Below the pieces are notes generated by a model. It saw nothing but the letters and a program-made list of their open reading frames with translations, was not told where the DNA came from and made no database searches. A program made the position numbers and the translations under genes. A stretch of DNA of 64,000 nucleotides from an uncultured virus (IMG/VR IMGVR_UViG_3300032605_001371) (Duplodnaviria; Heunggongvirae; Uroviricota; Caudoviricetes), in the IMG/VR virus record IMGVR_UViG_3300032605_001371. One strand, written 5' to 3'. Shown here one piece after another: positions 1 through 64,000 of this stretch; within the stretch, counting starts at the first letter, position 1, and each line of letters opens with the position of its first letter.

Positions 1-774
1 GGCGCCGCCGCAGGTGCAATTGGGTCATTTGGAAATTGGGTAATGGATCTAATTGCAGGACATGAAGGAGTGCGTACTAAACCATATAAAGACTCCTTAG
101 GTAAATGGACAATTGGGGTGGGTCATTTGATCGGTGACGGTAGTACTTTACCACCTGAATGGAATCGTGAGTTCTCTAAGGATGAAGTCATGAAACTTTA
201 CCAGCAGGATTTCGGCAAGCATAAACAAGCTGCTAGCAATATTCCGGGATTCAACAAATTAAATGAAAAAGGCCAAGCTGCGCTAACAGACTTGACATTT
301 AATATGGGCCCGTCTTGGTACAAAAAGTGGCCACATTTAACTGCTGCACTTTCGGCTGGTGATGTTGAAGGCGCGGCCGCACAATTATCTTCTAGTAAGT
401 GGGCAGGACAAGTAGGGCGTCGGGCGCAAGAGGATATTTCACTACTTAGACAAGGAAAATTACAAGCTAGAAACGGTGGAATGTTTGATGGGCCATTGTC
501 TGGATATCCGGCTACATTGCACGGCGGCGAACTGGTTGCACCTTTAGGACCAGATTCTTTGCTTATGAAATTAGCTAAAACACCTGCAACTGACGCGGCC
601 GCAATAGAAACTATAGTTAAAGGTAAAACCGCACACCCTCATTCTTCTGGTAATTCAGGAGAAATTACAGCGGAAATGTTTGGAATGATGGCAAATAAAT
701 TAGATAAAGTAATCTCCGTCCTTGAAAGTAGTCACGGTACACAGACTAAGTTATTACGTAATTCAATGGCATAG
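1..774 (+). CDS. C-terminal part of a virion structural protein carrying a GH24/T4-type lysozyme domain (5' end outside the window)
   Basis: Frame is open from base 1. HEG..PYKDSLGKWTIGVGHL and ALTDLTFNMG motifs of phage lysozymes, followed by a GPLSGYPATLHGGELVAPL tail-type segment. Confidence 0.75.
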   Translation, partial: GAAAGAIGSFGNWVMDLIAGHEGVRTKPYKDSLGKWTIGVGHLIGDGSTLPPEWNREFSKDEVMKLYQQDFGKHKQAASNIPGFNKLNEKGQAALTDLTFNMGPSWYKKWPHLTAALSAGDVEGAAAQLSSSKWAGQVGRRAQEDISLLRQGKLQARNGGMFDGPLSGYPATLHGGELVAPLGPDSLLMKLAKTPATDAAAIETIVKGKTAHPHSSGNSGEITAEMFGMMANKLDKVISVLESSHGTQTKLLRNSMA

Positions 775-777
775 CAC

Positions 778-783
778 TAAATA
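778..783 (+). promoter_or_regulatory. T4-like late promoter core TAAATA (representative copy)
   Basis: TAAATA recurs just upstream of many genes (near 778, 4781, 9971, 11409, 13891, 15427, 25200, 27332, 30609, 36111, 40801, 46315, 51452, 57431, 58166); T4 late consensus is TATAAATA. Confidence 0.75.
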
Positions 784-806
784 TTAGATTAAGAGAACTG
801 GTTCAT

Positions 807-3800
807 ATGTCTGGATACAAGAAGAAATTTCTAAACAAGAGTGGTGTTTCGAGTCCTATCTCTGGTGCGAGCAGTAATGCCGGAGCATGGAATGGGTCGC
901 CTGGACAAAACGGTATGCCAACTGGTGGTTGGAACAATACTGAATTTGGATACAAAAACTATCAAAGTAGACTACCGGAAGTCTACACTGGTCACCCCAA
1001 CAGAATCGAACGATACAATCAATACGAAATGATGGACGTTGATGCTGAAATCAACGCTTGTTTGGACATCATAGCAGAGTTCTCTACACAGCGAAATGAA
1101 CATAACAAGACACCGTTTGCGTTTGAATTCAAAGGAGAACCTACGCCACGTGAAGTAGAATTGCTAGGTAAGCAGCTACAACAGTGGTGCAAGCTAAATG
1201 AATTCGACGTGAGAATGTTTAAGATTTTCAGAAACGTTGTCAAGTATGGTGACCAAGTATTTGTTCGTGACCCAGAAAACTTTAAGCTATACTGGGTTGA
1301 TATGGTTAAGGTCATTAAGGTTATCGTCAACGAATCTGAGGGCAAGAAGCCGGAACAGTATGTCATCAAAGACATCAATATCAATCTACAAAACTTATCA
1401 GTAGCACAGAAAACCAATACTGACTTTGCTGCGAACCCAGCAACTGGTTTAGGTGGTAGTGGCGGCGGAACTAACACCCCGTACACTGTTCCGGCAATGC
1501 CATATAATACGACTGGAAGTCGTTTTACATTAGGTCAGAGTGAATCAGCAGTAGACAGTAAGCATATTGTACACTTGTCCTTAACTGAAGGATTAGATAG
1601 ATTTTGGCCTTTTGGTCAATCTATACTGGAAAACATCTTTAAGGTCTATAAGCAAAAAGAACTACTAGAAGATGCGGTTCTTATCTATCGTGTGCAGCGT
1701 GCACCTGAACGTAGAATGTTTAAGATCGATGTTGGTAACATGCCAAGTCACTTAGCAATGGCATTTGTTGAGCGAGTAAAGAACGAAATTCACCAGCGTA
1801 GAATTCCCTCACCGTACGGTGGACAGTCGATTGTGGACGCCTCTTATAACCCTTTATGTTTGGATTTAGAAACTAAAATTCCACTTTTAGATGGAAGAAC
1901 CTTGTCTTTACAAGAAATAATCACTGAATTTGAAGCTGGAAAAGAAAATTGGGCGTATAGCTGCGATCCAGTAACCGGTAGAGTAGTACCTGGAGTAATT
2001 AATTGGGCTGGCATTACTAGAAAAAACACAGAAGTAATTAAACTTACTTTTGATAACGGCAAAACATTAGTTTGTACACCAGACCATAAAATACCTGTGT
2101 TTGATAAAGGCTTTGTAGAAGCACAACATTTAACTGAAAATGATAGTCTAATTGCGTTCAATACTCAAAATAAAAATATTTCAGGCGGAAAAACCAATGA
2201 TTACCAGCAGGTATGGGACCATGAGAGTAAAAAATGGATTTGGACTCATCGGATGGTCGGGGATTTCTTTAGAAATTTAGGAAAGCACCAAGAATTTAAT
2301 TATCTAACTGAATACGCAATGGCACCTAGAACAGTTATTCATCATAAAGATAACAATAGATTTAATAACGAACCCAAAAACCTAGTATTCATGAACAAAA
2401 CAGATCATGTTTTATATCATGCTGCACAGAAAAAAGAATTTTGGGAAACGATGTCAGATGAATATAGAAAGCAGATAACGTCTAAAACTTCGGCCACTCT
2501 AAAAGAAAATTGGGAAAATATGACCGAAGAAGAACGTCTAATCGGTCTTTGGAACATTAGAGCAGCGCAACAAAAAGCTGTATGGGCTAGAAAGAACGAT
2601 CCTATAACTGCGGCTAAATATAAATCTAGTATGCAACAAGTGCGCAAAGAGTACTTTGATCGTAATCCAGTTGGTTTGGAAAAAGTTCGTGCAAATTGTG
2701 AAAAGAGAGTTAAAATTAAAAATCAACCACTGATCTTGACATTTGATATGGTACAACGAGTAGCAGAACAGGTTAAGCAAGGTAATAAAAATAAAAATAA
2801 GGTACTGGAGTGGTGTGATAATGATAGCACCTTATTGAGTTTGGTTAAGAATGCTAATTCATCACCATTGGATTATAAAAATGCACAATGTAAAATAGAC
2901 TTTAATAAGTTTGGGTACAGTAAGTTAGACAGACTTCTTTCTAAATTTGGATATAAAAATTGGAAACATTTTGTAAAAGAAATTGACAATTTTAACCATA
3001 GAATTGTAAAGATTGAAAAGGTAAGTAACAGAGACACTGGAACTATAACTATTGATGGGCGTCATCAATGGCATGATTATCATACGTTTGCTATCGACGC
3101 TGGTATATTTGTAAAGAACTCAATGAACGAAGACTATTTCTTCCCTGTAACAGCAGAAGGACGTGGATCATCTGTTGAAGTTCTGCCGGGCGGACAAAAT
3201 CTAGGTGAAATCGATGACTTGAAGTACTTCAATAATCGTCTTGCCCGTGGACTTCGTGTTCCGTCTTCATACTTACCAACTGGTCCCGACGACAATACTA
3301 CACCCATGAACGATGGTCGTGTCGGCACAGCGATGATTCAAGAATTTAGATTCAATCAATACTGTGAAAGACTTCAGAATTATATCTGCTTGAAGCTGGA
3401 TGAAGAGTTTAAGTTATTCTTGCGTTGGAGAGGCTTCAATATTGATACTAGTCTTTTCCAACTAACTTTTAATCCTCCGCAAAACTTTGCAGCCTACCGT
3501 CAGAGTGAGTTAGATAATGCACGAGTATCAGTGTTCTCTGCTATGGATGCTATTCCATACATGTCAAAGCGCTTCAACCTTGAAAGATTCTTAGGTCTTT
3601 CAGAAGAAGAAATCAAGAAGAACGAAAAGCTCTGGGAAGAAGAAAACAGAGAAGAAGTCACTAGCGAACCACAGGGTGCTGATCTTAGAAACATAGGTGT
3701 ATCCAGCGGAGACTTTGATGCTGATATGAATACTGCGGATCAGATTGAGAATTCCGAACAGGAAGGTGAAGCACCGGAAACTGCTGGGCCAGTTTCAGGC

Positions 3801-3866
3801 GGCGATGTAGCAGCAGAACCATCAGCAATGGGCGGACCTGGAGCAACTCCGGGCGGCGGCTTCTAA
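807..3866 (+). CDS. Portal protein (T4 gp20-like) interrupted by an intein
   Basis: LLEDAVLIYRVQRAPERRMFKIDVGNMP and EDYFFP..EGRGSSVEVLPGGQNLGEIDDLKYF are gp20-family motifs; lies in the head module. Confidence 0.93.
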   Translation: MSGYKKKFLNKSGVSSPISGASSNAGAWNGSPGQNGMPTGGWNNTEFGYKNYQSRLPEVYTGHPNRIERYNQYEMMDVDAEINACLDIIAEFSTQRNEHNKTPFAFEFKGEPTPREVELLGKQLQQWCKLNEFDVRMFKIFRNVVKYGDQVFVRDPENFKLYWVDMVKVIKVIVNESEGKKPEQYVIKDININLQNLSVAQKTNTDFAANPATGLGGSGGGTNTPYTVPAMPYNTTGSRFTLGQSESAVDSKHIVHLSLTEGLDRFWPFGQSILENIFKVYKQKELLEDAVLIYRVQRAPERRMFKIDVGNMPSHLAMAFVERVKNEIHQRRIPSPYGGQSIVDASYNPLCLDLETKIPLLDGRTLSLQEIITEFEAGKENWAYSCDPVTGRVVPGVINWAGITRKNTEVIKLTFDNGKTLVCTPDHKIPVFDKGFVEAQHLTENDSLIAFNTQNKNISGGKTNDYQQVWDHESKKWIWTHRMVGDFFRNLGKHQEFNYLTEYAMAPRTVIHHKDNNRFNNEPKNLVFMNKTDHVLYHAAQKKEFWETMSDEYRKQITSKTSATLKENWENMTEEERLIGLWNIRAAQQKAVWARKNDPITAAKYKSSMQQVRKEYFDRNPVGLEKVRANCEKRVKIKNQPLILTFDMVQRVAEQVKQGNKNKNKVLEWCDNDSTLLSLVKNANSSPLDYKNAQCKIDFNKFGYSKLDRLLSKFGYKNWKHFVKEIDNFNHRIVKIEKVSNRDTGTITIDGRHQWHDYHTFAIDAGIFVKNSMNEDYFFPVTAEGRGSSVEVLPGGQNLGEIDDLKYFNNRLARGLRVPSSYLPTGPDDNTTPMNDGRVGTAMIQEFRFNQYCERLQNYICLKLDEEFKLFLRWRGFNIDTSLFQLTFNPPQNFAAYRQSELDNARVSVFSAMDAIPYMSKRFNLERFLGLSEEEIKKNEKLWEEENREEVTSEPQGADLRNIGVSSGDFDADMNTADQIENSEQEGEAPETAGPVSGGDVAAEPSAMGGPGATPGGGF
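1857..3119 (+). mobile_element. Intein (421 aa) with an HNH-type endonuclease domain inside the portal
   Basis: Starts CLDLETKIPLLDG; block B LVCTPDHKI; ends FAIDAGIFVKN followed by +1 Ser; internal VIHHKDNNRFNNEPKNL HNH motif. Confidence 0.92.
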
Positions 3867-4703
3867 GATAACATCCACCCGCGTACAGATTTTCTTTTTC
3901 CAGACATTAATAAACTTACATTTCCTTGATGTAGGTTGTATGTTTTTATAAAATCAAACACTGTCATTCTAACTTCTTCTAGTGTATTTTTATTTTTAAA
4001 TGAGTATACATTGGGGTTATAATTAGGGTGCCCCTTTCCAAATTGAGTTGATTTGTAATTAGGGTTGTTTCTGTAATGATTAATTCCAGAATTTTTACTG
4101 ATTACATATTCTCGAAAGGAGTCATTCCAGTTTGATTTACTTTCTGCTATCTTTTCTATTACTTCTTTAGATTTTGAAGGATTGTTTTCCCTAACATTCT
4201 ATCAGATAAGTCTTTCCTCCAATCTGGGTTATTTTTAGTTCTAGTGTCGATTGCTTTTTTTCTTATATGTTTTTTGTCTTCAGTAGACATGTGCGAAAAT
4301 CGTGATCGAGACAGATCACCTTGTTTTTTTCTTTTTTCGGGAGTCCATGCGTGATCAATTCTATTTTTAAATTCAATAGTTTTAGAATGATGGCTGTCAC
4401 CAAAAACAGTTGCACCTCCGTCGCCCTCTTCAAACTTTAGATTAGCCCACGTTTTCTTCCCATTCTTATCCCGCTCGTCTACTATATTCCACAGTTTAGA
4501 GTAGTATAACCCCATTCTGCTACCTCTTCTTTAGAGTGACACTCTCGTAATATTTCAGTAGTAACATCATACCCATGTGTTTTTATATGCGACCTCTACA
4601 TTTTTCCGGATCCTGGATACTTATATGGATTAGATTGTGCGGTTTTACCTAAGTATTTTAATCCAGTTATGTTATGGGTTTTCTTGTATAGATAAATAGT
4701 CAT
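3863..4703 (-). pseudogene. Degenerate GIY-YIG homing endonuclease with a C-terminal NUMOD1-like HTH domain
   Basis: Manual translation: MTIYLYKKTHNITGLKYLGKT..YPGSGKM*RSHIKTHGYDVTTEIL. In-frame TAG where Trp is expected, a frameshift at the G4 run near 4510 and a second near 4187; ends ..HQGNVSLLMSGKRKSVRGWMLS*. Confidence 0.85.
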
Positions 4704-4773
4704 GCTGATGTTTCCTAAGATAGCATTAGAGTAGTTGGGGTTTGCTGACCCGCGAACTACGTTTATATTTATC
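4701..4773 (-). promoter_or_regulatory. Late promoter plus conserved hairpin leader, copy 1
   Basis: Sense strand TAAATA-N5-GTAGTTCGCGGGTCAGCAAACCCCAACTAC-TCTAATGCT..AGGA..ATCAGCATG. It sits back-to-back with a + strand TAAATA (palindrome 4765-4787). Confidence 0.8.
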
Positions 4774-4802
4774 ATAATGATAAATATATTGATGAGGGTG
4801 TC

Positions 4803-5036
4803 ATGCTTTTAGAAGATATTTTTAGTCCGCCGGTCAATGGTCTACAGGATGTAAATTCTGACAACAGCAGACCTGTGTATAGAACGTCACGCAAGACTAA
4901 GTTGACGCTTAGACAGATTCGAAAGCTTCGTAGAATGCTGGATGTAAGAACATTCGAGAAGCAACAGTACCTAGAAAAGTTACGTAAACAGTATGGTGCT
5001 AAACCTGACGCTGCGGCCGGGGCACCTAGCATCTAG
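4803..5036 (+). CDS. Small basic head-module protein, function unknown
   Basis: Late promoter and GAGGG RBS upstream; lies between the portal and core genes. Confidence 0.65.
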   Translation: MLLEDIFSPPVNGLQDVNSDNSRPVYRTSRKTKLTLRQIRKLRRMLDVRTFEKQQYLEKLRKQYGAKPDAAAGAPSI

Positions 5037-5094
5037 TTATCGTAAAACCTGAATATGAAGGAGACGTTTGTCCTATTTATATAGGAGAAACTCG

Positions 5095-5730
5095 TCAATC
5101 TCGTATTACTATCCAACCTTTAACCGATTTATGTTTACCACTTATTAACCAACTTATGTTCCCTTGATACTTTGATAAATCATGTTTGATCATGAAATCT
5201 TTTGCTGTTAAAATTTCTATTTCACCAGTTTTTACGTGTTTCCATTTATATACAGGTTGATTAACTTTATCTACAAAAGCAAGTGACCTGTTTTGTTTCA
5301 AGAAATGATGAGTTCCGTTTTCTACTCGTTTTTTTCCTCTGAGACTTGCGGCTTCTTTGTCTAAGAAATGATGAGTTCCGTTTTTTACCCTGTCCGACGC
5401 ATGTGAACTACCATCTGCCCTTTTGATCAAGTTGTGGGTATTATTCTGTATTCTGGTTAAGTTCTGTAGCCTATTCAAATCGGATAGTTTTTCAGGTGAA
5501 ACTTTTTGTTTTTTACCTAGTAAAAAACAAGCACCGTAGTCACCTTGAGAATAATGAATATCATAATGTTCTTGAATAGTTACACACTTCAAGTTTATCG
5601 GGTCATTATTTGAATGATCACCGTCTATGTGATGGATTTCATATGATCGATCATTCTCTTCTTTTGGAATAGGTCCGTTGTGTTGTTCGTAGATTCTACG
5701 GTATTTGGTAGTGCCGCAATAAATACACAT
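5095..5730 (-). CDS. HNH homing endonuclease with a NUMOD1-like C-terminal domain
   Basis: YEIHHIDGDHSNNDPINLKCVTIQEH HNH motif; repeated RVKNGTHHFL; C-terminal QGNISWLISGKHKSVKGW. Confidence 0.88.
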   Translation of the reverse strand: MCIYCGTTKYRRIYEQHNGPIPKEENDRSYEIHHIDGDHSNNDPINLKCVTIQEHYDIHYSQGDYGACFLLGKKQKVSPEKLSDLNRLQNLTRIQNNTHNLIKRADGSSHASDRVKNGTHHFLDKEAASLRGKKRVENGTHHFLKQNRSLAFVDKVNQPVYKWKHVKTGEIEILTAKDFMIKHDLSKYQGNISWLISGKHKSVKGWIVIRD

Positions 5731-5798
5731 GCTGATTGCTCCTTATAGCATTAGAGTAGTTGGGTGTTAGCGCACCGTGAACTACATCTTTATTTATC
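5728..5798 (-). promoter_or_regulatory. Late promoter plus conserved hairpin leader, copy 2
   Basis: Sense strand TAAATA-N5-GTAGTTCACGGTGCGCTAACACCCAACTAC-TCTAATGCTATAAGGAGCAATCAGCATG. Confidence 0.8.
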
Positions 5799-5920
5799 TT
5801 TCTCCATATTTATTTTGTATAGCACCGCCAAAAACGCAAAAAAGACTACTTAATACGGTGTTTTTTGTCTCACTGCATAAGTATAATATACAAAGCCATT
5901 TCTATTCAGGAGACAATTTA

Positions 5921-6751
5921 ATGGATATCAGAAAATACGAACAAATGATCAACCTCGTAATCAATGAAGATCACGAGCAAGCATCAGAACTCTTTCACGA
6001 AATCGTAGTAGAAAAGTCACGCGAAATCTTTGAGTCAATTATGGCCGAAGAAGATGACGATGATATGGACGAAGGTATGGGCGGACAAGTAGGTGATCTA
6101 CTTGACGAAATCAACGCCGAAGAAGAAGGTGTTACCGAAGAAGACGAAAGCGACATCGAATTTGATGATGAAGCTGAAGAAGACGGTGAAGACTTCACTC
6201 ACGACCTAGAAGCAGAACACGACGAAAGCGAAGAACACGAAGAAATTGAAGATGCAGTAATTCGCATCGAAGACAAGCTCGACCAATTGATGGCAGAGTT
6301 TGAAGAAATCATGGGTTCAGGCGAAGAAGAAGACTTCGGCGACGAAGAAGATTTCGGCGACGAAGACGAAGAAGATTTCGGCGACGAAGAAGATTTCGGC
6401 GACGAAGACGAAGAAGATGCAGAAGACATGATGGAAGCAGTTCAGCTTCAGAAGGTTTCTGTAACTCACGGTGACAATGGTCAGAACACTAAGAGCCCAA
6501 CTACTTTCAATTCAGGACAAGCTGGAATGGACAGCAAGCCAGTAAAGTTTGCTGACGGTAATGAAAAGGGTCGTACTGCTCCTCCTACTAAGGATCTTAA
6601 GGGCGCAGGACAGTTCAAGAACGTACCAGGAAAGAAGTCACAAGATTTGAGCGCAGCACCTAAGCCAAAGCACGGTGATGACGGTCAAAACACCAAGAGC
6701 CCAGTAGCAGAATCACGCAAGCGTGCTCCTGCTCGTAGACCAACACGATAA
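5921..6751 (+). CDS. Highly acidic prohead core/scaffold-type protein
   Basis: AGGAG RBS before ATG 5921; D/E-rich with EEDFGD repeats; [ILV]-x-E sites; directly upstream of the protease. Confidence 0.65.
   Translation: MDIRKYEQMINLVINEDHEQASELFHEIVVEKSREIFESIMAEEDDDDMDEGMGGQVGDLLDEINAEEEGVTEEDESDIEFDDEAEEDGEDFTHDLEAEHDESEEHEEIEDAVIRIEDKLDQLMAEFEEIMGSGEEEDFGDEEDFGDEDEEDFGDEEDFGDEDEEDAEDMMEAVQLQKVSVTHGDNGQNTKSPTTFNSGQAGMDSKPVKFADGNEKGRTAPPTKDLKGAGQFKNVPGKKSQDLSAAPKPKHGDDGQNTKSPVAESRKRAPARRPTR
6323..6418 (+). repeat. Tandem GAAGAAGAYTTCGGCGAC repeats encoding EEDFGD
   Basis: Four near-identical units visible. Confidence 0.85.
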
Positions 6752-6766
6752 GTAATCTGAGAGCAA

Positions 6767-6907
6767 ATGGCTTTGTACATCAGAAGTGAGAATCGGGCAA
6801 ACGTAAAATCAGTCCCGAATCTCTATGGTTGGACTCACGTGCCACTTTACGGTAGGTATGTGAGTCCACAACCCGCTTCTGAATGCAAACCAAAAGAGGT
6901 GTTATAA
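6767..6907 (+). other. Structured insert with a 46-aa uORF (MALYIRSE...) coupled to the protease gene
   Basis: Three stems (6780-6788/6874-6882, 6789-6797/6814-6822, 6830-6843/6855-6868); TAA 6905-6907 overlaps the protease ATG. Confidence 0.55.
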
Positions 6908-7545
6908 TGGCTCTATATTTAAGAGAAAATTTGACCTTTGATCGCGCTAGTATGGTGGTCGAATCAGTCAAGGATGAGGGCACCGATCTTAAGACGCTCT
7001 ACATGAAAGGTATTTTCATCATGGGCGGAATTAAGAACGCAAATGAGCGTATTTACCCCGTCAACGAAATTGAAACTGCGGTAGATACTCTCAACAAGCA
7101 AATACACGAGGGTTACTCGGTGCTTGGTGAAGTCGATCACCCAGACGATCTAAAAATAAACCTAGACCGTGTCTCTCATATGATCACTCATATGTATATG
7201 GACGGACCAAACGGTTATGGTAAACTAAAGATTCTTCCTACTCCAATGGGTCAACTCGTAAGAACAATGTTGGAATCAGGAGTGAAGCTCGGTGTGTCCA
7301 GTAGAGGTAGCGGCAACGTTAACGATATGGATGGTCGAGTCAGTGACTTTGAAATAATCACTGTAGATATCGTTGCTCAACCGAGTGCTCCGAATGCATA
7401 TCCTAAGGCAATTTATGAAGGTCTTCAGAACATGAAGTACGGACATAAAGTATTAGAGATTGCTAAAGACGCTCAAGGCAACAAACAAGTCCAAAGATAC
7501 TTGGCTGAGGAAGTAAAACGCCTCATCAATGATCTAAAGTTATAA
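6907..7545 (+). CDS. Prohead core protease (T4 gp21-like)
   Basis: KNANERIYP, LGEVDHP, KLGVSSRGSG, DIVAQPSAPNAY motifs; GAGG RBS before ATG 6907. Confidence 0.93.
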   Translation: MALYLRENLTFDRASMVVESVKDEGTDLKTLYMKGIFIMGGIKNANERIYPVNEIETAVDTLNKQIHEGYSVLGEVDHPDDLKINLDRVSHMITHMYMDGPNGYGKLKILPTPMGQLVRTMLESGVKLGVSSRGSGNVNDMDGRVSDFEIITVDIVAQPSAPNAYPKAIYEGLQNMKYGHKVLEIAKDAQGNKQVQRYLAEEVKRLINDLKL

Positions 7546-7561
7546 TAAAGGGATCACAGAT

Positions 7562-8653
7562 ATGCTAGATGCTATCAAACCATTACTTGAAAGTGGACTC
7601 ATTAACGAAGACGTAGGCAGAGAACTTAACGAAGCCTGGGAATCTAAGTTAACTGAGGCTCGCGCTCAGGTTCGTGCAGAACTTCATGAAGAATTTGCAC
7701 AACGTTACGAGCATGATCGTAACGTCATGGTAGAAGCCCTAGATAAGATGATGACAGAAAATCTTTCAGAAGAAATTGCAGAATTTAACGCTGAAAGACA
7801 AGCAATGAACGAAGACCGCGTAAAGTCTCAATTGAAACTACGTGAAAACGCAACCAAGTTCAACGATTTCATGGTTACTAAGCTAGCCGAAGAAATCCGC
7901 GAACTACGTGCTGATCGCAAGGTTCAAATGGAAAACCAAAAGAAGCTAGAACAATTCATTGTTCACGCCCTATCAAGAGAAATCAAAGAATTCGCTGTTG
8001 ATAGACAAGCAGTAGTAGAAGCTAAGGTCAAGCTCGTTGCAGAAGGTCGCAAGCAACTTGAAGCACTCAAGGCAAAGTTTATTGCCGAAAGCGCTAAGAA
8101 GGTTAGCGGTCTTGTTGGAAATCAACTTAAGGGTGAACTATCACAACTTAAAGAAGACATCAAATCTGCTAGAGAAAACAGCTTCGGCCGCAAGATTTTC
8201 GAATCATTCGCTAGCGAATTCTCAGTAACTTATCTCAATGATAAGGCTGAAAATCGTAAAGTAATGAAGGCACTTGCAGCCAAAGACCGTCAACTCTCAG
8301 AAGCTACAGCTAAGCTTGCACAAGCAACTAAGTTAGTAGAATCAAAGGATCGTGAAGTCCGTATCATTAAAGAATCAAATCAACGTGAGAAGGTAATGGG
8401 TAATCTATTGTCAAGTCTCAACGCTGAAAAGGCTCAAGTGATGAAGACTTTACTAGAAAGCGTTCAAACAGCAAAGCTACAGAACGCATTCGATAAGTAT
8501 TTGCCAGCCGTTCTTAATACAGGTTCAGAAGCTAAGCCTTCTAAGTCTGTTATTGTAGAAGCAACTGGTAATAAAACTGCCAATACAGTACAAGAAGTCG
8601 ATATGTCTGAAACAGACAATGTAATCGACATCAAGCGTCTGGCAGGGCTTTAA
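7562..8653 (+). CDS. Prohead scaffolding protein (T4 gp22-like)
   Basis: Coiled-coil protein with many [ILV]-x-E sites; between protease and capsid genes. Confidence 0.8.
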   Translation: MLDAIKPLLESGLINEDVGRELNEAWESKLTEARAQVRAELHEEFAQRYEHDRNVMVEALDKMMTENLSEEIAEFNAERQAMNEDRVKSQLKLRENATKFNDFMVTKLAEEIRELRADRKVQMENQKKLEQFIVHALSREIKEFAVDRQAVVEAKVKLVAEGRKQLEALKAKFIAESAKKVSGLVGNQLKGELSQLKEDIKSARENSFGRKIFESFASEFSVTYLNDKAENRKVMKALAAKDRQLSEATAKLAQATKLVESKDREVRIIKESNQREKVMGNLLSSLNAEKAQVMKTLLESVQTAKLQNAFDKYLPAVLNTGSEAKPSKSVIVEATGNKTANTVQEVDMSETDNVIDIKRLAGL

Positions 8654-8681
8654 TTAGACATAGTTTAGGAGAATATACATA

Positions 8682-9878
8682 ATGTCAAAAGTACTCTTAG
8701 AAAGCCGTTGGGACGAAACTAAAAGCGCCCTGCTTGAAGGCTTAAAAGGCAATCGTCGTTCAACTATGAACGTATTGTTTGAAAATACGAAGAAGCAGCT
8801 TCTTGCTGAATCTTCAGCTGGCACTACAACTGCTGGTAATATCGCAACTCTAAATCGCGTTATTCTTCCAGTAATTCGACGTGTTATGCCTACTGTTATT
8901 GCTAACGAACTTGTTGGCGTGCAACCAATGACCGGCCCAGTCGGTCAGATTCACACCCTTCGTGTTCGCTATGCAAATAGCTTGACTGACAACTCAGCAG
9001 CAGCAACTTCTGTAACTGCTGGTGAAGAAGCACTTTCACCATTCAAGATCGCGCAAGCCTATTCTCGCGTTCCTAATGATGCAACCTCCACTAGCTACTA
9101 CACTGGTGCCGACACTGCTTCTCTAGAAGGTAATGGCGGAAAGCAAATCTCAGTACAAATCTTGAGACAAGCTGTTGAAGCAAAGTCACGTAAGCTACAA
9201 GCTCGCTGGACTTTCGAAGCTGCACAAGACGCACAATCACAACACGGGATTGACGTTGAAGCAGAAATCATGGCAGCACTTGCACAAGAAATCACTGCTG
9301 AAATCGACCAAGAAATCTTGCTCTCACTCGCAACTCTTGCGTCAACTGAATATACTTACAACCAAGCAACTGTATCAGGTACAGCTACTTACGTTGGTGA
9401 CGAACACGCTGCTCTTGCAGTACTCATCAACCGTGTTGCTAACTTGATCGCACAACGCACTCGTCGTGGTGCAGGTAACTGGGCTGTTGTATCTCCAGCT
9501 TCCTTGACTGTTCTTCAGTCAGCAACTACTTCAGCTTTCGCACGTACTACTGAAGGTACTTTCGAAGCCCCAACTAACACTAAGTTCGTTGGTACTTTGA
9601 ACGGTGCAATGCGCGTTTTCGTTAACAGCTATGCTCCAGACACTCAGCCAGTACTCGTAGGCTACAAGGGTTCTTCGGAAACTGACGCAGCAGCATTCTA
9701 CTGCCCATACATTCCGTTGATGTCATCTGGCGTCGTTCTTGATCCGACTACTTTCGAGCCAGTCGTTTCATTCATGACCAGATATGGCTACATCGAATTG
9801 ACGAATACCGCGAGTTCGTTTGGTAATGCGGCTGACTACGTTGGCGAAATTGCGGTCCAAAATTTAACATTCCAATAG
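8682..9878 (+). CDS. Major capsid protein (T4 gp23-like)
   Basis: LVGVQPMTGPVGQI, VEAKSRKLQARWTFEAAQD, AFYCPYIPL and MTRYG motifs. Confidence 0.96.
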   Translation: MSKVLLESRWDETKSALLEGLKGNRRSTMNVLFENTKKQLLAESSAGTTTAGNIATLNRVILPVIRRVMPTVIANELVGVQPMTGPVGQIHTLRVRYANSLTDNSAAATSVTAGEEALSPFKIAQAYSRVPNDATSTSYYTGADTASLEGNGGKQISVQILRQAVEAKSRKLQARWTFEAAQDAQSQHGIDVEAEIMAALAQEITAEIDQEILLSLATLASTEYTYNQATVSGTATYVGDEHAALAVLINRVANLIAQRTRRGAGNWAVVSPASLTVLQSATTSAFARTTEGTFEAPTNTKFVGTLNGAMRVFVNSYAPDTQPVLVGYKGSSETDAAAFYCPYIPLMSSGVVLDPTTFEPVVSFMTRYGYIELTNTASSFGNAADYVGEIAVQNLTFQ

Positions 9879-9919
9879 ATCACGTTACAGTGATAACTGT
9901 TAGAAAGTTATACAAGGTG

Positions 9920-9958
9920 GAAAAGGGGACAGAAATGTCCCCTTTTCTATTGCTTTTT
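9920..9958 (+). terminator. Intrinsic terminator after the capsid gene
   Basis: GAAAAGGGGACA-GAAA-TGTCCCCTTTTC hairpin followed by a T-rich tail. Confidence 0.85.
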
Positions 9959-9997
9959 ATTCCGTTATGATAAATAATATTACTGAAAGGTGATATT

Positions 9998-10777
9998 ATG
10001 TTCAAAGAAAATAAATATACTAAACACTACATGCTCCTTATTGAGAAAGCAAAAAATCGTACATTGCCAAAAGGGCAATACAAAGAACGACATCATATTA
10101 TTCCTAGTTCAATGGGAGGCAATGATGATAAAGATAATAAGGTGTGGCTAACAGGAAGAGAACACGCACTTTGTCATTGGGCATTGTTAAAGATGACTGA
10201 AGGAGAAGACCGCGTCAAGATGTCATATGCGTTTAATGGGATGAACGCTGAAAATGAGTTTCAGCAAAGATACCACTCACGTATCATAACTAGAGCATAT
10301 GAAAAACATCGGATAGCACACGCAAAAACTCATTCAGAAAGAATGAAAGGTAAACCAGCTTGGAACAAAGGTCAAAAACTTGAAGGTGAAGAGTTAGAAA
10401 AACATAGAGAAAGAACACGCAACAGAAAGATAGATCCTGTTAAACAGGCTGAAGGACAGTTAAAAAGAATCGCTAAAGTAACTGGACAAAAACGCTCTGA
10501 AGAAACCAAATTGAAACAAAGTTTAGCACTCAAGGGAAAACCTAAGGGACCAATGAGCGAAGAACAAAAGATAAAACGTTCAATAAAGCAAAAAGGTGTA
10601 TCTAAACCAGAAGGATTCGGTGATAAAGTTGCTGTTAGGATGAAAGAAGAGTTCTCAAAAAATAATCCTAATAACAGAGAAGACTTAAAGAAAATTTGCC
10701 CACATTGTCATAAAACTTTTGGTCCCAGTAACTATTCTCGTTGGCACGGTGATAACTGTAAACAGAAAGACGTGTAA
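9998..10777 (+). CDS. HNH homing endonuclease (MobE/NUMOD3-like)
   Basis: YKERHHIIPSSMGGNDDKDNKVWLTGREHALCH; NUMOD3-like RSEETKLKQS repeats; C-terminal CPHC..RWHGDNC. Confidence 0.88.
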   Translation: MFKENKYTKHYMLLIEKAKNRTLPKGQYKERHHIIPSSMGGNDDKDNKVWLTGREHALCHWALLKMTEGEDRVKMSYAFNGMNAENEFQQRYHSRIITRAYEKHRIAHAKTHSERMKGKPAWNKGQKLEGEELEKHRERTRNRKIDPVKQAEGQLKRIAKVTGQKRSEETKLKQSLALKGKPKGPMSEEQKIKRSIKQKGVSKPEGFGDKVAVRMKEEFSKNNPNNREDLKKICPHCHKTFGPSNYSRWHGDNCKQKDV

Positions 10778-10823
10778 ACTGAATAACGAAGAAGAACCAA
10801 TAACCGAATACTGGAAACCTCTA

Positions 10824-11381
10824 ATGAAAATTTCTGAAATGACCATGAAAGGTCCGGATCTTTCGCTACAAGCAGAACAATTTGCAAACAAGAACAAAGA
10901 TCATTGGTATAAACACGGAAAGCATATAGCCGACATAGAAAACTATAAGGTTTTACAAGACGGAATTTATTATTCTATGTGGAATGATACAACCCTAATT
11001 GCTTGTTGCTCACTATCTGATAATGATAACATCATCGATGATGTTTATGTCAGTCCTGAACACAGGGGTAATAAACTTTTATCCATGATGTTATGGTTTT
11101 TTAAAACTAGGCTGAACCGTTCACCGTTAATGATAGGGCAAGTACATTCTAAAATGATGCAGGAAGTAGTTAAAGGATTGAGTAGATTTGACAAGTATTG
11201 GTATAATGTCAAAACTAATAAGAAAGAACCGTTCTCGTTAGATACATTAGATGATTATTATAGTTATTTTAATCCAACAGATTGGCGCCTCATACTAGAG
11301 AATACCGGAGACTTCTCAGCTTGGCCAATGTTTAGTGGAAATGGTTTTGTGATGGAATCATATTTACCGTATGTTGATTAA
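10824..11381 (+). CDS. GNAT-family acetyltransferase (putative)
   Basis: IDDVYVSPEHRGNKL resembles the acetyl-CoA-binding motif A; probable start MKISEM. Confidence 0.6.
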   Translation: MKISEMTMKGPDLSLQAEQFANKNKDHWYKHGKHIADIENYKVLQDGIYYSMWNDTTLIACCSLSDNDNIIDDVYVSPEHRGNKLLSMMLWFFKTRLNRSPLMIGQVHSKMMQEVVKGLSRFDKYWYNVKTNKKEPFSLDTLDDYYSYFNPTDWRLILENTGDFSAWPMFSGNGFVMESYLPYVD

Positions 11382-11432
11382 TTGTACGGTGATAACTGCA
11401 AACACCGATAAATAACTAAAACGGGGTTATTC

Positions 11433-11945
11433 ATGAGCGCAGACCTTTTCAGAACATACATTGACATAATCAATGAGAACAACAATCCTGACGATGACAG
11501 CAAGCTTGGTCCCACAAACTTTCAACGGTCTTTTTTCTCTGGTAAGGGACCGCAACTACCAGAACCAATGGAAATAGTAGACGATCCACAAGAGATTACT
11601 ACGCTAATACACAAAGCTTATAATACTCCAGATTCTGAAGAAGATCCTAACGCAGCCATCCAAGCTGCTGATGTTCGTAAAATAGTCAATTCTATTTTGC
11701 TTGATCTAGATCCATTGGAAGAACGCCTAGCTAGAATGGCTTTTGGTATCGGAGTCCCTGAAATGTCTCTAGAGCAGATAGGAGAAAAGCTTGGTATAAA
11801 CCGCGAAGGAATACGCCAACGACTGGATAGAGCATTGAGAAAAATTAGGTACCGAATATCAAAGAAATCAAATATAAAAAGTCCGTCTCGAAACAATAAA
11901 CCGATATATGGCGCCGCCCGTGATCCTAGAATCACAGGGTTATGA
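11433..11945 (+). CDS. Stand-alone sigma70 region-4 (HTH) domain protein
   Basis: LDPLEERLARMAFGI..EMSLEQIGEKLGINREGIRQRLDRALRKIR matches the RpoD region 4 pattern; no region 2 is recognisable. Confidence 0.8.
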   Translation: MSADLFRTYIDIINENNNPDDDSKLGPTNFQRSFFSGKGPQLPEPMEIVDDPQEITTLIHKAYNTPDSEEDPNAAIQAADVRKIVNSILLDLDPLEERLARMAFGIGVPEMSLEQIGEKLGINREGIRQRLDRALRKIRYRISKKSNIKSPSRNNKPIYGAARDPRITGL

Positions 11946-11960
11946 TGTAAACGGTTATAC

Positions 11961-12542
11961 ATGAAAATCCAAGAACTATTTGAATCGGTAGAAGATTTTG
12001 AATTTCCAGATCCTGAGAAATCACAAAAAACTCAGATTAGTGGAACCGCTCCTACCTATACAAAAGCTAAGGCACATTTAGATACTCACTCTGCGCATGG
12101 TAAAGTTTTGGATTTCGGTGCAGGGTTAGGACACGGTAGTCACATTCTTGGTGCAGATACTTACGAACCATTTCCTAAAGGTAAGTTCACGCCTACGTAT
12201 GATCATGCAGCAGACATTCCTAATGACAGCTATGAAAAGGTAACGAACTTCAATGTACTGAATGTGGTTCCACCTAAGACCAGAAAAGAAATCGTAAAAC
12301 ATATTGGTAGAGTGTTGAAGTCTGGTGGCATAGCTCTGATTACAACGCGCGGAAGAGATGTTCTTGACGCTAAAGGTAAACCGGGTCCTGAGCCAATGAG
12401 CATTGTTACAAGTACCGGCACTTACCAAAAAGGATTTACTACAAAAGAACTACAGCAGTATGTAGAATCTGTGTTGGGTGATAAATTTGAGGTTTCTCCG
12501 TTTAAGCTGGGACCGGCCGGCGTTCTGATCAAGAAGTTATAG
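11961..12542 (+). CDS. Class I SAM-dependent methyltransferase
   Basis: KVLDFGAGLG motif I; YEKVTNFNVLNVV; RVLKSGG. Confidence 0.8.
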   Translation: MKIQELFESVEDFEFPDPEKSQKTQISGTAPTYTKAKAHLDTHSAHGKVLDFGAGLGHGSHILGADTYEPFPKGKFTPTYDHAADIPNDSYEKVTNFNVLNVVPPKTRKEIVKHIGRVLKSGGIALITTRGRDVLDAKGKPGPEPMSIVTSTGTYQKGFTTKELQQYVESVLGDKFEVSPFKLGPAGVLIKKL

Positions 12543-12544
12543 TC

Positions 12545-13123
12545 ATGAAGATTCAAGAACTCCTAAATGAATCAGAGTTAACAGAAGTAACACGTCCCGA
12601 TCAGCGGACGGCTGAGGATATTCTAGAAAAAGCAGGATATCAAAAATTAGGTCATGGGTTGTATGCTAACGTTTGGTGGAGAAAAGACAAATCCTACGTA
12701 TTAAAGTTGGTTAGCTCAGATGATAGAGCGTATGCGAGATATGTTAGAATGTGCATGTCCAATCCTAATCCGCATTTTCCGAAGTTTCGTGGGTCATTCA
12801 TGAGAGTCAATGATAACTATAACGCAATTCGAATGGAAAAGCTCAGTCCTGTAGTTAGAACTAGAGACATGTACGATATGGTGAGTGTGCTAGAGAGTTA
12901 TATATGGCATAGTGCTAAGCTGCTAAGCTGGCCGGCCAATCTGGAGCGTGATATTCAAGCTATGTATGTCTTAGAACAGACGCAGCCTGGTATAACTGAA
13001 GCGTGTGATCTTATCGCTACGTTACCTAAGGTAAATATGGATATGCATTTAGGTAATATCATGATGCGTGGGAAAACTATTGTTATAACTGATCCAGTGA
13101 CTGGTTATGAGCGCACTAGGTAA
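12545..13123 (+). CDS. Protein-kinase-like fold protein
   Basis: LGHGLYANV Gly-loop, VLKL lysine, DMHLGNIMMRG catalytic loop, ITDP. Confidence 0.7.
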   Translation: MKIQELLNESELTEVTRPDQRTAEDILEKAGYQKLGHGLYANVWWRKDKSYVLKLVSSDDRAYARYVRMCMSNPNPHFPKFRGSFMRVNDNYNAIRMEKLSPVVRTRDMYDMVSVLESYIWHSAKLLSWPANLERDIQAMYVLEQTQPGITEACDLIATLPKVNMDMHLGNIMMRGKTIVITDPVTGYERTR

Positions 13124-13145
13124 TTTTAGCTAAGAAAGCATTAAA

Positions 13146-13415
13146 ATGAAAGACAATGAAGTGATTGAAATTCTAGATGATGGTACGGTATACTACTTTG
13201 ATTTAGCAGTATGCGATCAGCAGGCAAATGCAGTAATCGAAGAACTTCTTGAAAAACAAAACACTGTTCCAAACTATGATTTTACTGCTACTATGTTTAG
13301 TCTGTTTGTAAAGTCAGTAGATTTTCTCAGAGAGGCTGGATGGCTGACCGAAGAATTAATTGATGAGATTGTAGATGCTAGTGAGTCGGGTGAGGAAGAC
13401 GAAGCCGACGACTGA
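13146..13415 (+). CDS. Small acidic hypothetical protein
   Basis: ORF in the operon; no recognisable motif. Confidence 0.55.
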   Translation: MKDNEVIEILDDGTVYYFDLAVCDQQANAVIEELLEKQNTVPNYDFTATMFSLFVKSVDFLREAGWLTEELIDEIVDASESGEEDEADD

Positions 13416-13443
13416 TTTTTCTAGTGAACTATAGTTCACTAGT

Positions 13444-13812
13444 TCACGCTATTCTAGTATCAGAATCCACTGACACGTTTAGAATAGATTTTCTTCCTGT
13501 TCTAGCTTTTTTGTTGTATAGTCTGGCGCAATTAGCACATAACGTCAGTAGATTCTTTTTGTTTTTGTTGGCTTTATTGCCGTCAGCAAAAACCAAATCT
13601 ATCTGACATAAATCTTCAGGCAAGAATCCACATTGCATACATGAGGTTTTCTTGTGTTGCAGATGTTTGAATCTATCATCATAAATTGCTTTTGCGCAGT
13701 CAACGCAATATCTATGCCATTTTTGAAATCCGTGCTTACTCTTGCCATTGGGTTTAGCAAGAGCGAATTTGCAGTGAGCACAGATAGGCCGTGTTGGTTG
13801 CTGCGTAATCAT
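13444..13812 (-). CDS. Zn-finger/HNH-like protein
   Basis: CxxC pairs and DGNKANKNKKNLLTLCANC resemble an HNH fold, but the catalytic His is not evident; TAAATA upstream on the minus strand. Confidence 0.6.
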   Translation of the reverse strand: MITQQPTRPICAHCKFALAKPNGKSKHGFQKWHRYCVDCAKAIYDDRFKHLQHKKTSCMQCGFLPEDLCQIDLVFADGNKANKNKKNLLTLCANCARLYNKKARTGRKSILNVSVDSDTRIA

Positions 13813-13921
13813 ACGTTGTATTTATAGATATGATGAAAATAAAGCACTCCTGCGATCTTTGATCCGGCTAGCCAAAATCTGACTATGCGATAAATACTAT
13901 ATCAGATACTGGGTTTGCGCT

Positions 13922-15415
13922 ATGACAGTAGAACTTTTTAATTCATATGGTGGCTTTTCAGTAGGCGTTCCACCTGTACAGGTGATCGATGCCAACGGTA
14001 ATGTAGTAACCAATGTCTTTACGCCAGGTAACGTAGCAGCTAATGTGTTCTACGCAAACACTTATCGTTACGCTAATGGTCAATCACTTACAATTAGTGC
14101 TGCTGGTAGTAATACGCAGGTTCAGTTCAACAATAACGGATCATTCGGTGCAGATCCATATTTCACATATGACAACTATTCACAATTGCTTTCCGTTCCT
14201 AAGCTTAGTGTAGCATATAACACCACGCTAGGTGACGTATCAAATGTTAGCATCGGCGGAGGAAATAACGGTTATTTCTTACAGACTGATGGCGCCGGAA
14301 ATCTGTCATGGGCAGTTGGTGGAGGCGGCGGCGGAAACGGTAATCCAGGCGGATCAAATACTGAGATTCAGTTCAATAACTCAGGATACTTCGACGGTTC
14401 ATCTGTATTTACATTTGATACTACTACAAGCACCCTAGCAGCACCTAATGCTAATATTTCTAATGTGCATACAAGCAATGCTACTATTGCGAATCTAACG
14501 GTCACTGGAAATACCACGAGTACGTATTATTTTGGTAATGCACACTATCTTGTTGGTGTTATTTCTGATACTGCAAATACCGTAACTGACAACGCTCAGC
14601 CTAATATCACTTCCGTTGGCAATCTCACAACATTGGTTGTCACTGGAAATATAGTTTCAGGGGATCAGATCAGTGGAGCAGGAGTACAAACATCAGGAAA
14701 TGTTAATGCAGGTAATGTGAATGTTACCGGAACATCATTTGTAGGTGGAACACTTAGCGCTACTGGTCTTGTCAATCTGATAGATTCTCCTAGCGTAAAT
14801 CTAGGATCAATATCAAATCTTCATATCTCCGGCGGACTTAGCGGTTATGTTATGACTACCGATGGATTAGGTAACTTGAGTTGGCAAGCTGGCGGAGGTG
14901 GCGGCGGAGGCAACGGCGAACCAGGCGGATCAAATACTGAGATTCAATATAATTTAAATGGACTGTTTGGTGCAAGTCCGTATTTCACATACGATGACTA
15001 CAGCAAAACGGTAACAATTGCTGGAAACTTAGTCGCTAACACATTGCAATTGGGCTCAGGTGTATATCAGTATTGCACTTCTGCTGTGTACTTCGCTTCG
15101 ACTGCAAGCACTGTTCCTAATCAAGTTTTATACAGTATTCCTGCAGGCAACATTTCAGGAGTAGAATTTAATATTATTGCTACAGACCAAAGTACACTAA
15201 CTAGGCAGTCATCAAAAATTACATCTATCGTTTATAATGGACAGGTGCAGTTCAACGAATATGCAGGGTTGCAGATCAATGGTGGTATAGGGTCATTTGA
15301 AATACAATATAATCCCGGAGACATCAGTAGTCCGCCGGCAGTGCAACTCAACGTTAGTCCAAATTCATCTTCGTCAATTATATACGGAATGTTGATTACA
15401 GTGTATTCGGATTAA
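13922..15415 (+). CDS. Tail/head fibre-like structural protein
   Basis: Repeated GSNT(Q/E)(V/I)Q(F/Y)N and L(Q/T)TDGxGNLSW motifs with Gly linkers; late promoter upstream. Confidence 0.7.
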   Translation: MTVELFNSYGGFSVGVPPVQVIDANGNVVTNVFTPGNVAANVFYANTYRYANGQSLTISAAGSNTQVQFNNNGSFGADPYFTYDNYSQLLSVPKLSVAYNTTLGDVSNVSIGGGNNGYFLQTDGAGNLSWAVGGGGGGNGNPGGSNTEIQFNNSGYFDGSSVFTFDTTTSTLAAPNANISNVHTSNATIANLTVTGNTTSTYYFGNAHYLVGVISDTANTVTDNAQPNITSVGNLTTLVVTGNIVSGDQISGAGVQTSGNVNAGNVNVTGTSFVGGTLSATGLVNLIDSPSVNLGSISNLHISGGLSGYVMTTDGLGNLSWQAGGGGGGGNGEPGGSNTEIQYNLNGLFGASPYFTYDDYSKTVTIAGNLVANTLQLGSGVYQYCTSAVYFASTASTVPNQVLYSIPAGNISGVEFNIIATDQSTLTRQSSKITSIVYNGQVQFNEYAGLQINGGIGSFEIQYNPGDISSPPAVQLNVSPNSSSSIIYGMLITVYSD

Positions 15416-15474
15416 CACAAAATAGATAAATAATATAAAATAGGAAAAACATAGGAAAAACAAAGGAAAAACAA

Positions 15475-18400
15475 ATGGCCATTAAATCTTTAAATTCAGT
15501 AGCAGGTTTCTCGGTAGGAGAAACACCTTCCAATATTATATTGGCTAACGGAGACATCACCACGACGAACATAACTACTACTGGTGTAGCCAATCTCAAC
15601 TCGATCGGTAACGTCAAAATTACTGGTGGGATGTCTGGGCAGGTCATCTCCACTGATGGTACTGGAAACTTATCATTCACTACAGTAGGTACTGCATCGC
15701 TGTCCAATGGTACTAGTAATATACAGGTAATTAATAATGGTAATATCAACTTCAGTAGTGCAGGAAATGCCAACGTAGTTGTAATTACTGATACCGGAAT
15801 AAATGTATCCGGTACATCTGATGTAACTGGAACGTCAAATACTGCTAATCTAAATGTTTCTGGATTAAGCAATTTAGGCGCAGTAGGCAATTTAACTATT
15901 ACCGGTGGTTCATCAGGTTACTATTTGCAAACAGACGGGTCAGGCGGCCTATCTTGGGAAGCAGTAGCAACCGGAAACGCTATTAGTAACGGTTCCTCTA
16001 ACATCACTGCAGGCACAACTGACGGTAACATTACCGTTTCTATTGGCGGCACTGCTAATACTGTGACATTTACTAGTACTGGTGTTAATATTGCAGGTTA
16101 TGCAGATCTAGGTTCTGGTGCACTAACTACTACAGGAAATGCAAATCTAGGTAATATTGGTACAGGTTTTGTTGGCGCGACAGCGAACGTAACTGCACCG
16201 CAATTTATATCAAACGCTGCAACTGGTACTGCACCGTTTACAGTGGTGTCAGTAACTCGCGTTGCTAATTTAAACGTAGCAAATGCCGGATTCGCCGATG
16301 CTGCAACTAACGCAGCCGCAGTACAGACAAATGCTTCAACTGCAACTACGGTATACCCTACATTCGTAACTGCGTCGACCAATGCAAACTATTCATTGAA
16401 TACAGTTTCTGGTATCAGTGCTAACTTATCAAATAACTCGATCACGGCAACTACTTTTGTCGGATCGCTTTCAGGTACTGCAACAGCAGCAACTAATGCC
16501 GCAGCAGTGCAAACCAACACTTCTACTAGCTCAACTGTGTATCTGACTGGTACTACGTCAAGCTCAAATGGTAACAGCGCACTTAATATTGTAACTGGTA
16601 TTACTGCAAACTACGCCAACAACGCAATTACATCTACAACATTTGTTGGTAATTTAAGCGGCAACGTGATCGGAAACATTCAAGGTATTCTTGCAAATGG
16701 TACGTCAAACGTTGCAATTCCTACTGCAAGCGATAATGTGAACATCTCTGCTGCTGGTACTGCAAATGTTCTTGTTGTTACGGGTACTGGTGCAAACATC
16801 ACAGGTACAGCAAACGTATCTGGAAACGCAAACGTTGGTAACTTAGGTACTGCACAGGTACTCGCAACCGCAAACGTCACTGCACCTCAGTTAATATCTA
16901 ATGTTGCGACTGGTACTGCTCCATTAGTTGTATCATCCACAACTCAGGTACCTAACTTATTTGTTGAACGAGCAAACGTTAGTATGTATTCAAACGTTAC
17001 TGCGGTCACTGGTGGTACTTATTATCCGCAGTTTACTAGCGCAACTTCAGGTAATACTCAAACTGCTGCAAATTCGGCGTATACTGCTAACGTAGCAAAC
17101 GGATCGTTCTCCGCAACTACGTTTGTAGGTAATCTAACTGGCGCACTTGCAAATGGTAATTCAAATGTTAACATTCCAAGTGCTAATGGCAACGTTAATA
17201 TCTCTGCTACCGGCACTGCCAACGTACTTGTTGTAACTGGCACAGGTGCAAACATCACAGGTACTGCAAACGTATCTGGAAATGCCAATGTCGGAAACAT
17301 TGGTGCAACTAATGCTGTTGTATCTAACGCAAACGCATCAGTCGGTGTCAACACACCAAACGTAACAAGTTCAACATCACTAACATTAACTGCAACAAGT
17401 GGCAATGTTAATCTTTCTGCTACTAGCGGAAATGTTGTTCTTAATAATGTTCAGATTAAGGAAGTTTCTAACCCAACTGCTGCACAGGACGCCGCTACAA
17501 AATACTACGTTGATAACGCAGTTGCAGCAGGAATTGATATTCACCCAGCAGTAGTTGATGCCTCAGACACTAACCTATCTGCAACATATGCCAATGGCGG
17601 TACAACTCCTACTTGGACAAGCATCACCGGCGGCAACACACTTAATACAGGTTCTGCTCACGGCTTGTCTGTAAACGATGTCATCGTATTCAATACAGGC
17701 ACAACGGGAACAGGATTGACTGCTGGTACACCATATTTCGTCCAGTCAATTGTTTCGTCAACTGCGATTACGGTATCGTTAAATTGGAGCGGTGATGCAG
17801 TAGCATTAACAAATGGTACAGGTCTAACGATTACATCACTTGCAAATGCGGGTGTTGGCGCAACACTAACATCAACTGGTACAGGCCCACTTGTAATTGC
17901 AGGATATACTGCTGCACTCAATGACAGAATTCTTGTTGTTGGACAGTCAACTGCTTCACAAAACGGTGTGTATTATATCTCACAGGTTGGTGTTGTAAGT
18001 TCTACTCCATGGATTCTAACTCGCGCAACTGACGGCAACACATATATTCTAGATAGCGCAGCAGGACTTGACACTGGTGCATATTTCTTAGTAACAAGCG
18101 CCAGTGATGGAGGTGCAGCATATGTTCTAAGTACTACCGGAACAATTGTGTTTGGTACTACTAATTTAACATTTGCTCTGTTCTCACAGACTCAGGTATA
18201 CACCGCTGGTACTGGATTAACACTTGCATCCAACTTACAGTTCAGCATCACTAATACTACAGTACCTTCTGGTAGTTATGGTAATGGAGACGCAGTTGCA
18301 ACATTTACTGTTAACGGTCAAGGACAATTAACTGCCGCCTCTAATGTTTCAATCACCGCAAATGCTGCCAATCTGACAGGTAATACTCTTGCATCGTCTA

Positions 18401-19722
18401 TTATTAACTCAAGCTTAACGAGCGTAGGTACTCTTGGATCACTATCTGTAACCGGAAATGCGACCGCTGGTAACTTTGTAGGGCGTCTAGCAAACGGAAA
18501 CTCAAACGTCAATATTGCTGCTGCAAATGGTAACGTAACCATCGCCGCAGTAGGTACTAACATCGTAACTGTAACTGGCACTGGTGTTAATATTGCAGGC
18601 TATGCAAACTTAGGCAGCGGAGCATTTACTACTACTGGTAACGCGAACGTTGGTAACTTAGGTACCGCACAAGTACTTGCAACTGCAAACGTAACTGCTC
18701 CGCAATTAATCTCAAACATTTCAACTGGTACTGCTCCGTTCGTCGTGACCTCAACTACTCAGGTAGCAAATCTAAACGTTGCTACTGCAGGAAGTGCTAC
18801 TAACGCAGCAGCAGTACAGACCAACACTTCTACTAGCTCTACTGTATATCTTGCTGGTGTAACCTCTTCTTCAAACGGTAATAGCGCACTTAACATTGTG
18901 ACAGGTATTACCGCTAATTTTGCATCAAATACTATATCTGCTACTACATTTACTGGTACATTAGCAAACGGCAACTCAAACGTAAATATTCCTGCTGCTA
19001 ACGGCAATGTCAATATAGCTGCTGTCGGTAATACAACATTAGTTGTTACTGGTACTGGTGCGAATATAACAGGTACTGCAAACGTATCTGGTAACGCAAA
19101 CGTAGGTAATTTAGGTACAACTACTGCAATTATCACTACTGGTAATATTACTACTATAAACAGTGGACTATTGCAAAACGGAACAACCAACGTAACAATT
19201 GCATCCGGCGGCAATGTTTCTACGTACACAGGTGGCAACTCTACTGCTCAGTTTGTAATTGCATCTACTGGAGTCAATGTTGCAGGTTATGCGAACGTTG
19301 CAGGAAACGTATCTGCTGGTAATATAAGCTCAGCCGGTTCTGCAAACATAAGCACCACCGCAAACGTAGGTACTAGTGTCGTCTTAGGCAACACTTCGGT
19401 TACTACTACTATAACCTGGGGCTCTGTTACTACAACCTCAGTTACAGCAAACCAAACAATTGCAAGCTTCTCAGTAACTGGTGTAACTGGTGTAGAATTC
19501 CTAGTTAAAGGAATCGATTCTGTTGGTGGCAAGTACAGCATGTCAACTGTACATGCAGTAACAGATGGTGCTAACGTTGACTGGGTGGTATACGGCGGAG
19601 CATACTTAGTAAGTACTACTGGTTCTCTATCAGTTAATATATCAGGTTCTACGATTCGTTTGGCTGTTACACCAGCCAGCAGCAACTCAACTGTTTGGAC
19701 AACACAGTATAGATTAGTTTAA
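15475..19722 (+). CDS. Long fibre-like structural protein (1415 aa, Asn/Gly/Ala/Thr/Val repeats)
   Basis: Recurrent LANGNSNVNIPAANGNVNI and GNANVGNLG units; PTAAQDAATKYYVD; DRILVVGQSTASQNGVY fibre motif. Confidence 0.75.
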   Translation: MAIKSLNSVAGFSVGETPSNIILANGDITTTNITTTGVANLNSIGNVKITGGMSGQVISTDGTGNLSFTTVGTASLSNGTSNIQVINNGNINFSSAGNANVVVITDTGINVSGTSDVTGTSNTANLNVSGLSNLGAVGNLTITGGSSGYYLQTDGSGGLSWEAVATGNAISNGSSNITAGTTDGNITVSIGGTANTVTFTSTGVNIAGYADLGSGALTTTGNANLGNIGTGFVGATANVTAPQFISNAATGTAPFTVVSVTRVANLNVANAGFADAATNAAAVQTNASTATTVYPTFVTASTNANYSLNTVSGISANLSNNSITATTFVGSLSGTATAATNAAAVQTNTSTSSTVYLTGTTSSSNGNSALNIVTGITANYANNAITSTTFVGNLSGNVIGNIQGILANGTSNVAIPTASDNVNISAAGTANVLVVTGTGANITGTANVSGNANVGNLGTAQVLATANVTAPQLISNVATGTAPLVVSSTTQVPNLFVERANVSMYSNVTAVTGGTYYPQFTSATSGNTQTAANSAYTANVANGSFSATTFVGNLTGALANGNSNVNIPSANGNVNISATGTANVLVVTGTGANITGTANVSGNANVGNIGATNAVVSNANASVGVNTPNVTSSTSLTLTATSGNVNLSATSGNVVLNNVQIKEVSNPTAAQDAATKYYVDNAVAAGIDIHPAVVDASDTNLSATYANGGTTPTWTSITGGNTLNTGSAHGLSVNDVIVFNTGTTGTGLTAGTPYFVQSIVSSTAITVSLNWSGDAVALTNGTGLTITSLANAGVGATLTSTGTGPLVIAGYTAALNDRILVVGQSTASQNGVYYISQVGVVSSTPWILTRATDGNTYILDSAAGLDTGAYFLVTSASDGGAAYVLSTTGTIVFGTTNLTFALFSQTQVYTAGTGLTLASNLQFSITNTTVPSGSYGNGDAVATFTVNGQGQLTAASNVSITANAANLTGNTLASSIINSSLTSVGTLGSLSVTGNATAGNFVGRLANGNSNVNIAAANGNVTIAAVGTNIVTVTGTGVNIAGYANLGSGAFTTTGNANVGNLGTAQVLATANVTAPQLISNISTGTAPFVVTSTTQVANLNVATAGSATNAAAVQTNTSTSSTVYLAGVTSSSNGNSALNIVTGITANFASNTISATTFTGTLANGNSNVNIPAANGNVNIAAVGNTTLVVTGTGANITGTANVSGNANVGNLGTTTAIITTGNITTINSGLLQNGTTNVTIASGGNVSTYTGGNSTAQFVIASTGVNVAGYANVAGNVSAGNISSAGSANISTTANVGTSVVLGNTSVTTTITWGSVTTTSVTANQTIASFSVTGVTGVEFLVKGIDSVGGKYSMSTVHAVTDGANVDWVVYGGAYLVSTTGSLSVNISGSTIRLAVTPASSNSTVWTTQYRLV

Positions 19723-19764
19723 TGATTAATGATTTTTCTCCGAATAAATAACTGAGAATAAATT

Positions 19765-21825
19765 ATGGCAAGCAAACAGTTTAACGCAATACAGGGATTC
19801 ACTGTAGGAGATGCTACTATAGTTAGCGTAATAGACGCTAACGCCAATGTTACGGCTAATGCGTTAACTGCTACAGGTAATGCTAACGTTGGTAATTTGG
19901 GCTTTGGTTCGAATGTTATAATTGGCACTGGTAACATCACTGCTGGTAATATCATAGGTATTATTGCAGCAGGTAGTAATACTATTACTACGACTGGCAA
20001 TATCACCGGTGGTAACTTGATTGGGCCACATGCTAACGGCAACTCAAACGTAAATATCCCAGCAGCTAACGGCAACGTCAACATATCTGCTGTCGGTAAT
20101 GCTAATATCTTAGTAGTAACCGGTACTGGTGTAAATGTTTCAGGCACATTGAATGCTACTGGCAACGCTAACGTAGGTAATATCGGCGCAGCAACTGGCG
20201 TATTTACTACAGTAAAGGGTGAGGGTGGCAATCTCAGTAATATTCAGGGTGCTAATGTCAGTGGAACAGTTTCAAGTGCTACAACCGCAGGTACGGTCAC
20301 TACAGCAGCACAGCCAAATATCACAAGTGTTGGTACTCTTACATCATTGAGTGTAACTGGCAACACTACAGTTGGTAACTTGATCGGTACGGTTGCTAAT
20401 GGTAACTCAAACATTAGTATCCCTGCTGCAAATGGTAACATCAACTTAACTGCTGCTGGTGTAGCAAACGTTCTTGTTGTAACAGGCACAGGTGTCAATG
20501 TCAGCGGTACACTAAACACAACTGGCAATGCTAACGTTGGTAACTTAGGTTTCGGTTCAGGTCAGATCACGGGTTCAGGTAACATCACTGGTGGTAACTT
20601 GGTATTGACTGGTAACTTAACAGTTGGCGGCACTGTAACCTATATCAACTCACAGACTCTTGCTGTTGTAGATCCAATCATTAATCTACAAACAGGTTCA
20701 AATGGTGCTCCGTTAGTAAGTAATACTGGCTATGATGTCGGTCTACAACTCAATTATTACACAAGTGCTCCGGTAGCTGCGTTTATGGGTTGGAAATCAG
20801 CTAATGCTGAATTTGTTTTTGCAAGTAACGTTACTCAAACTGCTAATGTTGAAACTATTACTACACTAGGTAACGTTCGTGTTGGCAACATCATTGGTAA
20901 TGGTCAGGCATTGACCGGTCTTGCAGGTGCTAATGTTACTGGACAAGTAGCTAATGCACTAGTAGCAGGAACTGTATATACTAACGCACAGCCAAACATT
21001 ACGTCTGTAGGTACACTAACGTCACTTGCTGTTACAGGCAATATTACAGGTGGAAACTTAATAGGACCTCATGCAAATGGCAATAGCAATGTCAATATTC
21101 CTGCTGCAAATGGCAATGTTAACATAACTGCTGCCGGGAATGTGACATTTGTAGTTACTGGAACTGGTGTTAACGTATCCGGTACATTAAATGCTACAGG
21201 TAATGCTAACGTTGGTAATTTGGGCTTTGGTTCGGGTGTTATAACTGGCACTGGTAACATCACTGCTGGTAATATCATAGGTATTATTGCAGCAGGTAGT
21301 AATACTATTACTACGACTGGCAATATCACCGGTGGTAACTTGATTGGGCCACATGCTAACGGCAACTCAAACGTCAATATTCCTGCTGCAAATGGCAATG
21401 TTAATATCTCATCGGCGGGTAACGCCAATATCTTAATTGTCACTGGCACTGGTGCAAATATCACAGGTACTTTAGGTGTCTCGGCCAACATAACAGCGAC
21501 ATCATATTATATTCATCCAGTTGCGACTGGTATCGCGGCGGCCGGCTCCGCTCAAGGAAATGCTACAGTTCTAACTAAAGAAATTAATGTGGTAAGTACA
21601 GTATCTTCCGGCGCAAATGGCGTGCAACTTCCTCTTAACCTTGCAGGTGGTATAATTTTCATTACTAACACTTCAGCGAACGCATTAAATGTTTACCCAT
21701 CATCATCTGGTGCAATAAACACATTGGCAGCCAACGTAGCATTTGTTCAGTCTGCAGGTTCAACAATACAGTACATTGCACCAACTACCACTCAGTGGTA
21801 TACAGTAGGCGCCACATACGCTTAA
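19765..21825 (+). CDS. Fibre-like structural protein (686 aa)
   Basis: Same repeat vocabulary as the upstream gene; AQPNITSVGTLTSL units. Confidence 0.72.
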   Translation: MASKQFNAIQGFTVGDATIVSVIDANANVTANALTATGNANVGNLGFGSNVIIGTGNITAGNIIGIIAAGSNTITTTGNITGGNLIGPHANGNSNVNIPAANGNVNISAVGNANILVVTGTGVNVSGTLNATGNANVGNIGAATGVFTTVKGEGGNLSNIQGANVSGTVSSATTAGTVTTAAQPNITSVGTLTSLSVTGNTTVGNLIGTVANGNSNISIPAANGNINLTAAGVANVLVVTGTGVNVSGTLNTTGNANVGNLGFGSGQITGSGNITGGNLVLTGNLTVGGTVTYINSQTLAVVDPIINLQTGSNGAPLVSNTGYDVGLQLNYYTSAPVAAFMGWKSANAEFVFASNVTQTANVETITTLGNVRVGNIIGNGQALTGLAGANVTGQVANALVAGTVYTNAQPNITSVGTLTSLAVTGNITGGNLIGPHANGNSNVNIPAANGNVNITAAGNVTFVVTGTGVNVSGTLNATGNANVGNLGFGSGVITGTGNITAGNIIGIIAAGSNTITTTGNITGGNLIGPHANGNSNVNIPAANGNVNISSAGNANILIVTGTGANITGTLGVSANITATSYYIHPVATGIAAAGSAQGNATVLTKEINVVSTVSSGANGVQLPLNLAGGIIFITNTSANALNVYPSSSGAINTLAANVAFVQSAGSTIQYIAPTTTQWYTVGATYA
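19869..21374 (+). repeat. 183-bp direct repeat (19869-20051 and 21192-21374) with 3 mismatches
   Basis: Aligned by eye; the offset of 1323 nt keeps the frame. Confidence 0.9.
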
Positions 21826-21841
21826 TTGAAGGGAAATTAAA

Positions 21842-22024
21842 ATGGCTAAAGCAAAAGGTTCAACTTCAGGTTCAACTTCAGGTTCAAGTAAAGGTACTAA
21901 GGTCATATTTAGTACACAAAAAGGTAAAAGCTCTATCGGCAAAAATCCTAGCTCAATCAAATTCAGCACTATGAATAAGAAGAAGCGTGCAAGCTATAAA
22001 GCATATCGTGGACAAGGTAGCTAA
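21842..22024 (+). CDS. Small Lys/Ser-rich basic protein
   Basis: 60 aa, strongly basic; 12-bp tandem repeat AGGTTCAACTTC. Confidence 0.55.
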   Translation: MAKAKGSTSGSTSGSSKGTKVIFSTQKGKSSIGKNPSSIKFSTMNKKKRASYKAYRGQGS

Positions 22025-22026
22025 GC

Positions 22027-22650
22027 ATGAGCGAAGTTACACTAGAGTTATTACAGAAAATTTGTCCAAATACAAAATCTACTGTTTTGGCTAAATTTTT
22101 TGACCCTCTAAATACGGTAGGTCATCATTTTGGATTGTTTGATAATCCAAAAAGAATGGCGGCCTTTTTGGCACAAGTAGCACATGAATCTGGTGGGTTC
22201 AACTCCATCAAAGAAGGATTGAGCTACTCAGCAATTTCTCTGAATGAAGTCTTTAAAAAGTATTTCCCTACGGTAGATTCCGCTAAACCATATGAACGTA
22301 ATGCACAAAAGATTGCAAGCAAAGTATATGCCAATCGTATGGGTAATGGAAACGAAGCATCCGGTGATGGATATAAATTCTGCGGACGGGGCCTAATTCA
22401 GTTAACCGGAAGACAGAATTATACTAAGTTTGCAGCATCAATTGGTAAAACACTTGACGAAACGGTCGCATACTTAGAAACACCAGAAGGTGCAACAGCA
22501 AGTGCGGGTTGGTTTTGGGACGTTAACAAGCTAAGTATATATGCAGACACAGAAGATTTTGTGGGCTTAACTAGACGAATAAATGGTGGAACCATCGGAT
22601 TAGAAGATAGAAAACATAACTATGAACTTGCTATTGCTGCATTGAGCTAA
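22027..22650 (+). CDS. GH19 chitinase-like endolysin
   Basis: AAFLAQVAHESGGF, GRGLIQLTGRQNY, TRRINGG motifs. Confidence 0.92.
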   Translation: MSEVTLELLQKICPNTKSTVLAKFFDPLNTVGHHFGLFDNPKRMAAFLAQVAHESGGFNSIKEGLSYSAISLNEVFKKYFPTVDSAKPYERNAQKIASKVYANRMGNGNEASGDGYKFCGRGLIQLTGRQNYTKFAASIGKTLDETVAYLETPEGATASAGWFWDVNKLSIYADTEDFVGLTRRINGGTIGLEDRKHNYELAIAALS

Positions 22651-22658
22651 GGATTAAA

Positions 22659-25202
22659 ATGGCACAGCCGATTTGGAATACTCCTGCAGGAGCATTAGGA
22701 ACATATTCTGCAAACAGCGCATTGGTTTATCAACTGTCAGCATCGGCGGTTTTACCTGCGATTTCGGTAACTTACACTATAATCAGCGGAAATCTTCCGC
22801 CGGGTCTGAACATGGATTTTGCTGGTCTAATTACTGGAATCCCGTCGATAGTAAACGGTAATGCTACCTCTACGTTCGTGGTACGTGCAACAGACAATCT
22901 TCAAAACATCAGAGACAGAACTTTTAATTTGGTAATTTCCGGAAATGTAGCTCCTAAATTCACTACTTCCTCAGGTGTTATTGCAACTATATTAGACAGT
23001 ACCTGGTTCTCATATCAAATAGAATATAGTAATCAAATAAGCACAAATCCAGTAGACATTCGAGTGGTTCAAGGTGGATTGCCCCCGGGAATAGAGATTA
23101 ATCCATATGGACTAATACAGGGATACGCGGCTCCCCCGATAATAAGTGTGAACTTAGTAGCAGTTACCACAACTGCTACTTCTACACATGCTAATGCTAT
23201 TGTATGTTTTAGTACCACTGGATTTACAGTAGGCAGACCAGTCGTATTTACTGGTACAGTTTTTGGTGGCGTTGATCCCTCTACAACATACTACATTCAA
23301 TCTATCGTTAACAGTAATTCATTCACAATTTCTACTACTGCAGGCGGCCCGGTATTTCTATTGGACGACGCTTCGGGATTCATGACAGTGACTTTACCAT
23401 CGATAACAGTTGGTGAACCAACTACACAAACATATTCGTTTACCTTGAAGTTAGATAGCCCAAATGGTAGTAGTGTTCAAAATTATTCAATCACAGTAAG
23501 TAATCAAAATGCGGCGTCTTCGTTTGGGCCGGCCAAACCACCTAATACCAGAATACCTACAATTTTTAATACTAGACCAGAAACATACAATTTGGCTAGT
23601 AATGAGCAAGAATTTGGATATTATGTACTGCCCCCGAATTCGGAAGGTCAAACATATGCACCTACTCAGCTAGCGTATATAGGTCAAGTATCTAACGATA
23701 ACTATTTTTCTTTTAAGATTTTGGGACATGATTTTGATGGTAATCCTCTAACGTATATATTTGCTGACTTGCCGATATGGTTATCAGGTGATACTGTTAC
23801 TGGTTGGCTTACTGGAATACCTATTATAGGTAATAATTCCATAAGCGAGTACAATTTTAGTGTGTCTGTTTCTAAAACAAATAATCCTGCAATTCAAACG
23901 CCGTCGTTTAACTTTTCTCTAACGGTTTCAAACGGCATATTAGGAAATGTCGTATGGATAACACCTTCTAATCTGGGTGAAATCTATAATGGTACTATTA
24001 GCACGAGTAAAGTAAAAGCTTTGTCTGATGTTCCGTTGAATTATAGATTGGCACCTGGTTCAAATGCATTACCACCTAATTTGTCCTTGTTCGACAACGG
24101 TGAAATTTCTGGAGTAGTTGCATTTCAACCGACTGATGTACTTCTAGATGTTGGAACAACTACAGATTTTACTTTTACTGTAGAAGCCTATTCATCATCC
24201 TTTCCTATGATATCTTCGACTCAGACATTTACTCTGTCTGTTTATCAAGAGTATTCTCAACCCACAGATACTATCTACATAAAATGTGTACCTAGTGTAT
24301 CGGATAGACAGTTATTAGCTAGTTTGCTTAACAATGATTCATTAATACCAAATAGCTATCTGTACAGACCAAATGATCCTTATTTCGGTAAGGCATCCAG
24401 TATTGTATATGAACATGCATATGGTATTTTCGCAAGCAACTTTGATGAATATGTAGCAGCAATCACAAAAAATCACTATTGGAGAAACATAACCTTAGGT
24501 GAAATAAAAACTGCGGTCGCAAAAGATGATAACGGAAATATCATTTATGAAGTAGTATATAGCGAAGTTATAGATAACTTGATAAATCCTCAAGGTATTA
24601 GCGTTTCAGAAGAACTGTATTGGCCTAGACCTATTCCATTGAATTTGGGACCATGGTATGATAGCGTCACGGACATTTTTACGAGCTACGAACAGGCTCC
24701 TGACGGTCAAGAGTTTTATACTAGTCTAACTCCCGGAGTTGCTCAAGTCGTATATCCTAACTCTCTACCAAATATGAGAAACAGAGTCGGGCAAGAACTA
24801 GGACAGACATTTAACTCTAAGATACTTCCCGCTTGGATGACTAGTCAACAATCAGATGGATCCACATTAGGATATACTCCTGCTTGGGTAATAGCATATT
24901 GTAGCCCAGGTACAGTAAATTTAAATGGTACCAACGTTAGCTATGCACAGTACATTCAATATCAAATTCAAAACAACTGGGTGAACGAGTTGGGATATGT
25001 AAACACACTTAATACTATTAACTTCAAGATAGACAGAATCACAGTAGATAAGAGTGTTACTTACGATTATGAAAACAATCTAAGTCCTCCCGCATGGACT
25101 GGTCTTCCAAGTGCTACTCCTACACCTAATCCACTGGATTCTAAAGACTTTAGTGTGTTGTTCCCGCAACAAACAATTTTACCGAACAAGACTCAATACT
25201 AA
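22659..25202 (+). CDS. Structural protein with putative Ig-like repeats
   Basis: Repeated (S)GNLPPGL..GLITG-type units. Confidence 0.6.
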   Translation: MAQPIWNTPAGALGTYSANSALVYQLSASAVLPAISVTYTIISGNLPPGLNMDFAGLITGIPSIVNGNATSTFVVRATDNLQNIRDRTFNLVISGNVAPKFTTSSGVIATILDSTWFSYQIEYSNQISTNPVDIRVVQGGLPPGIEINPYGLIQGYAAPPIISVNLVAVTTTATSTHANAIVCFSTTGFTVGRPVVFTGTVFGGVDPSTTYYIQSIVNSNSFTISTTAGGPVFLLDDASGFMTVTLPSITVGEPTTQTYSFTLKLDSPNGSSVQNYSITVSNQNAASSFGPAKPPNTRIPTIFNTRPETYNLASNEQEFGYYVLPPNSEGQTYAPTQLAYIGQVSNDNYFSFKILGHDFDGNPLTYIFADLPIWLSGDTVTGWLTGIPIIGNNSISEYNFSVSVSKTNNPAIQTPSFNFSLTVSNGILGNVVWITPSNLGEIYNGTISTSKVKALSDVPLNYRLAPGSNALPPNLSLFDNGEISGVVAFQPTDVLLDVGTTTDFTFTVEAYSSSFPMISSTQTFTLSVYQEYSQPTDTIYIKCVPSVSDRQLLASLLNNDSLIPNSYLYRPNDPYFGKASSIVYEHAYGIFASNFDEYVAAITKNHYWRNITLGEIKTAVAKDDNGNIIYEVVYSEVIDNLINPQGISVSEELYWPRPIPLNLGPWYDSVTDIFTSYEQAPDGQEFYTSLTPGVAQVVYPNSLPNMRNRVGQELGQTFNSKILPAWMTSQQSDGSTLGYTPAWVIAYCSPGTVNLNGTNVSYAQYIQYQIQNNWVNELGYVNTLNTINFKIDRITVDKSVTYDYENNLSPPAWTGLPSATPTPNPLDSKDFSVLFPQQTILPNKTQY

Positions 25203-25224
25203 ATACATTACGGAATAGAGAAAT

Positions 25225-26514
25225 ATGAGCCAAATAAACACAAACGGAATCAACACTAATTATCCTGTACCTGGACAAAACAATAGTTCACAGGGTTTCA
25301 GAGATAATTTTAGTCAAATAACGACACAGCTAGATACCGGTGCGTCTGAAATTACAGATTTGCAGTCTAAGGTTTTGTTAAAAGCTGCATTGAACAACTC
25401 CACGTTGAACAATGACATGGCCAATACTTTAATCAGCAATGCCTCTACTAGAGGATTTAGAGCTACCACTTATAATCTAGGCAATGCGTTGTCAGGAACT
25501 GTTCTTGTGGATGTAAACAGAGCAGATGTGCAAATTGGCGCTATAACAGGAAATGTAACACTTCAATTTGGTGGTTGGTCTCCGACTAACACCGAAAGCA
25601 ATGTCGTATTGAGACTGACTGTCGCAAATGCTAATGCAACTATTTCGCTTCCTAGTAGCTGTGTTTCTTCGAATAATGATTATGGTGTTACGTTATTAGA
25701 AAATTATGCAAACATAGCCAATGTTGCAACATTAACAGCACCCGCAAATACTTCTCTATTAGAATACACCTTTTCGACAATAGATTGTGGAAATACAGTT
25801 ATAGTTTCTCCAATCAATCGATCATACAAGTCAACCCAAATTGTTACTCGTGACCCTCCACCAACTGGTCTGCCAGGAGACACAGCCGGCGACGTTGCAA
25901 TGGGGTCATCTATTGGACAATTGACAATCACGTCATCAGCCGGAACAAGCGAATTATTTACTACTAGCGGAAATACTTCTCAACTATATCCAACTTTACC
26001 AATTGTGTTCACCGGTACTAGCTTTGAGGCAAACATTACTGCTGGTACAACCTATTATGTAAGAAACGTATATTCTAGCAATACGTTTACCGTATCAAGT
26101 ACATTAGGTGGAGCCAATGTAAATTTAGCAGGATGCTCTTCACCTACATTGTCAATGTACGCTAATCCGGCTACATATCTTTATCTGGCTACTGGAAATT
26201 TTAACTCGACCCCGCAGGCCAAACAAGTACAGAATACGTATGCAACTGGTAACCTAATTAATCTAGATGGTACTGCAAACTTAGTAGTTAATGCTCCAAT
26301 CGTATTTACGGGTAACGTGTTCGGTGGTATTGTAGCTAATACAGTTTACTACATTACATCAATTAGTTCTCCTAATATTTCAGTAAGCCAAACCCGTGTC
26401 AACGGTGTCGCCGGTGCAAATATTGCTCTTACTGATGCTAACGGCACTGCTGTAGCAACATGTTATACTGGTGGAAATGATATTTGGAAACGCATTTCGC
26501 TCACGCCGTGGTAA
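25225..26514 (+). CDS. Putative virion structural protein
   Basis: PVPGQNNSSQGFRDNF N-terminus; repeated PIVFTG..GTTYYV modules shared with neighbouring genes. Confidence 0.6.
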   Translation: MSQINTNGINTNYPVPGQNNSSQGFRDNFSQITTQLDTGASEITDLQSKVLLKAALNNSTLNNDMANTLISNASTRGFRATTYNLGNALSGTVLVDVNRADVQIGAITGNVTLQFGGWSPTNTESNVVLRLTVANANATISLPSSCVSSNNDYGVTLLENYANIANVATLTAPANTSLLEYTFSTIDCGNTVIVSPINRSYKSTQIVTRDPPPTGLPGDTAGDVAMGSSIGQLTITSSAGTSELFTTSGNTSQLYPTLPIVFTGTSFEANITAGTTYYVRNVYSSNTFTVSSTLGGANVNLAGCSSPTLSMYANPATYLYLATGNFNSTPQAKQVQNTYATGNLINLDGTANLVVNAPIVFTGNVFGGIVANTVYYITSISSPNISVSQTRVNGVAGANIALTDANGTAVATCYTGGNDIWKRISLTPW

Positions 26515-26518
26515 TCTG

Positions 26519-26767
26519 ATGTCTGAACATCCATTCATTGATCGAATTGTACTTGAAAGTAAATCTCTAGAAGAACTTCAAGAAACAGTATCTAGCCTAA
26601 CAAACAAGCTAACGTTCGCATATAGAACCATGAACGGTCCGCTGATTCAGCAATTGCAGATGGCACTGGAATCATACAAAGGCCAGCAACGAAAAAAGAT
26701 GGATGAGATTTTTGAAAAACAAAAGATCAACACCAAAATCAATATTCAATCTGATACCCAAAAGTAA
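26519..26767 (+). CDS. Hypothetical coiled-coil protein
   Basis: ORF starting MSEHPF directly after the upstream stop. Confidence 0.55.
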   Translation: MSEHPFIDRIVLESKSLEELQETVSSLTNKLTFAYRTMNGPLIQQLQMALESYKGQQRKKMDEIFEKQKINTKINIQSDTQK

Positions 26768-26796
26768 TTGACATTTAAGACATAATGTCGTATATA
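26768..26796 (+). promoter_or_regulatory. Sigma70-like promoter
   Basis: TTGACA-17nt-TATATA; ATG lies 7 nt downstream. Confidence 0.55.
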
Positions 26797-26802
26797 TGAA
26801 AT

Positions 26803-27312
26803 ATGATTACCGACAAATATGGTCAACAAATCTATTCTGAGCAGGACATCTGCGATTTATACATGACCAATCCAGATATGGTATTCAATAATGCTTTGGT
26901 TTCATCTGATATAAACTTTGATCCTAAGTTAAACCTAGATCAAGTTCCTAAACTCATTCATCATATAGTAGATGAGTCTAATACAGTAGAAAAATTTGAT
27001 GAAATATGCCAGCAAAATTGGCATTTGCCTGAGGCATATAAAAACTTTGACATCGCAAAGTTCGTGTTAGACCAATGCAAAAATGAAGCAGAACTTCAAC
27101 GAGCAGGAGAAGAATTGATTCTCTATCAAGAACGCGGCATGTTTATATTATTGCAGTATCTAAAATATCTAGTAGATACAATGCGCAGAAATAAAATAGT
27201 GTGGGGTGTGGGGAGAGGTTCAAGCGTAAGTAGTTTCGTTCTGTATCTTCTAGGAGTCCATCGGATTAATTCTTTACATTACGATTTGTCCATAGACGAA
27301 TTCTTAAAATAA
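26803..27312 (+). CDS. DNA polymerase III alpha (DnaE)-like fragment
   Basis: IVWGVGRGSSVSSFVLYLLGVHRIN resembles the DnaE GxGRGS motif; only 169 aa. Confidence 0.7.
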   Translation: MITDKYGQQIYSEQDICDLYMTNPDMVFNNALVSSDINFDPKLNLDQVPKLIHHIVDESNTVEKFDEICQQNWHLPEAYKNFDIAKFVLDQCKNEAELQRAGEELILYQERGMFILLQYLKYLVDTMRRNKIVWGVGRGSSVSSFVLYLLGVHRINSLHYDLSIDEFLK

Positions 27313-27354
27313 AGTCGTGTATATACGAGCATAAATACAAAAAAGGAGACTAAA

Positions 27355-27804
27355 ATGGCAACACATAGATCAGCAATGGGAAGATCAGTAGATATGTCCC
27401 AGATTGTGGCTAGAAATGAGCGTGTGCGTGCAGTCGGTAATATGAAGGTTAATGCGCGTGGTGATAGCATCGATTCTCAAGGTCGAATTATTTCCCCTAT
27501 GACACAAAAGGCAGGCCAACGTTATCAAAATACTGTAAACAACCGTACAGCAAATGAACTTAATCAAGGACTTCAACGTAGACCAAATCCACAACCAGTT
27601 GATAATGTTCCACCGGCGCCAGTAGCGGCTCCGGTACCTATTCCAGTTGACGAGCTATTAGCAAACGAACTTGAATTGGAAGACGACGCAGAGGCAGCAG
27701 AAATTGAATCTATTAAAGCAGCCGAAGCAAAGAAAAAAGTAGTAATCAAGCCTGCTAGTGAGGCTCCAGATTTTTTCAAACCAGAACCTAAGAAAACAAA
27801 ATAA
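27355..27804 (+). CDS. Hypothetical protein
   Basis: Late promoter and AAGGAG RBS. Confidence 0.65.
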   Translation: MATHRSAMGRSVDMSQIVARNERVRAVGNMKVNARGDSIDSQGRIISPMTQKAGQRYQNTVNNRTANELNQGLQRRPNPQPVDNVPPAPVAAPVPIPVDELLANELELEDDAEAAEIESIKAAEAKKKVVIKPASEAPDFFKPEPKKTK

Positions 27805-27810
27805 ATACAT

Positions 27811-28176
27811 ATGACAAAAGTTAACGCTACAATAACTAAATTAGAAAAACTCCGACCACTAAGAGATACTATTCTAGTATGTGACATGGAGTTTAAAGAA
27901 CGTCTAAGCCGTGGGGGAATTATTCTCATGGATGATGACATGAAAAGTTCAGGGATTCGACCCCGCTGGGCAAAAGTATATGCAGTGGGGCCTGAAGTAA
28001 AAGATGAAGATATTAAAGTAGGCAGTTATATTATGATAGCGCACGGTCGCTGGTCGCGCGGACAGACTATAGAAGACGCGGACGGCGAGAAAATTATCCG
28101 TAAAGTTGATTCAAATGATATTTTACTAGTTAGCGATGAGTACGTTAACGATTATACTATGAGTGATAAAATTTAA
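27811..28176 (+). CDS. groES: GroES-like co-chaperonin
   Basis: LRPLRDTILV, SRGGIIL mobile loop, VYAVGP, IKVG. Confidence 0.8.
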   Translation: MTKVNATITKLEKLRPLRDTILVCDMEFKERLSRGGIILMDDDMKSSGIRPRWAKVYAVGPEVKDEDIKVGSYIMIAHGRWSRGQTIEDADGEKIIRKVDSNDILLVSDEYVNDYTMSDKI

Positions 28177-28243
28177 AAACAAAAGGGGAGCGAGAAAAAT
28201 ACGGTGCAATTGGCCCCGTGCTCCCCGATTTTAAGGCAAATCA

Positions 28244-28444
28244 ATGAAAACTGAAAATAAAAAGAGTGCCCTTATGCAGGCTGCTCCGTATTTTGTTGCG
28301 GCAAGTTTAGCTGTTGCGGCATATACCTGGTATCTTTCTTCTAAAGGTGAAGAAGAACGGGAACCTATAGAAGATCCTCCCCTTGACTTTGATCAGGATC
28401 CTGCGATACAATCATTGTTGAGAGAAATGAGAGAATATTTATGA
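28244..28444 (+). CDS. Small single-TM hypothetical protein
   Basis: Hydrophobic YFVAASLAVAAYTWY segment; stop overlaps the next start. Confidence 0.5.
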   Translation: MKTENKKSALMQAAPYFVAASLAVAAYTWYLSSKGEEEREPIEDPPLDFDQDPAIQSLLREMREYL

Positions 28445-29367
28445 AAAATGCCCTTTGGGTTGAGAGATACCGCCCGACATCAATCACTGACTATGTATTC
28501 GTAGATCAGCGACAAAAGGATCAGGTAGAAGCTTGGATTAAGGAAGGGACTATTCCACATCTACTTTTGTCAGGTGATCCGGGTACAGGTAAGACTACCC
28601 TAGCTAAGGTTCTGATCAGTGAACTTGGTGTACAACCATATGACGTGATGGAAATCAACGCTTCTCGTCAAAACGGCATCGATATCGTAAAAGACAAGAT
28701 TAACGGTTTTGCGCAGACTATGCCTTTTGGTAAGTTTAAAGTCATTCTACTTGACGAAGCAGACTATACGACTCCTAACTTTCAGGCTGCATTGCGTAGC
28801 GATATGGAAACTTATGCAGACACCGTTAGATTCATTCTGACTTGTAACTATGAATCTAAGATTATCCCTGCTCTAAGAGAAAGCCGCTGTTATAAATTTC
28901 ATATCGCCAAACCTGATCACGTAGAGTTTACCGCAAGAGCAGCAACAGTATTGGTATCCGAAGGTATAGATTTTGATCTAGACACTCTAGACACATATGT
29001 TCGTGCATCCTATCCTGATTTGCGTAAGTGCTTGAATCAATTACAGAATAACTCTAAAACAGGAAAACTTGTTCCTCCTAATACTGAGGGAAATAGCGAG
29101 GACGAAATATTGCTCGCTGCTACCGAACTTTTTAAAGATGGCAAGATTCTTGAGGGGCGCCAACAACTAATGCAGTACATCAGCCTCTACCCGACTAGGA
29201 TTGAAGACACCTATCGATGGATGTATATGAACTTAGATTTGTGGGGAAAGACACAAGAACGTAAGGATGCCAGTATCGTCATCATTCGTAACGGACTCGC
29301 TAATCTTCCGCTTGTTGGTATTCCCGAAATTTCATTGGCAGCTACAATTATAGAGTTAACATCATGA
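28441..29367 (+). CDS. Clamp loader ATPase subunit (T4 gp44/RFC-like)
   Basis: LWVERYRP, GDPGTGKTT Walker A, LLDEAD Walker B, SRC motif. Confidence 0.93.
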   Translation: MKNALWVERYRPTSITDYVFVDQRQKDQVEAWIKEGTIPHLLLSGDPGTGKTTLAKVLISELGVQPYDVMEINASRQNGIDIVKDKINGFAQTMPFGKFKVILLDEADYTTPNFQAALRSDMETYADTVRFILTCNYESKIIPALRESRCYKFHIAKPDHVEFTARAATVLVSEGIDFDLDTLDTYVRASYPDLRKCLNQLQNNSKTGKLVPPNTEGNSEDEILLAATELFKDGKILEGRQQLMQYISLYPTRIEDTYRWMYMNLDLWGKTQERKDASIVIIRNGLANLPLVGIPEISLAATIIELTS

Positions 29368-29639
29368 GATATCTTCTCCTCACCTTTTCCCGTAAGGCCA
29401 ATGGTCAAATTGACGAAATGGTAACCACTAGTAAGCGAGTTAGAACTTCTGACCTAACCAACTCCAATGTCATTCTAGACTTTGCTGAAAAGAAAGTTGA
29501 CAAGTGCGTAATTGAGGGGAAGAAGCACGACACTACATTCGAGCAAATGCGCAATTACTATCAAAAGATATATCCTCAGTTGATTGACCAGTTAGAGCGA
29601 GAAGCTCCTATTACTGCCAAAGAAAAGAAGAAGAAATAG
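29364..29639 (+). CDS. Hypothetical protein
   Basis: ATGA overlap with the clamp loader gene. Confidence 0.6.
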   Translation: MRYLLLTFSRKANGQIDEMVTTSKRVRTSDLTNSNVILDFAEKKVDKCVIEGKKHDTTFEQMRNYYQKIYPQLIDQLEREAPITAKEKKKK

Positions 29640-29663
29640 TAAACGGGGCACTGCCCCGTTTAC
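29639..29663. terminator. Hairpin between convergent genes, probably a bidirectional terminator
   Basis: GTAAACGGGGC-ACT-GCCCCGTTTAC perfect inverted repeat. Confidence 0.75.
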
Positions 29664-29665
29664 CT

Positions 29666-30445
29666 TTACGAATACATTGTTAAGACATGTTCAATAATTG
29701 AATGTCTTCTAATGTCCTTTTTATCAAACTCACAAGCTACCATGCCAGGCACGCTATATTTTTGAAGTCTGTGAGTAAGATCCAATAGCCCGTTTTCAGG
29801 GGTTTTGCGATCTGTTTGTTCTACGTCACCGGTGATGACAATTTTACTGCCTTCACCGATTCTAGTCATCAACATTTTCATTTGGCTAGGTGTGGCATTT
29901 TGCGCTTCGTCAAGAATGATCCAACTGTGCTTAAAATTACGACCACGACAGAATGCTAATGGTGCAATTTCGATGACTTGTTCTTTGACCATATATTCGA
30001 GTTCCGTAGCTGTATAGAATTCTCTCAGCACGTCAAATAATGGTCTAACCCACGGTTCCATTTTTTCGTTTAAGTCGCCAGGCAAAAAGCCGTGCTTCTC
30101 ATCGTCAACTGCAACTGCAGGTCTTGTTAGTAGAATTTTATCACACTCTCCTTGTTTCATAGCTTTGATAGCTGCTAGCATAGCAAGATAAGTTTTACCT
30201 GTTCCTGCAGGGCCACTCACCACGACGATATCTGTTTCAGGGTCGGTCAATGCGATGATGTATTTTTCCTGATTTATACTCTGAGGTATTAGTTCGACTG
30301 GTTTTTTGTTAGCTCTTTTAGGTTGGGCTTGAGCAAAATCTATAGTTTTAGATTCCTTCATATAGTATGTTCTATTCTCATCTTGATATCTTCTATTAGC
30401 ATATCTTGTGTCTTTGCGAAGCTCGCTTGTTTTTCTTTTACTCAC
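29666..30445 (-). CDS. phoH: PhoH-family ATPase
   Basis: GPAGTGKT, LTRPAV, GFLPGDL.EKM.PW, RGR, ILDEAQN, GDVEQ.D; probable GTG start at 30445 after AGGAG. Confidence 0.95.
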   Translation of the reverse strand: MSKRKTSELRKDTRYANRRYQDENRTYYMKESKTIDFAQAQPKRANKKPVELIPQSINQEKYIIALTDPETDIVVVSGPAGTGKTYLAMLAAIKAMKQGECDKILLTRPAVAVDDEKHGFLPGDLNEKMEPWVRPLFDVLREFYTATELEYMVKEQVIEIAPLAFCRGRNFKHSWIILDEAQNATPSQMKMLMTRIGEGSKIVITGDVEQTDRKTPENGLLDLTHRLQKYSVPGMVACEFDKKDIRRHSIIEHVLTMYS

Positions 30446-30619
30446 TAAAGTCTCCTGAGTTTGAAACAAAGTATTGAAAGCTGTATTCTGCCTTCGAATG
30501 TATTTAAGGTCTGTAATTAAGTAAACTATGAGCATCTAGGAAATAGTTTCCTATGATAAATATAATGTTCGTTTCAAAAACGTTTCCTTCATTAATACGC
30601 TGTAAAGATAAATACTTAC

Positions 30620-31231
30620 ATGAGCAAATCATTACCAGCAGATACTTTTTTTAATGACATCGATTTTGTCAGTATTGTAGATACGATCAAAGGTATCTAC
30701 ATGAGTGACGGCTCGATGTCTACTTTGATAGACTTTGAGAGAGTTTTAGACGAAGCTGATCTTTATGCCTTCAAAAATTGGATTTTAGGCGAGTTGGTTC
30801 AAGGTCCAGAAATAGGCAGATACACTTGTAAATGTATTTTCATGTGGCCATATAAGTTAATGCCTGATCCACGTGGGGCTCTGCGCCTCACTACTATTGG
30901 GTGTAAAGTAACCTTTGGAAAGGGTGAGTTGAAAGTTCCCGTAGAAGTAAAAGATTATGAAGATTTTGTACCAGGAACTCGCTATCCAAAGATGAAGGAA
31001 CGTAAGGTTTGGTTTGTAGAAATCACTATTCCGTTCGAACTTATGGATGACATTAAGGAAGGTACTATTGATCTTGCAGACCAAACTATCGACTTGTCTG
31101 AGATTGAAGATGCATATGCTGAGGATTTGGATGACTCCACTAAAGAAGAACCATCAGTTAAAACCACAGCAGATGAAAATCAATTAGGTAATGCTCCTGG
31201 CGCCGCGCTGGGCCCTGCTCCGATGATGTGA
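30620..31231 (+). CDS. Phage hypothetical protein
   Basis: Long ORF behind a late promoter. Confidence 0.65.
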   Translation: MSKSLPADTFFNDIDFVSIVDTIKGIYMSDGSMSTLIDFERVLDEADLYAFKNWILGELVQGPEIGRYTCKCIFMWPYKLMPDPRGALRLTTIGCKVTFGKGELKVPVEVKDYEDFVPGTRYPKMKERKVWFVEITIPFELMDDIKEGTIDLADQTIDLSEIEDAYAEDLDDSTKEEPSVKTTADENQLGNAPGAALGPAPMM

Positions 31232-31821
31232 GGCGTATAATGAAAATTTTAAATGAAGCCCTCGATTACATGGATCTAGAAGACCAGTTATCAGATAAGA
31301 TAACGGTTGACGAATATTCTGCTAAAATCGGTTCAGATGCAGACATAGTAACTGTCACTTTTATGGCATATTCAAAGTTGGCTGCAAAGGATTTAGTAAC
31401 CTGGTTTGAACGTGGGTATACCTGGGTATTAGATGCCAGTGTAAGCGATGGTGAAATTGAACCTGGTAAGTGGTTAGTATTTGTTGAAATGGATCGCAGA
31501 TCAACTACGCCTAAAAGAATCATTTCGCTTCTTTCTGATCTTGAGACCTTAACTGGATTAAAGCTTAAGGATTGGACCGTTGAGGTTGAGGGAGAAGATT
31601 ATGATGCTGACGAAGAAATTCTACATCAGGCTATTATATGCAATCCTAATGAATACAAGATTGATCGCGGCGACGACGGAAACGTTGATGACGAAAAAAA
31701 CGAAAAAAACGAAAAAGATGACGGATTAAATGAAGTGAGAATTCGTGCAGGTATTGATCCGAAGGCGCCATACAATAATGATGAATACATTAAAAATATA
31801 AAATCAATGGCAGGAATGTAA
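31228..31821 (+). CDS. Phage hypothetical protein
   Basis: Long ORF; start may be 31240 (MKILNE). Confidence 0.65.
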   Translation: MRRIMKILNEALDYMDLEDQLSDKITVDEYSAKIGSDADIVTVTFMAYSKLAAKDLVTWFERGYTWVLDASVSDGEIEPGKWLVFVEMDRRSTTPKRIISLLSDLETLTGLKLKDWTVEVEGEDYDADEEILHQAIICNPNEYKIDRGDDGNVDDEKNEKNEKDDGLNEVRIRAGIDPKAPYNNDEYIKNIKSMAGM

Positions 31822-31822
31822 T

Positions 31823-32344
31823 ATGGCAGATTCAGGATTACCCGGCATGACATTGCCAGAACCGAACGATAATGAAGAAATGCAAGTCGTCGCAAAGAAC
31901 GATGAACACTATGATAGCATGGTAAATGATAAGGAGTTTTACGAAGATATGGTACAGAAAAATGAATTGCAGAATCTAACCAATGCTTCTCTCACGCAAG
32001 CAGGAAGCAATGCTGCACAGAACGCAGATGTTCTTGTTAAGAACGATAATGAGGATTGGATCAATAAGAAGTGGCGCCCAGCAATGGGGTGGATGTATAT
32101 GGCAGTCTGCATATGCGACTTCATTTTATTCCCAATTCTCTGGTCTATCGTACAGCTTGTCGGTAAGGGAAGTGTCACGACGCCATGGCAACCATTGACC
32201 CTTCAAGGTGCAGGTTTATTTCACATTGCAATGGGCGCTGTTCTTGGTATTGCTGCTTTTGGTCGTACACAAGAAAAACTTCAAGGTGCAACGAACGTAG
32301 ATACTTCAGTGGGTACACCTCCACCGGGAATTCCTGGAAAGTAA
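31823..32344 (+). CDS. Putative holin (3TM/GTA-holin-like)
   Basis: WRPAMGWMY motif followed by two hydrophobic segments and GRTQEK. Confidence 0.6.
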   Translation: MADSGLPGMTLPEPNDNEEMQVVAKNDEHYDSMVNDKEFYEDMVQKNELQNLTNASLTQAGSNAAQNADVLVKNDNEDWINKKWRPAMGWMYMAVCICDFILFPILWSIVQLVGKGSVTTPWQPLTLQGAGLFHIAMGAVLGIAAFGRTQEKLQGATNVDTSVGTPPPGIPGK

Positions 32345-32347
32345 GAA

Positions 32348-32376
32348 TTGACATATAACACCCAGCGTGATACTAT
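32348..32376 (+). promoter_or_regulatory. Sigma70-like promoter with extended -10
   Basis: TTGACA-17nt-TACTAT with TGn. Confidence 0.7.
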
Positions 32377-32382
32377 ATGATT

Positions 32383-33183
32383 ATGGATCATTATATGACG
32401 CTGGGTGTTTCTAGGACAGCCACCCAAGAAGAAATTAAAAAAGCATATCGTAAATTAGCAATGGAGCATCACCCTGATCGGGGAGGTGATCTAGCAAAAT
32501 TTCAAGAAATCAGTGTGGCTTATGAAATATTAGGTGATGCTGACAAGAGAGCAGCATATGACAGGCCTCCCCAGCCTTCGCCGCAATTTGGACCGGGTGG
32601 ATTCTCATTCAGCTTCAATGGATTTGATTTAAACGAGTTTTTTGCACAATCATTTGGCGGACCACAAAACTTTGCACAAAATAGACAACCACAGAAACCA
32701 GTTTTTAGAACTAGAGTATCAGTGTCATTGCAAGATGCATTTAGTGGTGCCGAGCAGGTACTGCAATTAGGTACGCCAAACGGCGTAAAGGTCGTGAATG
32801 TTAAGGTGCCACCCGGCATCTCGTCTAGAAGTAGCATTCGATATGACAATCTGATTGAAGAAGGTACGCTAATCATCGAATTCCATGTTCTAGATGATCT
32901 ACGATTTGACAGAAAAGGTGACGATTTGTATACGAATATACCTATCTCTGTCTTAGATTTGATTGTCGGTACTAAAATTGAGTTTACTACCATAGGCGGA
33001 AATAAAATTGAGGTTGATATTCCAGCTGGAACTCAAACATATCATCAGTTTAGACTGCCTGGCTACGGAATGCCCACAGCCAACAACGGTTATGGTGACC
33101 AAATACTATTGTTAAAGGTAATAGTCCCTGCTAACATCGACAATGATATTATTGAAAGTATCAAGCGTAGTCGATCTAAATAA
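32383..33183 (+). CDS. DnaJ/CbpA-like co-chaperone (class B, no Zn finger)
   Basis: J domain with HPD, G/F-rich linker, DnaJ C-terminal domain. Confidence 0.9.
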   Translation: MDHYMTLGVSRTATQEEIKKAYRKLAMEHHPDRGGDLAKFQEISVAYEILGDADKRAAYDRPPQPSPQFGPGGFSFSFNGFDLNEFFAQSFGGPQNFAQNRQPQKPVFRTRVSVSLQDAFSGAEQVLQLGTPNGVKVVNVKVPPGISSRSSIRYDNLIEEGTLIIEFHVLDDLRFDRKGDDLYTNIPISVLDLIVGTKIEFTTIGGNKIEVDIPAGTQTYHQFRLPGYGMPTANNGYGDQILLLKVIVPANIDNDIIESIKRSRSK

Positions 33184-33203
33184 CTTTTTAAAAGGATTAA
33201 AAG

Positions 33204-35468
33204 TTGCAATCATCCCCTGAAATTGAAAATATTATTGAACATGCAGTCCAAGCTGCAAAGCAAAGACAACATGCATATGTTACTGTAGAGCATTTGCTTT
33301 GGGCTCTCGTTTCGCACCCTCCTTTTAAGAAATGTCTAAATGGCATCAATGTAGATACGGATTTGATGCTTGCTGAAATTGAGGCTTATCTCAATGGACT
33401 GCACGCAATTGTTTCTAAAGATCCAAATTGCCAACCAAAGCGCACTAACACGCTTGAACGTGTGATGAATCGTTCTGTGACACAGGTTCTATTCACCGGC
33501 CGCAGACAAGTTGCTACTATTGATTTGTACATGAGCATCGCAACAGAATCTAATTCTCATGCTCACTATTTCCTACTTAAGTACGGTGTCTCTAAGTCTG
33601 ATTTTCTTACTTACTGGCAGAAGCATTATGCGGGTGGCGACTACGCAGCTATCAGTCCAAATCAGGCTGACGAAATTCTTGATGAGTATACAATCAATCT
33701 GACTGATTTGGCTCGTCAAGACAAGTTGGAGCCAGTGATCGGTCGTCATAAGGAAATCGATGACATTATCAATGTTCTTGCCAAGAGATTCAAGTCTAAC
33801 GTACTTATGGTCGGCGATCCGGGTGTAGGTAAGACTGCTATCGCTGAAGGTATCGCAAACGCAATCGTTGCCGGAACAGTTCCGGACTTCCTACTAGACC
33901 ACGAACTTTATTCACTTGAAGTTGGTTCGCTTCTTGCTGGTTCTCGTTATCGAGGTGACTTTGAAGAAAAGGTCAAGCAGGTTCTTGATGCGTTGAACGT
34001 CAAAAAGAAGGCGATTCTGTTCATTGACGAAGCGCATACTATGCAAGGTGCGGGCGGATCCACTACTGGATCAGTTGATTTTGCTAACATGATCAAGCCT
34101 GCAATCACTAAGGGTACGCTTAAGGTCATTGCTTCTACCACGTGGGAAGAATTCTACGAATCATTTGAAAAGGATCGTGCGTTGATGCGTCGATTCTATC
34201 GTGTTTCGGTTGATGAACCTTCTCATGACACGACTGTTCGTATTCTTAACGGATTATCTGAACGTCTCAATGATTTCCACAATGTGAAGATTACACCAGA
34301 AGCCATTAAAGCAGCAGTAGAGTCCGCTGATCGATACATCCATGATCGTAAGAATCCTGACAAGTCTATCGACCTACTAGATGCGGCGTGTGCTAAGCAA
34401 CGTGTCCTGCAGAACAAGGACGCTGAAATTACTACGGCACTTATTCACGAACAAGTTGAAAAGTTCACCGGCGTTCCGGCAGATAAGTTGAGCGGTGATA
34501 ACTTCGACCGGATCAATAATCTTGAAATGAACGTCAAGAATAAGCTGTATGGGCAGGATGAGACTGTCGATAAGGTTCTTGAACGAGTGTATGTCTCGTT
34601 TGCGGGGATCGGTAACGATAAGAAGCCGATTGCGAGCTTCTTGTTCTTGGGCCCAACGGGTACGGGTAAAACGGAATTGGCTAAGTTGCTGTCCAAAAAT
34701 TTGGATATGCCGCTTCTCAAGTATGACATGTCGGAGTACGCAGAGAAGCACAGCGTAAGCAGCTTGATCGGGCCGCCCCCGGGCTACGTAGGCTTTGGCG
34801 ATTCACAAGTTCAAGGTGGACGCCTAATTTCAGACTTGAGCAAGAACCCGCACTCTATTCTTCTGTTCGATGAAGTCGAAAAGGCTCACCCTGATATCTT
34901 CAACATCTTCCTACAGATTTTGGATGAAGGTCGAATCACCGGATCAAACGGTAAGGAAGTTTCTTGTAAGAATACTCTTATCATTATGACTTCTAATTTA
35001 GGGTCGGCTGACGGTGAACGAAACAATATTGGTTTCGGTTCGCAAGAACGCACTGGTGAAGATGATAAGGCTCTTAAGCAATTCTTCAAGCCTGAGTTCC
35101 GTAATCGTCTTGATATGGTCTGCAAATTCCAAAAGCTAGACATGCTTTCGATAAAGAAGATCGTTGTGAAATTCTTGGAAGATGTTAAGAAGCCGTTGCT
35201 TGACAAGCACAATATCACGCTGAACCTCAGTGAGGAAGTCATTGAGTATTTGGCTGATAAGGGCTATGATAGCAAGATGGGTGCAAGACCTCTCGGTCGT
35301 AAGATCGATGAATTGATTCGTGTTCCTCTTTCAAAGAAAATTTTGTTTGAGCGTATTGCTAACGCAAACATTATGGCTGTGTTGGAGAACAATGAAATCG
35401 TGTTTCAAGTAACTTCAAAGCAAACTGCGAGAATTGGCGATGACGGCATCATTCAAGTCGAAGGTTGA
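33204..35468 (+). CDS. clpA: ClpA-like AAA+ unfoldase
   Basis: Clp N domain, two Walker A motifs (GDPGVGKT, GPTGTGKT), IGF ClpP-docking loop, GARPL. Confidence 0.92.
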   Translation: MQSSPEIENIIEHAVQAAKQRQHAYVTVEHLLWALVSHPPFKKCLNGINVDTDLMLAEIEAYLNGLHAIVSKDPNCQPKRTNTLERVMNRSVTQVLFTGRRQVATIDLYMSIATESNSHAHYFLLKYGVSKSDFLTYWQKHYAGGDYAAISPNQADEILDEYTINLTDLARQDKLEPVIGRHKEIDDIINVLAKRFKSNVLMVGDPGVGKTAIAEGIANAIVAGTVPDFLLDHELYSLEVGSLLAGSRYRGDFEEKVKQVLDALNVKKKAILFIDEAHTMQGAGGSTTGSVDFANMIKPAITKGTLKVIASTTWEEFYESFEKDRALMRRFYRVSVDEPSHDTTVRILNGLSERLNDFHNVKITPEAIKAAVESADRYIHDRKNPDKSIDLLDAACAKQRVLQNKDAEITTALIHEQVEKFTGVPADKLSGDNFDRINNLEMNVKNKLYGQDETVDKVLERVYVSFAGIGNDKKPIASFLFLGPTGTGKTELAKLLSKNLDMPLLKYDMSEYAEKHSVSSLIGPPPGYVGFGDSQVQGGRLISDLSKNPHSILLFDEVEKAHPDIFNIFLQILDEGRITGSNGKEVSCKNTLIIMTSNLGSADGERNNIGFGSQERTGEDDKALKQFFKPEFRNRLDMVCKFQKLDMLSIKKIVVKFLEDVKKPLLDKHNITLNLSEEVIEYLADKGYDSKMGARPLGRKIDELIRVPLSKKILFERIANANIMAVLENNEIVFQVTSKQTARIGDDGIIQVEG

Positions 35469-36108
35469 GGTCGAAGACCGAACCCTTCTATACTACAACA
35501 ATTTCAAGTATAAGGTTGTGTTAAAAGACAATGCAATTAGCTTTGTATTTAGAGCCAAAACCATTGAACAATACGTGCAGTACGTTAAGAACCAAATATT
35601 ACTAAAGGACCGGTGGTCCCGAAAAATAAGGTTAGAAGATATAGATTTGTCTAAAATGGAAGGCCTCATTAAATTTAGAGCAAATCACTACAAAGATCCT
35701 AAAATTCAAACCCGGCAGTATGATTCTGCATTTTCTGTCTATACAAATGACGAGAATATCATTAAGGAGATTTGTAAATTTTGGTCAGATCCTAAAATTC
35801 ATGAAGCGAATTTGTTACCAGCCGGTATAAAATATTTCAAGAAGGATCCGCCTGCTAAGTTTAGGGTTTATCTAAAAAACTTTTACGACAGAGACGGCAA
35901 TATTAAGGAAGACCTAAAAGAATACTTGAAAAGAACACCGGATCTTGTCATTAGTGAGTCTTTGTCAATGGTATTAAATTATAATTTTACTTACCTAAGC
36001 ACTAGCCACTTTATCAACTACAATGATGAAAAGAATCTCATGATGATGTATCTGATGTTTCCGAACATCATAGGTAAAAGTTACAAATTAGAAAAGAAAA
36101 CGGTATAA
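35434..36108 (+). CDS. Hypothetical protein
   Basis: 224-aa ORF; no motif recognised. Confidence 0.6.
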   Translation: MAMTASFKSKVEVEDRTLLYYNNFKYKVVLKDNAISFVFRAKTIEQYVQYVKNQILLKDRWSRKIRLEDIDLSKMEGLIKFRANHYKDPKIQTRQYDSAFSVYTNDENIIKEICKFWSDPKIHEANLLPAGIKYFKKDPPAKFRVYLKNFYDRDGNIKEDLKEYLKRTPDLVISESLSMVLNYNFTYLSTSHFINYNDEKNLMMMYLMFPNIIGKSYKLEKKTV

Positions 36109-36139
36109 GATAAATACTCTAATAAAATGGAGTATTTTT

Positions 36140-36304
36140 ATGGCAAAGGTCGTCGAAGACGTACTTGTTATCAAGCTTAGTAAGCTTGTGAAGGATGATG
36201 CTGCTGACAGCGGAATCCTTACTAATGAAGTGCAATCTGCACTGGAACAAGTAGCCCAAGAACTAGTAGGCGATGGGATCATAGTGGAGGTTGCGAAAGC
36301 TTAA
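36140..36304 (+). CDS. Small hypothetical protein (54 aa, not in the ORF track)
   Basis: Late promoter, GGAG RBS, MAKVVEDVLVIKLSKLVKD...; TAATG-coupled to the next gene. Confidence 0.65.
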   Translation: MAKVVEDVLVIKLSKLVKDDAADSGILTNEVQSALEQVAQELVGDGIIVEVAKA

Positions 36305-36990
36305 TGTCGCAACTACCTTACACATATTTACTTAAATGGTCAACTACCGGAATGAAGTACTATGGTGTCAGGTACGCCTCTGGTTGTCATCCGACAGATT
36401 TATGGAATCCATACAAGACTTCAAGTAAGCACGTTAAATCATATGTTCAGGAGTATGGAAATCCTGACATAATTTCCGTACGGAAGGTATTTCGTGGTAA
36501 AAACGCGGTAGAAAAGGCTCAACGCTGGGAACACACCGTGTTACGTAGAAGGAAAGTAATAACCAATCCTACGTTTTTAAATCGCACGGATAACAAATCG
36601 ATATCACCTGAAGATTGTGGTAAATCTGCCAAAATTGCAGCAGCCAAACGAAAAACCCGAAACAAGGACAATTGGCCTGCATTGATGGAACTGTCTATTA
36701 GGTTTTCAGGCCGAACAAAAGAAACCCATCCACATATTGCAGCGGCGGCAGCCAAACTTGCCGGCCGAACAAAACTGACCCACGCATACTTAGCTAAGAA
36801 AGCTACCCAAACTGCCAGTCAAACGGCTAAAGTTTGGGAGATAACCTCACCTGTCGGAGAGATAATTACCATCGTTAATATGTGCGAATGGTGTCGAAAT
36901 AATAACGTCAAACGTGGATCAATAAAAAACGGAGTAACTCGAAACGGGTACACGTTTCGAGTTATATCTAATCCTGGAGTAAACCCGTGA
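36304..36990 (+). CDS. GIY-YIG (Seg-like) homing endonuclease
   Basis: YTYLL..GMKYYGVR, YKTSS, FLNRT motifs; overlaps both neighbours. Confidence 0.75.
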   Translation: MSQLPYTYLLKWSTTGMKYYGVRYASGCHPTDLWNPYKTSSKHVKSYVQEYGNPDIISVRKVFRGKNAVEKAQRWEHTVLRRRKVITNPTFLNRTDNKSISPEDCGKSAKIAAAKRKTRNKDNWPALMELSIRFSGRTKETHPHIAAAAAKLAGRTKLTHAYLAKKATQTASQTAKVWEITSPVGEIITIVNMCEWCRNNNVKRGSIKNGVTRNGYTFRVISNPGVNP

Positions 36991-37373
36991 GCCAATCTAC
37001 GACCCTAATCCTATTCCCACAAACAACCTATATAAATCCAGGCAACGGAGCACCCTACACTGTTATCGGCGATTCAAAACCAGCGGCGGCCTATTATTTA
37101 GGAAACAAGGATTTGCAGACCGTTAATATTAGTTTGACACAATGTACGGGTAATATCGTGATTCAAGCTACGTTGGCACCTGCCCCACTTGACACTGACT
37201 GGTTTAATGTGTATGAATTAGAAGCTAACGCAAATGCTGTAGCAAATTCAGCTCCACAGATTGCATCAAACGCCTCAATGTATACTAATATCGATGGAAA
37301 TTTCGTATACATGCGCGCACAGATTCAGGACTTTCAAGGTGGCGGTGTCAATTACGTGAAACTCAGTTACTAA
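36987..37373 (+). CDS. Hypothetical beta-rich protein
   Basis: GTG start overlapping the upstream stop. Confidence 0.6.
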   Translation: MSQSTTLILFPQTTYINPGNGAPYTVIGDSKPAAAYYLGNKDLQTVNISLTQCTGNIVIQATLAPAPLDTDWFNVYELEANANAVANSAPQIASNASMYTNIDGNFVYMRAQIQDFQGGGVNYVKLSY

Positions 37374-37374
37374 C

Positions 37375-39009
37375 ATGAAGGTGATAGCAGTTTATCCGGG
37401 AAGATTTCATCCCTTTCACAAAGGCCACGCCGCAAGTTTTAAGCAGCTGGCTAGTAGATTTGGTTTGGAAAACACTTACCTTGCTATCTCTGCTAAACAA
37501 GATCAACCAAAGAGTCCTTTTTCAGCACAAGATCGTGCAAAGATGGCAATGGCTTTGGGCATTCCATCAAAAAACATTATTGCAGTGAAGAATCCGTACT
37601 CAGGCGATGAGTACATGAAAATGTTTCAAACTAAAGGATATGATCCCGAACATACTGCTTTGGTATTTGGTGTCAGTAAAAAGGATATGGAGGGTGATCC
37701 TTCTATGGGCATTGAACCCGATCCTCGCTTCTCCTTTAAGCCTAAAAAGGATGGTACAGCATCTTACTTTCAGCCGCTAAAAGGCAAAAACATTAAACCA
37801 ATGACACAGCACGGATACATTCTTTCTACTGACGTAGCAGAGTTTCCTATCGCTGGCAAAACTATGCGCGATGCTAGTGCTATTCGTAAGGCATATGCAG
37901 GCTCTGATAACAAAACAAAAATGAAAATTCTTACAGATTTATACGGAGACTCAGCAGAGAAAATGAAGCAGACATTCGACAATAACCTACAAGTCACTGA
38001 GAGCATCCGCGCTCTAATCAACAAAATCAAACCTCTTATCAGTGAGGCGTCCCCTCAACAAAAGGCAAAGTTTGTTAAGCTATTGAGTGAAGCTAAGAAG
38101 ACACTAAGAAATACTAACCCATGTTGGGATGGGTACAAACCAGTTGGCACCAAAAAGAAGAACGGTAAGACTGTTCCTAATTGCGTTCCGGTGAAGGAAT
38201 CGTATAGTGTTCAACGTATCTATGGTCCATCAGACGTAAACATTGTAAAAGATTTAGGAAACGGATACTTACTTTCATACGAGATGGACGAAGATGATGA
38301 TGTTCGTAAGGAAGGTTTTGAAGTAGTTAAGCTTGCTCCAAACGAAACAAAGAAATATATTCCAGTTGGTACCCTGAAAGTAAGTCCTTATCCTGGCAAT
38401 CGTAAGCCTGGTCAACTTGAAGCTGAAATAAACCGTATTATCGCGGCTGATGAAGCCAAAAGTCCTCTGGACGAAGAAGAGGATCCATTTGATATTGATC
38501 CAGAACTAAATGCTACTGTATCTTTTGCACAACAGCACTATCGTAATCCAAAAAAGCAAGCTGCATTTATCAAGTTTGTTCAGCGCAGCCTCAAGCATTC
38601 TAAGGAAGACGATGAGCGTTTAGATAAAGAAGTCGATGAACTAAAAGACAGAGTTGATACTCTGGACCGAAAGGTTGGAAAAATGAATTCTTCCAAATCG
38701 GTAGATTTTCCTGCTCAAAGATTGAAGGAAGGCACTATGAAACCGACTCATGTTACTGGTGAAGAAAAATCTGGTTCTGTAGAGGCCTTAGAAAAAGCAT
38801 TGCTAAGAACCAAAGCGCCCGGCGTTAAACTAGACTATGACAAAATAGATAAAATGATGCAATTAATCTGTAAAAAATATCATCTAACCGGTGATAAATT
38901 ACATAACGATTTTGTGAAAAAGCATCGTGTGGTTCCCGATAAATGGATCGTAAAACAAACAGTTAAAGAGAGTTTTACAAAAAACGCTGATTATCTAGAC
39001 GAAAAATAA
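37375..39009 (+). CDS. HIGH-family cytidyltransferase-like domain fused to several small modules
   Basis: YPGRFHPFHKGH (HxGH) and ASAIR motifs, then short modules separated by [ILV]-x-E. Confidence 0.75.
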   Translation: MKVIAVYPGRFHPFHKGHAASFKQLASRFGLENTYLAISAKQDQPKSPFSAQDRAKMAMALGIPSKNIIAVKNPYSGDEYMKMFQTKGYDPEHTALVFGVSKKDMEGDPSMGIEPDPRFSFKPKKDGTASYFQPLKGKNIKPMTQHGYILSTDVAEFPIAGKTMRDASAIRKAYAGSDNKTKMKILTDLYGDSAEKMKQTFDNNLQVTESIRALINKIKPLISEASPQQKAKFVKLLSEAKKTLRNTNPCWDGYKPVGTKKKNGKTVPNCVPVKESYSVQRIYGPSDVNIVKDLGNGYLLSYEMDEDDDVRKEGFEVVKLAPNETKKYIPVGTLKVSPYPGNRKPGQLEAEINRIIAADEAKSPLDEEEDPFDIDPELNATVSFAQQHYRNPKKQAAFIKFVQRSLKHSKEDDERLDKEVDELKDRVDTLDRKVGKMNSSKSVDFPAQRLKEGTMKPTHVTGEEKSGSVEALEKALLRTKAPGVKLDYDKIDKMMQLICKKYHLTGDKLHNDFVKKHRVVPDKWIVKQTVKESFTKNADYLDEK

Positions 39010-39020
39010 TTCCACCCCCT

Positions 39021-39063
39021 GTCTTCGTTGTAAATAACTGTATAGTTTTACAACAAAGAGGAC
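39021..39063 (+). promoter_or_regulatory. Late promoter embedded in an RBS-occluding hairpin
   Basis: GTTGTAAA (39027-39034) pairs with TTTACAAC (39047-39054); TAAATA at 39031-39036; GAGG at the stem base. Confidence 0.55.
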
Positions 39064-39066
39064 TTA

Positions 39067-39969
39067 ATGGCACGTAAATCAAAAAATTCAAACGTCACTA
39101 TCGCTAAGCCGAACGGCGAGCAACAAACTGTACCTGCAGAACAAGTACAAGAGGTTATTGAGCAGGCTGCTCAGGAACAAAAGCCACAAGAAGGCCAAGT
39201 TCAAGTAAACGTAGACTATCTACGTACCACTAAGGTTCACATCGCAATGCCATGCTACGGTGGTATGTTGACTGAATCTACATTCATGTCATTTATCAAG
39301 TGGGCAAATACTGCACGTCAATTGGGTGTCGACTGGACTCTCGAAACCATGACCAATGAGAGTTTAATCAGTCGTGCAAGAAATACTCTTACTGCTAAGT
39401 TTCTTGCAATGCCGGACGCAACTCACTTGTTCTTCGTTGACGCTGATATTGGTTGGGAACCATGGCACTTGCTAGTCCTCTTGAACAGAGATGTTGATGC
39501 GATCGGGGGCCTATATCCAATGAAGACTATGCCAGTTAAGTGGGTAGTTAATGGATTTGAAGGCGCAGAAGAAGGCCCTGATGGCTTGCAAGAAGTATCT
39601 AAGGCTGGTACTGGATTTCTTCTTATGAAACGACGCTGTTTTGAAAAGTTAAACTCACATCCGGCTGTTAAGCAATATAAAAACGATATCGGTCTTGATC
39701 CCATGTACGATCAGTATTTGAAGACTTATTTTGATACTGCTGTTCGCCAAAATCGCTATTATAGCGAGGACTGGACCTGGTGTGAGAACTTTAGAGATTT
39801 AGGCGGTAAGATTTGGGTTGACAAGCGAGTATTGCTACGTCACTCGGGAAGCTATGTGTTTTCAATGGAAAATCAGCAGTATTTGCTTGATCAAATCGGC
39901 CCCATGTGGGCTGAAGCGCAGAAGGCAAAAGGCTACAAGATTATTGACGAAAACGGAAACGAGATTTAA
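39067..39969 (+). CDS. GT-A fold glycosyltransferase-like protein
   Basis: IAMPCYGG, SLISRARN, LFFVDADI (DxD), GTGFLL, SEDW. Confidence 0.75.
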   Translation: MARKSKNSNVTIAKPNGEQQTVPAEQVQEVIEQAAQEQKPQEGQVQVNVDYLRTTKVHIAMPCYGGMLTESTFMSFIKWANTARQLGVDWTLETMTNESLISRARNTLTAKFLAMPDATHLFFVDADIGWEPWHLLVLLNRDVDAIGGLYPMKTMPVKWVVNGFEGAEEGPDGLQEVSKAGTGFLLMKRRCFEKLNSHPAVKQYKNDIGLDPMYDQYLKTYFDTAVRQNRYYSEDWTWCENFRDLGGKIWVDKRVLLRHSGSYVFSMENQQYLLDQIGPMWAEAQKAKGYKIIDENGNEI

Positions 39970-39983
39970 GTTTCTATAGGACT

Positions 39984-40014
39984 GGGAGGGGAGAGAAATC
40001 TTCCCTCCCTTTTT
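39984..40014 (+). terminator. Intrinsic terminator
   Basis: GGGAGGGGAGA-GAAA-TCTTCCCTCCC followed by TTTTT. Confidence 0.85.
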
Positions 40015-40027
40015 GGATATTTCGTAA

Positions 40028-40097
40028 TAAATAAAAATGTAGTTCGCGGAGGTGAGATTCCCAACTACTCTAACACTGTTATGGAGTATCAGCAATG
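40028..40097 (+). promoter_or_regulatory. Late promoter plus conserved hairpin leader, copy 3
   Basis: TAAATA-N5-GTAGTTCGCGGAGGTGAGATTCCCAACTAC-TCTAA..GGAG.ATCAGCAATG. Confidence 0.8.
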
Positions 40098-40789
40098 AAT
40101 ATTTATTCTACAGACAATCTACCAATTGGTTTCTATATCTATGCGTATGTGCGAACTAGTGGAACCCCTTATTATATAGGCAAAGGACAAGACGGTAGAG
40201 CCTGGACAGGTCACCGATACAAAGACGCAAATAGTGGGAAATGGAAGGGGTACACGTCCCTCCCAATTCTAGAATCATTATTATGGAAACAAATCTTACT
40301 GAGGTTGGTGCTTTCGCTTTAGAACGCAGGTATATTAGGTGGTATGGTCGTAAAGATAAAATATCTTGGGGAATATTACACAATAGAACTGACGGCGACG
40401 AGGGCGTGTCGGGAATGGTTCAATCCGCTTCATCTAATAAAAAACGAAGTGATGCTCTTACTGGAAAGTCGCGCCCAGATGTGTCTGATAGACTAAAGGG
40501 GAAACCAAATCTTAAAGTTAGTGCTGCACTCATCGGAGTACCTAAATCAGCGGAGTCTATTTCAAAAAGAACCAAAACTCGTAAGGGAAAAACCTACCCT
40601 AAATTGGGGGACTGGCAGCGCGGCGTGAATAAATCCGCAGAGGCAATCGCCAAACGATCCGCAACTCGTCTGGGGAAATCTATTAAAAAACACGAAATCG
40701 TAACCTGTCCATATTGTGGGAAAACAGGAGGTGCCGGCGGCATAAAGGTATGGCACTTTGACCGATGCAAATACAAACCGACAACTTGA
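40095..40789 (+). pseudogene. GIY-YIG endonuclease split by a -1 frameshift at the G4 run (about 40247-40250)
   Basis: FYIYAYVR..PYYIGKG..RAW in the first frame; [31 protein letters not shown]3-like repeats and CPYC in the second. Confidence 0.8.
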
Positions 40790-40829
40790 ATCAATCAGCA
40801 TAAATACTACACTACTAAGGATTTGATTC

Positions 40830-41918
40830 ATGAAAATTAGCGATATCTATGAAAGTACGACCTCAGGCGCGATTGCTACTGTCGCACAGCCAATGGCCGG
40901 CGCAACACAAAAACGTTCAACTGTAGGCAAAGGAGTCTACGCTAATCAAAAGCCCGGGAATCTTCTTACCGGTAAGAAGACCAACAAGAAATTTGCTAAT
41001 TCCCTTCATGAAGGTAAGATGAAGGAACTCGCGTCAGATTTAGATTACCTTGACAATCTAAACTTTCAGAAAAAGTACAAGGCTACCAAAGAACAAATTA
41101 GAGCAAGATTCAAGATACAAGAAGCACAATTAGAAGAAGACGATTTGATTCTTGTGCCAGGCCAAGGTCATAGATTGAAGACTGGATTCCATTCATTTGA
41201 TCCGGATAAAGCAGAACACGAAGGTGAAACTCTAAAGAACAGTCTCAGAACAATATCACGTAATGCAAAAGAACTATATGACGTATTAGAAAATTGTGAT
41301 AGTATTCCTGAATGGGTAAGTGAGAAGGTCGGCCAGATTAAGGGCATGATGACCAATGTTAATAATTACATGGTTAGCAAGAAACAACAATCAGAAGGTG
41401 TTATTGCCGCCGGTGGCGTCGGTGAAAACCAAGAACACTTCGATCATGAGATAAGCATGGCTAAGAGCGAAATGCGTAGCGCTGCTAAAGCCGCAAAAAG
41501 AATCTATCAAATGCTAGATGAGCGTGATGAATTAATGGCATGGCAGCAAAGCTATATCACTTTAGCTAGTGACTATCTAGGTAGCGTAGCTGATAGCATG
41601 GAAGAAGAGTTAAGCGAAGGTAAACAGGGCGGCGAGAAAGAAGTACAAGATTATAAGAAGTGGCGCAAAGACAATCACGACGATCTAGGCACCACTAGAA
41701 AAATCATCAGTAGAGAACCTAGCAAGGGTAGCCCCTGGCAAGATATGGAAGACTTCGGTAAGAAGGTAACTGACGAAGGTGCCAAAGTAGATCGCATGGT
41801 TAAGCACATTGCTAAGTCAGAACGTGAAGCCGGCAAGCCAGCAAAGAAAGCAACAGATATTGCATGGGCCACGGTCAACAAGCGTGGCTATCTAGATAAC
41901 AAAAACAAAAAGGGTTAA
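40830..41918 (+). CDS. Modular putative internal head protein
   Basis: MKISDIYES start; two related helical modules (HEGETLK.., HEISMAK..); many x-x-E junctions. Confidence 0.6.
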   Translation: MKISDIYESTTSGAIATVAQPMAGATQKRSTVGKGVYANQKPGNLLTGKKTNKKFANSLHEGKMKELASDLDYLDNLNFQKKYKATKEQIRARFKIQEAQLEEDDLILVPGQGHRLKTGFHSFDPDKAEHEGETLKNSLRTISRNAKELYDVLENCDSIPEWVSEKVGQIKGMMTNVNNYMVSKKQQSEGVIAAGGVGENQEHFDHEISMAKSEMRSAAKAAKRIYQMLDERDELMAWQQSYITLASDYLGSVADSMEEELSEGKQGGEKEVQDYKKWRKDNHDDLGTTRKIISREPSKGSPWQDMEDFGKKVTDEGAKVDRMVKHIAKSEREAGKPAKKATDIAWATVNKRGYLDNKNKKG

Positions 41919-41922
41919 CTGC

Positions 41923-43905
41923 TTGTCAAACTCTATTGTAGTGAATACGTTGAATGTCCGCGATGCCTATGATTTGAAAAACAATACCACAGAGGCTAAT
42001 TGGAAAGAAGACAGAGCTTTATTTGCTACAGGTAACACTATTATTCAGGAATCTATTATACACAAGTGGATGAGTAGAGACAACGAATTCCGTAAACAGG
42101 GACTTACCGAAGGGCTAAGCCATTGTAACAATAAAACGTCGATCACAAAACTTTCATTTGTAGACACTGAATCCTTAGGCGATATGTCCACAAGAGTAGC
42201 ATTTATGGAATCATATCTACTTAATAATGAGAGTTTACTAGAATCTAATGACACGACTTTATTAACAGCATTTCGTAATTTACCCAAACAAGCTGCGGCC
42301 CCAGAAGTAGGAACCTCGTATCTGATTATTGGGTTGTATCTTATTAATGACACATTAGGTGTGACGCATCAGCCATGTATTGCCAAATTGTTAGAAATCA
42401 ACGACGATTCATATGTATTGTATATACCTGCTGAAAACAGAACAGTAAAATTGCCTGAAAAAACACTGTCAGATGTCGCGCCTATGGTCACCTTACTGTT
42501 TAATAGTATTGTTCAATACGATAAATTAAGAACCTTTGTAGTTTTAAAATTCGGCATTAACTTACCAGAATACAACGACATACCCATTAAGGAGAATAAA
42601 ATGAGTAATAATATGAAAGGTCTACGTGAAAGTAGTATCATGAAAGGCATCGTAGATGAAGATGGAGCATCTTTTGTCATCTACATTAATGGCAAACCAG
42701 CAACTAAATATGTAAATTCCAAAAAAGCTGAAGCCGCAGTTAGTATGATGAAGTCAAAGTTCCCTGATAAGAAATTTGAGATAAAGCATCAACCTGAAGG
42801 TCATGCATCCGATGCAGTTGATACACTTTATATCAATGATAAACCTAGTATAAAATATAGAGATCCAGATCAAACATTAGCAGCCATGGAACTTTTAAGA
42901 AAAAAGCACCCTAGCAGCAAATATGATCTTAAGCCTGAGGTCAGAGAAGCTCAAGCGGATGCTCACCTACTCAAGCGTATAACTGTAAAAAAGCACGGCG
43001 GAAATGACGAGAATAGTTGGGCAGTTTTTATCGACGGTAAACCAGCAGTAACTGGACTTAACAAACGATCAGTACCGCACTATAAGTCATTGCTTCTAAA
43101 GAAGCTAAAAGAAAAGCCGAGCTTAACTGGATCAAGCGAAGTTGAAGAAGCCCGCGGCTCAGGTGTAATGTACATAGTTAAGTCTAAAGACGGCGTCGAG
43201 AAGGCATTTAAAAATCTACACGCCGCCGAAGATTGGAAAAACTCATACCAACGTAAGGCTCCTAAGGACGATGACGGCACATGGGCATGGGCCTGTCATG
43301 ACGGCACATGGACAATCGGTCCTAAGGACGATGACGGCACATGGACAATCGGTGAAAGCCCAGATTATCCTGCAGTTGCTCAGCAACCAGGTGGATGGCG
43401 TAAATACCGCACAAAACCAGCTGGTAAATTGTCAGAGGGTGAAGACACGACTGAAGCAGTTGCTAATGCTATCATACGCCGCATCACTACTCAATATTTG
43501 GATGTATTGAGTAAATACGGTCCAGCCGCAGTGATGGCGGCAGTTGATGAACTTGCAAGTCATTATCATGACTTAGAAGAAATTGGTTCAAGTGATGTTA
43601 GTATTTGGACTAAAGAAGTTATTAAGGATCTAGAGTCTGGATACTATGATGATCTTAAGGAAGATACTGCATATGCAGGTGGTATGGGTCAAGGTGGAAA
43701 TGCTGGTCAATCATATCGCAAGTTTAAACCTAAGGTGGCTGGAACATTCAAAGAAGACTCTGATATGCGATTCGCTGCCGAAAAGACTCCTGCAGTTAAT
43801 CCATACGGTGGACAAAAAGATAGACAGTTTAGAGGTTCTATTAACGAACAACCAAAAAAGGTCATCAAAAAGGAAAGCTCTGTAATGAAGGGACTTCGTC
43901 GCTAA
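41923..43905 (+). CDS. Modular putative internal head polyprotein (probable second start at 42601)
   Basis: Three (Y/F)I(N/D)(G/D)KP modules; numerous [ILV]-x-E sites; AAGGAG-N6-ATG in frame at 42601. Confidence 0.6.
   Translation: MSNSIVVNTLNVRDAYDLKNNTTEANWKEDRALFATGNTIIQESIIHKWMSRDNEFRKQGLTEGLSHCNNKTSITKLSFVDTESLGDMSTRVAFMESYLLNNESLLESNDTTLLTAFRNLPKQAAAPEVGTSYLIIGLYLINDTLGVTHQPCIAKLLEINDDSYVLYIPAENRTVKLPEKTLSDVAPMVTLLFNSIVQYDKLRTFVVLKFGINLPEYNDIPIKENKMSNNMKGLRESSIMKGIVDEDGASFVIYINGKPATKYVNSKKAEAAVSMMKSKFPDKKFEIKHQPEGHASDAVDTLYINDKPSIKYRDPDQTLAAMELLRKKHPSSKYDLKPEVREAQADAHLLKRITVKKHGGNDENSWAVFIDGKPAVTGLNKRSVPHYKSLLLKKLKEKPSLTGSSEVEEARGSGVMYIVKSKDGVEKAFKNLHAAEDWKNSYQRKAPKDDDGTWAWACHDGTWTIGPKDDDGTWTIGESPDYPAVAQQPGGWRKYRTKPAGKLSEGEDTTEAVANAIIRRITTQYLDVLSKYGPAAVMAAVDELASHYHDLEEIGSSDVSIWTKEVIKDLESGYYDDLKEDTAYAGGMGQGGNAGQSYRKFKPKVAGTFKEDSDMRFAAEKTPAVNPYGGQKDRQFRGSINEQPKKVIKKESSVMKGLRR
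43261..43353 (+). repeat. Nested tandem repeat encoding (PKD)DDGTW x3
   Basis: CCTAAGGACGATGACGGCACATGG at 43261 and 43321; ATGACGGCACATGGACAATCGGT twice. Confidence 0.85.
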
Positions 43906-43909
43906 GATT

Positions 43910-45199
43910 ATGCGAGCCATAGAGTTTCTAATTGAATATGATAGAAACAAAACCGCACAGACACTAGGTACTGGTCTCATTCCTGCATTTGCTAAGGATA
44001 TGGGCGCCATTAGTGGTAATATGATGGTATACAGGCAATTCGCTAGAGAAGTTCTAGTACCTGGTAATAAGGCTACTGAGGCCGACAAAGCCGACATAAT
44101 TCAACACATATTGCAGGCTATAGAAGAAAAAGATCCAACACCAAATAAAGAATACACTCAGTGGCTTGCTAGAATGTATGCTAAAGGTGGAGTGAAGTTA
44201 GAGGACTTAAACAGAGGAAATCTACTTGGTATCTACAATTTAGGTAAGAAACGCAGGATGATTAAACCAGAACATGCTGATATTAATCGATTCAAAAACT
44301 ACAAAGAATTTGAAGATACTATGCTGAGTAATTATGATTTAGATCAGATTGAAGGTGCGGATTCTGCAAAAGCTAAAGAAAAGGGTCAGGCTAACACAAT
44401 ATTTGACAATGAACAAGTACGCATAATTGTTCCTGAGGACGAAGCCGCTGCATGTTACTATGGAAGAGGCACCCGCTGGTGTACTGCTGCAACTAAAGGA
44501 ACGAACTACTTCAAAAATTATAGTAGTCAAGGTAAATTGTATATCTTGATACCAAAACATCCTAAACGCGACGGTGAAAAATACCAAATACATTTTCAAA
44601 CCGGTTCATTCATGGATGAAGCCGATTCTCCAGTAAACGTAGAGGAATTAATTACCAAAAGATTTGGAGATTTGTCCTCATTCTTTAGAGAAAATGAACC
44701 AGCAATTAAAAACAGCATATTATTTGCAGATGACGACGTTCTGACTTCGGTTATTACTAAAATTAGTCAAATAGCTATGGATAAGGCATACGAAGAAATT
44801 GCGGAATGGGAACAGAATGACGATTATTATTATCGAGACATGAGAGAACTTTATGGCGATGAGGACGGAGATATTGATTGGGACGCAGCATATGCAGCAG
44901 GTAACGATTATATGTCTTGGAATCCAGATGCTAAAGAATGGGTGGATAATATTGAAAGCATAGTTACACCATCACCGCGTCATCTGAAGGCCTGCACGCA
45001 AGAGATGACACAAGAAGGTGATTATGTCGGTGTCGGAATAGATGACACACCAAGCATAATATCAGACATGTTGTTAAACCATTTTAGAGGTAGCCGACTA
45101 CATGACACTGGTATTGCTAAATATTTGGTAAAGAACGTTCTTGTACAAAAAAAGAAAGATGGTAGCTGGGACGTAGATTTGATCGAAAGAAACAAATGA
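43910..45199 (+). CDS. Putative internal head protein, WCTAA family (possibly PcfJ-like)
   Basis: MRAIEFLIEY start; IIVPEDEAAACYYGRGTRWCTAA; paralog of 58764. Confidence 0.6.
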   Translation: MRAIEFLIEYDRNKTAQTLGTGLIPAFAKDMGAISGNMMVYRQFAREVLVPGNKATEADKADIIQHILQAIEEKDPTPNKEYTQWLARMYAKGGVKLEDLNRGNLLGIYNLGKKRRMIKPEHADINRFKNYKEFEDTMLSNYDLDQIEGADSAKAKEKGQANTIFDNEQVRIIVPEDEAAACYYGRGTRWCTAATKGTNYFKNYSSQGKLYILIPKHPKRDGEKYQIHFQTGSFMDEADSPVNVEELITKRFGDLSSFFRENEPAIKNSILFADDDVLTSVITKISQIAMDKAYEEIAEWEQNDDYYYRDMRELYGDEDGDIDWDAAYAAGNDYMSWNPDAKEWVDNIESIVTPSPRHLKACTQEMTQEGDYVGVGIDDTPSIISDMLLNHFRGSRLHDTGIAKYLVKNVLVQKKKDGSWDVDLIERNK

Positions 45200-46317
45200 G
45201 AGCCCGAGAATTCATCTCTGAAAATGAACCGCTCAACGAGTTAACTGGTTATAAGAAAGATCCAGTGTATTCTCTGTTGCAGAACAGCAGAAATATGGAA
45301 GAATTTTTGGATGCCTTAAAACTGGCAGGATATCAGCAATACGTATTAGGCTCAGGTTGTTTCGGCACAGCATTCAAGCGTCCCGGCGAAGACAGTATCA
45401 TCAAGCTTTGGAAAGATGATCCTGCATATGACACCTATCTTTCTTTTGTGTTACAGAATCAATCTAACCCACATGTTCCAAAGATTATTGGCCGCCCAGT
45501 AAAGTTATTGCGCAGATTTAATCTAATGCGAATGGAGTTGTTGGATAACAAAAATCTATTCACTTTAGAGAGAAAAAATATTAGATATCAGATACAAGAA
45601 TATTTAGAGGTATATCCGCGGCGCCCATACGCAGAAGAAACTACACTTTTTGAAGAATTCCCTCAACTAAAACCAGTTTTGGATTTTATTAGAAGTGCAG
45701 CAGGTGGAACCGTTGTAATAGATGTAGGTATAAGTAACATACTTTGGAGAAAAGGTGACATTCCTGTTATCACTGATCCTATTGCTGATGTTGAGAAGCT
45801 GAGAGAAACCATCAGTACTGGTCAGGGCGGAGGTTCGGCCGGGATAGGCGGCGGATCGATGGTCGGGGGTCCAACTACATATGAACAAGAGTATGGTCAA
45901 TTCAAAACCAAAGGACCTCATCGTATTACTGCTATGACATATGAGGATTTTTCATCAGAAAATAAGATTACATTGAAACAGTTGTATAGTAAGGGTCTCC
46001 CAGATCACGATGAGATGATTTGGAATTTTGTAGGTGACTCAGACTTTAATGTACCTTTTACAGTTCAAACTATTTCACCAGTTAAACTGGAACTACTATT
46101 TAAAAGTCAATATGGCGTAGATCATATCGATGAAATTTATGACATGCTAGATTCTGATCAAGAAGATATTGTAGATTCATATAGATCAGATCCTAATTTA
46201 TCAAATAGTATTATTGTCATGAACGACGGAATTGTAGTCGACGGGCATCATCGTGCATTAGCAGCGATATTAAATAGGAAACCAATTAAGTACGTGGATG
46301 TGAGTCAAGAAGCATAA
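45196..46317 (+). CDS. Polyprotein: kinase-like domain plus ParB/Srx-like domain
   Basis: LGSGCFGTAF..IIKL..NILWRK..ITDP (paralog of 12545), Gly-rich linker, IVVDGHHRALAA. Confidence 0.65.
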   Translation: MRAREFISENEPLNELTGYKKDPVYSLLQNSRNMEEFLDALKLAGYQQYVLGSGCFGTAFKRPGEDSIIKLWKDDPAYDTYLSFVLQNQSNPHVPKIIGRPVKLLRRFNLMRMELLDNKNLFTLERKNIRYQIQEYLEVYPRRPYAEETTLFEEFPQLKPVLDFIRSAAGGTVVIDVGISNILWRKGDIPVITDPIADVEKLRETISTGQGGGSAGIGGGSMVGGPTTYEQEYGQFKTKGPHRITAMTYEDFSSENKITLKQLYSKGLPDHDEMIWNFVGDSDFNVPFTVQTISPVKLELLFKSQYGVDHIDEIYDMLDSDQEDIVDSYRSDPNLSNSIIVMNDGIVVDGHHRALAAILNRKPIKYVDVSQEA

Positions 46318-46338
46318 ATAGTCTATAGGATTACAAAC

Positions 46339-46782
46339 ATGTTAGCAGATACTCTTAAGACACTATTGGCATCCGCGTATGCACTATCGATCAAAGCTCA
46401 ATTCTTTCACTGGAATGTAGAAACTCCGGATTTTCCCCAATACCATGAATTTTTCGGTAACTACTATGAAGAAGTGTATGACAATACGATTGATAGACTG
46501 GCAGAAATAATTCGTCAAGTTGATGAATACACTCCGGGCAGTCTCATTCGTTTTTCAGAACTTAGTCAAATCGCAGACCAAACTAAAGTTCCCCGCGCCG
46601 AATTAATGATGAAAGAACTTTTTGAAGATAATGCCAAAATGCTTGCGATGTATAAGGCAGCATTTCACGTAGCAGAAGATGCAGATGAGCAAGGTATTGC
46701 TAACTTTATCGCGGAGAGAATTGACGCCCACGGTAAACATCAATGGATGCTTCGTTCCATACTAAAAATTTCAAGGGCATAA
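46339..46782 (+). CDS. dps: Dps/ferritin-like protein
   Basis: FHWNV, HEFFGNYYE, IDRLAEIIR, HQWML motifs. Confidence 0.88.
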   Translation: MLADTLKTLLASAYALSIKAQFFHWNVETPDFPQYHEFFGNYYEEVYDNTIDRLAEIIRQVDEYTPGSLIRFSELSQIADQTKVPRAELMMKELFEDNAKMLAMYKAAFHVAEDADEQGIANFIAERIDAHGKHQWMLRSILKISRA

Positions 46783-46784
46783 TT

Positions 46785-47813
46785 ATGAGAGTTACAGAAT
46801 TTCTATCCGAAAATGTATCTAAACCAATGATTGGTTCAGCTAAAAAACCGGCAAACGAGTTGACTGAATCTGTAGGACATTTCCTATCAGAGATTCTTTC
46901 TGAGGCATCTACTGCAATGTCCGCAGTTAGAAACAGCCCATATGCTGATCAACTCATAAAGACAATTCACAGTAGCTTATCATTGCCTCATAATCAAGAA
47001 TGGGCTCCGGTAGATTCTATTAGTTGGACTGATGTTAAGGATTATGCACCTAATTTTGTTCTTATGGCAGGTACTAAAGGAACCGCTGCTGTAAAATGGG
47101 CAAGTGGACATTATTATTTGGTAACTGCGAATAGTGAAGGTATACAGACTGATAGAATTACTAGTATAAACGCAGCAGCTAGCCAAATTAAATCTAATAT
47201 CGGTAAAATAACTGGATTTTGGATTAATCCTAAAACGTATCGTGTTCGTGGACCTGGCGCTTATCACAGTGCTGCACATGGATCTGAAACTTCAGTAGAT
47301 CAACTTCGCACAAAACGCAGAGAAGCAAAGGCCCTAACTATTCCTAATATGTATGATATAAACCGCGGGTCATCGCATAATAGACAGGTACTATTGGCTA
47401 AGTTACGTCCTCTGTTAGGAAAATATGTTCAACAAGCATTAGCGGACGTTAAAGGAGCCGTTGGTATTTCTATTAAGAATGACGCATTCGATAGAGCCAA
47501 GAAAAAGTTACAAGTAGCAAAGCGTCTACAAGAATTGTACGACACTCTGGAACAAGCAAAGTCAGTACAGGCTTTGCCGCCTGTGCTTAATCAGACGCTA
47601 AATTTAGCTATATTGATGGCAGCAGGTTATTATTATCCTGAAGAAACCGGAAACATTAGTCGCGGCGGTGGTCCCCGCGATCATTATAGATCAGATTCTA
47701 TTTCTGTTTATTCCGCCGGTCCAAATAAGGTTATTGCTGATATCATCAACGGGGATACTAAAAAGTTATCAACTGTGATGGCCTTCCTCAAGCAAGAATT
47801 GGTGCACGGATAA
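46785..47813 (+). CDS. Putative internal head protein
   Basis: MRVTEFLSEN start with LTES and LSEA sites. Confidence 0.55.
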   Translation: MRVTEFLSENVSKPMIGSAKKPANELTESVGHFLSEILSEASTAMSAVRNSPYADQLIKTIHSSLSLPHNQEWAPVDSISWTDVKDYAPNFVLMAGTKGTAAVKWASGHYYLVTANSEGIQTDRITSINAAASQIKSNIGKITGFWINPKTYRVRGPGAYHSAAHGSETSVDQLRTKRREAKALTIPNMYDINRGSSHNRQVLLAKLRPLLGKYVQQALADVKGAVGISIKNDAFDRAKKKLQVAKRLQELYDTLEQAKSVQALPPVLNQTLNLAILMAAGYYYPEETGNISRGGGPRDHYRSDSISVYSAGPNKVIADIINGDTKKLSTVMAFLKQELVHG

Positions 47814-47818
47814 AAATC

Positions 47819-48799
47819 ATGAAAACTAGAGTAAATCTCACTGAGACTATAGCTGCTAAAATAGCAAATGATCCAAAAACAGAAAAAATGATCGCATTGG
47901 CTCTTCGCCATGATCATACCTTTCCTGCTGCAACAAGGGCGTCGATTGGCCCAAACGCATCTGACCATGACATCGCACTACTTTGGGCTAATATGGTAGA
48001 CAATGCTTTGGCCAATTCTGAATATGGTGATCTATCCAGAGATGGTAAGTTTGATCAGTGGTTGCTTAGACTATATATGAATCACGTTGCTGATTATGAA
48101 GATATATCAGGTGAAGGAGTACCTGCTCTTGGTCAATGGAAGGCACTTAGTATTCGTAATCTCCTTCGCCCAGAACATCAAGACTTTAATAGATTTCGTT
48201 CTTTAGAACAATTATATAATGTAGTTCGTAGCAGAGAATACAGAGACGCATTGGCCAGAATTAAAGATGCTGAGCGTATTGCAAAGATGAAGCGAGACAA
48301 AAAGGAAATCATTTTGATTAATGACGACCGCTTTTTTGTCATGGTACCATTGAATTACGGTTCTTGCTATACATTCAACAATGAAGAGGGTGTTCAGGCA
48401 TCATTCTGTACTGGTAGCAGTGACGGTGAACGTTGGTTCAACCGATATTCTAAAGACGGTCCGATTGTGAGTATCATCGATAAGAAAAACATGAATGACC
48501 CTAAGGGAAAGTGGCAAATGCATTCTCAGACTAATCAGCTAGTAGATGCAAACCAAAATAACAGAGGCTATCCGCACCGTAATGATGCTGAATTTGCTGA
48601 ATTATTTCCGGGATTGATGAAGCAAATTGTTAGTGCTTTAGAAAAACATTCAGAAGACCTCAAACAAGCCTCTAAGGATATGGGAATTACACACGGTGGG
48701 TGGAACATCGCAGAAGAAGTAGGTCGAATAAAACGTGATTTCCCAACAGCATTTGCATCAGAACCCAAAGAAAATCCTGAACAACCCGAATTGGCTTAA
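47819..48799 (+). CDS. Putative internal head protein, divergent WCTAA-family member
   Basis: FVMVPLNYGSCY..FCTG..FNRYSKDG..KWQMH aligns with 43910. Confidence 0.55.
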   Translation: MKTRVNLTETIAAKIANDPKTEKMIALALRHDHTFPAATRASIGPNASDHDIALLWANMVDNALANSEYGDLSRDGKFDQWLLRLYMNHVADYEDISGEGVPALGQWKALSIRNLLRPEHQDFNRFRSLEQLYNVVRSREYRDALARIKDAERIAKMKRDKKEIILINDDRFFVMVPLNYGSCYTFNNEEGVQASFCTGSSDGERWFNRYSKDGPIVSIIDKKNMNDPKGKWQMHSQTNQLVDANQNNRGYPHRNDAEFAELFPGLMKQIVSALEKHSEDLKQASKDMGITHGGWNIAEEVGRIKRDFPTAFASEPKENPEQPELA

Positions 48800-48802
48800 T
48801 AA

Positions 48803-51073
48803 ATGCGAGTAACAGAATTCATCGCTGAGGGCTACAAAGAAGTAGCGCAGAAATATATTAACTCAGGAGTACCTGCAGAGGATGTACAAAGAGCCATCGC
48901 CGCCTTTAAGGAACTCGTCAACAAAAATCAAGTTAGTGGCACTGAGCGAAATATTGACTGGTGGGGAAAGAAGTCCTTTAGTGAGTTTACGCAGTTTGTA
49001 AATTCTATCGATCCATCAAGAACAAAAAGACAACTAAAGCGCGGAAAGATTCCTGGAAAAAGTATTACATTGGTTGACAATGACAAGTGGCTTGTCATTG
49101 TTCCTCTAGATAAAGATGCAAGTTGTTTCTATGGTAAAAATACTGATTGGTGCACAGCCAAACGTGCTCCAGGTCATTTTGAACAACACTTCTATCAAGA
49201 TGAATCTATTTTAATATATTGTATCAATAAACAGTCCGGCGCCAAGTGGGCAATCGCGTCACACACGGTAACCAACCTAATGCCTTCTGACAACACTATG
49301 CGAGGATCAGAATACGACGGGGATACTCAATATTTTGATGCAGAGGATGACGAAATTTCTCACAGTTCATTTGCAGCAGAAACTAAGTTATCTTCAGAAA
49401 AATTACTCAACCTAGCTTTACAAAAAAAGGATAAAATTGAATTAGCTAGAGTACCGCACTCTAGCGCAGTAACTCGCGTAAAGGATTGGTTATACGGCCC
49501 GAGAAGCTACGTGGATCGTGATTTATCTATAGAAAAGGATCTACTTTTTATCAATAATACCAAATATACATATGATTATATCTCAGAACTAGTTAGTAAT
49601 AATGTAGATGTATCTAAAATACCGGATCGATTATTAGTAGATGCAGCAGTATATAGTCCTTCTGTATTGAGATGCATGAACCCTCAACCAAATGAAAAGG
49701 TATTAAGAGATATTGTAATTGAAGTTCCGGACGCAATTCAGGTCATCAAGAATCCTTCACTGGAAGTACAAAAAATAGCAGTCACCGAATATCCTGCTGC
49801 TATTCTACTTATTAAAAATCCAAATCCTAATACAGTTAAGCTAGCAATTACCCTTGATCCTAAATTAGAGAAGGCACTAGTCAAAGATAATTCTACAAGT
49901 GAATTAGACGAAGACTGGAAATCAGCCGCTAAAGGTATGGGCGTAGCTGCAGGATTAGCTTTGGGTATGCACGGTATGCCCAACAAGACAGTAGAACCAG
50001 TTACGCCACACATGCCGGTATCACATCAGGTGCAATTACCTAAGGTTGATCCTGCTGTAGTAAAGCAAACGCTGTCCGGGTTAACTAACCCATATGGTGT
50101 AGCACTTAGACGAGCAGCACAGGCAGCTGGCATCACCGGAACCGAACTTGCGCAGTTTCTGGCACAATGCGCACATGAGACACAAAATTTTTCGTCACTA
50201 AAAGAGTTTGGCGGAAAATTAGATTTTAAGAAATATGATCCTAAATATAATCCAGAAAAAGCAAAGCTATTGGGTAACACACATCCAGGAGATGGTGCAC
50301 GATATCACGGGCGAGGATTCATTCAATTAACAGGTAGAGAAAATTACCGTAAGGTAGGAAAAGCCTTAGGTTTACCATTAGAGCAGCAACCTGAACTTGT
50401 TGAACGACCAAACGTTGCAGCCAGGGTTGCTGTTTGGTTTTGGCAAAACAGAGTTGCACCTAAGGTTACTAATTTCAACAATACTCAGGCTGCGACTAAA
50501 CCAATTAACGCAGGGCTGCATGGTCTTGAAGATAGAGTAAACAAATTTAATGCTATTATGCAAGTAATAGCTAATAATCATAGATCAACACCTTCGCCAG
50601 TAAACGAGTATAAAGTTGATAACGACATAAATGGTGAAGGTCTTGGTGCTACTGGATACAATGCGAATGTAGCGTACAGAGGAATGCGTGTTCTTATGCG
50701 TCCTAGCACATTCTTATCTTTGGCACTACCTTTAGATAAACCAGTATCAGTAGAGCATATAAAACAACATATGCAGGCCGGCGGAGCATTAGGTTCACCA
50801 TTTTTAATTTTTGATTTTCCCGTTGAATGGGAAGACGGTGATTTCAGCGAGTCAGCTAGAATAGTAGGACACGAAGGTCGTAACCGTATATTGGCTATTC
50901 AAGATTTAGAAGGTGACGATCCGGTAGAGGTTCATATGTTTGGATTAGGTGAACTTCGTGCTAGACATTTAACTCCTGAAATCGTGAAGCATCTTCAAAC
51001 AGGGATGCTTAATCAAAATAAAAGCAAGTTAATTACTCCTATTAAGGGTGATGTTCTTTTTAAAAGAATATAA
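48803..51073 (+). CDS. Polyprotein: WCTAA domain, IKNP repeats, GH19 muramidase and ParB-like domain
   Basis: MRVTEFIAEG start; WCTAK; LAQFLAQCAHET..GRGFIQLTGRENY; GHEGRNR. Confidence 0.75.
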   Translation: MRVTEFIAEGYKEVAQKYINSGVPAEDVQRAIAAFKELVNKNQVSGTERNIDWWGKKSFSEFTQFVNSIDPSRTKRQLKRGKIPGKSITLVDNDKWLVIVPLDKDASCFYGKNTDWCTAKRAPGHFEQHFYQDESILIYCINKQSGAKWAIASHTVTNLMPSDNTMRGSEYDGDTQYFDAEDDEISHSSFAAETKLSSEKLLNLALQKKDKIELARVPHSSAVTRVKDWLYGPRSYVDRDLSIEKDLLFINNTKYTYDYISELVSNNVDVSKIPDRLLVDAAVYSPSVLRCMNPQPNEKVLRDIVIEVPDAIQVIKNPSLEVQKIAVTEYPAAILLIKNPNPNTVKLAITLDPKLEKALVKDNSTSELDEDWKSAAKGMGVAAGLALGMHGMPNKTVEPVTPHMPVSHQVQLPKVDPAVVKQTLSGLTNPYGVALRRAAQAAGITGTELAQFLAQCAHETQNFSSLKEFGGKLDFKKYDPKYNPEKAKLLGNTHPGDGARYHGRGFIQLTGRENYRKVGKALGLPLEQQPELVERPNVAARVAVWFWQNRVAPKVTNFNNTQAATKPINAGLHGLEDRVNKFNAIMQVIANNHRSTPSPVNEYKVDNDINGEGLGATGYNANVAYRGMRVLMRPSTFLSLALPLDKPVSVEHIKQHMQAGGALGSPFLIFDFPVEWEDGDFSESARIVGHEGRNRILAIQDLEGDDPVEVHMFGLGELRARHLTPEIVKHLQTGMLNQNKSKLITPIKGDVLFKRI

Positions 51074-51082
51074 TAATTTCGG

Positions 51083-51111
51083 TTGACACTCTGAATGATG
51101 GACAGTAGTAT
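51083..51111 (+). promoter_or_regulatory. Sigma70-like early promoter
   Basis: TTGACA-17nt-TAGTAT. Confidence 0.7.
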
Positions 51112-51141
51112 GTCTTCATTCAAACAGAGGACTACACCACT

Positions 51142-51420
51142 ATGAACATCTACGACGATTTCCAAAATGAAGTTGACTCGGTCTCGGATCCTGATCAAGA
51201 TCAGGTCCCCCACATCGTCATGCAGTTCAAGAAGGTTCTTGATCTGAAGGGCAACTATCCGATTGTTTTTAAGGATGGCACTAAGGCGGTTGTTCCCACT
51301 CATATCATCACTCAATTCATGAGCAAGTTCTCTCGCCTTAAGCCCATGGATCGCGAGCGTCTGCAAGACATCGCTATTCGCAGCAAGGACGATTTCGCTA
51401 AGGTCCTGCAGTCGCTGTAA
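51142..51420 (+). CDS. Small early hypothetical protein
   Basis: GAGG RBS and own sigma70 promoter; visibly more C/G-ending codons than its neighbours. Confidence 0.7.
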   Translation: MNIYDDFQNEVDSVSDPDQDQVPHIVMQFKKVLDLKGNYPIVFKDGTKAVVPTHIITQFMSKFSRLKPMDRERLQDIAIRSKDDFAKVLQSL

Positions 51421-51512
51421 TATATACAGCGATTTTTTTACCCATTTTGACTAAATACTAATGTGTCATAGTACAGTTGTGCTATGGCATGTTCGTGTTT
51501 AAAGAGATAGAG

Positions 51513-51794
51513 ATGGGAAATTTCCTAAAACTTATTGCTGATGTTGGTTTTCCTATTGCGGCCGCAATGGGTGCAGGATACTTCGTATTCCTAACACTGA
51601 AATTCATACTTGCCGGCGTCACCGGTAGTATCAAAGGTATGGCTGGCATCATCACGGCGCTTGACAATCGTGTAAAAACCATGAATCATGATGTTATTCG
51701 TATTGACACTATGGTTTCTAACGCTTTAGGGCTAGAACCAGATATAGATAGAATAGCCCGCGCCGATGGTAAAACAGATGCACGGAGAGATTAA
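51513..51794 (+). CDS. Small membrane protein (one TM plus coiled coil, YvrJ-like GFPI motif)
   Basis: IADVGFPIAAAMGAGYFVFL..LDNRVKTMNHDVIRI. Confidence 0.65.
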   Translation: MGNFLKLIADVGFPIAAAMGAGYFVFLTLKFILAGVTGSIKGMAGIITALDNRVKTMNHDVIRIDTMVSNALGLEPDIDRIARADGKTDARRD

Positions 51795-52102
51795 TGGGAT
51801 CTGACTTAGCTGATCTAGTAAACAAGTACGGTTTTCCGATCATAGCAGCGGTCGGTATGGGATATCTCATATTCTATGTATGGGAGTGGGCTACTAAAGA
51901 AGTTAAACCAGTGCTGGGCGAAGCTAATACAACTTTGATCGCACTTATAGACCGTATTAGAATGCTAGATAATGATCTAATTAGACTAAACCAAAAAGTC
52001 AAAACAGTGTTGCATTTACGCGGCAAGACAATCGAGTATGGAAGAGTAGAAGCAGAAAAAGCAATTAACCAGTTAAGCAGGTCTGATCACAGGACCGACT
52101 AA
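51794..52102 (+). CDS. Small membrane protein, paralog of the upstream gene
   Basis: VNKYGFPIIAAVGMGYLIFY..LIDRIRMLDNDLIRL; TAATG coupling. Confidence 0.65.
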   Translation: MGSDLADLVNKYGFPIIAAVGMGYLIFYVWEWATKEVKPVLGEANTTLIALIDRIRMLDNDLIRLNQKVKTVLHLRGKTIEYGRVEAEKAINQLSRSDHRTD

Positions 52103-52152
52103 GATAAGAAAGCTGCTGATAGTGATAGTTAGTATATTTGGAGATATGTATT

Positions 52153-52602
52153 ATGAAGAAGATCATACTACTTTCTCTGTTTGCATCGTGCTTGAGTAGT
52201 TCGGCATTTGCTTCGGAGTTAGTTCAACAATTTAAAGATCCTATATTTAATGGGGTCAGCTATGGCACGTTTGCTACTTCTACATATCAACAAGAAGAAT
52301 CAGCTAAACAAACTATAGCTACCGCAAAACAAAATTCTATAATAGCTCAACAAAATGCTGCTGCCAGTACTCCAACCGCAAAATTTATAGCTTTGTTCAC
52401 AAGCCAAGTATATTCTCAATTGGCTACACAGCTATCAAATAATCTATTCTCTGGAACTAGTTCTTCTAATTCCGGAATGTTTAATTTGTCTGGTGATACA
52501 ATATCATATGTTAAATCTGGAACCAGTGTAACACTTACAGTTGTAGATACAAATGGAAATCAAACTATAGTTACTGTTCCAATAGCAACGTTTGCATTCT
52601 GA
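52153..52602 (+). CDS. csgF: Curli assembly protein CsgF-like
   Basis: Signal peptide, then SELVQQFKDPIFNG (CsgF F-x-N/D-P-x-F-x-G pattern); directly upstream of csgG. Confidence 0.7.
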   Translation: MKKIILLSLFASCLSSSAFASELVQQFKDPIFNGVSYGTFATSTYQQEESAKQTIATAKQNSIIAQQNAAASTPTAKFIALFTSQVYSQLATQLSNNLFSGTSSSNSGMFNLSGDTISYVKSGTSVTLTVVDTNGNQTIVTVPIATFAF

Positions 52603-53423
52603 TGAAGAGAATAATTATAGTTCCATTTCTTTGTGTATTTCTATCTGGCTGTTTAGGTGGATCTATTCCGGCATTAAACCAGTCTTTTCTTCAAAAAGAT
52701 TCACCAAAGATAACTCATACAGCTCAACCGCATATATTTGATAATATTCCAGAATTAGATGGTACACCTATTCCAATTGCGGTATATTCATTTATTGATA
52801 AAACTGGTCAAAGAAAACCTTCTCAAACTGTAAGTTCATTTTCTACCGCAGTAACTCAGGGAGCAGATGCTTACGTTGTAAAAGCACTTTATGAAGCTGG
52901 AAATGGGAAATGGTTTAAGCCAGTTGAAAGAGTAGGATTAGATGATTTAGTAAAAGAGCGCCAACTTATTCGTCAAATGAGAGAGCAAGAACAAGGCGAT
53001 AAGGCTCAAGCTCTTCCTCCACTTTTAGTTGCAGGAGTATTGCTAGAAGGCGCAATTATAGATTATAATTCTTCTATAAAAACTGGAGGAAATGGTGCTA
53101 GATATCTTGGTATTGGACCAAACACGCAGTATATCCAAGATCAAGTAACAATTAATATGAGATTGGTGTCTGTACAGACTGGAGAAGTACTTACTTCAGT
53201 ATCTGTAGAAAAGAATCTATTGTCTACTTCTGAAGGCATTAGCGCATTTACTTTCTTTAATCAGGGAACTAATGCTTTTGAAATAGATTCACAACAAACT
53301 AAGAATGAGCCGGAAAATTATGCTATTCGATCTGCCATAGAAACAGGTGTTGTTGAATTAATAAAGAGTGGTGAAAAAATAGGGCTATGGCATTATAAAA
53401 CCACACAGGAGAAACACAAATGA
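52602..53423 (+). CDS. csgG: Curli secretion channel CsgG-like lipoprotein
   Basis: Lipobox LSGC; IAVYSFIDKTGQRK, FSTAVTQGA, WFKPVERVGLDDLVKERQLIR, RLVSVQTGEVL. Confidence 0.92.
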   Translation: MKRIIIVPFLCVFLSGCLGGSIPALNQSFLQKDSPKITHTAQPHIFDNIPELDGTPIPIAVYSFIDKTGQRKPSQTVSSFSTAVTQGADAYVVKALYEAGNGKWFKPVERVGLDDLVKERQLIRQMREQEQGDKAQALPPLLVAGVLLEGAIIDYNSSIKTGGNGARYLGIGPNTQYIQDQVTINMRLVSVQTGEVLTSVSVEKNLLSTSEGISAFTFFNQGTNAFEIDSQQTKNEPENYAIRSAIETGVVELIKSGEKIGLWHYKTTQEKHK

Positions 53424-54226
53424 AACTATTAAAAACACTAGCAATAATGGCGATGCTATTTACTACACCAGCATTAGCTCAAACTGCATCGCCAACTGGT
53501 CCCGCAACTCCAGCAACTGCGGCATTACCTGGTGCGCCATCAGCACCATCTATTATAGCAACTTCACCAAATCAAAATAATGCTGATAGTATGTCAACGA
53601 CAAATGATGTTTATATTAATCAATCTGGTGATAATGTTAATATTAATATTAAACAAACTGGCCAGACAAATATCTTTGGTACTTTTACAGATCCTGTATA
53701 TTTGAGAGGAGCTAACCAATCTATTATTGGTATTCAAACTGGTAATAATAATGAAGCCCTAATCTCAGTTGTATCTGGTACTGCTGGAACAGATAATGCT
53801 TCATTATCTCTTCAACAAATTGGAAATAGCAACTATGCTCTAATTCGTTGTGGAAGTAGTTTAGGCGACGCGAGTTGTACCGGTCTAAACTTTAATGCTA
53901 GATTTACAGGTGATAGTAATTCTCTAAATTATCATGGTGCAGGTGCTAATATTACAACTACCCTTGATATTACTGGTGGAAATAACTCATTAACAATGTC
54001 TGCAATTTCACCAAATGCTTCTCAAACAATCTTAGTATCTGGTGATTACAATACTTTAAATACTACACAAACAGACCTTGGTGGCACATATGGGCACAGT
54101 CTATATGTAAATCTAACAGGAACTGGAAATGCTATTACTACACAACAATATGGAGCTACTGAAACTGTTATTAATGTGACAAGTGTTGGAAATAATGGTA
54201 ACATTAACATTAAGACTGGCCACTAG
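53420..54226 (+). CDS. Secreted curlin-like (CsgB/CsgA-type) repeat protein
   Basis: Signal peptide; repeated Q-x-G-x-x-N units (NQSGDN, KQTGQTN, IQTGNNN, QQIGNSN). Confidence 0.6.
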   Translation: MKLLKTLAIMAMLFTTPALAQTASPTGPATPATAALPGAPSAPSIIATSPNQNNADSMSTTNDVYINQSGDNVNINIKQTGQTNIFGTFTDPVYLRGANQSIIGIQTGNNNEALISVVSGTAGTDNASLSLQQIGNSNYALIRCGSSLGDASCTGLNFNARFTGDSNSLNYHGAGANITTTLDITGGNNSLTMSAISPNASQTILVSGDYNTLNTTQTDLGGTYGHSLYVNLTGTGNAITTQQYGATETVINVTSVGNNGNINIKTGH

Positions 54227-55334
54227 TTTTTTTCTTCTGTTAGCTACTCCAGCTTTTGCTAGTATTGGTGCAATAACAGATTTTAAAGGCGGCGGACAAA
54301 TAAAACGTTCATCTTCTACTATACCGGCAAATAAAAGTTCAGGTATAGAGAAGATGGACACCATCATAACTAATAGTCAGGGTAAGTTTGGAATTACATT
54401 TAATGATCAGACTAAAGTTAACATTACTGAAAATAGTAAATTAGTCATTGATGATTTTGTATATGATGATAATGAGAAATCTAAAGGAAAACTTGGACTT
54501 AAAGTAGCTTTAGGAACAGTACGATATACCTCCGGAGCAATTGCTCACAACAATCCAAATTCAGTAGATATTAGAACTCCAACTGCCACCATAGCTGTTC
54601 GTGGAACAGATTTCCTTATGTCTGTAGATGAAGTAGGAAGAACTACAGTAATTTTAGTTCCAGAATGCTTTATGAATAATGGTGAGATTAGAATGGATAA
54701 AGAATGTGAAACTGGAGCTATTGAAGTAGCTACTGCTGCTGGAGTAGTTAAAATGGATAAACCATTCCAGGCTACAGTCGTAGAAACATCTTCTGGTCCC
54801 CCAAGCACTCCATCAGTAATTAGTATGGAAGGAAGATCGGCAGATAATAATATTCAACTTTCAACTCCTTCTCTTGAAGGAGGAGCTAATCTATTAACAC
54901 AAGCTAGAAAAGATATTAAGAATAAAGTAAATCCAGCTGGGGCGGCCGCAGACAATAACCAAGATCCTAATACTGGAACGGATGATTTAAATCAAGTGTT
55001 TGCTGCTCTTCAAAGAACTCCAACTCCGTCAGAATTATTACAAGTATATGAAGAATATAATTCTGATGCTCCATTAAAACAGACTTTATATACAGATATT
55101 TCTCCACTTTTGAAAAAACAAATTCAAATTGGTTGGGCATATTCTTTATTATCTCAAGCTAAACTAGAAGTTGTTACTGTGGTTTTACCAAAAGCAACTG
55201 GTGTAGATATTACAACAATACAAGACGGATCTTATGATTATTATAACTTCTCTGAGCAGAAATGGCCAACATCAGGAACCGGTAGACCAAATGGTCATAT
55301 AACTATAATTCAAACTAATATAGCAAATAAATAA
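54195..55334 (+). CDS. Periplasmic FecR-domain protein
   Basis: Signal peptide; ITFNDQTKVNITENSKLVID; IRTPTATIAVRGTDF. Confidence 0.8.
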   Translation: MVTLTLRLATSFFLLLATPAFASIGAITDFKGGGQIKRSSSTIPANKSSGIEKMDTIITNSQGKFGITFNDQTKVNITENSKLVIDDFVYDDNEKSKGKLGLKVALGTVRYTSGAIAHNNPNSVDIRTPTATIAVRGTDFLMSVDEVGRTTVILVPECFMNNGEIRMDKECETGAIEVATAAGVVKMDKPFQATVVETSSGPPSTPSVISMEGRSADNNIQLSTPSLEGGANLLTQARKDIKNKVNPAGAAADNNQDPNTGTDDLNQVFAALQRTPTPSELLQVYEEYNSDAPLKQTLYTDISPLLKKQIQIGWAYSLLSQAKLEVVTVVLPKATGVDITTIQDGSYDYYNFSEQKWPTSGTGRPNGHITIIQTNIANK

Positions 55335-55353
55335 TTAAAACGGGGATTATACT

Positions 55354-57390
55354 ATGAAAAAGATTCTTCTATCGCCTTGGCTTGCGATTATTACTTTTGC
55401 TCTATTACTTACTATTAAAATATCCAATCCATTTTTGGTAGATGCAATCAAATTAAAATACTATGATTATCTTATGCGTGGTCCAGCAAAACAGTCTGAA
55501 CAGATTGTAATTGCAAATATATCAGATAAGACTATAGAGAAATATGGACAATATCCTTTTCCAAGAGAAACTTATTCTAAAATAATCAACGATTTGTATT
55601 TACATCGTGTTGGTGTAATTGGAAATACAATAATCTTTTCTGAACCAGATAGATTTAATACAGACAAAAATCTTACTGCTACTTTAAAACAGCATCCAAT
55701 AATTTTATCTCAGACACTATCGACGCAATCTAAGCCAAATCAAAATATTCGTAAAACTGGTGTGGCTATAATTGGAGATGGTAAAACTACACAGTTTTTG
55801 CCAAATTATCCTTCAGTTCTTAATAATATTTCAGAATTTCAAGATGCTGCTGTTGGTATTGGTGTAACTTCTACTTTACCGGAATCTGATGGTGTTGTTC
55901 GCCGTGTACCTTTATTATCAATGTCTCAAGGTGAATACTATCCATCTTTTTCTATGGAAATGTTAAGAGCAATTTCCGGTGATCCATCTTATCAAGCTAA
56001 GATTAACGAGACTGGTGTGGAAGCTTTAAGAATTCCATCATTCAATACTATTAAAACAGATGAGTACTCTAGAGTATTTGTGAACTGGAACTATAAGTTT
56101 ACTCAATTTGATATTGGAGACAAAACTCCAGATTTGCTTAATAAAATTGTAATTCTTGGTGTAACTGCTTCAGGTGTGGCCAATCCAGTAGCTACTCCAG
56201 TTGGTGCACAATTTCCACAAGCAGTTCAAGCTAGTCTTCTTCAAACTCTAATTAATGGAGATACAGTTTCTATTCCAAACTGGGCTGGAATATTGGATTA
56301 TGCACTTTTAGTAGTATTGGCTCTCGGAATCATTTTGTTATCTAAAGTAAGATTCTCTGTAGTTTGGATTATAGCTCTTATTGGTGTTTATCTTTACTTC
56401 CCCGTTTATATGTTTAATCATAATCATATTCTAATAGATGTAACATTTAATGCACTTATTGCAATGATACTTTATTTGCACATTTATACAATCAAGTTTA
56501 TCTCAGAATTCTTACAGAAGCAACAAATCAAAAAGCAATTTGGAACTTATCTATCTCCAGCTATGGTTGAAAAATTACAAAAGAATCCAGAACTATTACA
56601 ACTTGGAGGTGATTCTAGAGAACTTTCTATTATGTTTACAGATGTTCGTGGATTTACTACTATTTCTGAACATTACGGCAAAGATGTTCAAGGTCTTACA
56701 AAGATCATGAATCGCTATATGACTGCGATGACAAAAGCAATTCTAGAGAACAACGGCACCCTCGATAAGTACATAGGTGATGCTCAGATGGCATTTTGGA
56801 ATGCACCTCTTAGTAATCAACAACACGCTAAGGATGCTGTCAAGACGGCGTTTGAGATGATGAAGGCATTAGAGAGATTTAACGATGAGATTACACTGGA
56901 AGGAGTCCCGGCTTTTGGAATGGGCCTCGGTATTAATACTGATACTGTGGTTGTTGGTAATATGGGTAGCACTCAGCGGTTTGACTATACTTGTCTTGGG
57001 GACGGCGTCAATCTTGCATCTCGCCTCGAAGGTCAATCTAAACCGTACGGGGTCAAAATCATCATCGGACCAAAAACTGCCGAATACGTGAGAGATGAAT
57101 ATCAGGTAGTAGAACTTGATCTTATTGCAGTCAAAGGAAAAACTGAACCGGCTCGCATCTATACTGTCCTATCTTCATATGATGCATCGGGAGAAAAACA
57201 ACACTTGAGATTCTTGGATAGCTATCGTAAGGGTGAATGGGACTCTGCTAGAACATATGCTTCTAATATGAAGAAGTTCTGGAGCGGAGAGCTAAACAAG
57301 TACTACACGGAAATGATTGACCGTATAGAGGAATATGCTAAGAATCCACCAGTTAACTGGGATGGAGTGTATAGGGCAACTTCAAAGTAA
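55354..57390 (+). CDS. CHASE2-domain class III adenylate cyclase
   Basis: N-terminal TM, CHASE2 (YGQYPFPR, DGVVRRVPL), three TMs; FTDVRGFT, DKYIGDA, GDGVNLASRLEG. Confidence 0.93.
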   Translation: MKKILLSPWLAIITFALLLTIKISNPFLVDAIKLKYYDYLMRGPAKQSEQIVIANISDKTIEKYGQYPFPRETYSKIINDLYLHRVGVIGNTIIFSEPDRFNTDKNLTATLKQHPIILSQTLSTQSKPNQNIRKTGVAIIGDGKTTQFLPNYPSVLNNISEFQDAAVGIGVTSTLPESDGVVRRVPLLSMSQGEYYPSFSMEMLRAISGDPSYQAKINETGVEALRIPSFNTIKTDEYSRVFVNWNYKFTQFDIGDKTPDLLNKIVILGVTASGVANPVATPVGAQFPQAVQASLLQTLINGDTVSIPNWAGILDYALLVVLALGIILLSKVRFSVVWIIALIGVYLYFPVYMFNHNHILIDVTFNALIAMILYLHIYTIKFISEFLQKQQIKKQFGTYLSPAMVEKLQKNPELLQLGGDSRELSIMFTDVRGFTTISEHYGKDVQGLTKIMNRYMTAMTKAILENNGTLDKYIGDAQMAFWNAPLSNQQHAKDAVKTAFEMMKALERFNDEITLEGVPAFGMGLGINTDTVVVGNMGSTQRFDYTCLGDGVNLASRLEGQSKPYGVKIIIGPKTAEYVRDEYQVVELDLIAVKGKTEPARIYTVLSSYDASGEKQHLRFLDSYRKGEWDSARTYASNMKKFWSGELNKYYTEMIDRIEEYAKNPPVNWDGVYRATSK

Positions 57391-57542
57391 CTTACAATAT
57401 GTTATATGTTTATAGTAGTGTTATACATACTAAATATATATCTCAAGCTCCTTAATAGGTTCTTGTGGGTACCAATATAAGACTTACACAGGTACCAATA
57501 CACTGGCCTTAAAAGCCAGATTAACAAAAGGAAATACAATCT

Positions 57543-58103
57543 ATGAATAAGTTATTCTTGATCGCAGCACTTGCGGCGGCTGTTGCTACTCCGGCTCTTG
57601 CTGAATCTATCACCGGTGAAGTTCGTACTATTGATCCGCAACCTGCTAAGATAGCAAACTCAACTGAATATCGTCTAACCTATAGTGAAACTGTTGCCAA
57701 TATTGCTAATGTCGGCGCCGAGTTCACCGGGTCTCAACCGTATCATAACGGTACTCTAAACAGCAAGATCGTGCTGCAAGGCGGCCCTGCACTTCCCACA
57801 GTTGCAGGATTTACTCCTGCTGCTTATGGTGAGTATGGCCGTTCACTGAACACTAATAAGGACTTTAACTTCTGGGGATACGGTGCTTCTGTTTCGCATG
57901 AAGTATACGGCCCGGTATCAGTAAACGTTGGTTATCGTCATCGTCAAGGACCTAACACTCCTACCTTTACAGAAGATCGTCTTAACGGCGGTGTCGCTTT
58001 TGCTATCACCGAAGATAATATTGTAGGTGTAAATTACTATCGCACTCGTAGCAATAGTGTCACCTCTGACATCTTGGGTGTTAACTATACTCGCAACTTT
58101 TAA
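57543..58103 (+). CDS. Outer-membrane beta-barrel protein
   Basis: Signal peptide, amphipathic beta strands, C-terminal Y-x-x-x-F signal (YTRNF). Confidence 0.7.
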   Translation: MNKLFLIAALAAAVATPALAESITGEVRTIDPQPAKIANSTEYRLTYSETVANIANVGAEFTGSQPYHNGTLNSKIVLQGGPALPTVAGFTPAAYGEYGRSLNTNKDFNFWGYGASVSHEVYGPVSVNVGYRHRQGPNTPTFTEDRLNGGVAFAITEDNIVGVNYYRTRSNSVTSDILGVNYTRNF

Positions 58104-58124
58104 TAAAACTTGAACTGATTAAAG

Positions 58125-58152
58125 TAACGGCGGGGAGCAATCTCCGCCGTTA
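58125..58152 (+). terminator. Terminator-like hairpin
   Basis: TAACGGCGGGGA-GCAA-TCTCCGCCGTTA. Confidence 0.7.
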
Positions 58153-58176
58153 TTCATATGTAAGATAAATATATTC

Positions 58177-58752
58177 ATGATCGGAAATGAAATCATTCTA
58201 GAGTCTGCTGCTAGTGAGTTAGCCAAAAAGCTACCATCTTTAGAAAAGCACGACTATAACACTATTGACCAACTAATGCGAAAGATTGCTGCTAAGCATC
58301 ACATTACTGGTAAGGCCCTGCACGACCTTTTTGTGAAGCGATATAGCTCTACACCTGACAGTTGGATCAAAAATAAGTTAGATGAAACCGATGAAGAATT
58401 AAATATTCCCGAAGAAGTACAAAAGTTTGCAGAATGGGCTTCACGTAGAGTTCATCTAAAGAATCCCATTAAAGTAGACCTCAGCTACGACACCGAAGAA
58501 GCTCAGCATAATCATCATACTGGCAGGCACACTGAAGGTGATCCCACGATCTGGGTTTATGCTAAGAACAGAAACCTAGTAGATATTCTTAGAACGGTAT
58601 TCCATGAAATCGTACACTGTCGTCAAAGTGAACTAGGTATGATTAAGCCTGGTGACAGCTATCCTGGTAGCCCAATCGAAGCGATGGCCGACCTCTTAGC
58701 TGGCAAATACATTAAAATTTATGGTGAACGTCATCATTATATATTCCAATAA
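58177..58752 (+). CDS. Two-module protein: helical module plus HExxH zincin-like metallopeptidase
   Basis: DYNTIDQLM..ITGKALH module (shared with 37375); TVFHEIVHCRQ..E. Confidence 0.65.
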   Translation: MIGNEIILESAASELAKKLPSLEKHDYNTIDQLMRKIAAKHHITGKALHDLFVKRYSSTPDSWIKNKLDETDEELNIPEEVQKFAEWASRRVHLKNPIKVDLSYDTEEAQHNHHTGRHTEGDPTIWVYAKNRNLVDILRTVFHEIVHCRQSELGMIKPGDSYPGSPIEAMADLLAGKYIKIYGERHHYIFQ

Positions 58753-58763
58753 TTGGTGTATAC

Positions 58764-60150
58764 ATGCGAGCAAATGAATTTCTTATTGAATATGACAGAA
58801 CAAAGACCGCCGCTACTTTGGGTGATAAGCTCATTCATGTTGCGTACGAAGATAACACCTATAGGACCTATAGGTCCGGAATAACACCATCTGATATTTT
58901 AGAAAAGATAGAGACTAAGGATCCAACTCCAAATAAAGAATATACTCAGTGGTTGGCTCGTATGTATGCCAAAGGCGGAGTACCGTTCGAAGACCTAAAC
59001 AGAATGGATGTTTTAAGTTCATATAATATAGGCAAGAAGAGAAGACAAATTCAACCAGAAGACGCTGACATCAACAAATTTAAAACATATAAAGAATTTG
59101 AAGATACCATGATGTCAAAGTATTCACAATTGAATACTGATCCGAAGGAGGTCAACAAAGGAAAATCTACTCTTTATTTTGAAGATGATAATGTAAGAAT
59201 AATCATACCAGAAGATGAGGCAGCAGCATGTTATTATGGTAGAGGCACGCGGTGGTGTACAGCAGCCACAAAGGGTGAAAATTATTTCAATCATTATAAT
59301 ACAAAAGGCAAGATATATATAATTCTATTCAAGAAATTTCCGAACAAGTGGCAGTTTCATTTTGAAACTGCCCAGTTTATGGATGAGGCTGATAATGAAC
59401 TCGGTATAGAACAAGTAAGATCAGTCTCGCATTATTTTTCTAAAAAGATATGGAATGATGCGTTTATCAATCGTCCAGCTGAGATGTTAAAATACATAAA
59501 AAACCCAACTGAGAAACAAAAAATAGCAGCAGTTACGGATTCGGCATTGCTAGCTCTAGAATATATAAAAAATCCAAGTAATGCAGTTAAATTAGCAGCA
59601 ATAACATCCGATCCTGAGATAATTCAATACATAGAAAACCCAACTGAACAAATGCAACTAGTTGCAGTTGAGTCTGATGGATACCTTATTCGTTATATAA
59701 AAAATCCAAGTAATGCGGTTATGATGGCCGCGGTTAAAACTAATCCGATGTCTATGAAACGCTACATATATAGATAATCCACCAGAAGAGGTTCAACTGG
59801 CTGCGGTCCGAAGAGACATACGTGCATTTATATATATAAAAAATCCTACCGAAAAAGTACAATTTGAAACAGTTTCTAAAAATGGATTCCTTATAAGGGA
59901 TATCACAAATCCTTCAGCCCAAATACAACTTGCGGCGGTAACTGATGCGGCGTCCGCAATACGATTTATACAAAACCCAACCGAACAAGCACAAATTATT
60001 AACTCTGAAACGTACCATATTCAGAATATAAAAAACCCCACCGAAAAAGTACAATTGGCTGCTGTTCGAAGAGACATGCGTGCATTTGACCTTATAAAAA
60101 ACCCAACAGACAAAGTTAAAGCTTTGGTTGCTAAACTAAAAGCAAAGTAA
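58764..60150 (+). CDS. WCTAA-family protein with IKNP helical repeats, frameshifted near 59770
   Basis: ORF to 59777; the same IKNPTEKVQLAAV repeats continue in the +1 frame to TAA 60148-60150. Confidence 0.7.
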
Positions 60151-60175
60151 TATACAGTACATCCTCCCAAAACAA

Positions 60176-60204
60176 TTGAACTATACTTGTAAGTACTATA
60201 TACT
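60176..60204 (+). promoter_or_regulatory. Sigma70-like promoter for the replication genes
   Basis: TTGAAC-17nt-TATACT. Confidence 0.55.
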
Positions 60205-60228
60205 TCACAAGACATAGAAGGAGTATAC

Positions 60229-60486
60229 ATGTCTAGAGTATTCAACACTGACGCAAAGATTAAGTTGACCCAACTGGTTAACGAGGGCTTAGGTGTCCTA
60301 CAAGAAATTGAAACTCTTAATGAAGGTCTAAACGACACCATTAAGGCAATCGCAGAAGAACTAGAAATAAAGCCAGCCATTCTTAAGAAGGCTATCAAGG
60401 TTGCACAGAAGCAGCGCCTCGCACAAACTAACGAGGAAAATGAGGAACTCAATACCATTTTGGAGACTGTTGGTCGAGCTAATTAA
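60229..60486 (+). CDS. Small helical DNA-binding protein (T4 DsbA/GapR-like, tentative)
   Basis: AAGGAG RBS; LNDTIKAIAEELEIKPAILKKAIK pattern. Confidence 0.5.
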   Translation: MSRVFNTDAKIKLTQLVNEGLGVLQEIETLNEGLNDTIKAIAEELEIKPAILKKAIKVAQKQRLAQTNEENEELNTILETVGRAN

Positions 60487-62165
60487 TGGCATATGTCGAT
60501 GCAGTATTAGATTCCAACGCAGATCGAATCCACGTTGTAGAACGTACTCCTGAAGGTAAACGTGCATACAAAGAGTTCCCTACGAACTACGTAATGTACT
60601 ATGCTGATCCTAAAGGAAAGTATCGTTCTATTTACGGTGATCCGCTGTCTCGGTTCTCTACTCGTAAACGTAGCGAATTCGAGAAGGAACGCAGAATACA
60701 TAGTAACAAAAAACTATTTGAGAGCGACGTTAACGTAGTATTTAGGTGTTTGGCTGATAACTACCTTAATGCTGAACCACCAAAGCTTCATACTTGCTTT
60801 TTCGACATTGAAGTGGACTTTGATCCTGAGCGAGGATTTAGTCCTACTAGTGATCCGTTCAATCCAGTAACTGCAATCTCAATGTATCTAGATTGGCTTG
60901 ATCAACTGATTACGTTGGTCATGCCACCTAAGCACATGACAGATGAAACTGCGCAAGAGTTAACTAAAGATTTTCCAAACTGCTTTCTGTTTCGTTCTGA
61001 AATAGAGATGTTTGAAACCTTCTTTGAGTTGATCGAAGATGCTGACATTCTAACTGGCTGGAACTCAGAGGGATACGACATTCCGTATACGGTTAATCGC
61101 GTTACTAGAATCATGTCTAAAAACGATACTCGTAAGTTTTGTCTGCTGGGGAAACTCCCTAAGACTCGTACCTATGAACGTTTCGGCAAGGAAGAAGAAA
61201 CATACGATCTAGTTGGTAGAATTCATATGGACTACCTTCAACTGTATAAGAAGTACAACTACGAGTCTCGTCATAGTTATTCTCTTGATGCTATCGGTGA
61301 GATGGAAGTAGGTGAACGTAAAACTCAGTACGAAGGCAGTTTGGATCAGTTATACAATCAGGACTTTAAAACGTTCGTGGAGTATAACAGACAAGACACG
61401 ATGCTTATGGTTAAAATTCACAATAAGCTAAAGTTCCTTGATCTTGCTAACGCACTAGCACACGAGAATAGCGTACTTCTTCCGACAGTTATGGGTTCGG
61501 TGCAGATGATCGAAATGGCTATCTTCAATGAAGCTCACGCACGTGGAATGATCGTACCTAACAAGAAGCCCAAAGAAGATACTGGGTTTCCGGCAGCTGG
61601 TGCGTTTGTTGCTATTCCTAAACAAGGAATGCACGAATATCCTGGTGCAGTTGACATCAACTCTCTGTATCCGTCTGACATTCGAGCGCTGAACATGTCT
61701 CCGGAAACCATCATAGGTCAAGTTCGTCAAACACTGACTGACCAATACATGCACGAAAAGAGCATGAGATTGGCTTCTGAAAAGAAGAACAAGAAGAAGA
61801 AAAAGTTCGGAGATGACAGCGAGGAAGAAGGCGTCATTGGTGCAATTCTGTGGGAAGGATTGTTTGGCTCAATTGAGTATACAGCAATCATGAATCAAGA
61901 ACGCGGAACTACCCTTTGGATAGACTATGAAGATGGTAGAAGTGTACAAATGTCTGCTGCTGAAATTTGGAAGATGATCTTCGACAGTAACAGACCATGG
62001 ATCCTTTCAGCAAATGGTACCATCTTTACTTACGAAAAAGAAGGAGTGATTCCAGGACTACTTTCTCGGTGGTATACTGAACGTAAAAAACTTCAGAAAA
62101 AACAATACGCAGTTAGAGAAATACTCTATGGTAAATCTTTACCTGATGATTTTTTTACCGATTGA
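60486..62165 (+). CDS. Family B DNA polymerase, N-terminal subunit (exonuclease and motif A)
   Basis: FFDIE (ExoI), GWNSEGYDIPY (ExoII), YNRQD (ExoIII), VDINSLYPS; stops in the fingers after WYTERKK. Confidence 0.93.
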   Translation: MAYVDAVLDSNADRIHVVERTPEGKRAYKEFPTNYVMYYADPKGKYRSIYGDPLSRFSTRKRSEFEKERRIHSNKKLFESDVNVVFRCLADNYLNAEPPKLHTCFFDIEVDFDPERGFSPTSDPFNPVTAISMYLDWLDQLITLVMPPKHMTDETAQELTKDFPNCFLFRSEIEMFETFFELIEDADILTGWNSEGYDIPYTVNRVTRIMSKNDTRKFCLLGKLPKTRTYERFGKEEETYDLVGRIHMDYLQLYKKYNYESRHSYSLDAIGEMEVGERKTQYEGSLDQLYNQDFKTFVEYNRQDTMLMVKIHNKLKFLDLANALAHENSVLLPTVMGSVQMIEMAIFNEAHARGMIVPNKKPKEDTGFPAAGAFVAIPKQGMHEYPGAVDINSLYPSDIRALNMSPETIIGQVRQTLTDQYMHEKSMRLASEKKNKKKKKFGDDSEEEGVIGAILWEGLFGSIEYTAIMNQERGTTLWIDYEDGRSVQMSAAEIWKMIFDSNRPWILSANGTIFTYEKEGVIPGLLSRWYTERKKLQKKQYAVREILYGKSLPDDFFTD

Positions 62166-63025
62166 ATCCTACTTTCCATTATGCCATTAGTATGCGAAAT
62201 GATTGCATCCTTGCTGCCGAAGATAAAGGAGAAATCAAGGTTAGTGTCTGATAAGCGCAATATTGTATGTCCGCTTGCCAATGCCACGTTATTTTTTATT
62301 AAATCTCGATTTATTTGTCTTTTAGATGTGTGCCAATATTCACCATCAACTTCTACTAGTAAATTTAGATTTGGTAATAAGAAATCAAATAACCAACTAC
62401 CCTTTTCAGTATGTATAGGATGCTGATGAATGTACAATATATCATTATTCTTGCAAAATTCAATAAACGACAATTCAATAGAAGTATGTTTTTTAGGAGT
62501 ATCGTTCTTAGACATGAATTCTACTCGTTTTTTACTCCTATTGCGTCGTTGGTTATCTGATAGATCAAGCTTTTTACCCTTATTTCCGGAGCCGCCTAAC
62601 CCAATGGTATTTCCTATCATTTTAGTAGACTGTTTGGCTCTTCTCTCCGCAGTCCACGGTTTCTGTTTCCATCCATTGGCTATTCTCTCTTCCATATTAA
62701 TCTTGCTGACAACCTTCATGTATTCTTTATGTTCAGGTGTGTGGGTTCCCCAAGATACTCCGGTTCGTGCGGTTGATAATTTTTGTTTATGTTCCTCTGT
62801 TTTTCGTTTACCAGTTAATGCGTTTCTTACTTTTTCTACACTAACTGGATCATGCATTGGGTTGTTATCTCTCGCGTGTTTTCCGTATGCATGCCTTAGC
62901 TCATCAGAAAATAAAACAGATCCTGGAAATTGCGCTAAGTATTCAGCCGTAGTTATATTGTGAGTTTTTAAATGACTACTAGTCACTCGTTTCATTTCTT
63001 TGTTACAAATAGCACAATCCACCAT
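62126..63025 (-). CDS. Putative homing endonuclease (Zn finger, NUMOD3 repeats, Vsr/DUF559-like PD-(D/E)xK domain)
   Basis: CAIC..HLKTH; KTEEHKQKLS; FDFLL..LLVEVDGEYWH..RD; own TAAATA and AAGGAG. Confidence 0.85.
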   Translation of the reverse strand: MVDCAICNKEMKRVTSSHLKTHNITTAEYLAQFPGSVLFSDELRHAYGKHARDNNPMHDPVSVEKVRNALTGKRKTEEHKQKLSTARTGVSWGTHTPEHKEYMKVVSKINMEERIANGWKQKPWTAERRAKQSTKMIGNTIGLGGSGNKGKKLDLSDNQRRNRSKKRVEFMSKNDTPKKHTSIELSFIEFCKNNDILYIHQHPIHTEKGSWLFDFLLPNLNLLVEVDGEYWHTSKRQINRDLIKNNVALASGHTILRLSDTNLDFSFIFGSKDAIISHTNGIMESRIQSVKKSSGKDLP

Positions 63026-63079
63026 ATACGACTCTCCTTTAAAAAAGCACCATATGTATTTATCTTATAGAGCAAAAAT

Positions 63080-64000
63080 ATGAATCTAACGAAAATTATA
63101 TTGGAATACGATACTAATAAAGTGAATGATTTTATTCAAAACAAAGACAAAATTGGTCTTGTTGAATACATAACTGGTTTCGGATTAGAAATACGAGACC
63201 GCTCCATTCATCCAATGGAAGCATATAAATCAGTTTGGGGGTTAGCAATGGAGTATTGGGACAAACGACAGTTAGTAAAAAAAATTCTCTTGAACTCTAC
63301 ATATGGATCCATTTTGAACGAATATTGCAGGTTTTATGATAAGCGGATCGGACAGTCAGTTACTTTGTCTGGTCGTCAAATTGTTAGGCACATGATGAGC
63401 CAGATCAATGAAATCATTGCAGGTGAATACACTCACGAAGGTGAGGCGATCATCTACGGTGATACTGACTCCTGCTACTTCACTGCATATTCTATATTAA
63501 AAGATAGAATCGAACAAGGTGAAATAGAATGGAACAAGGAAGTTTGCATCGAACTGTACGACAACATCGCAGAGCAAACTAACGCTAGCTTTCCTGCTTT
63601 CATGGAGAAAGCGTTCCATTGTCCCCGCAAGAACGGTGAGGTCATCAAAGCTGGTAGAGAATTGATCGGTGATCGTTCTATCTTTATTACAAAGAAGCGT
63701 TACGCAATCAACATCTTCGACAAAGAAGGTAAACGCAAGGATAAGGAAGGTAAATTAGGTGAAATCAAAGCTATGGGTCTAGACCTAAAGCGTGCAGATA
63801 CACCTAAGTACGTTCAGGAATTTCTTATGGAAATTCTTTGTATGGTAATTCAAGAGGGTAAGGGCCGAGACGAAGTGATCGAAAAGATCAAAGAGTTTAA
63901 AAGAAAGCTTTCAGAACAAGACAGTTGGACTAAGGGTTCACCTAAATCAGTTAATAATTTGACAAATCATACCATTAAGTATGAGAGAACCGGTAAGTGC
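63080..64000 (+). CDS. Family B DNA polymerase, C-terminal subunit (partial; not in the ORF track)
   Basis: Manual translation: MNLTKII..RQLVKKILLNSTYG (motif B), YGDTDS (motif C), KKRYA, MGLDLKRADTP; open to the window end. Confidence 0.93.
   Translation, partial: MNLTKIILEYDTNKVNDFIQNKDKIGLVEYITGFGLEIRDRSIHPMEAYKSVWGLAMEYWDKRQLVKKILLNSTYGSILNEYCRFYDKRIGQSVTLSGRQIVRHMMSQINEIIAGEYTHEGEAIIYGDTDSCYFTAYSILKDRIEQGEIEWNKEVCIELYDNIAEQTNASFPAFMEKAFHCPRKNGEVIKAGRELIGDRSIFITKKRYAINIFDKEGKRKDKEGKLGEIKAMGLDLKRADTPKYVQEFLMEILCMVIQEGKGRDEVIEKIKEFKRKLSEQDSWTKGSPKSVNNLTNHTIKYERTGKC

Follow-up and report, generated by a model that had tools for sequence, protein, structure and literature searches.

The window, the whole 64-kb stretch of viral DNA that we analyzed, carries three copies of a portable unit of about 77 bp, which we call the cassette, each heading a free-standing homing endonuclease gene (HEG). 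A sequence-only reading of the same DNA had described three loci that share a hairpin leader. Their positions, motifs and spacing are present in the sequence as it described them, as are the inner stems GGGT/ACCC, GGTG/CACC and GGAG/TTCC and a 3x1 internal loop. GTAGTT-N-AACTAC has exactly three instances in the window. A covariance model whose training set included the three window copies scores them at 79-84 bits, and everything else in the window at 14 bits or less. The features of the three copies, where the antisense strand is the one opposite the gene, are:

4766..4771, minus strand: copy 1, putative sense late-promoter box TAAATA, from the sequence; predicted start at +6 (4760)
4731..4760, plus strand: copy 1, antisense hairpin 2, from the consensus structure
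4704..4730, plus strand: copy 1, predicted antisense 5' G, hairpin 1 and linker A, from the consensus structure
4693..4698, plus strand: copy 1, putative antisense late-promoter box TAAATA within codons 2-4, from the sequence and a synonymous-site test
3863..4703, minus strand: copy 1 cargo, a broken GIY-YIG (Seg-like) HEG, relatives matched in three frames
5791..5796, minus strand: copy 2, putative sense late-promoter box TAAATA, from the sequence
5756..5785, plus strand: copy 2, antisense hairpin 2, from the sequence and consensus structure
5731..5755, plus strand: copy 2, predicted antisense 5' G, hairpin 1 and linker A, from the sequence
5720..5725, plus strand: copy 2, putative antisense late-promoter box TAAATA, from the sequence
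5095..5730, minus strand: copy 2 cargo, an intact 211-aa HNH endonuclease (Pfam HNH_3)
40028..40033, plus strand: copy 3, putative sense late-promoter box TAAATA, from the sequence
40039..40068, minus strand: copy 3, antisense hairpin 2, from the sequence
40069..40093, minus strand: copy 3, predicted antisense 5' G (40093), hairpin 1 over the Shine-Dalgarno sequence (SD) GGAG (40083-40086), and linker, from the sequence
40100..40105, minus strand: copy 3, putative antisense late-promoter box TAAATA, from the sequence
40095..40789, plus strand: copy 3 cargo, a frameshifted GIY-YIG HEG, by tblastn to intact relatives

On the antisense strand, hairpin 2 consists of a 6-bp outer stem, an R-Y pair between two bulged Gs, an inner stem and a loop of about 6 nt. 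The R-Y pair of copy 2 reads A·C along the gene, which makes it G·U on the antisense strand. Hairpin 1 of copy 1 has a CUG/UAG base with a conserved G·U and spans the complement of the SD; that of copy 2 contains CUCCUU, the complement of the SD AAGGAG (5739-5744, minus strand). The opposite-strand TAAATA box lies in the first codons of all three genes, and the sequence-only reading overlooked it. A terminator-like hairpin plus T-run (39984-40014) directly precedes the copy 3 sense box.

The cargo had been described as two GIY-YIG genes and one HNH gene. The families are correct, and the breaks in both GIY-YIG genes had been missed, so that 2 of the 3 nuclease genes in the window are broken. 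The HNH gene of copy 2 is intact (Pfam HNH_3, E 5.5e-13). For copies 1 and 3, both the motif and tblastn matches to intact relatives point to genes of the GIY-YIG type, and the relatives of copy 1 match the phrog_314 homing endonuclease. Copy 1 is disrupted by a TAG at codon 36 (4596-4598) and two frame changes, and copy 3 by one frame change, with no GIY-YIG match in Pfam for its downstream fragment. The copy 3 gene is inserted in front of the TAAATA box of the next gene (40801), at a site that is empty in the 87%-identical relatives L456 and L457.

A cassette family on phage nuclease genes

The three copies belong to a large family without a name, from uncultured T4-like jumbo phages. Among the matches listed in four collection scans, at least hundreds of such nuclease genes in related phages bear the cassette, with 1-13 copies per record; the copies are kin, and these counts overstate independent events. 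In nearly all cases, the gene that follows the cassette is a GIY-YIG or HNH HEG. The cassette hardly ever occurs apart from a nuclease-type ORF, and it is present at 77 of the 80 loci of a sample collected protein-first. The leader is conserved over cargo from different families, as had been proposed. The same leaders are found, identical, on unrelated nucleases, and the cassette is shuffled between nuclease families. HEG alleles that lack both element and leader also exist; HEGs without the element number 9 by eye, and 3 in the protein-first sample. In L609 and L500/L504, it is exactly the segment between the spacer and the ATG that is missing.

Outside this group of phages, blastn to cultured phages gives chance matches only, and the covariance model finds the cassette in none of five capsid-related cultured jumbo phages, so that no laboratory model emerges. 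Cellular genomes give 15 pattern matches: 4 without the hairpin, which are chance, and 11 true copies, all on MAG contigs. Those 11 are probably on mis-binned phage contigs; by eye, we take the neighbors of L375 to be tail and head genes. Rfam 15 returns nothing on the element, whether searched with the whole window at the gathering score, with positions 4500-6000 to E 10, or with 20 loci to E 5 and 20 loci to E 10, in keeping with the earlier reading, which did not recognize a named RNA family in it. We found no description of the cassette in the literature; the alignments of Fremin 2023, such as DNAVirus_227, _1290, _5494, _8282 and _8377, may hold the motif.

The conserved fold and its strand

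The element covaries, as had been suggested: 97% of the cells in the alignment are paired, and 15 of 19 pairs have compensatory changes. A second conserved hairpin is present besides the one described before. The non-canonical pairs of the outer stem, given on the gene strand, are 29 A·C versus 0 G·U in 720 cells from 120 viral-contig cores, 28 versus 0 amongst 54 distinct stem types, and 22 versus 2 in 117 metagenome cores collected without a pairing filter, with 21 versus 2 in the 104 of these that were new. In hairpin 1, the wobble count is 95 versus 1 in favor of G·U on the antisense strand, and the basal G·U is kept in 82 of 83. As an internal control, the loop-closing pair has either wobble about equally (11 versus 10); a small terminator control (n=9) gives 5 G·U, 3 A·C and 1 other. 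Since an A·C on the gene strand is a G·U on the other, this asymmetry puts the conserved fold on the antisense strand. The antisense strand has the lower MFE in 212 of 232 cases (mean -6.0, versus -2.7 for the gene strand). At the base of the hairpin that contains the SD, the pair is predicted with a mean probability of 0.88 on the antisense strand, as against 0.07 on the gene strand.

These results go against the first interpretation of the element, a cis-acting 5' leader of the HEG mRNA in which a 5' hairpin stabilizes the message and a second pairing encloses the SD and start codon. That pairing, ATGCT/AGCAT, is found in copies 1 and 2, though across the family it forms in only 47 of 283 copies. 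A cis leader also leaves the second box unexplained, and 14 of 397 copies have their sense start motif within the stem. On its side, SD-sequestering hairpins are a known control in T4-type HEGs (PMC2988022), and hairpin 2, at the 5' end predicted for the mRNA, folds on the gene strand too. Folding predictions for the sense leader leave the SD part paired and part open (mean unpaired 0.43), and some cis occlusion of the SD is possible. As the account of the conserved structure, we consider a cis leader very unlikely.

G·T wobble favors one strand in single-stranded DNA as well. The wobbles and extrahelical bases on one strand would also fit an ssDNA recognition site, of the attC or HUH-transposase end type, that mobilizes the cassette with TAAATA...TATTTA as terminal inverted repeats. 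So would the identical leaders on unrelated nucleases, the exact absences in L609 and L500/L504, and inversions of the inner loop, of which there are 7 exact flipped pairs. We regard such a site as highly improbable: the cassette almost always stays with nuclease-type ORFs, the inverted arrangement occurs in 0 of 283 copies, no recombinase is seen beside the copies examined, and the boxes agree with native late promoters down to the TAAGTA variant and the start spacing. An invertible switch is rejected on the same 0/283. The tolerance of such inversions means that the sequence of the inner loop is not read.

Other positions hardly vary. The base of hairpin 1 is conserved as C-G, U-A and G·U, the CRCG and CY of hairpin 2 are invariant in 114 of 114 when left free, and the outer stem of hairpin 2 is fixed at 6 bp in the parsed copies. 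Such an invariant core among freely covarying stems may suggest that the antisense RNA works by itself, as a structured ligand to which a protein of the host or phage binds or as a small ribozyme, and co-regulates the nucleases without pairing. However, the conserved unpaired bases are few, and no Rfam family matches. No candidate partner was found amongst phage-encoded ProQ/FinO (PF04352), Hfq and RNase III in five phage records (0/5), and the cargo proteins have no detectable common domain (alignments A2 versus A3, probability 0.7%), nor does A2 have a PDB match. We find this reading quite unlikely. The hammerhead, HDV/theta, pistol and twister folds do not fit the element and were rejected; the Rfam scans concur.

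Facing putative promoter boxes

In 370 of 397 copies, the sense box precedes the element by 5 nt, which places all of the element downstream of the putative late promoter. Amongst 228 copies, there is a T at +5 in 94% and a G at +6 in 93%. Native leaderless genes have their ATG at +5/+6, and both cassette boxes show the T at +5 and the G at +6. The second box, TAAATA or TAAGTA, faces the sense box from inside codons 1-4, and is present in 224 of 234 cores, which came from searches that made no demand for such a box. The third base of codon 2 is T in 155 of 155 genes (74.8 expected), and the Ile codon is ATT in 151 of 155 (background 40%). The box is thus conserved at the DNA level. We rejected a by-product of Ile-Tyr codons, given that the box is found in all three frames, has fixed synonymous sites, and is absent from HEGs without the element (9/9 by eye, 3/3 in the protein-first sample). 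A replacement promoter for the divergent neighbor was also rejected, since those neighbors possess their own promoters, either a TAAATA/TAAGTA box (22 of 56) or, judged by eye, TTGACA-type promoters. From their sequence and spacing, both boxes would act as late promoters.

The facing boxes are about 65 bp apart, with nearly fixed spacing and the same start motif. This arrangement is consistent with transcriptional interference, in which the two late promoters would collide or occlude each other and the antisense hairpins would only stabilize or terminate the counter-transcript, which would not have to pair with the mRNA. In a scan for terminators on the antisense strand, hairpin 2 of copy 1 plus its tail is terminator-like, which would suit such a role; the scan missed copy 2. 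Neither the pair of hairpins nor the invariant G·U and the bulged Gs are required for interference, and we judge it unlikely as the main explanation.

A proposed antisense RNA and its relation to known systems

The reading that we favor, with a little more than even confidence, is that an antisense RNA of about 60 nt with two hairpins over the SD damps nuclease expression, as do IS10 RNA-OUT or FinP. From the sense TAAATA box, the HEG mRNA would begin with the base that opens the outer stem, and the facing box in codons 1-4 would start an antisense RNA of some 60-65 nt just upstream of the start codon. In the window, its predicted first base is the G of GCUG (4704 and 5731 on the plus strand, 40093 on the minus strand), and the predicted antisense RNA comes to within 0-2 nt of the AUG without covering it. 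It would fold as two hairpins. Hairpin 1, from +2, would hold the SD complement (an SD-like word lies within it in 218 of 232), and hairpin 2, the fixed 6-bp stem with two bulged Gs, would be followed by a U-rich tail. As a terminator the tail is weak, since most copies have 3-5 U in 8 nt. Pairing with the fully complementary HEG leader would block ribosome loading, and probably promote decay as well, so that late nuclease output stays low. We infer both transcripts, the antisense 3' end, the pairing and the repression from sequence. Two lake metatranscriptome runs give a 7% word share, from contigs only, with no depth over 4412-5839, and leave both copies there uncovered. The two promoters belong to one late class, so repression would fix a level and cause no delay. 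Cross-talk between copies within one genome is possible.

Plain antisense pairing leaves the CUG/UAG base, the two bulged Gs and the fixed 6-bp stem unexplained. A doubtful extension would place the antisense RNA at the center of a genome-wide control layer for the nucleases, in which all 4-13 cassette nucleases of a phage, plus those of a co-infecting phage, are throttled together in trans. The invariant G·U base and the two bulged Gs, a fixed 6 bp apart, would be the site of one common factor or of catalysis, the variable stems would define compatibility groups, and the cassette would spread as its own unit among unrelated nuclease genes. If this were true, throttling in trans would amount to multi-copy inhibition or homing immunity.

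As a review describes it (PMC2988022), the control of phage homing endonucleases relies on hairpins of the sense strand, on operators, on the choice of promoter and on the processing of transcripts. A standard antisense-RNA cassette on GIY-YIG and HNH genes, if true, would control such selfish genes in a new way, account for the tolerance of a jumbo phage to a dozen nucleases, and add an abundant small-RNA family missing from Rfam. The unit is shorter than 80 bp and has a synonymous knock-out site; L609 carries a natural knock-out of this kind in the internal box.

As reported in PMC2988022, T4 I-TevI/II/III, segB, Aeh1 mobE and seg43(25) also have a late promoter and a hairpin at the start of the gene that sequesters the RBS and limits expression. 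That hairpin forms in the mRNA strand, and transcription from the late promoter bypasses it. In the cassette, the whole element is downstream of the box, the fold is on the opposite strand, and a second box faces the first; no RBS hairpin is predicted on the gene strand, and late transcripts would keep the 5' arm. The fractured genes of the GOS metagenomes have conserved 5' hairpins on free-standing GIY-YIG and Vsr-like HEGs (PMC2677866), likewise a motif common to different endonuclease families in aquatic phage metagenomes. There, TATAAATA is within the hairpin, which is read as RBS sequestration; the word "antisense" is absent from the main text of that paper.

Amongst antisense RNAs, cyanophage S-PM2 CfrI, as summarized in PMC12197685, is a phage RNA of about 225 nt that adjoins a homing endonuclease gene and is tied to psbA and that one HEG; it is no portable unit at the start of genes. 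FinP and RepX are also antisense RNAs with two stem-loops, but their targets are plasmid conjugation or replication and they depend on FinO (PMC8136791). The cassette differs from them in its one-base linker, in the lack of FinO/ProQ in the five phage records, and in having no Rfam match. In IS10/Tn10, a selfish element with facing promoters makes an antisense RNA of about 69 nt against the translation initiation region (PMC5006887). RNA-OUT and RNA-IN share with the cassette the facing promoters and an RNA complementary to the initiation region, and multi-copy inhibition is plausible for the cassette too. IS10 differs in its transposase target and host-type promoters, where the cassette has phage late boxes, two hairpins and an invariant bulged core common to unrelated GIY-YIG and HNH genes, and there is no sequence relationship (no Rfam match). 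At the sequence level, the cassette has the facing promoter box, the RBS complementarity and the antisense-strand stem-loops of an antisense repressor.

Three cassettes in the window and their surroundings

The window comes from a T4-like jumbo phage and covers its structural region, with genes for portal, protease, capsid, clamp loader and DNA polymerase; the capsid protein is 63-67% identical to its counterparts in PA5oct, Vibrio phage 2.275.O, Phosso, BF and 121Q. The closest virus record, G001 (259 kb, 73% complete), contains every sampled word of the window. TAAATA is found ahead of many window genes, and we read it as a late-promoter box by analogy with the T4 late-promoter sequence, TATAAATA. 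Many late genes look leaderless, with ATG 4-5 nt after TAAATA (window 30609 and 58166; loci L453-L532). Genes for a sigma-70 region 4 protein (11433-11945, plus), DnaJ (32377-33183, plus) and an ATP-dependent protease (33204-35468, plus) also lie among the late genes. In the portal gene (807-3866, plus, 1019 aa), Pfam identifies an intein domain at residues 359-740 (Intein_splicing) that itself contains an HNH_3 match, and at 59400-60460 repeat units of 30-90 nt (KNPTE-like) run across short ORFs that are perhaps fragments of a single repeat gene.

Rechecked in sequence, copy 1 (4701-4773, minus), copy 2 (5728-5798, minus) and copy 3 (40028-40097, plus) each have the motifs described in the sequence-only reading, and neither a motif search nor the covariance model finds a fourth copy in the window. 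Their cargo had been given as two GIY-YIG genes and one HNH gene. The types hold and the HNH gene of copy 2 is intact. Both GIY-YIG-type genes are broken: codon 36 of the copy 1 gene is a TAG and its frame changes twice, while the copy 3 gene has a single frame change. A 76-codon ORF (4803-5033, plus) with no Pfam match has a TAAATA of its own at 4781, which stands back to back with the copy 1 sense box. The window has three more free-standing nuclease genes.

Cassette-free nuclease genes in the window
9998-10777, plus, HNH nuclease gene
36304-36990, plus, SegE-like GIY-YIG nuclease gene
62126-63025, minus, PvuRts1I/DUF559-like nuclease gene

At the copy 3 site, the element is present in 2 of 54 distinct downstream regions (L453, from the same phage, and L496, with a different leader), a count that excludes 3 further loci left unparsed. 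The site is empty in the 87%-identical relatives L456 and L457, and therefore cassette and gene are an insertion between a terminator and the TAAATA of the next gene. L454, L455 and L426 match the copy 3 stretch exactly; these may have a common source.

A conserved fold on the antisense strand

Judged by sequence comparison, the cassette is a real, abundant two-hairpin element, predicted to act as RNA at the starts of phage homing endonuclease genes (HEGs), on their antisense strand. We aligned in antisense orientation 83 of 208 distinct cores, hand-chosen for diversity and similar length. The consensus is two hairpins separated by a one-base joint, with 97.2% of cells paired. Compensatory changes occur at 15 of 19 pairs, and the covariation score is reached by none of 500 shuffles, a control that ignores relatedness. 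CRCG and CY are invariant (114/114) in a search that left these parts free, and the base that follows CTA covaries with the one preceding CAG. On the antisense strand, each of the three window copies forms both hairpins when folded (z from -1.7 to -2.9); on the gene strand, z is -1.9, -0.9 and 0.1.

Seen from the opposite strand, an A·C pair reads as G·U. For the outer stem, the 120 cores listed from the stem-free scan, which leave out cores with fewer than four of the six pairs, have on the gene strand 690 Watson-Crick pairs, 29 A·C, 0 G·U and 1 other; counted by 54 distinct stem types, A·C leads G·U by 28 to 0. With no pairing filter, the metagenome set has 22 A·C versus 2 G·U in 117 cores listed (21 versus 2 in the 104 cores new to the study). 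Hairpin 1 wobbles, read on the gene strand, are 95 A·C versus 1 G·U, and on the antisense strand this hairpin has a G·U at its base in 82 of the 83 aligned copies. The pair between the bulges is, on the gene strand, G-C (138), A·C (28) or A-T (11), and never G·T. The first three pairs of the inner stem run against this bias, with 18 G·U versus 11 A·C, almost all of them at the loop-closing pair (11 versus 10 for the two wobbles in the metagenome set), which we read as unselected and flipped together with the loop. The inner hairpin is found in both orientations across the family (e.g. L098 versus L182), with 7 exact reverse-complement pairs, and these flips probably arise by template switching. 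The balanced wobbles and the flips argue against mutational bias as the source of the strand asymmetry. A control on terminators, with 5 G·U, 3 A·C and 1 other among 9, is too small to bear on it. The conserved fold sits on the antisense strand, where the basal C-G has a mean pairing probability of 0.88 versus 0.07 on the gene strand. That value counts against the sense-strand cis leader of the HEG mRNA proposed in the sequence-only reading, as does its ATGCT/AGCAT pairing over the Shine-Dalgarno (SD) sequence and start codon, which forms in just 47 of 283 copies; we regard such a leader as very unlikely, and give a single-stranded DNA site slightly less weight.

A family linked to homing endonucleases

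The wider search for copies that the sequence-only reading proposed, in whole genomes and metagenomes, reveals a large family. Viral contigs scanned with three patterns, of which each leaves a different part free, yield at least 123, 126 and 123 loci, and a metagenome scan yields at least 122. The covariance model R1 has 8, 13, 13, 4 and 1 matches in the virus records G001 to G005; five cultured relatives have no match. Of 15 pattern matches in cellular genomes, 11 are true copies, every one on MAG contigs.

Downstream genes, which that reading also wanted tabulated, were sorted by in-house motif rules in 236 contexts among the matches listed: 150 are of GIY-YIG type (14 doubtful), 60 are of HNH type, and 26 are short or of another kind. 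For 30 selected proteins, Pfam reports GIY-YIG, SegE, HNH, NUMOD3 or DUF7487 in 20, one weak unrelated match, and nothing in 9. The homing endonuclease phrog_314 is matched by 9/13 and 13/17 members of the cargo protein alignments A2 and A3, and an ORF of at least 123 aa follows 101 of the 110 copies with sufficient flank. A protein-side search finds the cassette at 77 of 80 loci (51 of 54 distinct leaders), an upper estimate because these loci are best matches to cassette-bearing proteins. Cassettes are shuffled between nucleases: 21 identical hairpins are each shared across more than one nuclease class, and one entire element is identical between L041, where it heads an HNH gene, and L353, where it heads a GIY-YIG gene.

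Some cassettes precede ORFs of about 140 aa with no visible catalytic motif (L126:1268-1693, L130:775-1200, L295; L126 has NUMOD3 only). In long variants (L049, L082, L094, L190) the start codon has moved upstream and a CAG-like motif lies within the coding sequence, at the usual distance to TATTTA. Flank matches at the related loci L163 (105-243, plus) and L131 (1-102, plus) are Polynucleobacter-1 RNA (110 bits) and a partial group I intron.

The second promoter box and a putative antisense RNA

A second box is conserved. TAYTTA, the reverse complement of TAAATA/TAAGTA, lies at most 16 nt after CAGY, mostly 4-6 nt, in 224 of 234 cores listed from searches not requiring it, and it occurs in all three reading frames (198, 23 and 22, with 8 of 251 lacking a box). 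Starts of the form M-x-I-Y have T as the last base of codon 2 in 155/155 (74.8 expected) and ATT as the Ile codon in 151/155 (versus 40% background). Element-less nuclease genes have no antisense box in 9/9 cases by eye and 3/3 in the protein-side sample; locus L609 retains MTIYLY with ACA as Thr codon and a TAAATA-N5-ATG arrangement. Of 134 nearest upstream genes, 56 are divergent and 37 tandem, with 41 unclear. Among divergent neighbors, 22/56 have their own box and many others TTGACA-type promoters by eye, which rules out that the antisense box serves the neighbor.

The sense box is followed by T at +5 in 94% and G at +6 in 93%, the antisense box in 87% and 73%, and native boxes have ATG after 4-5 nt in 20/105; from these we place the predicted transcription start there. 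A sense spacer of 3 nt puts the pyrimidine-purine start within the stem in 14 of 397 copies; a complete stem is therefore not required in the mRNA.

Both cassette promoters are predicted to be of the late class. Transcriptional interference between them, as they face each other, is an unlikely explanation. We lean, with moderate confidence, toward an antisense RNA of about 60-65 nt that would be transcribed from the second box, carry an anti-SD in hairpin 1 (mean predicted unpaired 0.63), end in hairpin 2 and a U-rich tail, pair with the HEG leader and so lower nuclease translation; we infer the transcript, its 3' end and its effect. Antisense pairing would leave the invariant bases of the fold unaccounted for. 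That the antisense RNA is instead a protein-binding or catalytic RNA seems distinctly unlikely, and a search of five phage records for candidate partners (ProQ/FinO, RNase III, Hfq) found none. Leaders are slightly more alike within than between genomes (0.713 versus 0.685; permutation p 0.004; 37/38 parsed), and predicted duplexes reach about -65 kcal/mol for cross versus -112 for self pairing, which makes cross-talk in trans between copies possible.

No Rfam family matches the element, in line with the earlier failure to recognize a named RNA family. The literature covered, with the alignment archives and file 4 of Fremin 2023 and the Weinberg 2017 supplement outside its scope, yielded no description of the cassette. 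Among the candidates in the available portion of Fremin 2023 (PMC10690425) are structures that precede GIY-YIG and HNH genes, and the available main text of Weinberg 2017 (PMC5737381) does not contain the word "endonuclease"; the supplements of both bear on novelty. The cassette is a putative new form of cis-antisense control, without a name in Rfam. As far as the available parts of the respective papers describe these systems, it has neither of the two defining features of T4-type hairpins that sequester the ribosome binding site (PMC2988022), and it differs from fractured-gene hairpins (PMC2677866) and from CfrI (PMC12197685). It is similar in shape to FinP (PMC8136791) and, as proposed, would work like IS10 RNA-OUT (PMC5006887), although it is a member of neither.
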